This document shows, piece after piece, positions 1-48,327 of a stretch of DNA of 48,327 nt. The stretch is taken from assembly GCA_046597595.1 (NCBI GenBank), contig JBKJKH010000651.1, positions 1-48,327 of the forward strand, in the 5' to 3' direction. Under the pieces are notes generated by a model that searched no databases, was not told where the DNA came from, and saw nothing but the letters and a program-made list of their open reading frames with translations. The position numbers and the translations under genes were made by a program. This DNA is from Gemmatimonadaceae bacterium. GTDB lineage: Bacteria; Gemmatimonadota; Gemmatimonadetes; Gemmatimonadales; Gemmatimonadaceae. How positions within the stretch are numbered: the first letter of the stretch is position 1; every line of letters begins with the position of its first letter.

Positions 1-2
1 GC

Positions 3-1397
3 GCGCTGTCGCTCCTCTTTCGCTACAACTACATACCCGCGCCCCATTCAATCTACGCCGGAGTGCACAAAGTCGTTCCGGGCACCATGCTCACCTTCAC
101 AGCGGCGGAAGCTGAGCCTGAAACGTGCACGTACTGGAGTGCGCGGGAGATGACCGAGCGGGGACTCGCAGATCCGTTGCGCGGCTCCGATGCAGACATC
201 ATCGAGGCGTTCGAGGCGGGACTTCGGCGCACGGTTCGCCAGGAGATGGTCGCGGATGTGCCGTTAGGCGCATTCCTGTCCGGAGGGATCGACTCGTCCA
301 CGATCGTGGCGATCATGCAGGCCGAGAGCGCGCGACCCGTCCAGACGTTCACAATCGGCTTTCACGAGGCGGATTACAACGAAGCCGTTCATGCGCGCGC
401 GGTCGCACGGCACCTCGGCACGGATCACACCGAGCTCTATGTTACGTCGCAACAAGCACTCGACGTCGTCCCGAAGCTCCCCGCGCTCTTCGACGAACCG
501 TTCGGCGACTCGTCGCAAGTCCCGACGTTCCTGGTCGCGCAGCTGGCGCGCCGGTCCGTAACGGTTTCGCTGTCTGGAGACGGCGGTGACGAAATGCTTG
601 GCGGGTACAACCGGTATTTCCTCGGCGAGCGTTTATGGAATGCCATGTCACCGGTGCCTGCTGCTGCGCGCCGCTTGATGGTGCGCGGAATACGCGCCGT
701 GCCTGCACGCCGGTGGGATGCCCTCTATCGAGCGGGGGCCGTAGCGCTGCCGGCAAAATACCGCCTGCGCGTTCCCGGCGACAAGATCCACAAGCTCGCC
801 GGCATTCTCGGCGTGGAGTCGCCCGAGGCGATGTATCGCGAGCTGGTGTCCCACTGGCGCGAGCCGTCGCGTCTTGTCATTGGTGGCCACGAACCAGAGA
901 CTGTGCTGACAGCGCGGGGCGGGTGGCCCGAAGCCCCGACCTTTGTCCATCGCATGATGTACCTCGATACGGTGTCGTATCTCCCGGACGACATCATGGT
1001 GAAGGTGGATCGCGCCAGCATGGGAGTGAGCCTCGAGACACGCGCGCCTTTTCTCGATCATCGGCTGGCCGAGTTGGCGTGGCGTGTCCCGCTCTCGCTC
1101 AAGGTGCGCGGCGGGCAGGGAAAATGGCTGTTGCGACAGATCCTGTACAAGCACGTTCCGCAGGCATTGGTCGAACGCCCTAAAATGGGGTTTGGAATTC
1201 CGATTGATCGCTGGCTGCGCGGACCGCTCAAGGAATGGGCGGAAGCGCTGCTCAACCCGGAGCGGTTGAAGCGGGAAGGCTATCTCGATCCCACCATGGT
1301 TCGGCAGAAGTGGGACGCGCACCAGAGCGGTGAGCGCAACTGGCAGTATTCGCTCTGGGGCGTGTTGATGTTCCAGGCATGGCTTGAAGAGCAATGA
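3..1397 (+). CDS. AsnB-family (asparagine synthetase-like) amidotransferase, 5'-truncated by window edge; only the synthetase/PP-loop part is visible
   Basis: Frame 3 is open from base 3 ([24 protein letters not shown] precedes the listed start at 63). PP-loop [23 protein letters not shown]-terminal [17 protein letters not shown]. Stop at 1395-1397. Confidence 0.9.
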
Positions 1398-1422
1398 TCG
1401 GACGTCCCGCACCAGCGATCAC

Positions 1423-2448
1423 ATGACTACCATCCTTGTCACCGGCGCCGCAGGCTTCATTGGCTTTCACACGAGCCGTCGGCTGCTGGACGCGGGATAT
1501 GACGTGGTCGGCGTCGATGTCGTCAACGCGTACTACGACGTATCCCTGAAGGAAGCGCGCCTCGCAGAGTTGGCAACACGGAAGGGATTCACATTCGTGC
1601 GGATGGACCTTGCCGACCGCGAGGCCGTTGCGGATCTGTTCAGGCGCCTCAAGCCGGCGCGCGTCATCCATCTGGCCGCGCAGGCAGGGGTGCGCTATTC
1701 GATAGCGAATCCATACGCCTACCTCGACAGCAATCTCGCGGCACACCTCAACATCCTTGAAGGCTGCCGGCATCAAGGTGTGGAGCACCTCGTCTATGCG
1801 TCATCGAGCTCGGTATACGGGGCCAACACGGCGATGCCATTTTCCGTGCACCACAATGTGGACCATCCCGTCAGCCTCTACGCCGCAACGAAAAAGGCCA
1901 ACGAGCTGATGGCGCATTCCTACAGTCATCTGTATGGCCTCCCCGTGACCGGCCTGCGCTTCTTCACCGTGTATGGTCCATGGGGCAGGCCGGACATGGC
2001 GATCTTCCTGTTCACGAAAGCGATTCTCGAGGGCAAGCCGATCGAGGTGTACAACAATGGGCAGATGCGTCGCGACTTTACCTACATCGACGACATCGTT
2101 GAAGGGGTCGTACGGGTCATGGAGCGCGTCGCCGCTCCGGATCCCGGATGGTCGAGTGCGGTGCCCGATCCCGGCACGAGCCGGGCGCCGTATCGCCTGT
2201 ACAACATCGGGAACAGTGAGCCAGTCGCGCTGACGCACATGATCGACGTGCTCGAGCGCCTGCTGGGACGCCGAGCGGAGCGAACGATGATGCCAATGCA
2301 GGCGGGGGATGTGCTCGCGACGTTCGCCGACGTTGCCGACCTCGAACGCGACATCGGCTTCAAGCCCTCGACATCGCTTGAAGTGGGGTTGCAGAAGTTC
2401 CTGGACTGGTACCGGAGCTATTACGGCGTTCCCGCGACTCCAGGCTGA
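1423..2448 (+). CDS. Extended-SDR nucleotide-sugar epimerase, UDP-glucuronate 4-epimerase-like
   Basis: Start moved to ATG 1423 ([16 protein letters not shown]). GxxGxx[19 protein letters not shown] (YxxxK), [24 protein letters not shown]. This string set matches the Cap1J/LpsL-type UDP-GlcA 4-epimerase clade as I remember it. Confidence 0.8.
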
Positions 2449-3746
2449 TGGGCATCGAAAGCGAGGCGGGGCGGTTGGTCGATCTCGCGGGATGGATCGT
2501 CTACGGGCTCACCTTTCTCGTTCCCCTGCTCGCGCGCGAACTGCGGCAGAATGGTCGCGCGACACTGGTCGTGTGGATCTCTCTCCTCGCGCATCAACTG
2601 CTGGCACTTCGCAATGCCTATCTGGGCGGCTTGTCATTCGACGCGCTGGCCTTTCACATGACCGCCGAGCGACTGTCGCATACGGAATGGTACTTTGGCA
2701 TCGGGGAGCATTTTTACGGCCCCGCGCTGGGATACCTCTACCGTACGCTCGGACTCTCGACGATGCTCGGTGTCCAGCTGTCGATTCTCGCCTTCGTGGC
2801 GTCGTGCATCGTATTCGCGAAACTTGCTCGCCTCCTCGGAGTCGAGAAGTACACCGTGCCGATGCTCGCGATCTACGCGCTGGCACCTGCGATGCTCATG
2901 CTGACCTCAACAACAATTCGCGAGCCGTACCAGATCCTGTTCTTCATGACAGCGGTGTATGCAGGTCTTCGGTACCGGATTCACGGTGACCTGCAGTACC
3001 TCGGTGCGTGTGTGGCCAGCGCGCTGCTCATGGGTGTCTTCCACAACGGGCTCATTGCGTTCGCCCCCGTGCTCGTGAGCCTGATCGCACTCTGGCGGAT
3101 CCACTCGACCCGCGTTCGACGTGGTTTCATCTCGCGTCGCGGGCTTGTGCTTCTCGTCTCCGTACTACCGGTCGTCGCCTTGGGAGTCGGTTTTGTCGGG
3201 AGGCTCGCCGCCGTCGGCATCACCGGCTCCAACGCGTTGCAGGTGCTTGGTACGCGCCGAGTGCTGACGGCAGTGGCGCGCTATCGCGAGGGGGGCATGG
3301 ACGTCACCGCGCGCGCGACATACGGTGTCCGCCTTGATCTCTCGTCGCCGGGAGGTGCTGCGCGGTCCGTGGTGCTGATCGCCGCGTACTACATGTTCGC
3401 GCCCTTCCCGTGGCAAGTGCGCTCCCCCCTGGATGCGTACGGCGCGATGGAATCCATTCTGCGACTGGTCCTGCTCATCGGCGCGGTCCGGCTCTGGATG
3501 CACCTGCGAGGTCCGCCGCGCCGAGTCGTCGCGGTGATGCTGGTGCTCTATTTCGGACTGGCCGCGATGTGGGGGATCGGAACAGTCAATTACGGCACTG
3601 CGCTCCGCCACCACCTCACCACGACCTGGATTCTGCTCCTGCTCGGCGGGCCCGCGGTTATCGACGCGGTCGCGCGTGGCATGCAACGGCTTACGTCTGC
3701 CCGCGATCCCGATGCGGACGGGCCGCTCGTGGCCAGCCGTGTCTGA
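2448..3746 (+). CDS. Polytopic inner-membrane protein (about 10-11 predicted TM segments); candidate Wzy-type polymerase / O-antigen-ligase-like / GT-C-like protein
   Basis: ATG overlaps the upstream TGA by 1 nt (TGATG at 2446-2450). Successive hydrophobic runs (LAGWIVYGLTFLVPLLA, MLGVQLSILAFVASCIVFA, VPMLAIYALAPAMLMLT, GLVLLVSVLPVVALGVGFV, VVAVMLVLYFGLAAMWGIG, TTWILLLLGGPAVI). An Arg-rich about 50-aa loop lies after TM7. No soluble-domain motifs. Confidence 0.55.
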   Translation: MGIESEAGRLVDLAGWIVYGLTFLVPLLARELRQNGRATLVVWISLLAHQLLALRNAYLGGLSFDALAFHMTAERLSHTEWYFGIGEHFYGPALGYLYRTLGLSTMLGVQLSILAFVASCIVFAKLARLLGVEKYTVPMLAIYALAPAMLMLTSTTIREPYQILFFMTAVYAGLRYRIHGDLQYLGACVASALLMGVFHNGLIAFAPVLVSLIALWRIHSTRVRRGFISRRGLVLLVSVLPVVALGVGFVGRLAAVGITGSNALQVLGTRRVLTAVARYREGGMDVTARATYGVRLDLSSPGGAARSVVLIAAYYMFAPFPWQVRSPLDAYGAMESILRLVLLIGAVRLWMHLRGPPRRVVAVMLVLYFGLAAMWGIGTVNYGTALRHHLTTTWILLLLGGPAVIDAVARGMQRLTSARDPDADGPLVASRV

Positions 3747-3750
3747 CGTC

Positions 3751-4923
3751 ATGCAACGCGTGGCACCACGGAGGCCTCGCGTCTGTCACATCATCACCGG
3801 CCTGCACACGGGAGGAGCGGAGATGATGCTCCTCAAGCTGCTGACCTCGCCGGGCGCGGAGCGCATCGAGTCCCGCGTGATCACGCTGATTCCGGAAGGA
3901 TCGATCGGTTCGCGATTGCGCGACGCCGGCGTGGTGGTCGAATCGCTCGAGATGTCGCGCGCGATTCCTTCTCCACTTGCCGTGCCCCGACTGGCGGCGC
4001 GCCTGCGCGCATGGCGGCCTGATTTGGTGCAGGGCTGGCTGTTGCAGGGGAACCTGATGGCCACGATGGCCGCACGACTCGCATTCCTCCGGGTCCCCGT
4101 GCTCTGGAATGTGCGATGGGCATTGTACGACCTCGAAACGGAATCGAAGCGTTCCCGGGCGCTCCTGCGCCTCAGCGGGATGCTCTCGCGCAACCCCGAG
4201 CGCGTGCTGTTCAACTCACATCGAGCACTCGAGCAGCACGCGAAGCTGCTTGGCTACGATCCCACGCGCTCGTTCGTGATACCAAACGGCTTTGATCTGC
4301 AACGCTTCCAACCCGACGTGTCAGCTCGGGCTGAAGTGCGGCGCGAGCTTTCCGTCCCGGATGACGCGGTGCTGGTTGGCCTGATCGCGCGCTATCACCC
4401 GATGAAGGACCATGCGAATGCGCTCGCTGCTGCAGCGCGCCTCATCCGCGATGGGCGCAAGGCGGTGTTTCTCTTCGCGGGTCGCGATGTCGACGCCTCC
4501 AACGAGACACTCATCGCCGGAGTGCGCGCGCTGGCGCTTGAACCGCATGTGCGCCTGCTCGGTGAGCGCCACGATACGCCGCGCCTGTTTGCTGCGCTCG
4601 ATCTGTACTGGACCGCTTCGTGGGCGCGCGGCGTCGCCGAGGGCTTTCCGAACGTGCTTGGCGAAGCGATGGCGTCGGGAGTGCCCTGCGTCGCGACGGA
4701 TGTCGGCGATGCCGCCTGGGTGCTCGGCGACGTCGGCCGTGTCGTACCGCCGCACGATGCCGATGGGCTGGCTGCGGCTGCCTCCGAGTTGCTGGACCTG
4801 TCTCCAGGTGCGTTCCGCGCCGAAGGCGTCCGGGCGCGTGAACGCATCGCTCGTCAATTTGCGATCGAAGATGTCGTTGAGCGATACCACGCCGTCTACC
4901 GCGAGATGCTCGGCATCACTTGA
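3751..4923 (+). CDS. Glycosyltransferase, GT4 (GT-B, group 1)
   Basis: Start moved to ATG 3751 (MQRVAPRRPRVCHIITGLHTGGAEMMLLKLL). C-terminal EGFPNVLGEAMASGVPCVATDVGD (E-x7-E region). The ORF at 3676 overlaps the upstream gene and is probably an ORF-finder extension. Confidence 0.85.
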   Translation: MQRVAPRRPRVCHIITGLHTGGAEMMLLKLLTSPGAERIESRVITLIPEGSIGSRLRDAGVVVESLEMSRAIPSPLAVPRLAARLRAWRPDLVQGWLLQGNLMATMAARLAFLRVPVLWNVRWALYDLETESKRSRALLRLSGMLSRNPERVLFNSHRALEQHAKLLGYDPTRSFVIPNGFDLQRFQPDVSARAEVRRELSVPDDAVLVGLIARYHPMKDHANALAAAARLIRDGRKAVFLFAGRDVDASNETLIAGVRALALEPHVRLLGERHDTPRLFAALDLYWTASWARGVAEGFPNVLGEAMASGVPCVATDVGDAAWVLGDVGRVVPPHDADGLAAAASELLDLSPGAFRAEGVRARERIARQFAIEDVVERYHAVYREMLGIT

Positions 4924-6850
4924 AGCGGACGTCGCGCTGCTCCGCCCAGCGCACCAGGTTGATCCAGCGCCAGATGCGCCAGTTAAATGCGCTTCTTCCA
5001 TCCTGGACGGCCTGCCAGTCCCGTCGCATTTCAGGGACGTTGAGCGGACCGATCCGTCGCGCCGTGTCGCTCGACAGCACGGCGTCCACCCATTGCGTTG
5101 CTGAAGTGAGCCAGCTTTTCTCTGGAGTCGAGAAACCGATCTTGTCGCGGCGATCGAGCACGGCATCCGGAACGATCCCGCGCATCGCCGTACGGAACAC
5201 CGATTTGCTGACTCCCCTTGGCGACATGATGTACTCCTCCGGCAGGGAGAGGAGGAAGTCGGCCAGCTTCGGCGTGAGGAAGGGAACCCGGCTCTCGACG
5301 GAGAACGCCATTGAATTCCTGTCCTCGTACCGCAGGAGCGACAGCAGTCCCTGTTCGACCGAGTCAGCGAGCAGTTCGCGCATGACGAGCGAACTCCCGC
5401 GCCGCGATGGGGGCGGGACGATCGCGCCGCGGTCTGCGAACCACTTGCCATTGAGCCACGTCGGTGCCTGCCCTCGACTCGAGTAGAGGAGGCGCTTGGC
5501 GAGCGGACGCAGCTGGGTCGGCAAGAGCCGCCCGCCCGCCTGCGCGAGCAGTTCCGACCCACTTGCATGCGGAAGGCGCGCGGCGGCCGATCCGAACTGC
5601 AAGGCCTGCGCGATGTCTCCGCCGCGGAGCAGAGTCGCGAGCCGCGCGCTGAGGAAGTTCGAGTACCCTGCCAGGAGTTCATCCGCACCTTGCCCATCGA
5701 GCATCACCTTGATGCCCTTTTCGTGCGCGAGGCGGAAGACGCGATGCTGCGCGTAGATGCTGGTGCTGCCGAAGGGCTCGTCCTGCGTCGCAATCACGTG
5801 ATCGAGATCGGCAAGCAGCTCTGCCTGGTCGGTGCGCGTCTTGTGCACGGTCGCTCCGGCGGCCTCGCCGACCAGATCAACCCATCGTTCCTCACTGATC
5901 GACGGATCATCCGCGATATAGCTGAATGCGTGAAGCTCGATGCCTGGCTCGACGTGCCGCATTGCCATGACAATCGCCGAAGAGTCGATGCCTCCCGAAA
6001 GCGCCGCGCCTACCGGCACGTCGCTGCGGAGGTGAAGCCGGATGCTCTCCAGGAAAAGCGCGCGCAACTCATCCGCTGCGCTTGCGAAGGAGAGAGGCGA
6101 CTGTCGCTCCGTCTGCACTCGCCAGTACCGGGCCGGCGACGGCACTCCGGCATGCGGTGCTGCGAGGTCGATCTCCAAGTGGTGCGCGGCGGCCAGCTGA
6201 CTGATGCCGGAGATCATCGTGTCGCCGGTATCGTCAGTCAATCCGAGCGTCAGGTAGCGATGCAGCGTCTTCGGGTTGGCGTCGCGCGTGATACCCGGCA
6301 GTTCGAGCAGCGCCTTCATCTCCGATGCGAACGCGAAGCCACCGTGCCACGTCGAATAGAAGAGCGGCTTGATGCCGAAGAAGTCGCGCGCGAGGAGGAG
6401 GCGGTTCCGTGCGCGGTCCCACAGGGCGAACGCGAACATGCCCGTGAGGCGGGGCAGGGCACCCACGCCCCAATGAATGAGCGCGTGCAGCAGCACCTCG
6501 GTGTCCGTGTGCGAACGGAACACGACTCCTTCGCGTTCGAGTTCTCCACGTAGCTCGAGGTAGTTGTAGATCTCGCCGTTGTAGATGATCGTCCAGCGCC
6601 CGTCGGGCGTCGACATCGGCTGCCAGCCGGCCTGGCTCAGGTCGAGGATGGAGAGGCGGCGATGCGCAAGCACAAACTCCGTCCCGCGCAGCGTCGTGAT
6701 GTCGCGTGTGAGGCAGAGCGCACCATCGCGGGTGCCCGCGAAGCCCCAATCGTCCGGGCCGCGATGCGCGATGACGTCTGATGCACGCTGCACGGCCTCA
6801 ATGTCTACCGCCGTCCCGGCAGGGCGGGCCCATCCGAAAATTCCGCACAT
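4916..6850 (-). CDS. AsnB-family glutamine-hydrolysing amidotransferase (paralogue 2)
   Basis: MCGIFGW (Cys2 Ntn nucleophile), HRGPDD, HRRLSILDLS, YNGEIYNY, TDTEV, PP-loop [35 protein letters not shown]. 644 aa. Confidence 0.92.
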   Translation of the reverse strand: MCGIFGWARPAGTAVDIEAVQRASDVIAHRGPDDWGFAGTRDGALCLTRDITTLRGTEFVLAHRRLSILDLSQAGWQPMSTPDGRWTIIYNGEIYNYLELRGELEREGVVFRSHTDTEVLLHALIHWGVGALPRLTGMFAFALWDRARNRLLLARDFFGIKPLFYSTWHGGFAFASEMKALLELPGITRDANPKTLHRYLTLGLTDDTGDTMISGISQLAAAHHLEIDLAAPHAGVPSPARYWRVQTERQSPLSFASAADELRALFLESIRLHLRSDVPVGAALSGGIDSSAIVMAMRHVEPGIELHAFSYIADDPSISEERWVDLVGEAAGATVHKTRTDQAELLADLDHVIATQDEPFGSTSIYAQHRVFRLAHEKGIKVMLDGQGADELLAGYSNFLSARLATLLRGGDIAQALQFGSAAARLPHASGSELLAQAGGRLLPTQLRPLAKRLLYSSRGQAPTWLNGKWFADRGAIVPPPSRRGSSLVMRELLADSVEQGLLSLLRYEDRNSMAFSVESRVPFLTPKLADFLLSLPEEYIMSPRGVSKSVFRTAMRGIVPDAVLDRRDKIGFSTPEKSWLTSATQWVDAVLSSDTARRIGPLNVPEMRRDWQAVQDGRSAFNWRIWRWINLVRWAEQRDVRFK

Positions 6851-8013
6851 CAGCGCTTCACGTCGCTCATCGTGCCAGAATATAAGCGTCCATACAGCGC
6901 GCTCAGGTCTTCACACCAGCGTGTCGCGCTGAACTTCCGCGCCACCACGTCACGGGCAGCTCCACGCATTCGCGCAAGGGTGGCCTCGTCGGTTCGCATC
7001 GCGCGCCGCATCGCGGCATGCAATCCGGACGGCGAATGTTCTGCAAGGAATCCGCTGACGCCATCCTCCACGATCTCGCGCGCCCCTTCCGTGTCTGACA
7101 CGATGGGCACCACGCCCGCCGCCATCGCTTCCAGCAGGGCGTGATTTGCAAACACAATGTCGCTTGGCAGGACAAAAAAACGTGCTCGGGCGTACCATGC
7201 GGCCGGGTCGGTAAACTCGAGGATCTCAATACGGTCGCTTGCCGACCTGCGCGCCCGCTCCTGAACGGACGCAATCGCATGGGACACATGCATGTCGGGC
7301 AGGAGCCCCAGCACGGCCGCGCGCGCCGAGATCGCGTCGCTGCCACGAAGCGCGTCGAGAAACCAGTCGAGATGCCGCTCGAGGATCACCCGGTTCGTCC
7401 AGAGGAAGTCGATATCGCGTTCCGGCTCCGGTTCACCGGCGCCTCGAGTCGGCACAGCAGGCTGCGCGACGCCGTTCGGCAGGAAGACAGCGCGGCGGGC
7501 GCCCAGTCGCTCGACGACGCGGCCCTGGTACGGCTCACGAAACCAGACTACATCGGCCTCAGCGTAACAGCGGCGCATGCTCCAGCGCAGCAACGGTCCG
7601 GCCTCGTCAAAGTTCAGCAGGTCGCCGCGCTCCACGACGATCACCCGAACTCCTGCCGCTTTTGCGAGCGCCACATAGAGCCACGCGTATCGGCCTCCGG
7701 GGTAGACCTCAACGTGATGGAGGGCTTTCTGCGCCTCGCGCAGGTACGCGCGTACCTGCGCCATCCGGGTCAGCGGGCCCGGCGCTAACAGGATGAGCTG
7801 ATTGCCTTCAGGCAGGTGGCTGGCAGAGTCACCGCGGGAGTCTGCGGTAAACACGTCGAAACGGAATCCGCGCGCGTTCATTCCCAACACCTGAAGGCGG
7901 TTCTTGGGAGCGAAAGTATCGAGACCGAGAATCGCGATCCTCGATAGGTGCAGATCTGCCGACACAGGCAAGAATGGCGCGCTCAATGGGTCGACGTTAG
8001 AAGCGGGGGACAA
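6850..8013 (-). CDS. Glycosyltransferase, GT4 (GT-B, group 1)
   Basis: C-terminal LPSDIVFANHALLEAMAAGVVPIVSDTEGAREIVEDGVSGFL. Its stop overlaps the downstream AsnB start by 1 nt at 6850. Start uncertain: the ORF opens at 8013, and in-frame GTG at 7965 (VSADLHLSRIAILGLD) is an alternative. Confidence 0.85.
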   Translation of the reverse strand: MSPASNVDPLSAPFLPVSADLHLSRIAILGLDTFAPKNRLQVLGMNARGFRFDVFTADSRGDSASHLPEGNQLILLAPGPLTRMAQVRAYLREAQKALHHVEVYPGGRYAWLYVALAKAAGVRVIVVERGDLLNFDEAGPLLRWSMRRCYAEADVVWFREPYQGRVVERLGARRAVFLPNGVAQPAVPTRGAGEPEPERDIDFLWTNRVILERHLDWFLDALRGSDAISARAAVLGLLPDMHVSHAIASVQERARRSASDRIEILEFTDPAAWYARARFFVLPSDIVFANHALLEAMAAGVVPIVSDTEGAREIVEDGVSGFLAEHSPSGLHAAMRRAMRTDEATLARMRGAARDVVARKFSATRWCEDLSALYGRLYSGTMSDVKR

Positions 8014-8102
8014 GGCGTAAAGATAATCACTGCACGGGCTTGCGTCACTCCCAGAAGTTCCGTGATATTACTGGGCTACCCGTCTCATACGCCGCCGATT
8101 CC
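8014..8102. promoter_or_regulatory. Candidate divergent promoter/operator region between GT (minus) and wecB (plus)
   Basis: Non-coding if wecB starts at GTG 8103. Visibly more AT-rich than its surroundings. Imperfect inverted repeat TAATCAC (8024-8030) / GTGATATTA (8062-8070). No consensus promoter identified. Confidence 0.3.
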
Positions 8103-9155
8103 GTGCGATTTCTCACTGTCATCGGGGCCCGCCCGCAGTTCATCAAGGCGAGTCCGCTCAGCCGGGTGTTGCGTCAGGAACACGAGGAAATCCTTGTGCA
8201 CACCGGCCAACACTATGACCACGGGATGTCCGACGTCTTTTTTGAGGAACTGGGCATCCCTGAACCCGACCATCACCTGGGCATCGGGGGCGGCACGCAC
8301 GGCGAACAGACGGGGGCGATGCTCCCCGCGCTCGAGGCGCTCATGCTGCAGCGTGCACCCGATATCGTGATTGTCTTCGGCGACACGAACTCCACCTTGG
8401 CCGGCGCTCTGGCTGGGGCGAAGCTGGGCATCCCGGTAGCACATGTCGAGGCGGGACTGCGCAGTTTCAAGCGCACGATGCCGGAGGAAATCAACCGTGT
8501 CGTCACGGATCACATTTCGGAGTACCTGTTTGTTCCATCGGAGGGATCGCGCGCACAGCTGGCGCGGGAGGGCATTACGCGAGGTGTCCACGTGGTGGGG
8601 GATATCATGCTCGACGTGATCCTCAGCGCGCGCGAACGCGCGGCTGGTTCGAAGTATCCGGGCTCGCTTGGGCTGGTGCGGCGCGAGTATTACCTGGCGA
8701 CCGTGCATCGCGCTGAGAACACCGACGACGAATGCCGGCTTCGCGGAATCATGTCGGGTCTACAGGCCCTGGAACAGCCGGTGGTGCTCCCGCTGCACCC
8801 CCGCACGCGTGCGCGCATGCTCGCGCTGGGTGTTGCCGCCGGCGCAAACGTCCGGGTGATTGACCCGGTGGGGTATCTGGACATGGTCCGGCTTCAGTCG
8901 GACGCGGCATGCATCCTCACCGACTCCGGCGGGATCCAGAAGGAGGCGTATTATCTCGGCGTGCCGTGCGTGACGCTGCGCGACGAGACAGAGTGGGTGG
9001 AAACAGTGCAGACGGGATGGAATGTCCTCGCTGGGACGCAGCCGGATCGGATCGGTGAGGCCGTGCGAGACGTCACCGCTGCCCGGCGTCCGCGCCCGGT
9101 GCTTTACGGGCTCGGCGATAGTGCGCAGCGGATTGTGAGCGCATTCGCCCAGTGA
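8103..9155 (+). CDS. wecB: UDP-N-acetylglucosamine 2-epimerase (non-hydrolysing)
   Basis: VRFLTVIGARPQFIKASP, HTGQHYDHGMSDVFFEELGIPEPDHHLGIGGGTHGEQTG, GDTNSTLAGALAGAKLGIPVAHVEAGLRSF, MPEEINR, DSGGIQKEAYYLGVPCVTLRDETEWVETV. The ORF opens at TTG 8040; GTG 8103 gives the canonical N-terminus. Confidence 0.88.
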   Translation: MRFLTVIGARPQFIKASPLSRVLRQEHEEILVHTGQHYDHGMSDVFFEELGIPEPDHHLGIGGGTHGEQTGAMLPALEALMLQRAPDIVIVFGDTNSTLAGALAGAKLGIPVAHVEAGLRSFKRTMPEEINRVVTDHISEYLFVPSEGSRAQLAREGITRGVHVVGDIMLDVILSARERAAGSKYPGSLGLVRREYYLATVHRAENTDDECRLRGIMSGLQALEQPVVLPLHPRTRARMLALGVAAGANVRVIDPVGYLDMVRLQSDAACILTDSGGIQKEAYYLGVPCVTLRDETEWVETVQTGWNVLAGTQPDRIGEAVRDVTAARRPRPVLYGLGDSAQRIVSAFAQ

Positions 9156-9178
9156 CTTCGACCTAACTTTCACGCCAG

Positions 9179-11119
9179 ATGTGCGGCATTTCAGGAATTC
9201 TCGATACACGAGGCGCTCCCGTGCCTGGGCTGCGCCGCGGCCTCGCCGTTGCCAACCACTTGTTACGGCACCGTGGGCCGGACGGTGAGGGTACGTGGGT
9301 GCACGAGCGCATGCATGTCGGATTCGGCCACCGCCGCCTGAGCATCATCGACTTGAGTACCGGCGACCAGCCCATGACCGATGGTCACGGCAATTGGATC
9401 GCGTATAACGGGGAGATCTACAACTACATCGAGTTGCGCCAGGAACTCGGTCTGGAAAAGTTCCGGACCACGTCCGACACCGAAGTCATCCTGCACGCCT
9501 ACCGGAAGTGGGGCGAGGCATGTGTGCAGAAGCTGCGCGGGATGTTCGCGTTCGCGATCTGGGATGAAGCGCACCAACGCCTCTTTTGCGCGCGTGATCG
9601 GATGGGCATCAAGCCGTTCTACTACACGCAGGTTGGCGACGTGCTGTATTTCGCATCCGAGGTCAAGGCCCTCGCGCCATTCCTGAAAAGCATCGAGACC
9701 GATCTCGACGGTTTCAAGGATTACCTCACCTTTCAGTTCTGCCTCCAGGGCAAGACCCTGTTCCGCGATGTGCGTGAACTGCTCCCCGGACACACGCTCA
9801 TTGCACAGAAGGGGTGCCTGGAGACGAAGCGGTATTGGGAGGTCTATTACGACCTCGACTGGGATCATGCATCACGCTACTTCGAGGAGAAGCTCGAGTC
9901 ATTGTTGGCGGAATCGGTGGAGCTGCATCTCCGCAGCGACGTGCCGCTCGGCGCGTACGTGAGCGGCGGTCTCGACTCGAGCATCATCGCCACGATGGCG
10001 AACGGGAAGTCAGGTGGAAACCTGCTGGGCTTCACGGGACGGTTCCCGAATGGCCCGGAATACGACGAGAGCGCACATGCCCGCGCCGTGGCGGCGCATG
10101 CGGGGTTTACGCTCCACGAGATCGAGATCACCGCCGCGGACTTCATGGCGAACATTCGCAAGGTCATCTACCATCTCGATTATCCGGCGGCGGGTCCAGG
10201 TTCCTTTCCGCAGTACATGGTGTCGCAGCTCGCCAGCGGCCACCGCAAGGTGCTGCTGGGCGGCCAGGGTGGAGACGAGGTCTTTGGCGGATACACGCGC
10301 TACCTGGTGGCGTATTTTGAACAGTGTATCAAGTCAGCGATCGATGGCACTCAGCACAATGGCAACTTCGTCGTCACCTACGAGTCGATCATTCCGCAGC
10401 TGACCGCACTGCGCAATTACAAGCCGATGCTCCAGGAGTTCTGGCGCAGCGGTCTCTTCTCGGAGATGGACCGGCGGTACTTCCGGCTGGTGAATCGCGC
10501 GCCGAACCTCGGAGAGGAGATCCGCTGGGAGCGCTTGAGCGACTATGAGCCGTTCGACGCGTATTCAGAGATTTTCAACGGACACAACGTGCGCAAGGAA
10601 TCGTATTTCGACCTCATGACGCACTTTGATTTCAAGACGCTGCTGCCCGCGCTGCTGCAGGTGGAAGATCGCGTCAGTATGGCGCATGGGCTCGAATCGC
10701 GCGTTCCGCTGCTCGACCATCCACTGGTGGAGTTTGCGGCCACGATTCCGGCGAACGTGAAGTTCGCCAATGGACACCTGAAGCATCTGTTGAAGACGAC
10801 CCTGGGCCGCGTGCTTCCAGAGAGCGTGGCGCAACGCACGGACAAAATGGGATTCCCCACACCACTCACGGAGTGGGTACGCGGGCCCGCGCGCGAGTTC
10901 GTGAACGACATCTTCCTGTCGGAGCGCGCGCTCACGCGCGACCTCGTGGACAACGCGACGGTTGCAAAGGCGATCGACAAGGAGCCGAAATTCGGCCGCA
11001 ACACGTGGGGCCTGCTGTCGCTTGAACTGTGGCAGCAGGAGTTTCATGATCGGCAATCGGAGTTCCGCGCAATGGCGCAGGACTCCGCGTCCATTCCAAT
11101 TGGAGCACACGAACAGTGA
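9179..11119 (+). CDS. AsnB-family glutamine-hydrolysing amidotransferase (paralogue 3)
   Basis: MCGISGIL, HRGPDGEG, HRRLSIIDLS, YNGEIYNY, SDTEV, PP-loop VSGGLDSSIIA, GGQGGDE, VEDRVSMAHGLESRVPLLDH, DKMGFPTPL. 646 aa. Confidence 0.92.
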   Translation: MCGISGILDTRGAPVPGLRRGLAVANHLLRHRGPDGEGTWVHERMHVGFGHRRLSIIDLSTGDQPMTDGHGNWIAYNGEIYNYIELRQELGLEKFRTTSDTEVILHAYRKWGEACVQKLRGMFAFAIWDEAHQRLFCARDRMGIKPFYYTQVGDVLYFASEVKALAPFLKSIETDLDGFKDYLTFQFCLQGKTLFRDVRELLPGHTLIAQKGCLETKRYWEVYYDLDWDHASRYFEEKLESLLAESVELHLRSDVPLGAYVSGGLDSSIIATMANGKSGGNLLGFTGRFPNGPEYDESAHARAVAAHAGFTLHEIEITAADFMANIRKVIYHLDYPAAGPGSFPQYMVSQLASGHRKVLLGGQGGDEVFGGYTRYLVAYFEQCIKSAIDGTQHNGNFVVTYESIIPQLTALRNYKPMLQEFWRSGLFSEMDRRYFRLVNRAPNLGEEIRWERLSDYEPFDAYSEIFNGHNVRKESYFDLMTHFDFKTLLPALLQVEDRVSMAHGLESRVPLLDHPLVEFAATIPANVKFANGHLKHLLKTTLGRVLPESVAQRTDKMGFPTPLTEWVRGPAREFVNDIFLSERALTRDLVDNATVAKAIDKEPKFGRNTWGLLSLELWQQEFHDRQSEFRAMAQDSASIPIGAHEQ

Positions 11120-12051
11120 AAGTTTTGATCACCGGAGGTGCGGGCTTCATCGGCTCGCACCTGGCTGACCGCCTTCTGGCGCGCGGCGATGAAGTGCTCG
11201 TCATCGACAACTATGCAACCGGCCGGCGCGACAACCTCAAGGCGCAGGCAGCGCTGAAGGTCGTAGAGGGCACTATCGCTGACCGCGATCTCGTCGATCG
11301 CACCTTCAGCGAGTTCAAGCCCGACTTCGTTGTCCACGCTGCCGCCTCGTACAAGGACCCGGAAAACTGGGTGGAAGACACGGCCACCAACGTGCTCGGC
11401 AGTGCGAACATCGCGCGCGCCACGAAAGCCGTGGAAGCCAGGCGCCTTATCTATTTCCAGACCGCCCTGTGCTACGGACTGCATCCGTTGGAGCAGCCGA
11501 TCACGCTCAGTCATCCGCTGCGCGCCGACGGCTCGAGCTACGCGATCTCCAAGACGGCCGGCGAGAGTTACGTGGCGCTTGGCGGCACGGAGTTCCTGTC
11601 GTTCCGCCTCGCGAATGCCTACGGACCACGGAACCTGAGCGGTCCGCTTCCCACATTCTTCCAGCGCCTGAGCGAAGACAAGAAGTGCTTCGCGATGAAT
11701 ACGCGCCGCGACTTCATCTACGTCCAGGACCTCGTCGATGTGGTGGAGCGCGCGATCGACGGGCAGGGCAGCCAGGGGTACTATCACATATCGACTGGTG
11801 GCGATTATTCCATCAAGGAGTTGTACGACGAAACGATCGATGCGATGAGCCTGCAGCATCTGCCGCCCGTTGAAGTCCGCGAGCGGCTTCCCGATGACGT
11901 CTTTTCCATCCTGCTCGATCCGAGCAAGACGGAACAGGACTTCCGCTGGAAGGCGAAGACTCCGCTCAAGGAAGGGGTGGCGAAGGCGATCGCGTACTAC
12001 CGGCAGTCCGGCATCGGCCAGACCTTCACGCATCTCAAGCAGAACGATTGA
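11116..12051 (+). CDS. NAD-dependent epimerase/dehydratase (extended SDR)
   Basis: GTG start overlaps the upstream stop (GTGA). MKVLITGGAGFIGSHLADRLL, YAISKTAGE (YxxxK), RDFIYVQDLV. Confidence 0.85.
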   Translation: MKVLITGGAGFIGSHLADRLLARGDEVLVIDNYATGRRDNLKAQAALKVVEGTIADRDLVDRTFSEFKPDFVVHAAASYKDPENWVEDTATNVLGSANIARATKAVEARRLIYFQTALCYGLHPLEQPITLSHPLRADGSSYAISKTAGESYVALGGTEFLSFRLANAYGPRNLSGPLPTFFQRLSEDKKCFAMNTRRDFIYVQDLVDVVERAIDGQGSQGYYHISTGGDYSIKELYDETIDAMSLQHLPPVEVRERLPDDVFSILLDPSKTEQDFRWKAKTPLKEGVAKAIAYYRQSGIGQTFTHLKQND

Positions 12052-13136
12052 TGCGCGTTCCCGAAGAATTCGCCGCGACATCGATCCTGGTCACTGGCGG
12101 CGCCGGATTCGTGGGCAGCAACCTGGTGCGGTTGCTGCTCGACGCCGGGGCGGCACGCGTCCGGATCGTGGACAATCTGCTGTCCGCCGAGCGCGCGAAT
12201 GTGCCGACGGACGCGCGGGTGGAATTCACGGAGGGCTCCATTGCCGATGATGCCGTCGTGGCGTCGGTCGGCGACGAATTTGACTACGTGTTTCACCTCA
12301 GCACGTATCACGGCAACCAGAGTTCGATGGCGGATCCGCTCGCCGACCACGAACACAACCAGTTGACCACGCTCAAACTGCTCGAGCGCGTGAAAGACTT
12401 CAAAGCGCTGAAAAAGCTGGTGTACTCCGGCGCTGGATGTGCTGTGGCCGCCAAGACGTATGAGGACGCAGCGGCGACTGGTGAGGATGCACCGATCTCC
12501 CTGGAGATGGATAGTCCCTATTCGATCTCCAAGATCGTCGGCGAGTTTTACGCGCTCTACTACTACAACCGGCACAAGGTGCCGACTGTGCGCGCGCGGT
12601 TCCAGAATGTCTTCGGCCCCGGCGAAATCCTTGGCGCGGGACGCTGGCGGGGGACACCCGCGACGGTCTGGCGAAACGTTACCCCTACGTTCATCTACAA
12701 GGCGCTTCAGGGCGAGTCGCTTCCGCTCGAGGCGGAAGGAAAGTCCTCGCGCGATTTCATCTTTGTCGAGGATATCTGCCGGGGATTGATGGCGTGCGCC
12801 CTGAAGGGCAGCGCGGGCGAGGTATACAACATCGCCTCCGGTGCGGAGACGACAATCGCCGAGCTTGCGCTCGCAATCAACGCGCTCACGGGCAACCACA
12901 CTGCCGTGACGATGCTCCCCCGCCGTGACTGGGACAATTCCGGAAAGCGATTCGGCAGTCCAGACAAGGCACGGAAGGAGTTGGGATTCGAGGCGTCCGT
13001 CGCCTGGAGTGAGGGCCTTCGGCGCACCGTCGAGTGGACGCAGGCGAATCTCCCCATGATTGAAGCGTCGATGCAGAAGCACGAGGCACAGATGCGCGCG
13101 GCCGGCGCGCCGCTGCGGTCGACACAGAACGCCTGA
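12051..13136 (+). CDS. NAD-dependent epimerase/dehydratase (extended SDR), atypical Ser region
   Basis: ATG 12051 overlaps the upstream TGA by 1 nt (the listed ORF begins at TTG 12048). ILVTGGAGFVGSNLVRLLL, YSISKIVGE (YxxxK), SRDFIFVEDI. The usual SSxxVYG is replaced by YSGAGCAV. Confidence 0.8.
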   Translation: MRVPEEFAATSILVTGGAGFVGSNLVRLLLDAGAARVRIVDNLLSAERANVPTDARVEFTEGSIADDAVVASVGDEFDYVFHLSTYHGNQSSMADPLADHEHNQLTTLKLLERVKDFKALKKLVYSGAGCAVAAKTYEDAAATGEDAPISLEMDSPYSISKIVGEFYALYYYNRHKVPTVRARFQNVFGPGEILGAGRWRGTPATVWRNVTPTFIYKALQGESLPLEAEGKSSRDFIFVEDICRGLMACALKGSAGEVYNIASGAETTIAELALAINALTGNHTAVTMLPRRDWDNSGKRFGSPDKARKELGFEASVAWSEGLRRTVEWTQANLPMIEASMQKHEAQMRAAGAPLRSTQNA

Positions 13137-13144
13137 CCGAAACG

Positions 13145-14473
13145 GTGGCCGACGTCCTGGTGGTGTACCACAACGACCGTCTCCCGTGGCGGGCGACGAT
13201 ACGCGATCATCTGTTCTCCTTCGGTCGCTACGGCGCGCACACCGTCTCGTACTGGAATCTCGCTGTCCCCGACGCGCCCGGATACCTGCGCCGCCACCGG
13301 TTCGACGTCGTCATATTCCACACAATCTTTCTTTCGGCGCGATGGACCCCTGCGTTCTTCGCTGAACTTGCCGAGCGAGTGCGGTGGTTGGCGTCCGTGG
13401 ATGCAGTGAAGGTTGCGCTGCCGCAGGATGAGTTTATTCACACCGATGTTCTCTGCGATTTCATCAACGCCATGGGCATCGACGTTGTGGGCTCCGTCGC
13501 GCCCCCGTCTGAATGGGACAAGATCTACAAGACAGTCGACCGCTCACGGACACGGTTTATCGAATTGCTGACCGGCTATCTCGATGAAGACACACTGGCA
13601 ACCATCGAGACTCTCGCAAGCGAGGACACGGAGCGTCCGGTGGATGTTTGCTATCGCGCCTGGCGCGCTGAACCGTGGCTGGGGAGGCATGGCTTCCTGA
13701 AAACGAGGATCGCCGACGTCTTTGCACTGGAGTGCGCAGCACGGGGCATCCGGGCTGACATTTCAACTTCGCCCGACGATGTCGTGATGGGCGATGCATG
13801 GTTCCGTTTTCTGCTCCGCAGCCGGTACACCATCGGCGTGGAGGGCGGCGCGAGCATGCTCGACCACGATGGAACGCTGCGGGCGACCACGAACGCCTAT
13901 ACGGCCGCCCATCCCGATGCGAGCTTCGACGAAGTGGAGGCCGCATGCTTTCCAGGACGCGACGGCGAGCTGAAGCTTTTTGCCATCTCTCCGCGCCATC
14001 TCGAGGCCGCGGCCACCCGCACCTGTCAGGTCCTGGTGGAGGGGCGGTACTCAGGTCTGCTCATGCCGGGACGGCACTTCATCGAGCTGAAGTCGGACCT
14101 CTCGAATCTGGATAGTGTTCTCAAGTCGCTGGGCGACGAACAGGCTCGCGCGGCGATGGTCGATCGGGCGTACAAGGAAGTGGCGTTGGCGCCGGCGGCA
14201 TCATACCGCGGGTTTGTCGAGGCCGTGCTCGGTGCTGCCCTGTCACACACTGCGCGGGGACCGGCGGTGTCGCTGGCTGGCCGGCTTGTGCGCGGGCGAC
14301 TCACGTTCACGGAGCACATGATCGAGCGAACGCGGGCGTGGAGGGCACTCCGCATGGTGCCGCCATCGTACCGGCTTCCGACACTGGCGTGGAGTATCGG
14401 GCGGGCGTGGGTCGCGGAAATGACACGACCGGCGCGCAAAGGCGTACGCCGGATGTTGGGCTCGGGCACATGA
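13145..14473 (+). CDS. CgeB-like / Glyco_trans_1_2-type putative glycosyltransferase (paralogue of 17718-19016)
   Basis: GTG start. C-terminal ISPRHLEAAATRTCQVLVEGRYSGLLMPGRHFIELKSDLSNLDSVLKSL resembles the CgeB-family xRxFEa...G......h......d...l pattern. Clearly alignable with the 17718-19016 product (VSPRHFEAPAFRCCQVLFEGEYSGILRPLEHYIPLQKNYSNFEDVLGLL). Confidence 0.5.
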   Translation: MADVLVVYHNDRLPWRATIRDHLFSFGRYGAHTVSYWNLAVPDAPGYLRRHRFDVVIFHTIFLSARWTPAFFAELAERVRWLASVDAVKVALPQDEFIHTDVLCDFINAMGIDVVGSVAPPSEWDKIYKTVDRSRTRFIELLTGYLDEDTLATIETLASEDTERPVDVCYRAWRAEPWLGRHGFLKTRIADVFALECAARGIRADISTSPDDVVMGDAWFRFLLRSRYTIGVEGGASMLDHDGTLRATTNAYTAAHPDASFDEVEAACFPGRDGELKLFAISPRHLEAAATRTCQVLVEGRYSGLLMPGRHFIELKSDLSNLDSVLKSLGDEQARAAMVDRAYKEVALAPAASYRGFVEAVLGAALSHTARGPAVSLAGRLVRGRLTFTEHMIERTRAWRALRMVPPSYRLPTLAWSIGRAWVAEMTRPARKGVRRMLGSGT

Positions 14474-14492
14474 TACGCGGGAGCTGACAGGA

Positions 14493-16463
14493 ATGTGTGG
14501 GATTGCGGGGTTCATTGCACCGAAGGGAGCACGGCCGGGCGAGCTGGCAGCGATGGCTGACGCCATGCGTCATCGCGGCCCGAACGGGTTCGGCTACGCC
14601 GTCGCGAAAGTGGATTCGCCGGCGCAGGTGGTGCACGGCCGTGCGCTGACGGCTGGCGAGGAGGCTGGAGCTGCAGTCGGCTTCGCGCACCGTCGTCTGT
14701 CGATCTTCGATCTCTCCGAGGCGGGCGCGCAGCCGATGGCCGATGCCGCGAGGGAGCTTGTGCTCTGTTACAACGGCGAGATCTACAACTGGCTCGAGCT
14801 GCGTGAAGAACTGCGCACACTCGGCCACCAGTTCCACACGGAGAGCGACACGGAAGTCGTGCTGAGGGCGTACGAGCAATGGGGAGTCGAGTGCACGCGT
14901 CGGCTCAGCGGCATGTGGGCCTTTGCGCTGCTCGACCGGCGCCGCGGCGTCGTGATGCTCTCGCGTGACCGATTCGGCATCAAGCCGCTGTACCTCGCCG
15001 AAGTTGGCGGCACGCTCTATTTCGCCTCGGAGATCAAGGCCCTGCTGGCGCTGCCCGGAATACCTCGCGCGCCACATGCGCCGACGATGGCGCGCTTTCT
15101 GGCCAACGGGCTGGTGGACATTACCCATCAGACATTTTTCGAGGGAATCCGGCAGTTTCCCGCCGCGCACTCGGCCCTGGTGACAGCGTGGCGTGGAAGT
15201 CCCGAGGTTCGGCCCACAGCCTATTGGGATTTTCCGCAGGAGCCGTTCGAAGGGAGTGCGGATGCGGCGGTGGCTCGGTTCCGCGACTTGTTCCTCGAGT
15301 CTGTGCGCTCCCATTCGCACGCTGACGTGCCCGTCGGTACGTGCCTGAGCGGGGGGCTGGATTCGTCGGCGATCGTCTCTGCCGCTGCGACTTTTCGCGG
15401 GGCGGGGGACATGTCGAATTACAAGCATGTCGCCTTCGGCTATTGCGCCTCAGATCCGCAGTTTTCGGAGAAGCATTACATGGACGTCGTCGTGAAGGCG
15501 ACCGGCGCCGACATGCATTACGTCACGTGCAGCGACGATCGTTTCCTCGAAGTGCTCGGTGGGATCGTGCAGGGACAGGACGAGCCGTTCGGATCGGCCA
15601 GCATCGTCGTGCAGTGGCTGGTGTTCGAGGCAGCGAAAGCGCAGGGCATCACGGTGATGCTGGACGGGCAGGGTGCCGATGAAGTGCTGGGAGGCTATCA
15701 CCACTTCCTGCGCACGCTCGCGCTGCACCACCTGCATCAGCGCCGATTCGGACGTTTCCTCGGGCTCCGGAACGCGCATGAGCGTGAGCTTGGTCCACTG
15801 GGAATCTCGCTCAAGGGCGCGCTTCACGTTGCGGCGCCCGATTTTCTCCGCCGCGCCGCGCGCGCGCTGCTGGGATCGCACGGAAGTCCGGGCACGGCGG
15901 CGACGTCCCTGTCGCTTTCGCCAACGACACGCGAGTTGAAGTCCGCATTCGTGCCTGAGTCCTATGGAACCCTGGATGATGACCTCAATGCCACTCTCCG
16001 CCGCTACGTGAGCTCGATCTGCCTTCCCGCACTCCTGCGCTACGAAGACCGTAACTCGATGGCCCACTCCATCGAGGCGCGCGTGCCATTCCTGGATCAC
16101 CGCATCGTCGATCATGCGTTTTCGCTCCCGGGCCATTTCAAGATCCGCGGCGCGACGACCAAGTACCTGATGCGAGAAGGGCTGCGGGGCATTCTTCCCG
16201 AGCCGATTCGCACGCGGCGCGACAAGATCGGATTCAAGGCAACGCCGTCGCTGACGTTCGACTTCGCCAGCCGGGCGGCGAGCGCTTTGATCGAGAACCA
16301 GACTGCCGAGGAGCGGGAGTGGTTCGATCCCGCGGGCGTGCGCGCACTGCTGGCCTCGCCGCGCTCGACCGAGTCGGAACTCGCAATCTGGCGCGTCGTC
16401 AACGCCAAACTCTGGCTGCGAGAAGTCTGTGCCGCGCCGGCCGCACGAACCGTAGCCGCGTGA
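14493..16463 (+). CDS. AsnB-family glutamine-hydrolysing amidotransferase (paralogue 4)
   Basis: MCGIAGFI, HRGPNG, HRRLSIFDLS, YNGEIYNW, SDTEV, PP-loop LSGGLDSSAIV, DEPFGSAS, DGQGADE, YEDRNSMAHSIEARVPFLDH, DKIGFKATP. 656 aa. Confidence 0.92.
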   Translation: MCGIAGFIAPKGARPGELAAMADAMRHRGPNGFGYAVAKVDSPAQVVHGRALTAGEEAGAAVGFAHRRLSIFDLSEAGAQPMADAARELVLCYNGEIYNWLELREELRTLGHQFHTESDTEVVLRAYEQWGVECTRRLSGMWAFALLDRRRGVVMLSRDRFGIKPLYLAEVGGTLYFASEIKALLALPGIPRAPHAPTMARFLANGLVDITHQTFFEGIRQFPAAHSALVTAWRGSPEVRPTAYWDFPQEPFEGSADAAVARFRDLFLESVRSHSHADVPVGTCLSGGLDSSAIVSAAATFRGAGDMSNYKHVAFGYCASDPQFSEKHYMDVVVKATGADMHYVTCSDDRFLEVLGGIVQGQDEPFGSASIVVQWLVFEAAKAQGITVMLDGQGADEVLGGYHHFLRTLALHHLHQRRFGRFLGLRNAHERELGPLGISLKGALHVAAPDFLRRAARALLGSHGSPGTAATSLSLSPTTRELKSAFVPESYGTLDDDLNATLRRYVSSICLPALLRYEDRNSMAHSIEARVPFLDHRIVDHAFSLPGHFKIRGATTKYLMREGLRGILPEPIRTRRDKIGFKATPSLTFDFASRAASALIENQTAEEREWFDPAGVRALLASPRSTESELAIWRVVNAKLWLREVCAAPAARTVAA

Positions 16464-17701
16464 GCGTCGCTCGTCCCGTCATCCTTGTTCTCGCGTTCTC
16501 CGATCTCGCTCGGGATCCGCGCGTCAATCGCCAGATCCGCTTTCTCGCCGACGATTACCGCGTGATTGCGTCGGGGTTCGGTGACCCGGGGATCCCCGGC
16601 GTCGAGTTCATTCGTGTGTCATGGCCGTACATCCCGCCGTTGCCCAACATGACCTCGCTACAGCGAGCGATGTGGTATGCGGCGCGAATCCGAAACGTCG
16701 GGCGTCGTGCGAAACGGACGTGGAAGGATCTCAAGACATTCATCCCATTCGCGGCCAGGCGGGCCCGCGCGTTTGAGGAGCGCTATTGGGGTACCGTGCT
16801 CATGGAGGATTGCGTCGCAAAGCTCGGCGGCCTCAAGCCGGACCTGATCATCGCGAATGACCTCGAAACGCTGCCCTTGGCGCTGCGGCTGGCGCGTGGT
16901 GCTCCGGTCGTGTACGACGCACACGAGTACGCCCCGCGCGAATACGACAACAGCCTGCTCTTCCGCACGTTCACGGCCCCGTATCGGCGATACCTCACGG
17001 CGCGCTATGCACCGGAGGCCGGGGCCATGACCACCGTCTGTCAGGGCATTGCGGAAGCGTACGAAGCGGATACCGGGGTCCGCCCTTCCGTTGTCACCAA
17101 CGCGCCGGACTACGAGCCATCGCTCTCACCGCGCCTGGTGCACGATGATACGGCGACAATCCGGCTCATCCATCATGGCCTCGCCGCGCCGGTCCGCAGG
17201 ATTGAGAACATGATCCGGATGATGGATTACCTCGACGATCGATTTGAATTGACGCTGATGCTCGTGCCTTCCGTGCATGGCTACCTGCGGCAGCTCGAGC
17301 GCATGGCCGCGGGGAACCCGCGCGTGCGCTTCATTGCGCCCGTTCCAATGCGTGATATCCCGCGCGTGAGTAATGAGTACGACATCGGTCTCTTCCTGCT
17401 GGCGCCGACGAACTTCAACTACCTCCACGCGCTTCCGAACAAGTTCTTCGAGTTCATCCAGGCTCGGCTCGCGGTCGCAGTCGGACCTTCGCCGGAAATG
17501 GCGCGTCTCGTGAGGCAGTACGATCTTGGCGTCGTCTCCGACGAGTTCACTCCGGAGTCGCTGGCCGGACGCCTTGCCTCGCTGCGACATGCGGACATCA
17601 ATACCTACAAGACGCACGCGGATCTTGCCGCGCGCGAACTCTCCGCCGAAAACAACCGGACGGAGTTCCTGCGCTTAGTCCGCGAGCTTGTCGGCAGGTA
17701 G
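16460..17701 (+). CDS. GT4-like glycosyltransferase (DPRV / HEY-motif subtype; paralogue of 39039-40166)
   Basis: GTG 16460 overlaps the AsnB stop (GTGA). VSVARPVILVLAFSDLARDPRVNRQIRFLADDYRV, VVYDAHEYAPREY, C-terminal HALPNKFFEFIQARLAVAVGPSPEM. The listed ORF start 16319 lies inside the upstream gene. Confidence 0.65.
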   Translation: MSVARPVILVLAFSDLARDPRVNRQIRFLADDYRVIASGFGDPGIPGVEFIRVSWPYIPPLPNMTSLQRAMWYAARIRNVGRRAKRTWKDLKTFIPFAARRARAFEERYWGTVLMEDCVAKLGGLKPDLIIANDLETLPLALRLARGAPVVYDAHEYAPREYDNSLLFRTFTAPYRRYLTARYAPEAGAMTTVCQGIAEAYEADTGVRPSVVTNAPDYEPSLSPRLVHDDTATIRLIHHGLAAPVRRIENMIRMMDYLDDRFELTLMLVPSVHGYLRQLERMAAGNPRVRFIAPVPMRDIPRVSNEYDIGLFLLAPTNFNYLHALPNKFFEFIQARLAVAVGPSPEMARLVRQYDLGVVSDEFTPESLAGRLASLRHADINTYKTHADLAARELSAENNRTEFLRLVRELVGR

Positions 17702-17717
17702 GCCGTTCACGCCGCCA

Positions 17718-19016
17718 TTACTTCAGCCGGCGCGCGGCCGAAACTGCGGAGCGAAGCAGCGGCGCGATGATCCCGCGACCTGGGTAATCTCCGTCCAAAG
17801 CGCGACCGTAAAGTTTGTTCAGCGCGACCGCCGCGGTCGCAACACGAAGCGCATTGCGCCGCTCGCGCTGCACCTGCAAGGTGCGGTGCCGTGCGGTACG
17901 GCTCGATTCCATGGCTCGCAGCCCCGCTGCCACGAGTGTCTCGTCAAAGCGCGCGACGAAGCGCCCATAGGAATATTCGCCGGACGCAATCAGGTCGTGA
18001 TGCGCGCGGGCCACGATGTCCGCACGCGCTCTGGGATTATGCAGTAAACCCAGGACGTCCTCGAAATTCGAATAATTCTTCTGGAGAGGGATGTAGTGCT
18101 CCAACGGGCGGAGAATTCCGGAGTATTCACCCTCAAACAATACCTGGCAGCACCGGAAGGCCGGAGCCTCGAAATGGCGCGGGCTCACGACGCGATAGGG
18201 AATCAACTCCTCCCGCTGTTCGAGGACGTCGGCCACGAAGGCATCCTCATCAAAGTCGCCGAGGGCGCGTCGGCGCTCGAGTTCCTGTTCCACCGCGCCG
18301 TCCGCGTCGAAAATCGAAACTCCGGATTCCACGCCGAGTACCGCGCGGCAGTCACCGAGGAATGCGTGCCATTGTGCGCCGTACAAGCGCCCGGCTTCGT
18401 CCAGGCGAATGTCCATCCGGAGGCCGCTCGAGGCGGCGCGCTTCAGGAACTCCTCGCCGATTTCGGACTTCTCCTGCCCGCCGCGTCCCATCCAGCGGGG
18501 GAGTCGGCGACCGCGGTACCCCACGTCGCGCGTGCGCCTGGCGTCAGGTTTCGCGAACCGCGCCGCTGCCCTCAGCAGTGGCGCGCCGACGTAGCCGGTG
18601 ATGGTGTGCTGCAGGACGGGAACACGCGTGTACCGCCCATAGACCTCGGGCCACCAGGTGGGGTCCAGCAACGTCCAGACGCAGTCGAGCTGCTCGTCAT
18701 TGATGAAAGCGAACCGCTGCTGGCAATGCTGATGCTCGTCCTGGAAGAAGGCGGTCTTGTACGCGCCCTCATGCGTCCGGATGAGATCCATGAACGCGTC
18801 GGGAATTGCGTATTGGCGTGTGCCGAAGAGTGACCAGTGCAGCACGATCGCCTGAAAGCGAACAGCGTTCAGGAGAGGCGGAAATCCGAACTCCGTGTTG
18901 ACCGAAGTGACGGCGAACGACGAATGCTCAGCGATCGCGTCGACATGTTCGCGGATCGTGCTCGCGTCACCGCGAGCGCTCACGTGGTACAGCAGCAGGA
19001 TATCCGCCGGCTTCAC
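17718..19016 (-). CDS. CgeB-like / Glyco_trans_1_2-type putative glycosyltransferase (paralogue of 13145-14473)
   Basis: See 13145-14473. MKPADILLLYH aligns with MADVLVVYHN at the N-termini, and the C-terminal SPRHFEA block is shared. Last gene of the long minus-strand train. Confidence 0.5.
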   Translation of the reverse strand: MKPADILLLYHVSARGDASTIREHVDAIAEHSSFAVTSVNTEFGFPPLLNAVRFQAIVLHWSLFGTRQYAIPDAFMDLIRTHEGAYKTAFFQDEHQHCQQRFAFINDEQLDCVWTLLDPTWWPEVYGRYTRVPVLQHTITGYVGAPLLRAAARFAKPDARRTRDVGYRGRRLPRWMGRGGQEKSEIGEEFLKRAASSGLRMDIRLDEAGRLYGAQWHAFLGDCRAVLGVESGVSIFDADGAVEQELERRRALGDFDEDAFVADVLEQREELIPYRVVSPRHFEAPAFRCCQVLFEGEYSGILRPLEHYIPLQKNYSNFEDVLGLLHNPRARADIVARAHHDLIASGEYSYGRFVARFDETLVAAGLRAMESSRTARHRTLQVQRERRNALRVATAAVALNKLYGRALDGDYPGRGIIAPLLRSAVSAARRLK

Positions 19017-19969
19017 GCGTCGCGGAGCGTCAACTCGAATACCGCATCGATGCCCGCTACTTCTCCGTTGTGCCGGGGACGCGCGTAATCATCGAATGTC
19101 AACGCGCCGAGAAACTCGCGATGCGCAGCGGGCAGCCGTGGATCCTGCAGCGCGGCGTACCGTCCGGGAAGCAACCCCATCTCGTGGAGCGAAATCGCGG
19201 CACCCACGAAACGGCCATCGAAGCCCGCTTCGGCACAGAGCGAAAGGAACTGAGCCGGTTCATAGCTCGTGGAAATAGGGCAATCCGGGCCGTCCGTGCT
19301 GCGCCGAAATGCATCCTCGAGCGAGCACGTTGCATCGATCCCCTGGAGGATCCGGCGTTGATACGCGACATACAGGTGCATCCAAAGGCTTGCGCGATTA
19401 TAGACCATGATCCCGGCGCGCCCGCCGGGGCGCAAAATGCGGCGGAACTCACGCATGATCTCAAGCGGATCTGGCGTGTGATGAAGCACTCCTGACGAGT
19501 GCACATAATCGACGCTCGCGTCCTCGAACGGCAGTCGGCCCTCGTCCTCCCGGATCAGTATGAGCTCCGCTGTGCCAGGATGCAGTGCGAGGCGCTCCTT
19601 CGCCTGCGCGAGCGACGCCGAGGAGACATCGACCCCTATCAGGCGACCTGGACGCGACCGCTCGAGAAAACCGACCAGGTCGTTGCCTGGGCCGCACCCG
19701 TAGTCGACGACCACTTCGCCATCATGCCCTGCGGCAGGCAGCAATGCGTCGTAGAACAGGTACTGCGCGTTTCGCCAGGCAAGGTACTCGAGTGAGTGTG
19801 CGCGGCTCGTGAACCGCTCGTGCTGGGTGACGTTGTGGCGTGTCCAATACGCCGCGCTCGTCTCGCCGCTGCCATCCGGCGGCGCGTGGATCCGCGAGCG
19901 AAAGCGACGAAAGAATCCTGGCATGAACTCCAACTGTGCGACGTGCCGGCTGCAAAATGACCGGCGCAT
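19013..19969 (-). CDS. Class I SAM-dependent methyltransferase
   Basis: Motif I VVDYGCGPGNDL, LPFEDASVDYVHSSGVLHH, ILRPGGRAGIMVY. Its stop overlaps the downstream start by 4 nt. Alternative start ATG 19924 (MPGFFRRF). Confidence 0.85.
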   Translation of the reverse strand: MRRSFCSRHVAQLEFMPGFFRRFRSRIHAPPDGSGETSAAYWTRHNVTQHERFTSRAHSLEYLAWRNAQYLFYDALLPAAGHDGEVVVDYGCGPGNDLVGFLERSRPGRLIGVDVSSASLAQAKERLALHPGTAELILIREDEGRLPFEDASVDYVHSSGVLHHTPDPLEIMREFRRILRPGGRAGIMVYNRASLWMHLYVAYQRRILQGIDATCSLEDAFRRSTDGPDCPISTSYEPAQFLSLCAEAGFDGRFVGAAISLHEMGLLPGRYAALQDPRLPAAHREFLGALTFDDYARPRHNGEVAGIDAVFELTLRDA

Positions 19970-19984
19970 CAGAGGACAGCGCGG

Positions 19985-20773
19985 TTACTTTCGCGCTGTG
20001 AAATAGAGGTCCAGGCCCGCAACCTTGCCGAGCGTGGCCAGCCAGGCGTCGCGAGGGATTCGCGACGCCAACCTTGTGCTGAGCTCAGAGCCTTCGAAGT
20101 TCTGTTGCTCAGTGCGCACTTCGCGGAACGAGGAAAAAAGCCGCCGCACATCCGCCTTCGAGTAGACCATCCCATAGGGATTGCCCGCACCATCGTACAT
20201 CTCGTTGATGCACTCCTGCGCGGACCGACCCTTCCACCTGCCGAAACGGCGCTGGAGCGGGATGTACATCCGATACCGATATGAATTCTTGTAATACACC
20301 ATTCCCTTGAATGCGCCGCCCGGCTTGAGCACGCGATGAATTTCCGCGACGGCGCGATCGATCTCGGGGATGTGATGCAGGCATCCGATGCTGACCACCT
20401 GGTCGAGCGAGGCGTCAGGAAGGGGGATCTCGGTCGCTGACCCATTGATGAGCCGTAGTCCGAGCCCGAACTCCTTGTCGCGCTTCTGATTGAGGGCGAT
20501 GGTGCCGATTGACGAATCAAGCCCGTACGCTTCGTCCGCCACGCGTGCAAACCGGCCCAGCGTGAAACCCGAACCAAGCCCGATCTCCATCACCTTTTGC
20601 CCTTGCATCGATTGCACATCGAGAAAGGGAAGGAGGTACGGATACAGCGCCTCGTAGTAGGGATCGAAGGACTCGAAGTATTCCCGACTGCCCGGAGGCA
20701 GATGCGCGAAATGCCCGGTGCCGCAGGGATTCGCGCTCCAGAAATTACGGATACGCTCAGTGAGACTGTTCAT
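19985..20773 (-). CDS. Class I SAM-dependent methyltransferase
   Basis: Start moved to ATG 20773 (MNSLTERIRNFW), which overlaps the upstream TGA (ATGA). Motif I VMEIGLGSGFTL, VVSIGCLHH, VLKPGGAFKGMVY. The listed ORF to 20911 runs into the upstream gene. Confidence 0.85.
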   Translation of the reverse strand: MNSLTERIRNFWSANPCGTGHFAHLPPGSREYFESFDPYYEALYPYLLPFLDVQSMQGQKVMEIGLGSGFTLGRFARVADEAYGLDSSIGTIALNQKRDKEFGLGLRLINGSATEIPLPDASLDQVVSIGCLHHIPEIDRAVAEIHRVLKPGGAFKGMVYYKNSYRYRMYIPLQRRFGRWKGRSAQECINEMYDGAGNPYGMVYSKADVRRLFSSFREVRTEQQNFEGSELSTRLASRIPRDAWLATLGKVAGLDLYFTARK

Positions 20774-22197
20774 CGCGCGGACGAAACTGTTCCCGGCGTG
20801 TCGGCTTCCGTCCGAACCCGAGGCACCCGCCACCCGGCAATCTCTTCCCCCCGCAGCAGCTGCGCGTAAATGTCGCCGAGACGGCGACCCCCCGCCTCGT
20901 CGGAGAACCACTTGAGCGCGAACTCACGACTGCGGCGGCCAATCTCACGGCGCTTGTCCGGATGCTCAATGAGATCGCGCAGGACATCGTAGACGGTTTC
21001 GGGCGTCGCACTCACGACGGGAAGGTCGTCCACGAAGTCGGGAATTTCCAGCCGAATTGTCTCGAGCCACGCCGGGCGCAGATAGCACACGGCCGGAATG
21101 CCCATCATGAGTGCTTCACGCACGTTAGCTCCAAAAAAGCCCACCGTCAGCATGTCAACCACAATGTCGGCCTGTGCCTGGTAAAAGCGCAGCTGCCGGT
21201 TAGGCACATCCGAGAAGAAGATCATCTCCACATCGTACCCTTCCGCCTTGAGGCGCGCGATCGTCGGCAAGTAGATGTGCGTGCTCTTGATATTCTGGTT
21301 CGACCCCGAGGCCGTCCGAATCTCGAAGTTCCCCACGGCGTGGTAGATCTTCACCGTCTGCGCCGAATACGGCAGCCGGTAGTTTGCAGGCACCATGAGG
21401 TCTGGACGCCAATGGCCAGGATCCAGGCAGAAAAACTCCGGAACCTCGTGAACGTTGGGATCGAGGTTGAAATCCGCGCGGTTGCCCATGGACGTGCACT
21501 GGTAGTCCGCCACGCGGTTGCGGAAGGTCCCCCATTTATGATTCCGCTCATCGCTGCAGATCGACGGCACGGTGCGCCACGGACAGACGGTGCACACCGG
21601 GACCTCGTCCCATTGCATGAAGGTGGATTGCAGAACGCCGTCGTTGCAGCCGGCGTTCGTGTACACAATCTTCTTTCCCAGGCGCTTCAACAGCAGCATG
21701 TCGGTCTCGACGGCGTCGCCGGCGAGATAGCGCGGGTTGAAGAAAAAGAAGTAGCGGAGGTTATCCTCGCTCGTGAAGTGAAAAATATCGTAATGATGCA
21801 CTGCGGCGCGAAGCGCTTCGATCGCAGGACGCTGCCGCGTCTTGCGCGCGCCACTGGCGAGATGCTTCATGTACGACGTCATCAGCCATTTCAGCAGTCG
21901 CTGCTCCCAGAGCCCGGCCACGCGCACCGGTCCCTGCCGCTCGAGCGTGCGCGCGTAGAGTGCCAGTGCCGCCCCGAAGAGCCATACGCCGACACGGTTC
22001 CGGGAGTAGTCCCAGTCCGCATAATCGAGCCGAATGTCGTAGCCGTGTGAGTACGGGTCAGCCCCCTCGGATGAAAACGAGAGCACGTCCGCGGCCCAGC
22101 CCCGGCGGCGAAGCGCCCGCGACAGGTAGAACGCGTTGTAGTACGCCTGCCCGATGTAGAGCACGCGCCCTTTCACGCCCGACTCCGCGCGGCTCAC
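20770..22197 (-). CDS. Unassigned GT-B-like putative glycosyltransferase, about 475 aa (paralogue of 28324-29727)
   Basis: C-terminal GFFGANVREALMMGIPAVCYL ... LPVVSATPETVYDVLRDLIEHPDKRREIGRRSREFALKWF resembles a GT-B C-domain. Alignable with 28324-29727 (NGIEGMASGLPVLSNL ... CPVVSSTPETLVHVLRALVMHPELREQLGRAGRQYAEKYH). The N-terminal half has no motif I recognise. Confidence 0.5.
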   Translation of the reverse strand: MSRAESGVKGRVLYIGQAYYNAFYLSRALRRRGWAADVLSFSSEGADPYSHGYDIRLDYADWDYSRNRVGVWLFGAALALYARTLERQGPVRVAGLWEQRLLKWLMTSYMKHLASGARKTRQRPAIEALRAAVHHYDIFHFTSEDNLRYFFFFNPRYLAGDAVETDMLLLKRLGKKIVYTNAGCNDGVLQSTFMQWDEVPVCTVCPWRTVPSICSDERNHKWGTFRNRVADYQCTSMGNRADFNLDPNVHEVPEFFCLDPGHWRPDLMVPANYRLPYSAQTVKIYHAVGNFEIRTASGSNQNIKSTHIYLPTIARLKAEGYDVEMIFFSDVPNRQLRFYQAQADIVVDMLTVGFFGANVREALMMGIPAVCYLRPAWLETIRLEIPDFVDDLPVVSATPETVYDVLRDLIEHPDKRREIGRRSREFALKWFSDEAGGRRLGDIYAQLLRGEEIAGWRVPRVRTEADTPGTVSSAR

Positions 22198-23468
22198 CTG
22201 GCATCCATGGATGGAACCTTCCAGACTGAACGCGGGCGCACAAAGCCCCGGACTTCAATGGGTCGGTAGTGATCGCCGCCGGTGGCCGCAACGTTCAAGG
22301 CCGAGAACGCCAGTGCGCGTTCCACCCAGTCCGCGGTCCATCCTGAAGAAACGCTGATTCCAACGTCGAGCACGTAGTCTCGCGGCAGGAGCGTTACATC
22401 GAGCTCCGCGACGATCTCGTGGATGCCTCGCTCGAGCGGAAAATACGGCGCGTCGCCGTCGACACTATGCACCGTGGCCACCCGCAGGCCGTCACGAGTG
22501 GAGATGCCAAGCTCGATCACCGCGTCGTCCATCGGCTTGAGCACCTCGAACAGCATCGATACGCGCACTGGCTGGCCCAGCAGCACCTGCGAGATAGGCG
22601 CGTCGTGCTGGTCGCGGAGCTCGACGCGCCGGAGGCGCGCATCACCATTCCCCATTCTGGTGGTTGCGTCCTCGATATCTCCATCCGCGCTTGCGTCGCG
22701 ATTGCCAAGGTATCGTGCGATGACGTCCGTCGGTGCGGCGTCCATTGTGATCCGCCCGCCCTCGATCAGCACCGCTCGCGAGCACAATCCCTGGACGGTC
22801 GGCATGTGATGGCTCACGAAGAGGATCGTGCGCCCCTGATTCGCGGCCGCGTCCATCCGTCCGAGACACTTCTTCTGGAACGCAGCATCTCCGACCGCGA
22901 GCACTTCGTCCACAATCAGAATCTCGGTTTCAAGATGCGCGGCAACGGCAAATGCCAGGCGCACGTACATCCCGCTCGAGTAGTGCTTTACCGGCGTATC
23001 CAGAAAATGCTCAACCTCGGAAAACGCCACGATCTCGTCGAAGCGCCGCGTGATCTCCGCGCTGCGCATGCCGAGGATTGCTCCGCTCTGATAGACGTTC
23101 TCGCGGCCGGTGAGGTCCATGTTGAATCCGGTGCCGACCTCGAGGAGCGATGCGACCCGGCCACGCATCGTGATGCGCCCGGTGGTGGGCCGCGTGATGC
23201 GGGCAAGCAGCTTGAGCAGGGTGCTCTTGCCGGCTCCATTCCTCCCGATGAAGCCGATGACCTCGCCGCGCGGAATATCGAGGGTCACGTCCCGCACGGC
23301 CCAGAGAATGTCCGAGCCATCGGATGCTCCACGATTGCGCAAGCGGTCCCATGGCGCCGCCAGGGCGTGCGCGACCCGCGCGAGCGGACCTCCGGTCGCT
23401 CGCACGCGCGGGAGCCCGATGCGATACCGCTTGCCCACTCCCTCCATGCGCACGGCCGGCTCAGTCAT
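22194..23468 (-). CDS. wzt: Polysaccharide ABC exporter ATP-binding protein (Wzt/TagH-type) with C-terminal extension of about 170 aa
   Basis: Walker A GRNGAGKSTLLKLL, signature YSSGMYVRLAFAVA, Walker B ILIVDEVLAVGD, H-loop FVSHH. Residues after about 250 (GNGDARLRRVELRDQHDAPISQVLLGQPVRVSMLFEV...) resemble the Wzt C-terminal beta-sandwich. Adjacent to the ABC-2 permease. Confidence 0.88.
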   Translation of the reverse strand: MTEPAVRMEGVGKRYRIGLPRVRATGGPLARVAHALAAPWDRLRNRGASDGSDILWAVRDVTLDIPRGEVIGFIGRNGAGKSTLLKLLARITRPTTGRITMRGRVASLLEVGTGFNMDLTGRENVYQSGAILGMRSAEITRRFDEIVAFSEVEHFLDTPVKHYSSGMYVRLAFAVAAHLETEILIVDEVLAVGDAAFQKKCLGRMDAAANQGRTILFVSHHMPTVQGLCSRAVLIEGGRITMDAAPTDVIARYLGNRDASADGDIEDATTRMGNGDARLRRVELRDQHDAPISQVLLGQPVRVSMLFEVLKPMDDAVIELGISTRDGLRVATVHSVDGDAPYFPLERGIHEIVAELDVTLLPRDYVLDVGISVSSGWTADWVERALAFSALNVAATGGDHYRPIEVRGFVRPRSVWKVPSMDAR

Positions 23469-23474
23469 CCGGCG

Positions 23475-24311
23475 TCAGACCACATCGGCGAACGTCTCCT
23501 CGGTACGGGAGAAGTAGACCACGCCGATCCAGAGCAGCAATGCCCCCTCCAGCGCGACTGCCACCAGCCCGGACGCCGGGAAAGTCCCGACGCCGAGCAC
23601 CGCCCAGCGGAAACCATCCATGAGTCCCGTCAGCGGATTCAAGTCGTACAGCGGACGCCACTGCGCGGGAATGAGCGACGCAGCATACAGGATCGGCGAC
23701 GCAAAGAGCCACACCTGCATCGTGAACGGCATCACGTAGGTCACGTCGCGATGGCGGACATTCACCGCAGCCAGGCACAGCCCAAGTCCCATCGCCACGA
23801 GGAACGCCAGCAGCAACACGACGGGAACGAACAGCATCGTCCAGCCCGGCATCCAGCGGAAATAGAACATCATGCCGACGAGCGCGACGAACGACACCGC
23901 AAAATCGAGAAACGACGGCATTGACGTCGAGAGCGGGATGATCAGGCGCGGGAAGTAGACCTTGGAGAGCAGGCCCGCGTTCGCGACCAGGCTGCCCGAC
24001 ACGCGTTGCAGTACCGCGGAGAAGAATTGCCAGAGGAGCAGACCTGAAAAGACGAACAATGCGTACGGCACACCATCGGACTGAAGCTTCGCGATGCGCC
24101 CGAAGATGATCGTGAACACCAGCGTCGAAAGCAGCGGCTGCACGATGGCCCACGCAGCGCCGAGCACGGTCTGCTTGTACTTGAGCGCGACGTCCCGCCA
24201 CGCGAGAAAAAACAGCAGGTCCCGATAGGCCCACAGGTCACGCATCTTCGGGAGGGACAGCGTTCCTGCCGGCTCGATGACGGTCACGTCCTCAACGGCG
24301 GTCGTGCTCAT
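23475..24311 (-). CDS. wzm: Polysaccharide ABC exporter permease (ABC-2 type, Wzm/TagG)
   Basis: LWAYRDLLFFLAWRDVALKYKQTVLGAAWAIVQPLL is the typical ABC-2 N-terminal signature. About 6 TM segments. Directly upstream of wzt. Confidence 0.88.
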   Translation of the reverse strand: MSTTAVEDVTVIEPAGTLSLPKMRDLWAYRDLLFFLAWRDVALKYKQTVLGAAWAIVQPLLSTLVFTIIFGRIAKLQSDGVPYALFVFSGLLLWQFFSAVLQRVSGSLVANAGLLSKVYFPRLIIPLSTSMPSFLDFAVSFVALVGMMFYFRWMPGWTMLFVPVVLLLAFLVAMGLGLCLAAVNVRHRDVTYVMPFTMQVWLFASPILYAASLIPAQWRPLYDLNPLTGLMDGFRWAVLGVGTFPASGLVAVALEGALLLWIGVVYFSRTEETFADVV

Positions 24312-25051
24312 GACGAGACGTCCGCGACCTGGACAGGCTTGCCGAGCATGGCTCGCGTCGCGTCCGGACCGCAGCGCATCAGCGCGTCGACGGCGGACAG
24401 GCCGGCATGGAAGTCCGGTGTTCCTTGCACGTATTCAGGATGCAGGAAGGGCTGATACAACAACTCGACGCCTGCGTTGGCAAAGACTGGATCGCTCTGG
24501 TACCCGGCCGCGCCGTTGCCGCACAAATACGCAGAGCCTCCCGTAGCACGCACGAGAGTCACCAGCCGCTCCGTGCTCGTTCCCACTGCGCCAAGCGCTG
24601 ACGAGGCAACCATGCGCGACGCGTCCAGGCCGAGCAGCGTCGCAAGACTGCGTAATCCGGCAAGGTTCAGGTCGAGCAGCGACCCCGTCGCGGGTTCCAG
24701 CATTCCTTTCAGGGTCGGAAAGATGATTTCGAAAAACGGCGCCCGGCGATAGCTCTGCTCGATCGTCCTCAGGAGCTTCGCGCGCCATGGGGTCCGCTCG
24801 TCGATCTCCATCTCACGGATCTCACGAAGCCCCGTGTACGCGCGCACCACTGGTACGGTGGCCCACCATGGTTGCCCCCCAACCAGTATGCGCACGCGAT
24901 TGACCCAGCTGCCCGTGCCCCCGGCGCCCTTCGAGAACTGGACGTCGTCCAGATACACGAAGGTGTCGGCCCGCGCCATCTTGTCGAAGTACCCCAACCA
25001 CGGCAGGAAATTCGGCTGATGGATCGCAACGACCGGTCGAAGGGACATCAC
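24308..25051 (-). CDS. WbqC-like family protein (function unknown, glycan-locus associated)
   Basis: VAIHQPNFLPWLGYFDKMARADTFVYLDDVQFSKG is the characteristic WbqC-family N-terminal signature. Its stop overlaps the wzm start by 4 nt. Confidence 0.7.
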   Translation of the reverse strand: MMSLRPVVAIHQPNFLPWLGYFDKMARADTFVYLDDVQFSKGAGGTGSWVNRVRILVGGQPWWATVPVVRAYTGLREIREMEIDERTPWRAKLLRTIEQSYRRAPFFEIIFPTLKGMLEPATGSLLDLNLAGLRSLATLLGLDASRMVASSALGAVGTSTERLVTLVRATGGSAYLCGNGAAGYQSDPVFANAGVELLYQPFLHPEYVQGTPDFHAGLSAVDALMRCGPDATRAMLGKPVQVADVSS

Positions 25052-25168
25052 AAATATTGTTTGGACGGCGCGAGCGGCCGGACCTCAGTGGGAGCCCTGG
25101 AGTAGTTGCGTGAAGCGCGGTTCAACCTGAAGGCAACCAGACAATCTAAGTCACAGTGGCATCAGAGG
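25052..25168 (-). promoter_or_regulatory. Candidate internal promoter/processing gap upstream of wbqC-like-wzm-wzt
   Basis: The only gap over 40 nt (117 nt) inside the otherwise overlapping 16-gene minus-strand train. No convincing hairpin or promoter consensus seen. Confidence 0.25.
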
Positions 25169-26524
25169 CTAGCTCGCTTCTGGACCCTCGGGCGCGAACT
25201 CCGCGCGAAGGATGCCCATGACGATGACGTCTTCCCGCCGGTCATCGATGTTGGCCGCTTGGCGCAACAGACCTTCCTCCACGAAGCCGACGCGCCGGTA
25301 GGCCCGAATCGCCGCGACATTCGACGAAAACACATGCAGGAATATCCGCTGCAGCTCCAGCGGGCCAAAGCCGATTGCCAACAGCGCGTGCAGCGCGGCC
25401 GTTCCGGCGCCGTGCCCCTGCGCTGAGCGCTCACCAATGCGAATCTGAAGTTCGGCGGTTCGATGCACTGGATCGATGCTGTGGAGCTGGCAACTCCCGA
25501 TGAGCGCGCCATCCCGCGTTCGAATGCCGCGAATCACCACATCCTCTCGATTGCGGATGCGCGAAAACCACGCCGCGTGCTCGGTCTCGCTGACGGGGCG
25601 GAATGCCGAGCTGCGCAGGACAAGCTCGCGATCATTGATCCACGCGAAGAGCGTCGGCGAATCTTCGTCTCTCAAGGGCTCGAGGACCACGGTGGCTCGA
25701 GCCTTCGAGCGGTGCGTCTCCGTGGACGCGAAGCGTGGGTCCACTTTCCGCTCCGCAAGCGGTGGAAGCGGAGCACCGCGCCGAATCCCGATGTGGCGCC
25801 GCTCGCCGTATGCCGCTTCCCGCTCAGCGAGACTGCCCTCCATCATGTCGAAGGCGTGAGCCAGCATGGCGTCCCACTTGTCCGGCACGCTGCACCGCGC
25901 CGCGGTCCACCATTCCGGGTGAATCAGCAATTGCAGGAGCGGGTATCGCCGATCCGTGAGCAGGGCTGCAGGGTGACCTTCCTTCCAGTTCGTGTTGCTG
26001 TCGGACAGGTAGTGGAAGCCGGCGACGTCGGCCCGGTCGTACGTATTGATGCAGTTGGTACGGATTTCGTTCGCCAATACGCGCGGCCCAGGCTGATGAA
26101 AGGAAACGACGTCCACCGCGGCACCAAACTCCGCGGCGAGCTGCGCGCGCTCCTCGTCCACGCGAAGTGCAATATCGTCGACGCCTGCGCTCGTGTACCG
26201 CCGCTCGTCGAAGTGCAGGCCCAGCCAGTGCCCGAGCGAAAGGATCTCGCTGACGAGGCGATGCGCCGGCTCGGCAAGAGCGTTGTACATCGTCGAGCGC
26301 AGCAGGATGAAGTACGTGCTGCGCACCCCTTCATCGGCCTCGATGCGCGCAAGGTCGAGGCTCGCGACCAGGTCGTTGTCGCAATCATGACGCAGCACAA
26401 GCGACGGATGGACGCCGCTCCGGCTTGCGTTCATGTCACCAAAGGCGATGAACGCATAACCCGCCGCCTTACCGGCGCGCAGGATATCGCGGTAGTCGTC
26501 GTGCGTGAACGCGGGCGAGGTCAC
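25169..26524 (-). CDS. Two-domain protein: N-terminal ArnD/CE4-like (polysaccharide deacetylase/deformylase-like) domain fused to C-terminal GNAT N-acyltransferase (RimL/PseH-like)
   Basis: N-terminal LVLRHDCDNDLVASLDLARIEADEGVRSTYFIL resembles the ArnD-type RxDVD...StFF motif. C-terminal VVLEPLRDEDSPTLFAWIND ... IGERSAQGHGAGTAALHALLAIGFGPLELQRIFLHVFSSNVAAIRAYRRVGFVEEG is a GNAT A/B motif region. Confidence 0.6.
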   Translation of the reverse strand: MTSPAFTHDDYRDILRAGKAAGYAFIAFGDMNASRSGVHPSLVLRHDCDNDLVASLDLARIEADEGVRSTYFILLRSTMYNALAEPAHRLVSEILSLGHWLGLHFDERRYTSAGVDDIALRVDEERAQLAAEFGAAVDVVSFHQPGPRVLANEIRTNCINTYDRADVAGFHYLSDSNTNWKEGHPAALLTDRRYPLLQLLIHPEWWTAARCSVPDKWDAMLAHAFDMMEGSLAEREAAYGERRHIGIRRGAPLPPLAERKVDPRFASTETHRSKARATVVLEPLRDEDSPTLFAWINDRELVLRSSAFRPVSETEHAAWFSRIRNREDVVIRGIRTRDGALIGSCQLHSIDPVHRTAELQIRIGERSAQGHGAGTAALHALLAIGFGPLELQRIFLHVFSSNVAAIRAYRRVGFVEEGLLRQAANIDDRREDVIVMGILRAEFAPEGPEAS

Positions 26525-27408
26525 AGCATGCCGCGCAGGCCTTCACGCAACGACACGGCAGGTTTCACGCGTAGAATGTCGCGCATCCGGCTCGTATCCG
26601 CCACGAGATCTGCGCCGGGCGTCGAGAGGTGCCGAACTCGAGGCGGTACTCCTGTCACCTCACCGATAACGTGGACGAGTTGTGAGAAGGTGACGACCTC
26701 GTCGCCCGCGATGTTGAATGTGCCTCCCACGTCGTCCGACAGCACAGGGGCGAAGATGCGGGCCGCGTCAGACACGTGGATGGGATTCAGGCGCATGCCT
26801 GGATCACCCTCGATCGTTACCTCCTCGCCGGCACGCACGCGCGCGAGCAGGTTGGACATCAGCAGGCCAGTCTGCCCGGCGCCGTAGAGAAAAAAGAAAC
26901 GCAGCGTGGTCGTGCGCAGGTCGTGCGCATAATTCCGCACCAGGAGTTCGGCGGCGTACTTGCTCGTGAAGTAGAAATTGAGCCGGCTGGCGGGATTGGC
27001 TTCGAGGAACTTCTCGGGGCTGACGCTGTCACTTTCGACGAAAGGAGCACTGCCGAGCCCGTAGAGACCGCCCGTAGACGCGAGCACGAATCGCTCCGCG
27101 CCGGAGCGGCGTGCGTACTCCAGCAGATTCAGTGTGCTCGAGACGTTGACGTTGAAGATGGAATGGGCCTGCTCTGGAAACTCCCGATATTCGCGCGCCT
27201 GCGCGAGGTGGATGACTGCATCGACCCGGGAGGGGAGGCGTGACTCGTCCAGCGGCCGGGCGAGGTCCGCTGCGATGCACTCGACACCGCGAGGGCAATG
27301 CGCCGGCAGGTCGCGCACAATGGCTGTGACCTCGTGCGTTTCCCGCAGGGACTCGACGAGGGTGCTGCCGAGGAAGCCGGCGGCACCCGTGATCAGGACG
27401 CGGCTCAC
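26521..27408 (-). CDS. NAD-dependent epimerase/dehydratase/reductase (extended SDR)
   Basis: MSRVLITGAAGFLGSTLV, ASTGGLYG, YFTSKYAAE (YxxxK). 4-nt overlaps on both sides. Confidence 0.85.
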   Translation of the reverse strand: MSRVLITGAAGFLGSTLVESLRETHEVTAIVRDLPAHCPRGVECIAADLARPLDESRLPSRVDAVIHLAQAREYREFPEQAHSIFNVNVSSTLNLLEYARRSGAERFVLASTGGLYGLGSAPFVESDSVSPEKFLEANPASRLNFYFTSKYAAELLVRNYAHDLRTTTLRFFFLYGAGQTGLLMSNLLARVRAGEEVTIEGDPGMRLNPIHVSDAARIFAPVLSDDVGGTFNIAGDEVVTFSQLVHVIGEVTGVPPRVRHLSTPGADLVADTSRMRDILRVKPAVSLREGLRGML

Positions 27409-28289
27409 TGGTCAGCGCGCACGCCGCGCGCGGTGATACCGTAGAAGTCCACGAGCGTATGCACGACGCGAAGCCCGGCGGCCGCGAACCACTCCTGCAC
27501 TTCGTCAGGCGTGTGGCGGGCGCAGAGTTGCGGATGATACCAGTCGTAGTTGATCGCCGTATTGTCGTTGTGCGAGAGCGTGGGGTTCCAGTAGCACTTC
27601 ATGAAGAAATGGTAGAGCAGGCGCTGCACGTCGTAGGTGCCTGCCGGGATCTCGAGCAGGTCTACGCCCTCCACGTCCACGGTCGTGTTGAGTGCGGCCA
27701 ACGCACGGCCCAGGGCAGTGATCTGCGCACATGCGCGCATCGCCTCGTCGTACGGCAGGGGCGCGATGCGGTCGCGCACGTAGTCGTCGACGAACTCCCG
27801 AACCGGCGCTTTTTGCTTGTACACGTAAATGGCGAGCTCACCCCCCGGCGACAGCCGACGTGCGAGATTCAGGAACGCATCCCGTGGCGACGTCGTGTGA
27901 TGCAGGACTTCCTGGCAGTAGATGAAGTCAAAATCGCCAAGAGCAGTCAGGTCGGCGAGGAGATCGGCCGTTTCGATGCGCACATTGTCGTAGCGTTGGA
28001 GGTTTCTCAGCGCGACGTCGGCGGCCACGAGGTCGATGCCGACCACTTCAGTCGTCGCGGGGTCGGTAAGCTCGCGGAGCAAGGCAGTCACCCGGCCATT
28101 GCCACATCCGGCATCGAGAATGCGACGAACGCCAGCGAGATGCGCGCGCAGATCATTCGACGAGGCGAACCCGTTGCGACTCAGAATCCACGTCTGGAAG
28201 TCGGAACCGTCCCGCAGCGTCTCCGTGAACGCCAGGTCAGGGTTTTCGTGCCACTTGTCATGAAAGCTTGTCGCGGTGTTGTCTGACAT
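27405..28289 (-). CDS. Class I SAM-dependent methyltransferase
   Basis: Motif I ILDAGCGNGRVTALL, FDFIYCQEVLHH, LSPGGELAIYVY. Confidence 0.85.
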   Translation of the reverse strand: MSDNTATSFHDKWHENPDLAFTETLRDGSDFQTWILSRNGFASSNDLRAHLAGVRRILDAGCGNGRVTALLRELTDPATTEVVGIDLVAADVALRNLQRYDNVRIETADLLADLTALGDFDFIYCQEVLHHTTSPRDAFLNLARRLSPGGELAIYVYKQKAPVREFVDDYVRDRIAPLPYDEAMRACAQITALGRALAALNTTVDVEGVDLLEIPAGTYDVQRLLYHFFMKCYWNPTLSHNDNTAINYDWYHPQLCARHTPDEVQEWFAAAGLRVVHTLVDFYGITARGVRADQ

Positions 28290-28323
28290 CAGCGGAATCA
28301 GAGGGTACGGATGCGGCTGCGAA

Positions 28324-29727
28324 TCAGGTGCGATCTCTCTCGGGAGATGCAGGGTGTTGCTCGAACTCGCCTGTTACCGCATTCGTGAAGAAATGACGCG
28401 GGAGTCGCGACGTGACCAGGGGGTGCTCAACCGTTGGCCGCCGCCGGTTGTACTCCGAGGTCAGGGGATGGAAGAGATTCATCAAGTCTCGCTTCTCGCC
28501 CCTGAGGATGACGTCGTACACCGCTCCGAAGAAAAACTGGGCGGTCTCGTAGGAATGATACTTCTCGGCGTACTGCCGACCCGCACGGCCCAGCTGTTCG
28601 CGCAGCTCAGGATGCATCACGAGGGCACGCAGCACATGCACCAGCGTCTCCGGGGTCGACGAGACCACCGGACATTCGTCAAGATAGGAATATCGGCGAA
28701 ACAGGGTGGCGTAAAATCGCGGTTCCAGGTTCGACAGGACCGGCAGTCCGCTCGCCATGCCCTCAATGCCGTTGAGCGCATAGCCATAGCTGATGAACTG
28801 TTCGGCAAGGATGTCCACCGTCTGCATGGTGTCCTGCACCACGGTGTTCTTCACCCCTTCCAGCAGCACCAGCTCAACTTTCAGCCCCTCCGCGCGAAGC
28901 CGCGCTACGGCGTCGAGAAGGAACTCTGTTCCCTTGAAGGCGCGGTGATTCGGGGTATGCAGAATGCGCACGGTCGCGTTCACGCCGTTCGCGGAAGAAT
29001 AGGAGTCCTTCGCGCGCCACGACTCTGTGTCGATTGCCAGTGTGCTGTTCTGCGTGATATCCCAGCGACCAAATCCGTCGATCATGGACCCGGGAAGGAC
29101 CGCGTCGGCGTGCTGCAGCCAGTACTTGACCCGTCGAGTGGTTTCTTCCTCCTTGAATGCGAGATATCGATAGTCGGAGAGCAGGACGTGCCTCACGGAC
29201 GCCTCGCTGATCTGTGAATACAAATAGGCGTCGTACCCGACGGGGAGCACCACCACCTTGATCCCGAAGTAGTGCAGCAGTTGCGCCTCCCACCGCCAGA
29301 GCCGCGTCGCGCCGAGAGGGCCGCCGCTGAACGGGATATGGAGGACGCTGGCGTTCTTGACGATGTGGTAGAACACGAAGTACGGAACCAGCACCAGCCG
29401 TAGACTCAGCGGGTAGATGCGGTGCGATGGCACCACGTCGTCGTAGTAGAGGTCGAAGTCCTCGCGCTGGCTGATGGAATAGTGGTGCGTCATCAGCGTG
29501 ACAGAGTCCCAGCCGACGCGTCGCATGGCTTCGGACCAGTACTTGTTGTTCGTGATGGGCATGGGTCCCCAAATCAGTTGCGCCCGGCGTTTCCGCGCGA
29601 GGACGCAAGCAACCCAGATACCGGCGATCCACAGTCCAGCGATGAGTGGCCAGAGTGGTACGCGGATCACGGCATGGACGAGGCGCCAGGGGAAGAGGAC
29701 AATCCTCCGAATCACGTTCGCTGTCAT
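28324..29727 (-). CDS. Unassigned GT-B-like putative glycosyltransferase with N-terminal TM anchor (paralogue of 20770-22197)
   Basis: N-terminal hydrophobic VIRVPLWPLIAGLWIAGIWVACVLA. The C-terminal GT-B-like block is shared with 20770-22197 (see there). Confidence 0.5.
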   Translation of the reverse strand: MTANVIRRIVLFPWRLVHAVIRVPLWPLIAGLWIAGIWVACVLARKRRAQLIWGPMPITNNKYWSEAMRRVGWDSVTLMTHHYSISQREDFDLYYDDVVPSHRIYPLSLRLVLVPYFVFYHIVKNASVLHIPFSGGPLGATRLWRWEAQLLHYFGIKVVVLPVGYDAYLYSQISEASVRHVLLSDYRYLAFKEEETTRRVKYWLQHADAVLPGSMIDGFGRWDITQNSTLAIDTESWRAKDSYSSANGVNATVRILHTPNHRAFKGTEFLLDAVARLRAEGLKVELVLLEGVKNTVVQDTMQTVDILAEQFISYGYALNGIEGMASGLPVLSNLEPRFYATLFRRYSYLDECPVVSSTPETLVHVLRALVMHPELREQLGRAGRQYAEKYHSYETAQFFFGAVYDVILRGEKRDLMNLFHPLTSEYNRRRPTVEHPLVTSRLPRHFFTNAVTGEFEQHPASPERDRT

Positions 29728-30686
29728 CCGCTTCGTTCGCTCAGGACGTCCGCGATCCGGAATGGGCGGGGGGCGACGGCCACGCCGAATCCGGCGACGC
29801 CGAAGCTATTCCCGTTGTAAAAGAGATAGATCCGGTCGTCGTGCACTATCACGCTGGGATAACACAGCATGTCGTCGTCGAATCCGTTTGCCGGCACGTT
29901 GAGGCCCACGCGCGCGTCGGCCCGGTTCCACGTGATGCCATCCGTAGAGGTGGCCACTCCCATCCGATATCGCCCCGGGGGGTGCGTGACGTACGAGTAC
30001 CACATCGCATACCCATCCTCGAGGCGGAGCACCGCGGGTCGCGCGATATTCGTTTCGTGAGGCCCTGCGAAATCGATCGCGATGTGTCCGGATGCGTTCC
30101 AGGTACGACCATCCGCGGATTCCGCGTATTTCAGGTGATAAAACGACTGGAGGCTGCCATCCGCGCCTTGTTCCCAGCGTATGCCAGACACGTAATGCAT
30201 GCGCCAACGGGCACCATCACGCAGCACGTTCGGCGATGTCACAAGACACGGGTCATGCTCGCTGCGCTGCATGATCGGCGCTGGCGACACGCGGGTGAAG
30301 GTCTCGCCACGATCGTGGCTCACCGCAAGACCGATCGATGCGTAAAACAGTGGTGGCCGAACCCCCTGATTCCAGCCAATGAAATACAGGTAACGGTGCG
30401 TGTCGACATCCACGACCGACGCGGGATACACGCCGTGCTCATCGAAGCAGCCCACCGGTCCCGGCGAGAGCACCGGTGTCTCCGACACGTTGACGACGGA
30501 GGGTGCAGGCCCAAGCCGTACGTCGGCGAAGCCGACGTGCGAGCGGTGTTCCGTGCTTCTCCCAGCGAAGTAAACTCGCGTGATGCCCTCACGTACGGGG
30601 CTGGCGCTCGGCAACTGTGCATGCGAAGCCATCCAGGGAAGCCGGGCGTCAGGGCGGAACAGAAGTCCCAGTTTCTTCCATTGCAC
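29724..30686 (-). CDS. Beta-propeller protein of the GH43/GH32/GH130 (COG2152/DUF377-like) type
   Basis: Repeated blade-like blocks: GCFDEHGVYPASVV..YLYFIGW, IGLAVSHDRGETFTRV, DGARWRMHYVSG, YAESADGRTWN, EDGYAMWYSY, MGVATSTDGITWNR, DDRIYLFYNG. No signal peptide is evident. 4-nt overlap with the downstream GT-like gene. Confidence 0.45.
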   Translation of the reverse strand: MQWKKLGLLFRPDARLPWMASHAQLPSASPVREGITRVYFAGRSTEHRSHVGFADVRLGPAPSVVNVSETPVLSPGPVGCFDEHGVYPASVVDVDTHRYLYFIGWNQGVRPPLFYASIGLAVSHDRGETFTRVSPAPIMQRSEHDPCLVTSPNVLRDGARWRMHYVSGIRWEQGADGSLQSFYHLKYAESADGRTWNASGHIAIDFAGPHETNIARPAVLRLEDGYAMWYSYVTHPPGRYRMGVATSTDGITWNRADARVGLNVPANGFDDDMLCYPSVIVHDDRIYLFYNGNSFGVAGFGVAVAPRPFRIADVLSERSG

Positions 30687-30687
30687 G

Positions 30688-31335
30688 CTACGGTTCCATC
30701 ACGACGTGCATCGTCCACTCATACAGCGGGTAGTCGTGCAGCAGGGCCACGGAGCGCGAGATGCGCCGCTTGCAGAAATCCAGAAAGTAGGAGGGGTCGC
30801 CGTAGAACAATTGAGGGTCGCGCCAATCCACGTAGCTGGAGAGGAGATTGAATGCAAACCCCTTCCTGGACGTCTCGCCCAGGCGGAGGATCGTCTGCTC
30901 GATGTAAGCACGCCACTCGTCATCGGTCGCCGCGAAGCGCACGTTGAATGTCCCTGATACGAAGGCGTAGTCACAGGAGCTATCGATCTCCGCACTCTGC
31001 ACGAGCGCGACGCGAGGGTCGCTTCCATACAAGTTGCGTGCGGCAGCCAGCATCTCGGGACTGATGTCGTAGCCGCGGTACGCGGCCAACTGGACGCCGG
31101 GAATCGCATCGAGGAATGGCAACATGGCTCCGTACCCGCATCCCCAGTCATTCACGGTGATCGCGGCACCGCCGGGTCGGATCACTTGCGCGAGCTTCTC
31201 GAACCGCAACTGTTGCGATGCGGCATCCTTCCAGCCGACGCTCTTCGATGAGAGGCCATGCCTGCGAAGATTCTCGCCATATAGCTCTGAAAGCCCCTCC
31301 AGCGTTACGCGGACGTGATCCGATGAATCAGCCAT
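30688..31335 (-). CDS. Class I SAM-dependent methyltransferase (small, 215 aa)
   Basis: Motif I VNDWGCGYGAMLPFL, YRGYDISPEMLAAAR, DYAFVSGTFN. Confidence 0.8.
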   Translation of the reverse strand: MADSSDHVRVTLEGLSELYGENLRRHGLSSKSVGWKDAASQQLRFEKLAQVIRPGGAAITVNDWGCGYGAMLPFLDAIPGVQLAAYRGYDISPEMLAAARNLYGSDPRVALVQSAEIDSSCDYAFVSGTFNVRFAATDDEWRAYIEQTILRLGETSRKGFAFNLLSSYVDWRDPQLFYGDPSYFLDFCKRRISRSVALLHDYPLYEWTMHVVMEP

Positions 31336-31338
31336 GGA

Positions 31339-32001
31339 TCACAGCGAAATCTCGTCCGTGGACCTTTTGTCGGGTCGCGTCCGCTCGGTGACGAAGAGTT
31401 CCTTGTCACCCGTCGACTTCATGATGAGTGCACCGGCTCCGATAACGCACGATTGGCCAATGGTGACGCCGTCGCGCAAGGTTGCATTCACGCCGACAAA
31501 ACTGAAATCACCAATGCGGCAATTCCCGCTCACTACCACGTGCGAAGTGATGAAGCAGTGATCGCCGATCACGGAGTGATGGCCGATGTGGTTCCCACTC
31601 CACAGCACGGTATCGCTGCCAATCGTCACGAACGGTTGAATCGTGTTGTCCTCGAAGACGAATGTATTGTCGCCCACGACGTTGTTGCTCCAGAGCGTGA
31701 CACTGGGGTGCACGAAGCTCACGAGGGAATACCCTCTTGCCTTCACGTCCCCGTACAATCTTGCGCGCACCTGATTGAGCTTCGCGTAGCCGACGGCGAC
31801 AAACATTGCCACCTCGTGCGGCGGAAAGTGATGCTCGATCTCATCCAGCGGGATCAGGGGCAGGCCGAGAAAGTGATCGTCCTTCACATAGTCCCGGTCA
31901 GCCGTGAATCCCACGACGTCGTACGCCTTGAGTTCCGTGAAATAGCAATGCACGACTTCGGCGAACAGGCTGGTGCCCACGATGACCACCTTGCGAGTCA
32001 C
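31339..32001 (-). CDS. NeuD/PglD-family sugar N/O-acyltransferase (left-handed beta-helix)
   Basis: N-terminal Rossmann-like KVVIVGTSLFAEVV. Hexapeptide-repeat C-terminus (IGSDTVLWSGNHIGHHSVIGDHCFITSHVVVSGNCRIGDFSFVGVNATLRDGVTIGQSCVIGAGALI). Confidence 0.8.
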   Translation of the reverse strand: MTRKVVIVGTSLFAEVVHCYFTELKAYDVVGFTADRDYVKDDHFLGLPLIPLDEIEHHFPPHEVAMFVAVGYAKLNQVRARLYGDVKARGYSLVSFVHPSVTLWSNNVVGDNTFVFEDNTIQPFVTIGSDTVLWSGNHIGHHSVIGDHCFITSHVVVSGNCRIGDFSFVGVNATLRDGVTIGQSCVIGAGALIMKSTGDKELFVTERTRPDKRSTDEISL

Positions 32002-33077
32002 GAGACCTCCACGGGATTCGGTGCGCGGGGTAGCAGGCGGCTGAAAGGCGCCACGAAAAAGAACGGGAACTCGCGCAGGAGTTCCTCACGTGTGGCCTGC
32101 AAGATCGAGCGATCGAGCACCCGCGTATAGTAGGAGTAGTGGCGTTCCACCGTTCCCCACCGGCGTTTATAGTCGTACACGCCGGCCTGGGTGAGCCAGG
32201 TTCCACCCCAGTTCCACCAGCGACAGCCGCGCGCAACTGCGTCAACCATTGCGCGAAACACGAGCAAGCTGAGTGGTTGTGCGGAACGATGCGCCTCGAC
32301 TGTCGCCGGCGTGAAATATTCGACCGTGCCGTTGAAATAAAAACAGAGCAAGGCTGCGATCGGTTCGCCATGGAGTCGCGCGATCCACACGCCGTAGCCG
32401 GATGTCTCGAAATGCCCGGCAATCTCCGCAAAGAACTCCCACGACTTGGCGAGGCCGCCAATCGCCTGCATGTTCTCGACGTGAGTTTCATGCAGAAACC
32501 GCAGTGCGTCGTCGCCATGCGCCAGCGAGACGTCAATGCCTTCTTTCATCGCGCGGCGAATATTGCGCGGCCGAGGGTCGGAAAAGCTGCCGAGCAATTG
32601 CTGTTCGACGTCCGGACCATGCGCGGGAAGGGGCGTCAACTGTCCGATCCGTTCGTCGCGAATGGTGAAGCGCGCATCATCTTCGTATAGCGCCCGCTCC
32701 GCCGTGAATGGCGAAGTCACGATCGTCGCGGCCACGCAGTTATCCGCCTCGGCGCACGCATGGAACGCATCGATCAATGCACGCGCTGCGTCGGGTCGCG
32801 TCGTAATCACGCCGCCGTTGCTGCCATAATACGGCAACGAGTTCAACACCCGGCCGAGCGCGCCGCGCTTGCTGACCATCGCCGGCAATACCCCGACGAT
32901 CGCGCCGCCGGCATCGCGCGCGATGAGGTAGCGAGGCGTCGCGCCTGTGATCGCGACGAGGAGTGTGCGATAGGGGCTGCTGGCGTACAGGAGCGCATCC
33001 TCGTTGGTGAGGAGAAATGCGTCGTACTCGAGGGACGCCGTCGGGCTCAACTCCGACACGTGAATCTCGCCGCTCAT
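31998..33077 (-). CDS. FemAB-family / Acetyltransf_6-like protein (putative aminoacyl- or acyl-transferase)
   Basis: AIVGVLPAMVSKRGALGRVLNSLPYYGSNGGVI, and later AALLCFYFNGTVEYFTPATVEAHRSAQPLSLLVFRAM ... TQAGVYDYKRRWG. This is the pattern I recall for FemAB-like proteins of EPS loci. 4-nt overlap with the downstream NeuD-like gene. Confidence 0.6.
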   Translation of the reverse strand: MSGEIHVSELSPTASLEYDAFLLTNEDALLYASSPYRTLLVAITGATPRYLIARDAGGAIVGVLPAMVSKRGALGRVLNSLPYYGSNGGVITTRPDAARALIDAFHACAEADNCVAATIVTSPFTAERALYEDDARFTIRDERIGQLTPLPAHGPDVEQQLLGSFSDPRPRNIRRAMKEGIDVSLAHGDDALRFLHETHVENMQAIGGLAKSWEFFAEIAGHFETSGYGVWIARLHGEPIAALLCFYFNGTVEYFTPATVEAHRSAQPLSLLVFRAMVDAVARGCRWWNWGGTWLTQAGVYDYKRRWGTVERHYSYYTRVLDRSILQATREELLREFPFFFVAPFSRLLPRAPNPVEVS

Positions 33078-33086
33078 GCCGTGCCG

Positions 33087-34265
33087 TCAGCGAGCCGCGC
33101 CGGCTGCCGCCAGCTCGACCAGCGAGCCCACTACAGTCTCTGACTCCGCGTTGGTCATCCCCGCAAACAGCGGCAGCGTGATCGAGAGCTGCTGCGCCAG
33201 ATAGGCAACGGGATAGTCCGCCGGCGTGATGCGGTACTTGTTCGCGTAGAACTGGGTGTGTGCCGCAGAATGCGTACCCTGGCGCGTCGTGATGCCGCGC
33301 TCTTCCAGCGCCGTCATGAGGGCATTGCGCTGCTGGTGCAGGTCTTCGCAACGAGCCAGTGTCGGCGCTTCCGGCTGGTACACGCACACGTACGACTGTT
33401 GCCCGTGCACATAGTCCACGTGCCGGAACGGTGTCTGGAGCCACGGCACGTCCGCGAGCGCGGCATCGTACCGCGCGGCGGCGGCACGGCGCGACGCCTG
33501 GATGGCCTGTGACTTCCGCATCTGGCTCACCCCGAGGGCGCCCTGGATGTCCGTCATCCGGAAGTTGAAGCCGAGGTGCGGATACTCCGCGAGCAGGAAT
33601 GACTTCGCCTGGCCGTGACGCTGGAAGTCCGAGCGGCTCGCGCCGTGATCGCGCAACGAGCTGCACAGGGTTGCGCCCTCATCCGAGGCCGTCGTGATCA
33701 TGCCACCTTCGCCGGTGGTGATCGCCTTGCGCGGATGAAAGGAGAAGCACCCGTAGTCACCGAACACACCGGCATGCGTTCCCTTGTACCAGGAATCGAA
33801 TGCACACGCGGCGTCTTCGACCACCAACAGCCCGTGCTTCTTCGCGATGGCCATGATCGGATCCATGTCCGCGAGCAACCCGAACAGGTGGACCGGCATG
33901 ATCGCCTTTGTGCGCGACGTGATCCGCTCCTCGATCTTCGTGACATCGATGTTGAACGTGGCGAGGTCAATATCCACGAACACCGGCGTGGCCCCGACAT
34001 ACTCCACCGCGTTGGCCGTCGAGATCCACGTGAACGCCGGCACCAGCACTTCGTCCCCGGGTCCGATCCCCAGCGCGGCGAGCGCGATGTGCAGCGCGGT
34101 CGTACACGACGTCGTGGCGAGGCTGTGCCTGGCCCCGCTCATGTCGCAGAACAGTTTCTCAAACTCGCGAACAAACCTGCCTTGCACCACCCAGCCGGAC
34201 TTGAGCGGCTCCTGGATGATCGCGAAATCGGTCTCGTCGAAAACCGTCTTGGTTATTGGAATCAC
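33087..34265 (-). CDS. DegT/DnrJ/EryC1/StrS-family PLP-dependent sugar aminotransferase
   Basis: Start moved to GTG 34265 (VIPITKTVFDETDFAIIQEPLKSGWVVQG, the canonical family N-terminus). CFSFHPRKAITTGEGGMI (PLP-Lys). The ORF opens at 34424, but the extra 53 aa are Arg-rich and not family-like. Confidence 0.85.
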   Translation of the reverse strand: MIPITKTVFDETDFAIIQEPLKSGWVVQGRFVREFEKLFCDMSGARHSLATTSCTTALHIALAALGIGPGDEVLVPAFTWISTANAVEYVGATPVFVDIDLATFNIDVTKIEERITSRTKAIMPVHLFGLLADMDPIMAIAKKHGLLVVEDAACAFDSWYKGTHAGVFGDYGCFSFHPRKAITTGEGGMITTASDEGATLCSSLRDHGASRSDFQRHGQAKSFLLAEYPHLGFNFRMTDIQGALGVSQMRKSQAIQASRRAAAARYDAALADVPWLQTPFRHVDYVHGQQSYVCVYQPEAPTLARCEDLHQQRNALMTALEERGITTRQGTHSAAHTQFYANKYRITPADYPVAYLAQQLSITLPLFAGMTNAESETVVGSLVELAAAGAAR

Positions 34266-34429
34266 GCCTTTGGCCAGAAAATGTCGCCGTGTTCGATGGC
34301 GTAAGATACCCGCCCGGGACCCAAAATTCCAAGAAAGCTCCCGGCATGGTCCGTTGTTAAGTTGCACTCTCCTTAGGAGTTCGGCGCGCGCCGGCTCACG
34401 CCATCCCTGAAACTTGCCTGGCACTTCCG
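34266..34429. promoter_or_regulatory. Candidate divergent promoter region (DegT-led minus-strand train vs CE4-like/methyltransferase gene)
   Basis: 164-nt non-coding gap between divergent starts (GTG 34265 minus, ATG 34430 plus). Locally AT-richer (ccaaaattccaagaaagc, gttgttaagttgcac). Confidence 0.35.
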
Positions 34430-36031
34430 ATGCCCCTCAAGCTGACCGAACCGGTTTTCTGTTTCACTGCCGACATGGACTGGAATGCGGATTCGGCGAT
34501 CCGCGCAGAGACCGACCTGTTCGCCCGCCACGGCGCGAAGCTCACGGTGTTCGCGACGCATGCACCGCCGCTGCTGCAGGAGTCGCCGAACCTGCAAGTG
34601 GGAGTGCACCCCAACTTCCTCCCGGGCTCCACGCATGGGGGGACGATGAAAGAGGTGCTCGATCACGTCTTCGGCCTCTATCCCGAGGCCGAGACGTTCC
34701 GGTCACACTCGTACTTCGACAACCAGCAGCTGTCGGCGGAGATGAGCCAGCGCGGGATCAGGTACGACGCGAATCTCTGCCTCTACCTGCAGGACGGGCT
34801 GGCCCCACTCGCGCATTGTCACGGTTCGTGGCGCTTCCCGAGCTTTCTGGATGACAATATCCACTGGTTTCACGGCGGCTCCTGGAAGCTGGAGGACATC
34901 AAGGCAAAGCTGTTTACTCCCGGCCTCAAGATCTTCAATTTCCACCCGTACCCTGTCGCGCTGAACATCCCCACCCTCGCGTACTATCACGCGAAGCGGT
35001 CGCTTCTCAAGACACTCTCTCCAGACGACATCGCGGCGCATCGGTACAGCGGGGCCGGACCGGAGACGTTCCTGGAGGAACTCCTGGCGTTTCTCCAGCC
35101 GCGGGCCGAAACACACCTGCTCCGGGATCTCTACCGGGCCCACATTGACGACGCCGGTGAGCGACCGCGGGACATCGCTGGCCGGCCGGCGGTCAAGGCG
35201 GATTACGCGACGGCCAGCGAGGAGGAGCGCAAGGCGCTGGTCCGGGATCAGTACAACCGCATGGACGCGACCAACATCTACATCACGTCCCGCGACTTCC
35301 ACCTTCGTGAGCTCGAGATCGCGGCCATCAAGCGCAGGATCTCTTCCGGCAGTATCCTCGATTGCGGATGTGGCAACGGGTACACGCTCCTGTCCCTTGC
35401 CAAGGTGCTGCCCGGCGTCCGCATGAAAGGCGTGGACTTCTCCGAAAACCTCATTGCCGGCGCCAATACGCTGAAGGCGCAATTCGCAGCGGAGCTCAAG
35501 TCGACGCCCGAGTTTGAGGTGGACGACATCTTCCGGTATATCGCGCACGACGCCGAAACGTTCGATGTGATCATCACCGAGCGCGTGATTGTCAACCTTC
35601 CCACCGAAGCGCTCCAGGAGGAGATTATCCTGGGCATCATCCGAAAGCTGAAGCCCGGTGGCAGCTACCTCATGGTGGAAGGAACGCTCGAAGGCTTCGC
35701 GCGGCTGAACGTGCTGCGCGCCGATGCCGGTCTCGAAACCATTCCTGACGTGTATCCGGGGAACGAGAGCTCGAAGAAGCCGGAAGAAGATCGCATTCGG
35801 GCCATCGTCCAGCAGTCAGGCGTCGCCGAGATTGTCGCGGTCGACAACTTCAGCTTCTACAATCTCGTCTCCAAGATTGTGCATCCGCTGCTCGTCGCGC
35901 CGGAGCAGCCGCAATTCTCAGCGAAGATCAATCAATTTGCCGCGCTGGCGCAGGAGGGGCTCTCGCGGGCAGGCATCGCGCTGCCCGATATCGGCGCCGG
36001 AAAGCTGTTCGTAATTCGCCGCATGCCGTAG
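34430..36031 (+). CDS. Two-domain protein: N-terminal ArnD/CE4-like domain (tentative) fused to C-terminal class I SAM methyltransferase
   Basis: N-terminal VFCFTADMDWNADSAIRAETDLFARHGAKLTVFATH ... VGVHPNF. C-terminal motif I ILDCGCGNGYTLLSL, FDVIITERVIVNL, LKPGGSYLMVEG. A single-gene plus-strand block between two minus-strand blocks. Confidence 0.6.
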   Translation: MPLKLTEPVFCFTADMDWNADSAIRAETDLFARHGAKLTVFATHAPPLLQESPNLQVGVHPNFLPGSTHGGTMKEVLDHVFGLYPEAETFRSHSYFDNQQLSAEMSQRGIRYDANLCLYLQDGLAPLAHCHGSWRFPSFLDDNIHWFHGGSWKLEDIKAKLFTPGLKIFNFHPYPVALNIPTLAYYHAKRSLLKTLSPDDIAAHRYSGAGPETFLEELLAFLQPRAETHLLRDLYRAHIDDAGERPRDIAGRPAVKADYATASEEERKALVRDQYNRMDATNIYITSRDFHLRELEIAAIKRRISSGSILDCGCGNGYTLLSLAKVLPGVRMKGVDFSENLIAGANTLKAQFAAELKSTPEFEVDDIFRYIAHDAETFDVIITERVIVNLPTEALQEEIILGIIRKLKPGGSYLMVEGTLEGFARLNVLRADAGLETIPDVYPGNESSKKPEEDRIRAIVQQSGVAEIVAVDNFSFYNLVSKIVHPLLVAPEQPQFSAKINQFAALAQEGLSRAGIALPDIGAGKLFVIRRMP

Positions 36032-36058
36032 TGCCTCACGACTCCCGCGTCCAGAGGA

Positions 36059-37957
36059 TCACGCTCCGTCTGGACGCTGGCCGTCGCGGAAGATCCGCAG
36101 CCACCACTCGAAGCACACCAGCGACCAGATCAGCAATCGCCGATTCTGCTTCCCGGTGAAATGTTCGTCGAGCAGGGAGCGGACGGTGTCCGGCTGCAGG
36201 TAGTCATACACGCGCGCCCGATCGGTGGCGAACGTCGAACGGATATAGTCGATGCTCTGGCCCTTGAACCAGCTGGCATCGGGCGCGGAAAACCCTTGCT
36301 TCGCGCCGTGCGCGTATTGCGTCGGCACATAGCGCTCGAGCGCCTTGCGCAGGATGATCTTGCCATCGCTGGTCTGCTCGAAATACTGCCTGGACTTTTC
36401 CCCCGGCGTATTCTCATTCAGCCGGACCACTTCGGTCAGGTTCCGGAGCTTGTGCCTGACCGGCACGCGCATCGCAAAGTCAACGAGGTCGTTGTCGAGA
36501 AAGGGCACGCGCGTCTCCAGCCCATGCGCCATGCTGAGTTTGTCCTCGACGGCGAGGAGCCCCTGCAGGAACGTCCGTGACTCGAAGTACAGCGACCGAT
36601 TCACGTAATCCTCAGGCGACGGCACCCCGGTGACATGCCCGTTCATGACTGCGGCGAACACGTCCTTCGTCTGGTGGCCCAGCACGCGAGGGTAGGCGCT
36701 GCCCTGGAAGAACGAGCCCTTGAGGCTGTCCGGAATCAGGCGCTGCCAGTATTTGTAGTACTTGTCGAGATATTCCGCCGGGCCGTCATTGTTCACAGCG
36801 CGGTAATACCGCCATGGATATCCGGCAAACAACTCGTCGCCGCCCGCTCCGGAGAGCACCACCTTCACGAACTTGCTCGCGAGCCGCGACACGTAGAAGT
36901 TCGGGTACGATTGCCCGACGCGGAGATCCTCGAGATGCCAGATGAGCTGCGGCATCACCCGCTCCATGTCGCCAGCCTTGAGGACGACTTCATAGTGTTC
37001 CGTGCCGTAGCGGCTGGACAGGAACTCCGCCTTCGTGCGCTCGTCAAAGCCCAACTCCATCCCGGAGGCGGACGAGAGGTCGAAGCCGCACGTGAAGGTC
37101 TTCAGGTTCTTGAAGCTCTTGCCGGCAAGCGCGGTGATCGCGCCCGAGTCCATGCCGCCGCTGAGATACGCCCCGATCTCGACGTCGCTCATGAGCTGGC
37201 GGTTGACCGCCTGCTCGAACAGGCGGTCCAATTCCTCGACATACTCGGACTCGGTGCCCGTGTCCCCCTCGCGAAAGTCGTAGTCCCAGTAGCGAGAAAG
37301 GCGCGGCGCGCTCTGGCCGCCCAGCGACACCGTCATCGTGTGCGCCGCCGGCAGCGTCTTCACACCCTCGAAGAGCGTGAGGTCCGAAAAGATGTTCTGG
37401 AACGAGAAGTATTCGTTCAGCGCCTCGATCGAAACATCCACCGAGAAGTCGGGAAGCTGCTGGATTGACTTGATCTCGGAGCCGAACGCGAACGTGTGGC
37501 CCTTCGCGTAGTAGTACAGCGGCTTGATACCGTAGCGGTCACGCGCCAGGAACAGCTCGTTCGTTCTATTGTCCCAGATGGCGAAGGCGAACATCCCGTT
37601 GAAGCGCTTCACGCAATCCGCGCCCCATTCGACATAGGCGCGCAGTACCACTTCCGAGTCAGTCCGTGAGCGGAAGGGGTGACCCTTCGCCTCGAGCTGA
37701 GCCCGCAACTCGAGATGGTTGTAGACCTCGCCATTATAGGTGATCACCACCGAGCCGTCCTCCGTCTGCATGGGCTGATGGCCCAGTGGGGAGAGGTCGA
37801 TGATCGACAGCCGGCGATGTCCCAGGCCGATGAACGAGTTCGTCCAGAACCCCTCACCGTCGGGACCGCGGTGGCGCACCACGTCGGTCATCCGTCTCAA
37901 CTGGGAAATCGAGACGGGACGGCCGTCCACGTGAAACAGGCCGGTGATTCCGCACAT
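36059..37957 (-). CDS. AsnB-family glutamine-hydrolysing amidotransferase (paralogue 5)
   Basis: MCGITGLF, HRGPDGEG, HRRLSIIDLS, YNGEVYNH, TDSEV, PP-loop LSGGMDSGAIT, SGAGGDE, VEDKLSMAHGLETRVPFLDN, AKQGFSAPD. 632 aa. Confidence 0.92.
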   Translation of the reverse strand: MCGITGLFHVDGRPVSISQLRRMTDVVRHRGPDGEGFWTNSFIGLGHRRLSIIDLSPLGHQPMQTEDGSVVITYNGEVYNHLELRAQLEAKGHPFRSRTDSEVVLRAYVEWGADCVKRFNGMFAFAIWDNRTNELFLARDRYGIKPLYYYAKGHTFAFGSEIKSIQQLPDFSVDVSIEALNEYFSFQNIFSDLTLFEGVKTLPAAHTMTVSLGGQSAPRLSRYWDYDFREGDTGTESEYVEELDRLFEQAVNRQLMSDVEIGAYLSGGMDSGAITALAGKSFKNLKTFTCGFDLSSASGMELGFDERTKAEFLSSRYGTEHYEVVLKAGDMERVMPQLIWHLEDLRVGQSYPNFYVSRLASKFVKVVLSGAGGDELFAGYPWRYYRAVNNDGPAEYLDKYYKYWQRLIPDSLKGSFFQGSAYPRVLGHQTKDVFAAVMNGHVTGVPSPEDYVNRSLYFESRTFLQGLLAVEDKLSMAHGLETRVPFLDNDLVDFAMRVPVRHKLRNLTEVVRLNENTPGEKSRQYFEQTSDGKIILRKALERYVPTQYAHGAKQGFSAPDASWFKGQSIDYIRSTFATDRARVYDYLQPDTVRSLLDEHFTGKQNRRLLIWSLVCFEWWLRIFRDGQRPDGA

Positions 37958-37971
37958 CTACGCGTCGCGCC

Positions 37972-38961
37972 TCAGGCCATCGCCGCGCGTTCGGCAACGA
38001 GCGACTTGTGCGCATTGCGCCACTCGATCAAGCGTTCCAGCCCGTCGCGAAGATCGATCGTCGTGCGAAACTTGATCTCTTTCTCAGCCTTCGCGGTGCT
38101 GCCGATGCGGTTCGTCACGAACGTCTTCCCGGCTGGCTCATACTGGATGGGCAGGTGCGTCCCGGTGAGCTCGCGGATCACTTCGACCAGTTCCTTGAGC
38201 GACGTGCGCGTCCCACTGCCAACATTGTAGAACTGGTCGGTCGCCGACGCCTTCAGCGCACACACGTTCGCACGCGCGCAATCGGAGACGTAGATGAAAT
38301 CGTACGCCTGCGATCCGTCACCGTAGAGCACGGGGGGCAACCCCTGGTCGATGCGGTCGAGGATCTTCATGATCACGGCGATGTACGTGCCCTTGTAGTC
38401 CTGACGGGCGCCGTAGACGTTCATGTAGCGGAGGCCAACGTAATTCAGGCCATTCCGATCGTGGAACGCCCGTGCCATCGCCTCCCCGGCAATCTTCGTG
38501 GCGCCGTAGAACGTCCGGTTGTTGAACGGGTGCTCCTCGGTCATCGGCAATTCGACGGCATCGCCGTAAACCGACGCCGAGGACGAATACACGAGCCGCT
38601 TGATGTTGTGATCGCGGCACGCCTCGAGGACGTTGAACGTCCCGCGGATGTTGACGTCGAAGGCGGCGCGCGGGTAGTCGTAGCACTGGAGCAACCAGAG
38701 CGCCGCAAGGTGCACCACGTTGTCGCTCTCCTTCACCGCCGAATGCAACACGTCCGACTGGAGAATGTCGCCACCCGCCTCGAAGATTCGCACGCGCGGG
38801 TCGCTGAGCGACTCTTCCAGGTTCTCGCGTGAGCCGCGCGCGAAGTTGTCGTAGACGATCACCTGCGCGACGTCCTCCTTCAGGAGCTCGTCGACGACGT
38901 GCGATCCAATAAAGCCGGCGCCTCCGATAACGAGCACCTTGGCGCCTCGCAAATCATTCAT
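37972..38961 (-). CDS. NAD-dependent epimerase/dehydratase (GalE-like extended SDR)
   Basis: KVLVIGGAGFIGSHVVDELL, YSSSASVYG, YGATKIAGE (YxxxK), YDFIYVSDCA. Confidence 0.85.
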   Translation of the reverse strand: MNDLRGAKVLVIGGAGFIGSHVVDELLKEDVAQVIVYDNFARGSRENLEESLSDPRVRIFEAGGDILQSDVLHSAVKESDNVVHLAALWLLQCYDYPRAAFDVNIRGTFNVLEACRDHNIKRLVYSSSASVYGDAVELPMTEEHPFNNRTFYGATKIAGEAMARAFHDRNGLNYVGLRYMNVYGARQDYKGTYIAVIMKILDRIDQGLPPVLYGDGSQAYDFIYVSDCARANVCALKASATDQFYNVGSGTRTSLKELVEVIRELTGTHLPIQYEPAGKTFVTNRIGSTAKAEKEIKFRTTIDLRDGLERLIEWRNAHKSLVAERAAMA

Positions 38962-39038
38962 TCGTGCGATGTTAGAAGAGAAAGAGCGTCCACAGTCCAG
39001 CCTTCAAAAATAGCCTCGAGGCCCTATCTTGACCAGTC
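38962..39038. promoter_or_regulatory. Candidate divergent promoter region (SDR-AsnB5 minus vs GT4-like/Wzz-like plus)
   Basis: 77-nt gap between divergent starts. AT-richer (gttagaagagaaagag, ttcaaaaatag). Confidence 0.35.
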
Positions 39039-40166
39039 GTGCCTCGTGTCCTCATTCTCACCTTCTCCGACGTCGCCCGCGATCCGCGGGTGCGCAGGCA
39101 AATCGCTGCGCTCGCTGACGAGCATGAGGTCATTTCCGCCGGGCTGGGCAGCGGGGCAGGGGGCACGGCGCACATCGCACTGGATGCCGCGATTCCGAGG
39201 CGGGGGATCGCGGGCCGGGCGCTTGCCGCGGCGCGACTGGCCGCAGGCCGGCATGAGGCAAAATACTGGAGCCATCCGCTGGTGCGTGCCGCGGAAACGT
39301 TACTGCGGCAGGTAGCCCCCGATGTCGTCATCGCCAATGACGTGGACACGCTCCCGTTTGCGCTCACCTTCAGCGCCCGCGTGATCTTCGATGCGCACGA
39401 GTACAAGCCGCGCGAATTCGAGAACCTGGCCCGCTTTCGTCTCTTCCAGCGGTACTACCGCTATCTGTGGCGAACGTACGTCCCGCAGGCGCACGCGGTC
39501 ACCACGGTGTCGCACGGCCTCGCGGCCGAATTCCGGCGCGACGTGGGTGTCGATCCGACCGTGATTACCAACGCCGCGCCATTTGTCGACTTGAAGCCAA
39601 GCGCCCTTCGCGCCGATGGCGTCATCCGCATGATCCATCACGGCTACGCGATCCCCTCACGAAAGCTCGAGAACATGGTGGACACGATGCGCGAACTCGA
39701 CGACCGATTCGTGCTCGACTTCATGCTGGTGGAGAGCGAGGCAGGGTACATCCAGAAGCTCCGGAATCGCGCTGCCCGGGATGAAAGGATTCGCTTTATT
39801 CCTCCCGTTGCGCTGCCCGACATCGTTGCCGCAACCAACGCATACGATCTCGGATTATTCCTGCTCGAACCCGCGAACTTCAACTACCGCCACGCACTGC
39901 CCAACAAGCTCTTCGAGTTCGTTCAGGCCCGGTTGGGCGTGGCGATCGGTCCGACACCGGACATGGCGGACGTGGTCCGCCAGCACGGGTTGGGAATCAT
40001 TGCCGACGACTTTACCCCCGCTGCGATGGCCCGCGCGCTCAGGACGCTGACCCCGGCGCGTGTTGCTGCGTTCAAGCAGCGTGCGCACGAATCCGCACAC
40101 GAGCTCAGCGCGAACCGAGACGCGGAGCGCTTGCGCAGACTCGTGGATACCGTCGCCCGAGGCTGA
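39039..40166 (+). CDS. GT4-like glycosyltransferase (DPRV / HEY-motif subtype; paralogue of 16460-17701)
   Basis: GTG start. PRVLILTFSDVARDPRVRRQIAALADEHEV, VIFDAHEYKPREF, HALPNKLFEFVQARLGVAIGPTPDM. Collinear with the 16460-17701 product. Confidence 0.65.
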   Translation: MPRVLILTFSDVARDPRVRRQIAALADEHEVISAGLGSGAGGTAHIALDAAIPRRGIAGRALAAARLAAGRHEAKYWSHPLVRAAETLLRQVAPDVVIANDVDTLPFALTFSARVIFDAHEYKPREFENLARFRLFQRYYRYLWRTYVPQAHAVTTVSHGLAAEFRRDVGVDPTVITNAAPFVDLKPSALRADGVIRMIHHGYAIPSRKLENMVDTMRELDDRFVLDFMLVESEAGYIQKLRNRAARDERIRFIPPVALPDIVAATNAYDLGLFLLEPANFNYRHALPNKLFEFVQARLGVAIGPTPDMADVVRQHGLGIIADDFTPAAMARALRTLTPARVAAFKQRAHESAHELSANRDAERLRRLVDTVARG

Positions 40167-40335
40167 TTATCTTCCTCCGGAAATTCGCCCAGGTCATTAC
40201 CTGCCTTCACTTATGCTCGTCTGAGGGGTATCATGTATCACTTGAGGAACGCGGGCATAACGCCTTCGCTCCGCCCAACATGTTTGTGATGCTCGCAGCG
40301 GGCCTCCCGCGCTGGCTGTCCTCCGGTGAATTGAA
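40167..40335 (+). promoter_or_regulatory. Candidate promoter/leader upstream of the Wzz-like gene
   Basis: 169-nt gap inside a plus-strand block. Lower GC than its flanks. Bracketed by the near-repeat TCCTCCGGaAATT (40173-40185) / TCCTCCGGtgAATT (40319-40332). Confidence 0.3.
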
Positions 40336-41502
40336 ATGAGCGCCTCCCGCCCCGAGACGCCCTTCAGCCTTCGCCCGGTTCCTGAGCCCGAGACGCCCTC
40401 AGGCCCGGGTCACCCGCCCGAACGCGAGGATGAACTGTCGTTCCTCGCGCTCGTCAACGTGCTGCTCAGGCGCCGCCGCCTCGTTTTTCTTCCGCCGCTG
40501 CTGCTGGTCCTCTGGGCGTTTCTCGCGCCACTCATTGAGACCGCGCAGCCGCCCTTGCCGGAGTCGGAGGCCGTGCTGACCATCGAGGGTGGTGTCTCCG
40601 CCTCGCCGACCCCATCGGAAGGTCTCGCCGCTCAACTCGGCCTTGTTGCGGCATCGACCAACAACACGAACTTCCCGTATCCGCGGATTCTCGCGTCGCG
40701 CGATTTCCTTAACCGGCTCCTCGACGAGCGCTTCAGTTTCGTCTCGGGAGGGACCGTGACGAGCGGCACGCTGTACGAGTTGAGCAGGATCAGGTCGGAT
40801 ACGGCCGGCCTGGCGAGGGAGCGCGCCATTCGCTGGCTGCGCGGCAGCATTGCCGTTGCGGGCGAGCCGGATGGCATGGCGCGTCTCAAGGTGCGCATGG
40901 CCACAAAGGCGCTCGCGGAATCGCTCTCGTATCGCGTCGTGGATCATCTCAACGATGCGAACATCCGCATGCGGCAGACGAAAGTCAGCCGCGATCGGCG
41001 CGCAACGTATGCGCAGATGATCGAGGCACAGAACGACCTGCGCGGCGCCGAGTCGCGGATGGAAGCGTTCCTGCTCCGGAATCGCGACTATCAGAATTCT
41101 CCGATGCTGCGGTTCGAATTCGACCGTATCAATCGTGACATGAACATCAAGTCCTCGATGTACACATCGCTCGCGACATCGTACCAGAACGCTCGTCTCG
41201 ACGAAATTCGCAACGCGCCGGCGGTGAACATCGTCGAACCGCCGCTCGTGCCGTTCGAGGAGCCCAAACCCTGGCGCCTGACGATTCCTGCCAAGGGCCT
41301 GGTGCAGGCCATGATGGCGCTCATCGCCACCATCATCCTCGCCTTCGCGCTCGAGTTTGCAGCGATTACCCGCCGGCGCAGCCCGGGGGATTATGCGGAA
41401 TACGTGGCCCTGCGCGAGAAGTCGTTCGGCTGGTTCCTCAAGCCGCTTCGGCGATTCCGTCGGCGCAGCCGCAGCGCAGCGAGCGAGCTGACGGTCAAGT
41501 GA
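40336..41502 (+). CDS. Wzz-like polysaccharide co-polymerase / chain-length determinant (no kinase domain)
   Basis: N-terminal EDELSFLALVNVLLRRRRLVFLPPLLLVLWAFLAPLI (Wzz motif plus TM1). Long polar, probably coiled middle. C-terminal TM LVQAMMALIATIILAFALEF followed by a basic tail. Confidence 0.7.
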   Translation: MSASRPETPFSLRPVPEPETPSGPGHPPEREDELSFLALVNVLLRRRRLVFLPPLLLVLWAFLAPLIETAQPPLPESEAVLTIEGGVSASPTPSEGLAAQLGLVAASTNNTNFPYPRILASRDFLNRLLDERFSFVSGGTVTSGTLYELSRIRSDTAGLARERAIRWLRGSIAVAGEPDGMARLKVRMATKALAESLSYRVVDHLNDANIRMRQTKVSRDRRATYAQMIEAQNDLRGAESRMEAFLLRNRDYQNSPMLRFEFDRINRDMNIKSSMYTSLATSYQNARLDEIRNAPAVNIVEPPLVPFEEPKPWRLTIPAKGLVQAMMALIATIILAFALEFAAITRRRSPGDYAEYVALREKSFGWFLKPLRRFRRRSRSAASELTVK

Positions 41503-42692
41503 CTGCCGGACGGCCTGTGCGCCGTCCACGGGTGGCGCACGTCGTTCCTGCCCCCGAGTTCGTCAGCCTCATCATGGTGCACGACCTGCGCCGACTCGTC
41601 GAGACGCTGGATCCCACGGTGATCTGCAGTGAGGGGCCGGGAGTCGCGGCACTGCGCGCCGAAGGACTTCGAGTGCTCACGATTCCCATGCGCCGCAAGC
41701 TGACGCCATTTGCGGATCTCGCGGCCGCGATTCGGTTATGGCGCCTCTTCCGCGCGGAACGCTTCGACATCGTGCAGGGATATACGCCCAAGGGTGGGCT
41801 CCTCGTCGCTCTCGCCGGCGCTGCGGCGCGCGTGCCGCTCCGCATCTACTCCTGTCGCGGACTGCTGTATACCGCAGCGATGTCGTCGTCCAGACGCGCC
41901 CTCTTTCGCACCACGGATCGCGTCACGGCATCGCTCACGCACTGCACATTCTTCATCAGTCGCGCCGATGCACAGTATGCTGTAGCCGAGCGCCTCTGGC
42001 CGGAAGAGAAGGCACGGTTCGTGGGAAGCGGAATTGATCTCTCGCGCTTTGACGCGACAGCGCTGCCCGCTGACACGCGAGCACGTCTCAGAGCCGAATT
42101 GGGCATTCCCGCCAACGCCCCGATGATACTCACGGTCGCTCGTTTCGTCGCCGCGAAAGGGTACGAGGAGCTGGCGGAAGCAGCGGCCATCGTCCTGCGC
42201 GAGCGACCCGACGCGCGCTTCGTGTGGGTCGCGCCGGCGTTCACGGATGAAGAAGGTGTGCTGCCGGACTCACTCATGGCGCGATACGGCGTCGCCCATG
42301 CCGTGGTTCGCCTCGGACACCGTGATGACATTCCCGCGCTGTACTCGGCGGCCGACGTGATGACTCTCCCGAGCCATCGCGAAGGGGTGTCACGCGTGCT
42401 CATGGAGGCCGCGGCCGTCGGCGTGGGTATCGTAGCCTCCGACGTGTCCGGTTGTCGCGAGGTAGTCGGCGATGACGAAGCGGGTTGGCTCGTGCCCGTG
42501 GGCGACGCGACCGCCCTTGCGCGCGCGTTGCTTCACGCGGTGAACGATCCGGCGGAACGCGGCCGGCGGGCACGGCATGCGCGCGATGACGTGCGCGCAC
42601 GCTACAGCCTGGACGCGCTCGCAGGCCGATTGCGCGCTGCGTACAAGGAACTCATGGTCGCGCATCCCGCGATTGCCGGAACGGTTCGTTGA
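41499..42692 (+). CDS. Glycosyltransferase, GT4 (GT-B, group 1)
   Basis: GTG overlaps the upstream stop (GTGA). RVAHVVPAPEF..., C-terminal LPSHREGVSRVLMEAAAVGVGIVASDVSGCREVVGDDEAGWLV. Confidence 0.85.
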   Translation: MTAGRPVRRPRVAHVVPAPEFVSLIMVHDLRRLVETLDPTVICSEGPGVAALRAEGLRVLTIPMRRKLTPFADLAAAIRLWRLFRAERFDIVQGYTPKGGLLVALAGAAARVPLRIYSCRGLLYTAAMSSSRRALFRTTDRVTASLTHCTFFISRADAQYAVAERLWPEEKARFVGSGIDLSRFDATALPADTRARLRAELGIPANAPMILTVARFVAAKGYEELAEAAAIVLRERPDARFVWVAPAFTDEEGVLPDSLMARYGVAHAVVRLGHRDDIPALYSAADVMTLPSHREGVSRVLMEAAAVGVGIVASDVSGCREVVGDDEAGWLVPVGDATALARALLHAVNDPAERGRRARHARDDVRARYSLDALAGRLRAAYKELMVAHPAIAGTVR

Positions 42693-42776
42693 CCGGCGCG
42701 GCTCGATTCGAGACATTTCGTGGTTCGTATCCGGCCGAAGTGTCCGGCCTGTCCATCCGTCCCTGACCTCCCTGGC

Positions 42777-43943
42777 GTGAGCCCTCGCATCTTTCTTTCC
42801 GTTCCCCACATGAGCGGCCACGAAGAAGAGTTCGTGGCTGACGCATTCCGTTCGAACTGGCTTTCCTCGGTCGGCCCGCACCTCGACGGTTTCGAGCTGG
42901 CGATTTCCGAGCGCCTTTCCCGCGGCCAGGGCGCGCCCGTGCATACGCTTGGCGTGTCGAGCGGGACGGCGGCCCTTCACCTCATCCTCCGGTATCTGGG
43001 CGTTGGCTCCGGTGACCGCGTCGCGGTGTCGTCCCTGACATTCGCTGCATCCGTCTACCCGGTCCTCTACCTTGGCGCCACGCCGGTGTTCATTGATGCC
43101 GAACCGGTGTCGAGCAACATCGACGCGAATCTGGTCGCCGAGTACCTGGACGACGCCGCGCGCAAACGAACTCTGCCCAAGGTACTGATCGCCGTTCACC
43201 TCAACGGACAGCACGCGGACGTCGACCCTATCCTCGCCGCGTGCCGGAAGCATGGCGTGATTCTCGTCGAAGATGCGGCCGAATCGCTGGGGGCCCAGTA
43301 TCACGGACGCGAGACGGGCACGACCGCGGACTACGCCATACTCAGCTTCAACGGCAACAAGATCATCACGACGACCGGAGGCGGAATGGTCGTCGCGCGC
43401 TCGGATGAAGCGATTGCGCGGATGCGGAAGTGGTCGACGCAGTCACGCGAACCCGCGCTCGAGTACCTGCACAAGGAATACGGATTCAACTACCGGATGA
43501 GCAACGTGCTCGCGGCCATCGGGCGCGGACAGATGCGTGTACTCGACGAGCGGGTGCGGCAGCGGCAGGCAGTCGCCGACCGCTATCGTCAGGCCGTGCA
43601 GCATATTCCGGGCGTGCTGTTCCAGCAGACCGCCGCGTGGGGCACCAACACGCACTGGCTGTCCGTGGTGTACCTCGACCCGGCCGTTGCTGCCGCGACA
43701 CCGATGGAATGCATCGCGGCACTGGCGGCGGTGGATATCGAAGCGCGGCCGATGTGGCGGCCGATGCATTTGCAGCCGTTGTTCGAGGGAGCCGAAATCG
43801 TTGGCGGCACCGTGGGGCAGATGCTGTACGAACGCGGGCTGTGTCTCCCCTCGTCCTCGAGCCTGGCGATTGACGATCAGCAGCGCGTGATCGACATCCT
43901 GCGCGAGGCACTCATGGGTGCGGTGTCCGGTCGTAGCCGGTGA
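42777..43943 (+). CDS. DegT-family aminotransferase, PglE-like (4-keto-6-deoxy-HexNAc aminotransferase type)
   Basis: Start moved to GTG 42777 (VSPRIFLSVPHMSGHEEEFVADAFRSNWLSSVGPHLDGFE, matching the PglE-type N-terminus IFLSxPHMxGxE). LSFNGNKIITTTGGGMV (PLP-Lys). The ORF opens at 42720. Confidence 0.8.
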   Translation: MSPRIFLSVPHMSGHEEEFVADAFRSNWLSSVGPHLDGFELAISERLSRGQGAPVHTLGVSSGTAALHLILRYLGVGSGDRVAVSSLTFAASVYPVLYLGATPVFIDAEPVSSNIDANLVAEYLDDAARKRTLPKVLIAVHLNGQHADVDPILAACRKHGVILVEDAAESLGAQYHGRETGTTADYAILSFNGNKIITTTGGGMVVARSDEAIARMRKWSTQSREPALEYLHKEYGFNYRMSNVLAAIGRGQMRVLDERVRQRQAVADRYRQAVQHIPGVLFQQTAAWGTNTHWLSVVYLDPAVAAATPMECIAALAAVDIEARPMWRPMHLQPLFEGAEIVGGTVGQMLYERGLCLPSSSSLAIDDQQRVIDILREALMGAVSGRSR

Positions 43944-44532
43944 ACTCCGTCATCGTTGCCGCTCCTTCCGCGCTGACGTCCCGCGCGGTGAGGACGGTGC
44001 GAATGGTCTGCCACAGGATTTGCCCGTCCAGTGTGAAGGAGCAACGCTCCACGTACTCCAGGTCGTATTCAAACCGCTCGGGCCAGGGCAGTGCATTCCG
44101 GCCGCGTACCTGGGCCAACCCTGTCAGGCCGGGGCGCACATCATGACGCCGCCGGTGCCGCTCGGAGTACAACGGCAGATACGAAGCGAAAAGCGGGCGC
44201 GGACCCACCAGGCTCATGTCCCCGCGCAGCACGTTCCAGAGCTCTGGCAATTCGTCGAGCGAGGTGGCACGCAAGGTTCGTCCGAACGGCGTGAGGCGCT
44301 GCTCGTCCGGAAGGAGGTCTCCATTGGCATCACGGGCATCGACCATCGTGCGCAACTTGACGATCGAGAAAATCCGCCCGCCGAGCCCTGCGCGCTGCTG
44401 ACGGTAGAGCGCTGGCGCGCCATGGCGCAGCCGGACCAGGAGGATCAGCACCATCACGAGCGGAACCCAGGCGACAGCACTGAGGAAAACGAGCGCGAGG
44501 TCGAAGGCGCGCTTTCCCCGATATCCAGTCAT
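43912..44532 (-). CDS. Small bacterial sugar transferase / phosphoglycosyltransferase (PglC-like initiating enzyme)
   Basis: KRAFDLALVFLSAVAWVPLVMVLILLV (re-entrant helix), VKLRTM, SLDELPELWNVLRGDMSLVGPRP, RPGLTGLAQV. Its 3' end overlaps the convergent aminotransferase by 32 nt. Confidence 0.88.
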   Translation of the reverse strand: MTGYRGKRAFDLALVFLSAVAWVPLVMVLILLVRLRHGAPALYRQQRAGLGGRIFSIVKLRTMVDARDANGDLLPDEQRLTPFGRTLRATSLDELPELWNVLRGDMSLVGPRPLFASYLPLYSERHRRRHDVRPGLTGLAQVRGRNALPWPERFEYDLEYVERCSFTLDGQILWQTIRTVLTARDVSAEGAATMTEFTGYDRTPHP

Positions 44533-44535
44533 GGG

Positions 44536-45207
44536 TCAGCCGTCCTGCCAGCCGGGCTCGCGCAGCTTCGTGACTCGCGCCGGCACTCCCATCGCAATGG
44601 CATTCGCCGGAATATCGCTGACCACGGTTGCACCGGCGCCGATCGTGGCCCACGCGCCTATCGACTGGTTCTGCCTCACCACCGCCCCGACGCCAACCTC
44701 GACGCCGTCGCCGAGCGTGACCGTCCCGGACAGGCGGGCGCCCATCTGGATGCTGCAGAAGCGGCCCACCACGGAATCGTGGCTGACGCTGGCACCGACG
44801 TTCAGGAAGGAATGCTCGCCGATCCTGATCCCACTCGTGACGATCGCCCCCGCCGTCAGGAGTACGCCGGCGCCAAGCATGACATGGGGCGTCACGAGAG
44901 CACGCGGATGAACCAGGACGGGGGAGCGGACCTCCAGCGCATCCAGTCGCTTCGCAAGCCGCGAACGCACCGCTGCGCTCCCAATGCCGAGGAACGCAGC
45001 CGGGCGCTCCCGCAACGGCCGCGTGGCAAGCCAGTCCACCGGCCCGAGGACAGGCAACCCGCGTACGAACGTCCCGAGGCGCTCCGCAGAATCGTCAAGG
45101 AACCCGAGAACGCGCCACGGTTCACCCGCCGCCTGCAGCGCCTCGACCACGTCGAGCACTTCGCGGCCGTGGCCGCCGGTGCCGATGATTACCAGGTCGC
45201 CGCTCAT
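44536..45207 (-). CDS. NeuD/PglD-family amino-sugar N-acetyltransferase (left-handed beta-helix)
   Basis: Start moved to ATG 45207 (MSGDLVIIGTGGHGREVLDVV). Hexapeptide repeats IGEHSFLNVGASVSHDSVVGRFCSIQMGARLSGTVTLGDGVEVGVGAVV. The listed ORF to 45393 extends through the divergent promoter gap into the lhgO coding region (from 45244). Confidence 0.85.
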   Translation of the reverse strand: MSGDLVIIGTGGHGREVLDVVEALQAAGEPWRVLGFLDDSAERLGTFVRGLPVLGPVDWLATRPLRERPAAFLGIGSAAVRSRLAKRLDALEVRSPVLVHPRALVTPHVMLGAGVLLTAGAIVTSGIRIGEHSFLNVGASVSHDSVVGRFCSIQMGARLSGTVTLGDGVEVGVGAVVRQNQSIGAWATIGAGATVVSDIPANAIAMGVPARVTKLREPGWQDG

Positions 45208-45243
45208 GCGGCGGCAAGCTAGCCGCGCCGTACCATACCGTCC

Positions 45244-46443
45244 ATGGCAAGACGCGTAGCGGTCATCGGTGGCGGATTGGTCGGTCTTGGCACTGCGCGC
45301 GCGCTGCAACGGCGTGGCGTGGATGTGCAGGTGCTCGAGAAGGAAGCGGGCGTGGGACAGCACCAGAGCGCGCACAACAGCGGCGTGCTGCACGCCGGAC
45401 TCTATTATTCCCCAGGCTCAGCCAAGGCGCGACTCGCAGTACGCGGAATTCGCGAAATGACGGCGTTTTGCCAGGAGCACGGCATCGCCCACGAAATCTG
45501 TGGCAAGCTGGTCGTCGCAACAGGCGACGAGGAGCTGCCGCGATTGCGCGAACTCCAGCGGCGCGGCGAACTGAACGGGCTCAGCGGCTTGCGCTGGCTT
45601 ACGCCCGCCGAGGCGCGCGAGATCGAGCCGAATGTTGCGTGCGTCGCGGCACTGCACGTGCCGGAGGAGGGTATCGCGGATTATCGGGCCGTCAGCCGGA
45701 CGCTCGCGGAGCAGATCAGGAAGCACGGCGGGGAGGTGCGAATCAATGCGGGCGTTCGCGCACTGCGCCGCGAAGCGGGAGGCTGGATTGCCGATGCCGT
45801 GGATGGCGTGCATCGCGCGGCGTTCATCGTCAACTGTGCGGGCCTGCACGCGGACCGCGTGGCGCGAATGGCGGGAGAGGATCCCGGTCTACAGATCGTT
45901 CCGTTCCGCGGAGAATACTTCAAGCTTCGTCGCGATCGCGCCGACCTCGTGCGTCACCTCATCTACCCGGTTCCGAACCCCGCATTCCCTTTCCTCGGCG
46001 TGCATTTCACGCGCATGATCGGCGGGGGCGTTGAATGCGGTCCGAACGCCGTTCTCGCCCTCAGCCGCGAAGGCTACCGATGGCGCGATGTACGGTTAGG
46101 CGATGCGGTGGAGACTCTGCGCTTTAGCGGTTTGTGGCGATTCCTCGCCCGGTTCCCCCGCATGTCCGGTTTCGAGGTGGCGCGGTCACTGAGCCGTCGG
46201 CTGTTCACGCGCTCCCTTCAGCGGCTCGTACCCGCAATCCGCGAAGAGGACCTCGAGCCGGGCGGGGCTGGCGTGCGCGCACAGGCGATGGATCGGCGTG
46301 GTGCCCTCGTCGAGGATTTCAGCTTTGTCGCCCGGGCTGACGCGCTGCACGTGCTGAACGCTCCCAGTCCTGCCGCGACGGCCTCGCTCGCGATCGGAGA
46401 GGAGATTGCCGAACAGGTGCTCGCGGCGCTCGCGCGCCGCTGA
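45244..46443 (+). CDS. lhgO: L-2-hydroxyglutarate oxidase (FAD-dependent)
   Basis: VAVIGGGLVGLGTARAL (FAD GxGxxG), HQSAHNSGVLHAGLYYSPGSAKARL, IVPFRGEYFKLR, HLIYPVPNPAFPFLGVHFTRMIGGGVECGPNAVLALSREGYRWRD, NAPSPAATASLAIG. Collinear with E. coli LhgO as I remember it. Confidence 0.88.
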   Translation: MARRVAVIGGGLVGLGTARALQRRGVDVQVLEKEAGVGQHQSAHNSGVLHAGLYYSPGSAKARLAVRGIREMTAFCQEHGIAHEICGKLVVATGDEELPRLRELQRRGELNGLSGLRWLTPAEAREIEPNVACVAALHVPEEGIADYRAVSRTLAEQIRKHGGEVRINAGVRALRREAGGWIADAVDGVHRAAFIVNCAGLHADRVARMAGEDPGLQIVPFRGEYFKLRRDRADLVRHLIYPVPNPAFPFLGVHFTRMIGGGVECGPNAVLALSREGYRWRDVRLGDAVETLRFSGLWRFLARFPRMSGFEVARSLSRRLFTRSLQRLVPAIREEDLEPGGAGVRAQAMDRRGALVEDFSFVARADALHVLNAPSPAATASLAIGEEIAEQVLAALARR

Positions 46444-46448
46444 GGTGC

Positions 46449-48327
46449 TCAGTCGAGCGCGCCGATATCCAGGGCCCCGATATCGAGTGTGCCGATATCC
46501 AGGCCACCGATCAGGTGGCGGTACGGTGAGGAATCCTCGAATCGGCGACGGAGCGCATGCACGTTGTGGAAGTGCGGATTGTTGTGGCGCTGAAGCTCGG
46601 GTGTTCGCCGCACGGCAAGCGCAACCTCACGAACACCGTCTTCGACACTGAACTCGGGCACGAAACCGGTCGCGCGCTCGATCTTGTCGAAGCTCACGCG
46701 GTAGTCACGCGGATCCGGCGCATCATCCTGCATCATGACCTGGACGTCGCCGACGATCTCCGCGACCTTCTCACCAATGTCGCGGATGCGGTGGTTCAGC
46801 GCGTTTCCGCCGACATTGAAGACTTCGCCGGACACAGCCTGTGCCGGAGCCTCGAGCGCAAGCAGAAACGCCCGCGCGACGTCACGGCAGTGCACACTGG
46901 GCCGCCACTGATTGCCGCCGAAGATGGAGATGCGCTGGTCCACCACCGCGCGTGCGGTCAAGGTATTCACCACCAGATCGAACCGCATGCGCGCTGACAG
47001 CCCGAAGACCGTGGCGAGACGCAGCACGACCGGCTCGACGTTGCCGCGGCGGTCGAAGATGATGTTCTCGCTCAACACGCGCGTGCGCGCATAGAGGGAG
47101 ACCGGATTCAGCCGCGACCGTTCCGTGAGGACGGTGTTGTTGCTCGCGCCGTACACGCTGCAGCTCGACGCAAAGACCAGCCGTCGCACGCCGTAGAAGT
47201 TGCAGGCCTCGACGAGGATTTTCGTCGACGCGTAGTTCAGGTTGATCGTTTCTTCAGGATCCAGGTTGCAGGCCGGGTCGCCCACAATCGCGGCGAGCGC
47301 CAGCACTCCATCCACGTCGCGTACTGCGTAGCTGACGTCGCGCAGGTTGCAGATGTCGCCCTGGAGCACTTCCAGCCGCGGATGATCCTCGATGTCATCG
47401 ATGCCGGCACGCCCATACGCGAAGCTGTCGAGGATCCGGACGTGATAGCCACGATCCAGCAGCAGGCGGACGAGATGCGAGCCGATGAATCCTGCGCCAC
47501 CCGTGACCAGCACGCGGCGCCCCCCGTCTTCGGAACCGCGATACCGGTCGCGGTCGAGCGTGGTGCGATCGACCAGTTCGTGCAGGGTGACGCTCCCCGG
47601 ACGGTGAACGTCCTGCGAGCCGGCAACGAGGTCGGCAATGCCGGGGATGTGGCGGACGCGAATGCCGCTGTCTTCCGCAGTCCGCATGAGGGACCGGACG
47701 ACGTGCGGCGGCGCGGAAGGCATCGCCACGACAAGTTCTGAAATCGAATATCGCGCGGCGATCGCGAGCAGGTCGGACATCGGGCCGAGGACGGGAGCCC
47801 CATTCAGCACCGTCCCGACCTTCCGCTGGTCGTCGTCGAGGAACCCGACGAGAGCCAGGCCACGCGGCGCGCCATACGCAAAGTCGCGGCTGACCATGAG
47901 GCCGGCATCGCCAGCGCCCGCAATCAGCACGCGGCGCACCGTTTCACCCTGCTCGCCTCTGCGACGCATCCGGTCGCGGCGCTTACCAAAGGAGACGTGC
48001 CAGCGACGAAGGATCCGGATGCCGCCCGTGAACGCGAGTGTCAGGAGTGGCGTGAGGAGTATCGCGGCGCGGGCCATCGGCACCGCATTGGTCACCGCAA
48101 TCAGGATCAAGGCGGCGAACACAACCACAGAGGCGATGCCAAGCATCGCTGCTTCTGCCAGGCTGGTGTAGTGCCAGATGGTGCGATACCCGCCGAACGA
48201 AGCGTTCGCGAACGCGACCAGGAGGCCCATAAGCATCGCGATTGCGACCACCGGTATGACCGGGGCGTCGAACCCGCGCGTTACAGCAGAGGCGATGAGA
48301 AACGCCGCCGCGCCGCAGGCGAAATCA
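46449..48327 (-). CDS. Membrane-anchored nucleotide-sugar epimerase/dehydratase (WbpM/PglF-like N-terminal TM plus CoA-binding-like Rossmann; C-terminal GalE-like extended SDR), 5' end beyond window
   Basis: The frame stays open from 48251 to the window end (upstream codons read DFACGAAAFLIASAVTRGFDAPVIP, hydrophobic). TM segments, RRVLIAGAGDAGLMV, then RRVLVTGGAGFIGSHLVRLLL, FASSCSVYG, LYARTRVLSE (YxxxR where YxxxK is expected). It lacks the STDKAV string of canonical CapD/PglF. Repetitive C-terminal tail. Confidence 0.7.
   Translation of the reverse strand, partial: DFACGAAAFLIASAVTRGFDAPVIPVVAIAMLMGLLVAFANASFGGYRTIWHYTSLAEAAMLGIASVVVFAALILIAVTNAVPMARAAILLTPLLTLAFTGGIRILRRWHVSFGKRRDRMRRRGEQGETVRRVLIAGAGDAGLMVSRDFAYGAPRGLALVGFLDDDQRKVGTVLNGAPVLGPMSDLLAIAARYSISELVVAMPSAPPHVVRSLMRTAEDSGIRVRHIPGIADLVAGSQDVHRPGSVTLHELVDRTTLDRDRYRGSEDGGRRVLVTGGAGFIGSHLVRLLLDRGYHVRILDSFAYGRAGIDDIEDHPRLEVLQGDICNLRDVSYAVRDVDGVLALAAIVGDPACNLDPEETINLNYASTKILVEACNFYGVRRLVFASSCSVYGASNNTVLTERSRLNPVSLYARTRVLSENIIFDRRGNVEPVVLRLATVFGLSARMRFDLVVNTLTARAVVDQRISIFGGNQWRPSVHCRDVARAFLLALEAPAQAVSGEVFNVGGNALNHRIRDIGEKVAEIVGDVQVMMQDDAPDPRDYRVSFDKIERATGFVPEFSVEDGVREVALAVRRTPELQRHNNPHFHNVHALRRRFEDSSPYRHLIGGLDIGTLDIGALDIGALD
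46452..46510 (-). repeat. About 3.5 tandem copies of a 15-nt unit, each full copy carrying GATATC, encoding (G-x-L-D-I)n at the extreme C-terminus of the membrane SDR
   Basis: Plus strand reads gtcgagcgc GCCGATATCCAGGGC CCCGATATCGAGTGT GCCGATATCCAGGCC ACCGATCAGGTGGCG. GATATC at 46464-46469, 46479-46484 and 46494-46499 (15-nt period). Translated tail is LIGGLDIGTLDIGALDIGALD. Confidence 0.9.

Follow-up and report, generated by a model that had tools for sequence, protein, structure and literature searches.

Background

The O-polysaccharide of Bordetella contains three kinds of uronamide, namely L-GalNAc3NAcAN in the repeat, ManNAc3NAcAN in the linker and GalN3N4NAN in the cap (PMC2615507). The wbm locus contains wbmC, wbmI and wbmZ, which encode three glutamine-dependent amidotransferases (PMC2615507), and the precursor is made by a separate wlb locus (PMC2279256). 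WbpS of P. aeruginosa O6, WbqG of E. coli O121 and PGN_1234 of P. gingivalis have a genetic tie to uronamide formation (PMC7468200). Three asparagine synthases are encoded in psc1 of Rubrivivax (PMC3684757). In moenomycin biosynthesis, MoeH5 takes amines and amino acids besides forming the carboxamide (PMC8778134).

Amidotransferase genes

The window analyzed here is the whole of a 48,327-nucleotide stretch of the metagenomic contig JBKJKH010000651.1 (assembly GCA_046597595.1) from a Gemmatimonadaceae bacterium, and it is crowded with genes for surface polysaccharide. Synteny also hints at Gemmatimonadota as the source. Five genes of the Asn_synthase family with intact amidotransferase domains were identified (Pfam and hmmsearch):

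A1, 3..1397, plus strand: AsnB-type amidotransferase, cut off at its 5' end by the contig start, with 464 aa present (PF00733, 3e-120)
A2, 4916..6850, minus strand: complete AsnB-type amidotransferase, 644 aa (GATase_7 and Asn_synthase; TIGR01536, 429 bits)
A3, 9179..11119, plus strand: complete AsnB-type amidotransferase of 646 aa and a candidate for a WbmI-like uronamide synthase (domains, homologues, cassette)
A4, 14493..16463, plus strand: complete AsnB-type amidotransferase, 656 aa (Pfam, NCBIfam)
A5, 36059..37957, minus strand: complete AsnB-type amidotransferase, 632 aa (Pfam, NCBIfam)

These are the five AsnB-family genes of the first-pass annotation, at the same coordinates. PF00733 was found in all of them with E-values from 3e-120 to 4e-68, and GATase_7 and GATase_6 were also present on the four complete ORFs. 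No sixth Asn_synthase copy was detected by hmmsearch among the window ORFs of at least 150 aa. Judged against the 646-aa orthologues P0241 and P0244, A1 lacks about 180 N-terminal residues; its orthologues (60-80% identity) start with MCGI(T/A)G. The true start of A3 is the ATG at 9179, and the public gene call P0001 begins 14 codons late, by which Cys2 is lost. A2 to A5 all retain the PP-loop, Cys2 and the motifs for glutamine binding, and every motif quoted earlier was recovered in the alignment: MCGI(F/S/A/T)G, HRGP(D/N), HRRLSI.DLS, YNGE.YN, SGG(I/L/M)DS, and DKIGF versus K(M/Q)GF. An insertion of roughly 20 residues is located between HRGP and HRRLSI in A2 and A4.

Pairwise identity among the five proteins is 26-39%, with A2 and A4 the closest pair (39%) and A3 and A5 at 35%. 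Each copy has orthologues of 49-80% identity in other phyla, against at most 39% among the paralogues, and the five are on this sequence basis old, divergent and apparently competent paralogues, as had been proposed. All five pass the generic model TIGR01536, "asparagine synthase (glutamine-hydrolyzing)". With the AsnB model PRK09431 they score 126-298 bits, far under its cut-off of 499, and the position equivalent to Glu348 is D, Q, Q, Q and A in A1 to A5, respectively; the subfamily models thus agree with the earlier view that none is a housekeeping AsnB. The best NCBIfam model of A1 and A5 is eps_aminotran_1, scored below its cut-off. Among solved structures, the hydroxyamidotransferase 7ylz is the top-scoring relative (profile score of 346 bits). 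PseA, which the first-pass annotation counted among the AsnB homologues, is doubtful as such and presumably belongs to the WbpG-type PP-loop family.

Gene cassettes

The following neighboring genes were assigned in the window:

SDR1, 1384..2448, plus strand: SDR partner of A1, read as UDP-hexuronate 4-epimerase-like (PDB matches and synteny)
U1, 2448..3746, plus strand: membrane protein with about 7 hydrophobic segments, candidate polymerase or ligase-like (no Pfam match)
GT4a, 3676..4923, plus strand: glycosyltransferase (Pfam; weak match to PEP-CTERM stp2-type GT)
GT4b, 6850..8013, minus strand: glycosyltransferase downstream of A2 (Pfam)
2-epimerase, 8040..9155, plus strand: WbpI/WlbD-like UDP-2,3-diacetamido-2,3-dideoxy-glucuronic acid 2-epimerase (PDB 8sxv)
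SDR2, 11116..12051, plus strand: WbmH/WbmG-like SDR (PDB 2q1w, WbmH, 5e-110, 371 bits; 2pzk, WbmG, 2e-86)
SDR3, 12048..13136, plus strand: WbmF orthologue, putative 3,5-epimerase (PDB 2pzj, WbmF, 2e-155, 520 bits)
U2, 13145..14473, plus strand: soluble divergent GT-B-like protein, paralogue of U3 with 32% identity (weak Glyco_trans_1_2 match)
GT4c, 16319..17701, plus strand: GT4-like protein, ORF overlapping the 3' end of A4 (Pfam)
U3, 17718..19016, minus strand: soluble divergent GT-B-like protein (comparison with U2)
Wzt (with Wzt_C domain) and Wzm, 22194..24311, minus strand: ABC exporter of O-polysaccharide (Pfam)
NeuD/PglD-like N-acetyltransferase, FemAB/VimA-like transferase and DegT1 (C4-type sugar aminotransferase), 31339..34424, minus strand
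WbmS-like deacetylase domain-methyltransferase fusion, 34430..36031, plus strand (PF22537, 8e-36)
SDR5, 37972..38961, minus strand: GalE/WbpP/WbgU-like SDR, conserved partner of A5
Wzz-like gene, 40336-41502

A3 is flanked on one side by a homologue of UDP-GlcNAc3NAcA 2-epimerase (392 bits to 8sxv versus 145 bits to E. coli WecB) and on the other by the WbmH/G- and WbmF-like SDRs, whose counterparts act in the L-GalNAc3NAcA(N) pathway of Bordetella. This cassette is kept in L001, L002, L049, L084 and L086, and A3 homologues share 67-80% identity across phyla. The PDB codes of WbmF, WbmG and WbmH were assigned in PMC2279256.

Directly after A1-type genes, SDR1 orthologues occur in Effusibacillus (L168, 66% identity) and in L085 (69%); in Effusibacillus a UDP-sugar 6-dehydrogenase lies two genes from the pair. 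The PDB matches of SDR1 are 5u4q (479 bits), 6zl6 (169 bits) and MoeE5 (6kv9, 142 bits), the last of which is a UDP-GlcA 4-epimerase. A U1-like gene is found at the equivalent position in L085 and L002.

A2 orthologues were found in L085 (57% identity), L015 (49%) and L049 (44%), and A4 homologues of 46-57% identity occur in many phyla. The start of GT4c is probably later than 16319, because its ORF overlaps the 3' end of A4. GT4c homologues adjoin A4- and A2-type genes elsewhere, and GT4c-like genes neighbor A4 types in L083, L084 and a JGI contig. A5 orthologues (55-66% identity) adjoin SDR5 orthologues in L005, L040, L063, L079 and L084; a DegT1 homologue (47-56% identity) is present in three of these five loci.

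Copy number in other loci

Among 80 sampled loci, each of at least 15 kb, 26 carry two or three copies (19 with two, 7 with three) and none carries four or more. Four copies each are present in two relatives of the locus, L084 and a Logan contig, and the order A1-A2-A3-A4 is conserved in one relative with 54-76% identity. The statement of the first-pass annotation that such loci hold one copy, occasionally two, is not supported, and Bordetella wbm and Rubrivivax psc1 are both known to have three. Elsewhere the cassettes are found separately, and in the window they form a mosaic.

Proposed function

The contig probably represents a wbm-like, ABC-transporter-dependent O-polysaccharide locus, in which each AsnB-type protein would most likely serve as a glutamine-dependent carboxylate amidotransferase in a cassette of its own. 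The five are probably not redundant; each belongs to a separate, widely distributed orthologue group and sits in its own conserved cassette. The most likely product is an O-polysaccharide of the wbm type whose uronamide residues are of several different kinds; the first-pass annotation had already proposed several different carboxamides, and the O-polysaccharide of Bordetella is a direct model for this.

In the predicted reaction, glutamine would be hydrolyzed by Cys2, the sugar carboxylate would be adenylated with ATP by the PP-loop domain, and the acyl-adenylate and the released ammonia would yield the primary amide (uronamide). The sequences establish the integrity of the domains, the non-AsnB status, the orthologue groups, the synteny of the cassettes and the homology of the neighbors; the substrates, the products and a one-to-one match of amidotransferases to residue types are inferred. 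A3, with the 2-epimerase homologue and the WbmH/G- and WbmF-like SDRs, would likely provide a residue of the L-GalNAc3NAcAN type known from Bordetella; A1 and SDR1, read as a UDP-hexuronate 4-epimerase, likely a galacturonamide-type residue; and A5, with the GalE/WbpP-like SDR and the C4-type aminotransferase, likely a 4-amino-uronamide, possibly the chain cap. A2 and A4 are each coupled to GT4-like transferases.

Some results count against this function. Neither a UDP-sugar 6-dehydrogenase nor a WbpB-type oxidoreductase was found by Pfam in the 48 kb, so the uronic acids must come from elsewhere. Neither A2 nor A4 is partnered by a sugar-nucleotide enzyme that would hint at its substrate. With TIGR03108, which contains WbpS, the five proteins score 343-470 bits and do not reach the cut-off of 817.

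Alternative explanations

It is possible, with a lower probability, that the contig joins at least two independent glycan loci, an ABC-transporter O-antigen locus and a Wzy-/Wzz-type locus, five being the sum of neighboring systems. The Wzm/Wzt exporter shares the window with the multi-TM protein U1 and a Wzz-like protein, about eleven GT-like genes are present, and the cassettes are combined differently elsewhere. However, no housekeeping gene was found by Pfam to interrupt the 48 kb, a relative shows synteny over the A1-A2-A3-A4 block, and Bordetella wbm likewise codes for the linker, backbone and cap functions of one molecule (PMC3849452). A joined locus is compatible with the uronamide function proposed above.

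Rather unlikely is that copy number tells little of the chemistry, several of the paralogues being functionally overlapping uronamide synthases or inherited passengers of recombined cassettes and the glycan bearing one kind of amide or at most two. The repeat unit of Bordetella has a single C6 amide, for which all three amidotransferases are named as candidates (PMC2615507). O-antigen loci are mosaics made by horizontal transfer (PMC3849452), and so is the window a mosaic. On the other hand, the conserved neighbors differ between the types. Selection on each copy is indicated, since the complete copies keep every catalytic motif at no more than 39% identity, four types stand in conserved order in a relative, and four types also occur together in L084.

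It is improbable that at least one copy, most plausibly of the A2/A4 clade, attaches amines, amino acids or hydroxylamine to the carboxylate in place of plain ammonia, as MoeH5 and TsnB9 do. The match to 7ylz and the insertion in A2 and A4 would fit, but none of the four complete copies has lost Cys2 or the glutamine-binding motifs, and no N-hydroxylase or amine-supplying gene was recognized in the window. The linking of amines or amino acids to uronates, raised by the first-pass annotation as a new use of the fold, has a precedent in MoeH5 (PMC8778134) and is thus not new in principle, and is disfavored here because all complete copies retain the glutaminase nucleophile. That the five are ordinary asparagine synthetases supplying Asn is hardly credible: they pass TIGR01536 and their homologues are so named in public sources, but they score far below the cut-off of the AsnB equivalog model, Glu348 is replaced, and they and their orthologues are all situated in glycan loci.

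Comparison with known systems

With E. coli asparagine synthetase B (PDB 1ct9) the contig proteins share the fold, the Ntn glutaminase residues and the PP-loop; they differ in the Glu348 position and the PRK09431 score, in a C-terminal region about 80-100 aa longer, and in being encoded in a glycan locus. WbpS, WbqG and PGN_1234 (PMC7468200) have the same two-domain architecture, glycan-locus setting and predicted carboxylate-to-carboxamide chemistry, and eps_aminotran_1 is the top NCBIfam model for A1 and A5, at scores far under the cut-off. Those proteins occur as one copy per locus, whereas five distinct orthologue groups are combined on the contig.

The clusters of Rubrivivax gelatinosus (psc1), Thauera MZ1T and Rhodoferax (EPS cluster) are likewise large polysaccharide clusters with wbpS-like asparagine-synthase genes among GT4 genes (PMC3684757). 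There, three copies are spread over about 75 kb of a Wzx/Wzy and PEP-CTERM-type EPS cluster, whereas the contig has five in 38 kb and is of the wbm-like O-antigen type. The carboxamide of moenomycin unit F is made by MoeF5. The combination of MoeE5 and MoeH5 (PMC8778134), an SDR and an AsnB-type amidotransferase that modifies a sugar carboxylate, is mirrored by SDR1 and A1, but moenomycin is a phosphoglycolipid secondary metabolite and no surface polymer.

Bordetella wbm (wbmA-wbmZ; PMC2615507, PMC2279256, PMC3849452) shares with the contig ABC-transporter export, a WbmS-like domain, WbmF-type (SDR3, 520 bits) and WbmG/H-type SDRs (SDR2, 371 bits to WbmH), a diacetamido-uronic acid precursor from outside the locus, and several glutamine-dependent amidotransferase genes per locus. 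In Bordetella three uronamide types match three amidotransferase genes in number, the genes there not being assigned to single residues. Differences are the host organism, five amidotransferases versus three, a WbpI/WlbD-like 2-epimerase encoded in the contig locus itself, a WbmE-like transglutaminase-fold deamidase not detected on the contig, and extra FemAB/Vim-like, WbqC, DAO and WbpM-like modules. The locus is an enlarged form of the wbm type of O-antigen locus known from Bordetella and not a new kind of system.

Window content and the five AsnB-type genes

The complete contig has a length of 48,327 bp and a G+C content of about 63%; in a scan of 39 tiling ORFs, surface-glycan genes filled all 48,327 bp. 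A search with hmmsearch of the window ORFs of at least 150 aa identified exactly five AsnB-type amidotransferase genes, as the first-pass annotation had claimed. They are numbered A1 to A5 from left to right.

A1: 3-1397, + strand, AsnB-type gene cut off at the contig start; PF00733 (Asn_synthase)
A2: 4916-6850, - strand, complete AsnB-type gene; PF00733 and GATase_6/7 class II glutaminase domain
A3: 9179-11119, + strand, complete AsnB-type gene; PF00733 and GATase_6/7 class II glutaminase domain
A4: 14493-16463, + strand, complete AsnB-type gene; PF00733 and GATase_6/7 class II glutaminase domain
A5: 36059-37957, - strand, complete AsnB-type gene; PF00733 and GATase_6/7 class II glutaminase domain

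Each of the catalytic motifs quoted in that annotation was found in the alignment. The Met-Cys nucleophile is kept at the N-termini of A2-A5 (MCGIFG, MCGISG, MCGIAG, MCGITG), the PP-loop SGG(I/L/M)DS is present in all five proteins, and the glutamine-site columns (HRRLSI Arg, YNGE Asn-Gly-Glu, DTE Asp) are invariant in the alignments. The truncated A1 gene very probably also codes for an intact glutaminase, because its orthologues at 71-80% identity, which have 646 aa, start with MCGI(T/A)G. In the public gene call for A3 (P0001, 632 aa) the start is placed 14 codons too far downstream, so that Met-Cys2 is lost; the ATG at 9179 (MCGISG) agrees with the start of the Calothrix homologue. The public start of an A1-type gene at 20810-21962 of comparison locus L084 is likewise too late and deletes the Met-Cys2 nucleophile. 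With such late starts, automated annotation would falsely imply a dead glutaminase.

Family placement

The five proteins were placed by HMM scores, orthologue identities and synteny. Against TIGR01536 (cut-off 267 bits) A2-A5 score 429-523 bits, and A1 stays at 252 bits because it is truncated. Together with Met-Cys, the glutamine site and the PP-loop, this score marks members of the AsnB superfamily. TIGR01536, a generic model, is the only one passed by the complete copies; with the NCBIfam subfamily models, neither the AsnBs nor most of their neighbors could be assigned specifically.

The expectation that these are not housekeeping AsnB proteins held up against the subfamily HMMs, as A1-A5 reach 126-298 bits with the equivalog NF006949/PRK09431 (cut-off 499). 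None of the five has the Glu of the E. coli SGEGSDE motif, which we take to be the catalytic Glu348 of AsnB; in a profile alignment to 1ct9 the position is D in A1, Q in A2, A3 and A4, and A in A5. Work by Meyer et al. in 2010 is said to have assigned Glu348 a role in beta-aspartyl-AMP formation. In a set of 113 AsnB-like sequences, made up of A1-A5 and 108 ORFs from related loci, 61 have Q at the equivalent position, 19 have D and 16 have E.

The models of other subfamilies were not passed either. A2-A5 score 282-301 bits and the truncated A1 78 bits with the lasso cyclase model NF033535 (cut-off 525), and all five score 51-82 bits with the macrolactam cyclase model NF033561 (cut-off 300). 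AsnB relatives of the lasso and macrolactam cyclase types usually lack Cys2. The cut-off of the N-acetylglutaminylglutamine amidotransferase model was not approached by A1-A5. With eps_aminotran_1 (TIGR03108) the proteins reach 343-470 bits against a cut-off of 816.9, which is set for members of the XrtA/PEP-CTERM system; it is the best-scoring model for A1 and A5 only. The uronamide amidotransferases of the WbpS/WbqG type are assigned to this model (PMC7468200).

Pairwise identity among A1-A5 is 26-39%, with 39% between A2 and A4 and 35% between A3 and A5. The description of the copies as old paralogues is confirmed, since nearer relatives occur in other phyla than within their own contig. 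Relatives were found at 60-80% identity for A1 (e.g., Effusibacillus, Gemmatirosa, Scytonema, Geobacter), 44-57% for A2, 67-80% for A3 (e.g., Pyrinomonadaceae, Desulfuromonadales, Calothrix), 46-57% for A4 and 55-66% for A5. A left border consisting of LEA_2, HflX GTPase, one further gene and an A1-type AsnB is common to the Logan contig nearest to the window (L085, 1-5110) and to Gemmatirosa kalamazoonensis CP007128 (L167, 4484-9947), a hint at an origin of the window in Gemmatimonadota.

Copy number in related loci

Five copies had been regarded as exceptional, but Bordetella, Rubrivivax and our survey weaken this view. In the wbm O-antigen locus of B. bronchiseptica, three genes, wbmC, wbmI and wbmZ, encode glutamine-dependent amidotransferases (PMC2615507); 'asparagine synthase genes', a plural, are reported for a recently described wbm variant of 16 genes (PMC12243275); and the psc1 cluster of Rubrivivax, Thauera and Rhodoferax has three asparagine synthases (PMC3684757). 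A literature search for general reviews of multi-AsnB loci returned nothing useful.

The survey covered 160 loci, extending at most 10 kb to each side of an AsnB-family gene, 80 of them from GTDB species genomes and 80 from metagenomes. Among the 80 loci of at least 15 kb, 54 have one copy, 19 two, seven three and none four or more. Two richer loci were reached via the closest homologues of the window and stand outside this count: L084, on a 2-Mb contig (GCA_963852675.1), has A5-, A4-, A3- and A1-type genes inside 22 kb, and on a 20.3-kb Logan contig (L085/L086), A1-, A2-, A3- and A4-type genes stand in the same order as in the window, with identities of 54-76%; the contig end cuts the fourth. 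Two or three AsnB genes per glycan locus are common in environmental bacteria; sets of four or five are rare but recurrent and conserved, which argues for selection on each copy.

Three AsnB-like genes in direct tandem, spanning about 7 kb, were observed in genomes of Acidobacteriota and Vicinamibacterales (L045 4905-11941, L062 6864-14239, L076 6860-14242). Some of these tandem copies keep Glu at the 348-equivalent, and the arrangement differs in kind from that of the window.

Cassettes of A1, A3 and A5

The genes lie in a surface-glycan locus with uronic-acid nucleotide-sugar enzymes, as WbpS/WbqG-type genes do: a 2-epimerase homologue adjoins A3, and the short-chain reductase-type gene SDR1 (1384..2448) adjoins A1. 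The product of 8040-9155, upstream of A3, matches solved UDP-2,3-diacetamido-2,3-dideoxy-glucuronic acid 2-epimerases with 392 bits, and E. coli WecB with only 145 bits. Downstream of A3, SDR2 matches WbmH (2q1w, 5e-110) and WbmG (2pzk, 2e-86), and SDR3 matches WbmF (2pzj, 2e-155); the codes 2pzj, 2q1w and 2pzk are tied to the Wbm proteins in PMC2279256. The conversion of UDP-ManNAc3NAcA to UDP-L-GalNAc3NAcA in Bordetella is ascribed to WbmF, WbmG and WbmH (PMC2279256, PMC3849452). AsnB-SDR2-SDR3 blocks with 57-85% identity, some of them including the 2-epimerase, are also found in L001, L002, L049 (Caenispirillum) and L084.

SDR1 directly follows A1; its best solved relative is 5u4q (479 bits), and 6zl6 and MoeE5 come next. 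SDR1 is read as uronate 4-epimerase-like, because the latter two are UDP-glucuronate 4-epimerases. L085 also has the A1-SDR1 pair, and so does Effusibacillus lacus, with an SDR of 66% identity and a UDP-sugar 6-dehydrogenase two genes beyond the pair. The partner of A5 is SDR5 (37972..38961), which is GalE/WbpP/WbgU-like. An orthologue of the window aminotransferase DegT1 also accompanies the A5-type gene in several loci; the best solved relatives of DegT1 are C4 aminotransferases, with perosamine synthetase and ArnB outscoring WbpE.

No UDP-sugar 6-dehydrogenase or WbpB-type oxidoreductase was found in the 48 kb. The lack of the dehydrogenase was considered as an objection to a uronic-acid reading, and was dropped because of the 2-epimerase, the WbmF/H homologies and the precedent of Bordetella, where a separate wlb locus supplies the diacetamido-uronic acid precursor (PMC2279256).

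The A2/A4 clade

A2 and A4 are flanked by glycosyltransferase-like genes rather than by sugar-nucleotide enzymes. Their neighbors are GT-B proteins similar to GT4c (the GT4-like ORF following A4) or to U2 and U3, in the window as well as in L049, L083, L084 and a JGI contig. The clade has Gln at the Glu348 position and an insertion of about 20 residues in the glutaminase domain, and its homologues occur in many phyla at 44-57% identity. A2 and A4 might each act together with a dedicated glycosyltransferase and amidate a carboxylate at the lipid-linked or polymer level; another possible substrate is a carboxylate of non-uronic type, for instance that of an N-acyl amino acid, a lactyl or a pyruvyl group.

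U2 (13145-14473) and U3 (17718-19016) are soluble paralogues of about 435 aa, 32% identical, which bracket A4 and GT4c. Neither reaches the threshold of a Pfam family; even with Pfam E-values of up to 5 and a sequence search of the PDB, the sole match was a weak one to Glyco_trans_1_2. Homologues of both adjoin A2- and A4-type genes in L001, L049 and L084. If GT4c is read from the earliest start codon available to it, it shares 145 nt (16319-16463) with the 3' end of A4, so that its true start is probably further downstream.

Other modules of the window

A FemAB/VimA-like transferase with a weak match to pepcterm_femAB (31998-33077) is close to a fusion protein of a WbmS-like deacetylase and a methyltransferase (34430-36031). 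The two resemble the Wbp/Vim route of P. gingivalis and T. forsythia, which places Ser or Gly onto a de-N-acetylated diamino-uronic acid (PMC7468200). The region 24308-26524 encodes a WbqC-family protein followed by a 451-aa protein with a PseH-like GNAT in the C-terminal 170 residues and an N-terminal part of 270 residues without family. The 320-aa product of 29724-30686 has only faint similarity to the GH32 N-terminal domain and to beta-1,2-mannobiose phosphorylase (GH130-like); it is possibly a beta-propeller enzyme, a type unusual within an O-antigen locus. The right-hand module (42720-48251) comprises DegT2, U4 (434 aa, no family), a DAO-family FAD oxidoreductase and a WbpM-like dehydratase with a CoA_binding_3 N-terminus. 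In L080, U4-like, NeuD, DegT2-like and WbpM-like genes come after an A1-type gene. Pfam matches with E-values up to 5 and the PDB sequence search gave nothing usable for U1 and U4.

Proposed chemistry

The O-polysaccharide of Bordetella contains three types of uronamide residues: the repeat is L-GalNAc3NAcAN, the linker ManNAc3NAcAN plus GalNAc3NAcAN, and the cap a 2,3,4-triamino-2,3,4-trideoxy-galacturonamide (PMC2615507). The amidotransferase genes are spread over three segments of the wbm locus: wbmC belongs to the wbmA-wbmC segment, a predicted contributor to linker synthesis, wbmI comes after wbmF, wbmG and wbmH, the makers of the backbone precursor, and wbmZ is the boundary of the serotype-variable wbmO-wbmZ region (PMC3849452). 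We infer one amidotransferase per residue type, a logic that the window would follow with five cassettes. Several chemically different carboxamides, as the first-pass annotation proposed, remain the best reading of the five genes; its claim of an exceptional copy number is weakened, and its alternative, a new use of the adenylating fold, is disfavored.

With Cys2 retained, the enzymes would transfer ammonia to a sugar carboxylate and yield a primary amide, a reaction favored because both Cys2 and the glutamine site are kept. A variant nucleophile may take the place of ammonia, especially in A2 and A4, since the closest solved relative, 7ylz, is a hydroxyamidotransferase. Amine ligation of the MoeH5 type, which through that precedent would not be a new use of the fold, and cyclization are both disfavored by the kept Cys2 and glutamine site. 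A literature search for threonine-linking enzymes of the AglU type returned nothing useful.

Formation of uronamides removes negative charge from a surface polysaccharide. The cassette set A1/A2/A3/A4/A5, as seen in the window, L084 and the Logan contig, could represent a conserved class of poly-amidated, near-neutral O-polysaccharides in soil phyla. That this class exists and that A2/A4 form a functionally distinct branch of the family is, as a joint reading, rather improbable.

Comparison with known systems

The window exporter is Wzm/Wzt, and its Wzt carries a Wzt_C domain, which recognizes the chain terminus. Like Bordetella wbm, the window has export by an ABC transporter (ABC_tran plus Wzt_C, ABC2_membrane), the set of WbmF and WbmG/H SDRs (SDR3, SDR2) and a WbmS-like protein (PF22537, 8e-36). 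Unlike wbm, it contains no periplasmic transglutaminase-fold deamidase of the WbmE type; no transglutaminase-family Pfam match was obtained on the 39 window ORFs. The Bordetella uronamides are part of an O-antigen required for full virulence and complement resistance (PMC2615507).

The chief value of the locus lies in the enzyme-substrate pairings that it suggests: A3 with WbmF, WbmH and the 2-epimerase, A1 with a putative uronate 4-epimerase, and A5 with an SDR and a C4-type aminotransferase. These hypotheses could be transferred to WbmC, WbmI and WbmZ. The current annotation of such glycan-locus genes as 'asparagine synthase' is probably misleading. By analogy, the locus is an enlarged addition to the known uronamide O-antigen systems of the wbm/WbpS type, and extends a known theme rather than opening a new one.

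Follow-up and report, generated by a model that had tools for sequence, protein, structure and literature searches.

Transfer of an amino acid from charged tRNA to the amine of an amino sugar by a Fem-fold enzyme is known from Streptomyces antibiotic biosynthesis, where Orf11 of the BD-12 pathway and Sbb17/Sba18 (PDB 9wqw, 9wqx, 9wqy) act on a free small molecule, streptothrisamine, rather than on a nucleotide sugar. For Orf11 the reaction is a Gly-tRNA-dependent glycylation of the streptothrisamine amino sugar (PMC12945691), and the added glycine is later N-modified further in that pathway (PMC12945691, PMC10156733). A second described system is FemX of Weissella viridescens (FemX_Wv; UDP-MurNAc-pentapeptide:L-alanine transferase; PDB 1ne9, 4ii9), whose UDP-linked acceptor is a peptidoglycan precursor, modified at its Lys side chain. 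On the sugar side, C4-amino nucleotide sugars are N-acetylated by PglD, PerB or VioB in the classical pairing of a DegT aminotransferase with a NeuD-type enzyme. N-(N-acetyl-aminoacyl) amino sugars are frequent constituents of O antigens, and the enzyme family for this step goes unnamed in the reviews PMC10609480 and PMC7685785. Our literature search found precedent for Fem-type aminoacylation of sugars in antibiotic biosynthesis, and none in polysaccharides.

The DNA analysed here, 48,327 nt from a Gemmatimonadaceae bacterium (the window), carries a Fem-like gene among genes of the DegT and NeuD families. The earlier note had described a minus-strand run of DegT aminotransferase, FemAB-like protein, NeuD/PglD-type acetyltransferase and small methyltransferase at the head of a 16-gene train, and the ORF list contains all four (Table 1), while ORF and Pfam annotation together give sixteen consecutive genes on this strand from 34265 to 17718. 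Reading the junctions directly, we see the DegT stop followed by a 9 nt gap and then the Fem ATG, and a Fem TGA that shares the letters GTGA with the NeuD GTG, as expected from the 4-nt overlap claimed before. The DegT start chosen in that note is a GTG; the longest ORF extends to 34424. At the same time, although the four-gene run is present and conserved, the true unit is larger, and its SDR and AsnB members had been missed: they lie upstream at 36059-38961, parted from the run by a plus-strand gene.

Table 1. Features of the Fem locus in the window.
Feature	Coordinates	Strand	Family matches and notes
SDR329, WbpP/WbgU/GalE-like C4 epimerase/oxidoreductase-type SDR; first gene of conserved cassette	37972..38961	-	
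AsnB632, glutamine-dependent asparagine-synthase-like amidotransferase, N-terminal Cys2	36059..37957	-	
WbmS-like polysaccharide deacetylase domain fused to SAM methyltransferase; interrupts cassette in window	34430..36031	+	Pfam
DegT-family PLP aminotransferase, C4-aminotransferase type	33087..34265	-	PF01041
Fem-superfamily tandem-GNAT protein, 359 aa; predicted aminoacyl-tRNA-dependent aminoacyl transferase	31998..33077	-	PF13480, PF02388
NeuD/PglD-type hexapeptide N-acetyltransferase, 220 aa	31339..32001	-	TIGR03570, PglD_N
Small class I SAM methyltransferase, 215 aa	30688..31335	-	weak Pfam matches
Conserved 320-aa protein, weakly GH32/GH43/GH130-like (beta-propeller)	29724..30686	-	sub-threshold matches
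GT467, GT4-like glycosyltransferase with N-terminal membrane segment; candidate transferase for modified sugar	28324..29727	-	
MT294	27405-28289	-	Pfam match; homologues in 21/84 loci
SDR295	26521-27408	-	Pfam match; homologues in 22/84 loci

We compared 84 related loci from many phyla, counting homologues up to 10 kb from Fem; counts of immediate neighbours come from the 65 well-flanked loci, and the count of loci with one DegT and no deacetylase from 56. The Fem gene is accompanied by DegT in 76/84 loci, by AsnB in 74 and by the SDR in 68 (55-74% identity), and by the small methyltransferase, NeuD and the beta-propeller protein in 46, 44 and 43, respectively. Order and strand are mostly retained, and the four-gene arrangement is beyond chance. 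The conserved cassette consists of a C4-type SDR, DegT, the AsnB-like amidotransferase and Fem, often followed by NeuD, the methyltransferase and the beta-propeller protein, and occurs in Gemmatimonadota, Nitrospirota, Bacteroidota, Verrucomicrobiota, Desulfobacterota, Cyanobacteria, Pseudomonadota and others. AsnB, together with the WbpP-like SDR, is the steadiest partner of Fem and lies directly upstream of it in 32 of the 65 well-flanked loci, with NeuD directly downstream in 29. Such linkage makes it highly improbable that we are looking at a cell-wall Fem enzyme which adds side-chain residues to peptidoglycan precursors and sits in a polysaccharide cluster by chance, even if some databases label its relatives 'peptidoglycan bridge formation glycyltransferase FemA/FemB family': in the window it touches or overlaps genes for sugar modification, the same partners are retained in dozens of phyla, its hosts are mostly diderm, the protein is just 13-18% identical to true Fem enzymes, and the window annotation places no mur or cell-wall gene next to it.

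SDR329 (Pfam Epimerase, E = 1e-56) has the UDP-HexNAc(A) 4-epimerases 6dnt, WbgU and WbpP as its best solved relatives and carries the motif SSSASVYG...YGATK, with the TDE dehydratase motif absent. The DegT protein (DegT_DnrJ_EryC1, E = 2e-110) is closest among solved structures to perosamine synthase and ArnB, both of them C4 aminotransferases. AsnB632 matches Asn_synthase (2e-90) plus GATase_6/7, and scores 468 bits against TIGR01536, over cutoff, and 470 bits against the PEP-CTERM amidotransferase model TIGR03108, under cutoff. The NeuD-like protein belongs to the NeuD/PglB/VioB family, with 178 bits for TIGR03570 (cutoff 160.8), PglD_N at residues 4-83 and hexapeptide repeats. In the plus-strand gene, a WbmS-like domain (PF22537, 8e-36, residues 13-189) precedes a Methyltransf_31 domain (3e-15, residues 308-417). 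The small methyltransferase has weak matches to Methyltransf_11/25/12, and its homologues (40-55% identity) come after NeuD in the cassette; they are followed in 43/84 loci by homologues of the 320-aa protein, for which Pfam and NCBIfam matches were all below threshold and solved-structure matches weak. GT467 matches Glyco_trans_1_2 (1.6e-6) and has homologues of 40-51% identity downstream of the cassette in 26/84 loci. MT294 and SDR295 (26521..28289) are likewise frequent companions of the cassette.

The earlier note had set profile searches beforehand as a refutation test for FemAB-family membership, and these searches uphold it. The 359-aa protein matches PF02388 (FemAB) at 35.9 bits against a cutoff of 24, in the C-terminal residues 239-309 only, and all 43 aligned relatives pass the gathering score of that model (best E = 4.6e-16). 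When the family profile was run against all PDB sequences, it retrieved Staphylococcus aureus FemX (E = 8.9e-10), W. viridescens FemX (1e-6), Sbb17/Sba18 (7e-3 and 0.03) and FemA (0.21), and no credible acetyl-CoA enzyme, with just two matches beyond the Fem type, at E about 1. The protein is thus a member of the Fem superfamily of tandem-GNAT enzymes. Its relatives, about 790 clusters at 50% identity across many phyla, define a distinct Fem subfamily that so far has no name, marked in the 43-sequence alignment by the invariant motifs NSLPYYGSNGG and WNWGGTW. The closest named family is TIGR03019 (FemAB family, XrtA/PEP-CTERM system-associated; E = 1e-26, 28% identity to a Chelatococcus example), whose genes are likewise located in exopolysaccharide loci, close to genes for AsnB-like amidotransferases, a deacetylase and DegT. 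Membership of TIGR03019 itself is ruled out by a score of 93.6 bits against a cutoff of 260.35, and no PEP-CTERM or exosortase gene was seen in the window.

The predicted structure agrees with this placement. The AF2 model of the 359-aa protein (pLDDT 95.1, pTM 0.91) consists of two tandem GNAT domains with a central acceptor cleft, and its top 11 Foldseek matches are FemX_Wv, streptothrisamine-bound Sba18/Sbb17, S. aureus FemX and FemA, at TM 0.66-0.81. With FemX_Wv (TM 0.73/0.77) it shares a tandem-GNAT fold that lacks the coiled-coil insertion. Identity to that enzyme is about 13-14%, and the setting differs, FemX_Wv working on a peptidoglycan precursor and the 359-aa protein sitting in the DegT/AsnB/SDR amino-sugar cassette of a polysaccharide locus. 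Sba18/Sbb17 stand high in the fold list (TM 0.66/0.81), but their sequence relationship to the family is marginal (E = 0.007) and their chains are shorter (285-288 resolved residues). In the HMM alignment, the pair at 303-304, a Lys invariant in 43/43 sequences preceded always by Y or F, falls on F304-K305 of FemX_Wv, where K305 is the catalytic Lys; invariant K211 and Y254 fall on R211 and Y254, which line the UDP-MurNAc-pentapeptide cavity; and a conserved basic helix, PRPRNIRKA (169-177), falls on SKTKSKIKRP in the FemX_Wv basic helix at 167-178. Y254 of FemX is mutated in the deposited structure 1xf8, and a role for R211 is reported from FemX mutagenesis work.

The same active-site comparison bears on whether the protein might instead be an acyl-CoA- or acyl-carrier-dependent N-acyltransferase of tandem-GNAT fold, placing an ordinary acyl group on the amino sugar without tRNA. 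Its strongest single-sequence Pfam match is indeed Acetyltransf_6 (PF13480, 55.1 bits against a cutoff of 22), a generic name for which we know of no evidence on the donor that its members use, and NCBI labels relatives 'GNAT family N-acetyltransferase'. Acetyl-CoA tandem GNATs (VipF, the clavulanate tandem GNAT, MAB_4324) do appear in the fold list, but at TM 0.37-0.52 among the matches listed, within a lower tier (TM <=0.57 among those listed) that also holds MprF/aaPGS and other tandem GNATs. On inspection, the acetyl-CoA loop that follows beta-4, Q/R-x-x-G-x-G/A, which binds the CoA pyrophosphate, was absent from both GNAT halves: neither residues 257-272 (PATVEAHRSAQPLSLL) nor residues 118-131 (TIVTSPFTAERALY) contain Gly-x-Gly/Ala, nor does the family consensus at these places. 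An acetyl-CoA-type GNAT, which the earlier note had listed as a refutation, is therefore disfavoured, because the loop is missing and the close sequence and fold matches are all aminoacyl-tRNA-dependent; the invariant Fem Lys with its aromatic neighbour and the presence of a dedicated acetyltransferase in the cassette also argue against it, and we regard tRNA-free acylation as improbable.

Taken with its genomic setting, these features make it our favoured reading, held with moderate confidence, that the Fem-type transferase moves an amino acid from charged tRNA onto a free amine of a nucleotide-linked amino sugar that the cassette itself produces, forming an amide bond. Our data show enzyme families only, from which we infer the order of steps and the substrates. 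The AsnB-like enzyme could first amidate C6 of a UDP-HexNAc-type uronic acid, after which the WbpP-like SDR would oxidise C4 and DegT would transaminate it; the new 4-amine would be aminoacylated by the Fem enzyme, and one or both of the NeuD-like acetyltransferase and the small methyltransferase would cap the alpha-amine of the added residue. The GT4-like transferase would then add the finished sugar, possibly as a terminal cap, to an O-polysaccharide exported by an ABC transporter. Since no sugar 6-dehydrogenase is found within the window, the uronamide part of this pathway is conjecture. We likewise infer tRNA use by the Fem protein, the residue it would transfer and the precise nitrogen that would accept it; the conserved basic helix is an indirect hint at an aminoacyl-tRNA donor. 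No tRNA gene was consistently linked to Fem across the 84 loci, and no aminoacyl-tRNA synthetase paralogue was present in the four Pfam-annotated loci. Compared with the classical DegT and NeuD pathway, to whose families the cassette DegT and NeuD-like proteins belong, the cassette has a Fem-type enzyme inserted between the two and brings in two regular partners foreign to that pathway, the AsnB-like amidotransferase and the C4-type SDR.

Variant cassettes are consistent with the capping of an added amino acid, as the earlier note had proposed: the slot after Fem is taken by an acetyltransferase, a formyltransferase, an FAD amine oxidase or a methyltransferase, all of them enzymes that act on free amines, and a formyltransferase or amine oxidase there would be expected if Fem makes a new free amine. 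At the same time, the acceptor nitrogen is ambiguous between the C4 amine and a second amine that the WbmS-like deacetylase could free, since that gene adjoins the run and the nearest solved relatives of the NeuD-like protein (PerB, PglB, PglD, VioB) N-acetylate the sugar directly at C4, a reaction that competes with the step order proposed here. A tRNA-dependent Fem enzyme could accordingly have some other acceptor, such as the amine exposed by the deacetylase or a sugar on a lipid carrier or in the polymer, leaving NeuD to acetylate the C4 amine directly. Deacetylase genes of this type occur in 29/84 loci, many loci have two DegT genes, and the related PEP-CTERM FemAB gene adjoins the XrtA polysaccharide deacetylase, all of which would fit. 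We nevertheless consider a different acceptor unlikely, as DegT accompanies Fem much more widely (76/84 loci) than the deacetylase does (29/84), and the conserved Lys at the R211 position suggests a nucleotide-linked acceptor over a polymer. Moreover, 8 of the 56 well-flanked loci have Fem and NeuD with one DegT and no deacetylase, which implies a single amine source serving two N-acylating enzymes.

We linked none of the cassette-bearing organisms to a solved glycan structure. The spore-coat genes exoG/exoI of Myxococcus xanthus and the Bordetella O-polysaccharide cap are leads, their glycans being reported to contain glycine or an unusual N-acylated triamino-uronamide. No Bordetella protein was found among the best 120 matches to a betaproteobacterial member of the Fem subfamily. 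The Bordetella cap has been described as a 2,3,4-triamino-galacturonamide derivative (PMC2615507), and glycine is mentioned for the M. xanthus spore-coat polysaccharide MASC (PMC12288465). If transfer to the cassette-made sugar is right, the chemistry itself would already be known, and novelty would lie in the acceptor class, a nucleotide sugar or surface glycan. For the attachment of amino acids to the sugars of bacterial surface glycans, the Fem protein in its amino-sugar cassette offers an enzyme candidate that can be tested.

The minus-strand gene between DegT (an aminotransferase) and NeuD (a hexapeptide acyltransferase) encodes a 359-aa protein, here Fem, which has the fold and sequence of the Fem superfamily. 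Fem itself gave an Acetyltransf_6 match of 55 bits and a FemAB match of 35.9 bits (cutoff 24) confined to the C-terminal 70 residues, and a single-sequence search of the PDB with it returned no match. When a profile built from an alignment of 43 relatives was run against all PDB sequences, it found FemX of S. aureus (8.9e-10) and FemX of Weissella viridescens (~1e-6) and, lower down, the streptothrisamine aminoacyl transferases Sbb17 (7e-3) and Sba18 (3e-2), labelled 'aminoacyl-tRNA-dependent peptide synthases', and FemA (0.21); beyond these Fem-type matches it returned two more only, at chance level (E ~1). All 43 aligned members pass both PF13480 and PF02388. The best 11 PDB fold matches of an AlphaFold2 model of Fem (pLDDT 95.1, pTM 0.91) are to the same five proteins, with TM-scores of 0.73/0.77 against Weissella FemX and 0.66/0.81 against Sba18/Sbb17 with bound streptothrisamine. 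After these 11 there is a clear drop, to 0.57 or less among the matches listed, and this lower tier holds MprF/aminoacyl-phosphatidylglycerol synthases, which depend on tRNA too, together with VipF and other tandem GNATs that use acetyl-CoA. The earlier note had placed the protein in the FemAB family, and PF02388, the PDB profile and the fold matches all bear this out.

The active-site residues point the same way. In an HMM alignment of the Fem family with Weissella FemX, we compared the invariant family residues with those of FemX, whose UDP-MurNAc-pentapeptide cavity is lined by R211 and Y254. R211, a substrate-cavity residue according to the FemX mutagenesis literature, corresponds to an invariant K211 in Fem, while the cavity residue Y254 (of which a Y254F mutant is deposited as 1xf8) is Y254 in Fem, again invariant. 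Fem K304, invariant and preceded by Tyr or Phe, aligns with F304-K305 of FemX, where K305 is the catalytic Lys (PMC12945691). The basic helix SKTKSKIKRP of FemX is matched by PRPRNIRKA in Fem (residues 169-177). The acetyl-CoA pyrophosphate-binding loop, Q/R-x-x-G-x-G/A, is absent from both GNAT halves of Fem on inspection of the sequence. The alternative that Fem is an acetyl-CoA-dependent acyltransferase, as tandem GNATs such as VipF are, is disfavoured by these in silico results.

Fem belongs to a sizeable and distinct subfamily. More than 1,000 relatives from many phyla share 41-58% identity with it, the nearest in one-genome-per-species contigs being from Gemmatimonas (57%), and an exhaustive HMM search of 1.84 billion representatives gave 788 clusters (50% identity) at E <=1e-30, rising to 3,473 clusters when the limit was E <=1e-10. 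Cultured carriers include Hydrogenophaga, Polaromonas aquatica and Ectopseudomonas khazarica. Conservation is strong, with the motifs NSLPYYGSNGG, VEYFTP, WNWGGTW and GVYDFKKRWG invariant among the 43 aligned members. Fem scores 93.6 bits against a cutoff of 260 for the nearest named family, TIGR03019 (PEP-CTERM-associated FemAB), and is thus a non-member. The databases give the relatives no specific name, calling them 'GNAT family N-acetyltransferase', 'FemA/FemB family' or 'hypothetical'.

To see what accompanies Fem, we searched the ORFs of 84 related loci (80 from one-genome-per-species contigs, the others by exact-protein look-up) with the window proteins. A cassette recurs in the same order and on the same strand: SDR329 (a 329-aa SDR), DegT, AsnB632 (a 632-aa asparagine-synthase-like protein), Fem, NeuD, a small methyltransferase and a 320-aa beta-propeller-like protein, often followed by homologues of the window's GT467, SDR295 and MT294. 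Homologues lie within 10 kb of Fem in 76/84 loci for DegT, 74/84 for AsnB, 68/84 for SDR329, 46/84 for the small methyltransferase, 44/84 for NeuD and 43/84 for the beta-propeller-like protein. In the 65 non-duplicate loci that reach 3.5 kb or more to either side of Fem, AsnB is the direct upstream neighbour 32 times and DegT 12 times, and NeuD is the direct downstream neighbour 29 times. Across loci, the Fem gene is obligately tied to amino-sugar enzymes. A plasmid search with Fem gave a sole match, at 28% identity, to a PEP-CTERM FemAB protein of Chelatococcus whose gene adjoins an XrtA polysaccharide deacetylase and has a DegT gene nearby; the pairing of Fem-like genes with amine-generating neighbours in polysaccharide loci is thus a broader pattern.

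The window holds the complete cassette, reordered: SDR329 and AsnB632 lie upstream of the DegT-Fem-NeuD-methyltransferase run and are split from it by a plus-strand gene. The earlier note had taken the four genes of that run as the unit, and they are real minus-strand ORFs where it placed them; they form only the distal half of a larger module, from which SDR329 and AsnB632 had been omitted. As read from the sequence, the DegT stop is followed after 9 nt by the Fem ATG, and the Fem TGA overlaps the GTG start of the NeuD-like gene (GTGA), giving the 4-nt overlap that had been claimed; the next two junctions, on either side of the small methyltransferase gene, measure 3 nt and 1 nt. The run of 16 minus-strand genes described earlier also stands (34265 to 17718). 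Since its products include glycosyltransferases, several methyltransferases and a Wzt ATPase that carries Wzt_C at its C-terminus, the window is an ABC-transporter-type O-polysaccharide locus, and Wzt_C, taken with the window's six or more methyltransferase genes, points to export of a capped O polysaccharide through the ABC transporter. The G+C content of the window is 60-67%.

Features of the window, with positions on the forward strand
Feature	Position	Strand	Remarks
Asparagine-synthase-like gene	63-1397		synthetase domain only, no glutamine amidotransferase domain
Asparagine-synthase-like gene	4916-6850		
Asparagine-synthase-like gene	9179-11119		
Asparagine-synthase-like gene	14493-16463		
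Wzt ABC-transporter ATPase	22194-23468	minus	C-terminal Wzt_C carbohydrate-binding domain
257-aa ORF adjoining Wzt	23461-24234		no family match; probably ABC-transporter permease
WbqC-like protein	24308-25051	minus	PF08889, 3e-62
451-aa protein adjoining WbqC-like gene	25169-26524	minus	PseH-like GNAT C-terminus, unassigned 270-aa N-terminus
SDR295	26521-27408		
MT294	27405-28289		
GT467	28324-29727		
320-aa beta-propeller-like protein	29724-30686	minus	GH32/GH43/GH130-like matches, all sub-threshold
Small methyltransferase (215 aa)	30688-31335	minus	weak matches to class I methyltransferase profiles
NeuD-like acyltransferase	31339-32001	minus	TIGR03570 (NeuD/PglB/VioB) 178 vs cutoff 160.8; PglD_N domain
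Fem	31998-33077	minus	359 aa
DegT	33087-34265	minus	DegT_DnrJ_EryC1, 2e-110 (profile search)
WbmS-like deacetylase fused to class I methyltransferase	34430-36031	plus	splits the cassette
AsnB632	36059-37957		asparagine-synthase-like; N-terminal Cys of glutamine-dependent amidotransferases
SDR329	37972-38961		WbpP/WbgU/GalE C4-epimerase type, no TDE dehydratase motif
LegC-like DegT (second DegT gene)	42720-43943		
FAD enzyme	45244-46443		L-2-hydroxyglutarate oxidase equivalog
600-aa protein	46449-48251		CoA_binding_3 + SDR domains (WbpM/PglF-like architecture)

Several other genes of the window deserve mention. Its five asparagine-synthase-like genes suggest that the glycan is amidated at several carboxyls or bears several amidino groups. 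The 320-aa protein may act as a transferase with a glycoside-hydrolase fold or as a processing enzyme. WbmS-like proteins elsewhere are encoded by stand-alone genes (~240 aa), and the family takes its name from the Bordetella O-polysaccharide cap locus. WbqC owes its name to the O121 cluster of E. coli, whose O antigen bears N-acetylglycyl-Qui4N; 10 related loci have a WbqC homologue downstream of Fem, at a distance of 2.6-8.8 kb. At the right end, the LegC-like DegT and the WbpM/PglF-like protein point to a separate 4-amino-6-deoxy sugar pathway. We considered the FAD enzyme there as a BD-12 Orf1-like partner and rejected it, given its equivalog assignment; it is probably a marker of the cluster edge with no relation to the glycan.

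The enzymes of the cassette suggest a route. The nearest relatives of DegT, perosamine synthase and ArnB, are C4 aminotransferases. The most probable acceptor would be the C4 amine that SDR329 and DegT produce; Fem would acylate this amine on a nucleotide-linked amino sugar from aminoacyl-tRNA, and NeuD, the small methyltransferase or both would then cap the new alpha-amine. AsnB632 would amidate a carboxyl group, our guess being the C6 carboxylate of a uronic acid, and, more speculatively, this amidation might also shield the 4-keto intermediate from decarboxylation. GT467 would transfer the finished sugar, which may be a chain-terminating cap, because Wzt has a carbohydrate-binding domain and methyltransferases are many. 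The acceptor nitrogen is uncertain: Fem may acylate a nitrogen other than the C4 amine, as the closest relatives of NeuD (PerB, PglB, PglD and VioB) acetylate the C4 amine of the nucleotide sugar itself and a deacetylase gene adjoins the cassette genes in the window. Of the 56 loci that extend 8 kb or more to each side, 8 combine one DegT and no deacetylase with both Fem and NeuD; one amine source with two N-acylating enzymes fits sequential action. We rejected a 2,3-diacetamido uronic acid as the acceptor in every case, as WbpB/D/E homologues flank the cassette in only 11/84 loci and are absent from the window. As for the donor, the only two tRNA genes in the 84 loci are both unrelated, and the annotated related loci hold no aminoacyl-tRNA synthetase gene.

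If Fem creates a new primary amine, the alpha-amine of the added amino acid, then acetylating, formylating, methylating or oxidising enzymes are expected downstream, and in loci lacking NeuD the gene after Fem indeed varies by lineage. It encodes a formyltransferase in L009 (11047-11805), followed by a WbmS-like gene, a methyltransferase, a GNAT and a WbqC-like gene; an SDR in L017, followed by another hexapeptide acyltransferase; and a FAD amine oxidase with a methyltransferase in L030 (9309-13593) and its relatives, where a small-methyltransferase-like gene precedes Fem. In L086 the cassette lies downstream of Wzm-Wzt (with Wzt_C), and Fem is followed by a hexapeptide transferase and a HisH/HisF-like amidotransferase pair (11047-12943). 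Swapping of the post-Fem gene could be a modular means of varying the end group that the added residue carries. In the nearest Gemmatimonas genome (L004/L006, 20718-21122), the cassette adjoins a TPR/GT9-like gene and fliW, and may serve flagellin glycosylation instead of O-antigen synthesis.

Known Fem-fold tRNA-dependent transferases act on peptidoglycan precursors (FemX, FemA, FemB, MurM), natural products (VlmA, PacB, DhpH, DhpK, Orf11), lipids (MprF), proteins, sterols and DNA (PMC12945691 among other sources). The nearest functional precedent is the aminoacylation of the streptothrisamine amino sugar by Orf11, Sbb17 and Sba18; the added glycine is afterwards N-modified by a FAD enzyme (PMC10156733). 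Our literature search found no paper tying either a Fem-like enzyme or aminoacyl-tRNA to the sugar of a polysaccharide. Amide-linked amino acids on the amino sugars of O antigens and capsules have been known for decades, among them N-acetylglycyl, alanyl, N-acetylseryl, aspartyl and threonyl groups on Qui4N, Qui3N, Fuc4N and legionaminic acid, and aminoacyl sugars occur in the E. coli O121, O114 and O161 O antigens and in solved O antigens of Proteus, Providencia and Vibrio strains. The FemAB-like ExoG and ExoI have reportedly been considered in connection with the glycine in the spore coat of Myxococcus. Two reviews (PMC10609480, PMC7685785) document well the occurrence of N-aminoacyl and N-(N-acetylaminoacyl) amino sugars among O antigens, and neither names an enzyme family for the attachment; Lea3 of E. 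coli O161 is called an 'alanyltransferase', its family not stated (PMC7685785). An AT-rich member of the Fem family gave no match when run as a distant DNA search against all complete E. coli genomes. The Bordetella O-polysaccharide cap, to which the family may yet be linked, is a 2,3,4-triamino-galacturonamide derivative (PMC2615507); the literature covered by our search gave no acyl details for it, and no Bordetella protein was among the top 120 matches listed when a betaproteobacterial Fem family member was the seed.

What would be new is Fem-type chemistry on a new class of acceptor, in a widespread and uncharacterised subfamily. We tentatively propose, at a little short of an even chance, that the Fem subfamily is the missing enzyme of a widespread tRNA-dependent route placing amino acids onto nucleotide-activated amino sugars. 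Charged tRNA would then be a building-block donor for O antigens, capsules and possibly flagellin glycans, the product of SDR-DegT-AsnB-Fem would be a 4-(N-capped aminoacyl)amino hexuronamide-type sugar, and an acetyl, formyl, methyl or oxidised cap exchanged among lineages would yield antigen variation. A Fem enzyme in a conserved nucleotide-sugar cassette is a concrete, purifiable candidate for the attachment step, and this soluble, well-behaved-looking enzyme would open the origin of amino-acid-decorated glycan sugars, long unassigned, to direct testing. If the proposal is true, the Fem gene would be an annotation marker for such glycans and a tool for glyco-engineering, polysaccharides would join peptidoglycan, lipids, proteins, antibiotics, sterols and DNA among the non-ribosomal uses of aminoacyl-tRNA, and glycan decoration would be tied to the charged-tRNA pool. 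The exchange of the post-Fem gene suggests a simple means by which bacteria diversify a surface epitope.
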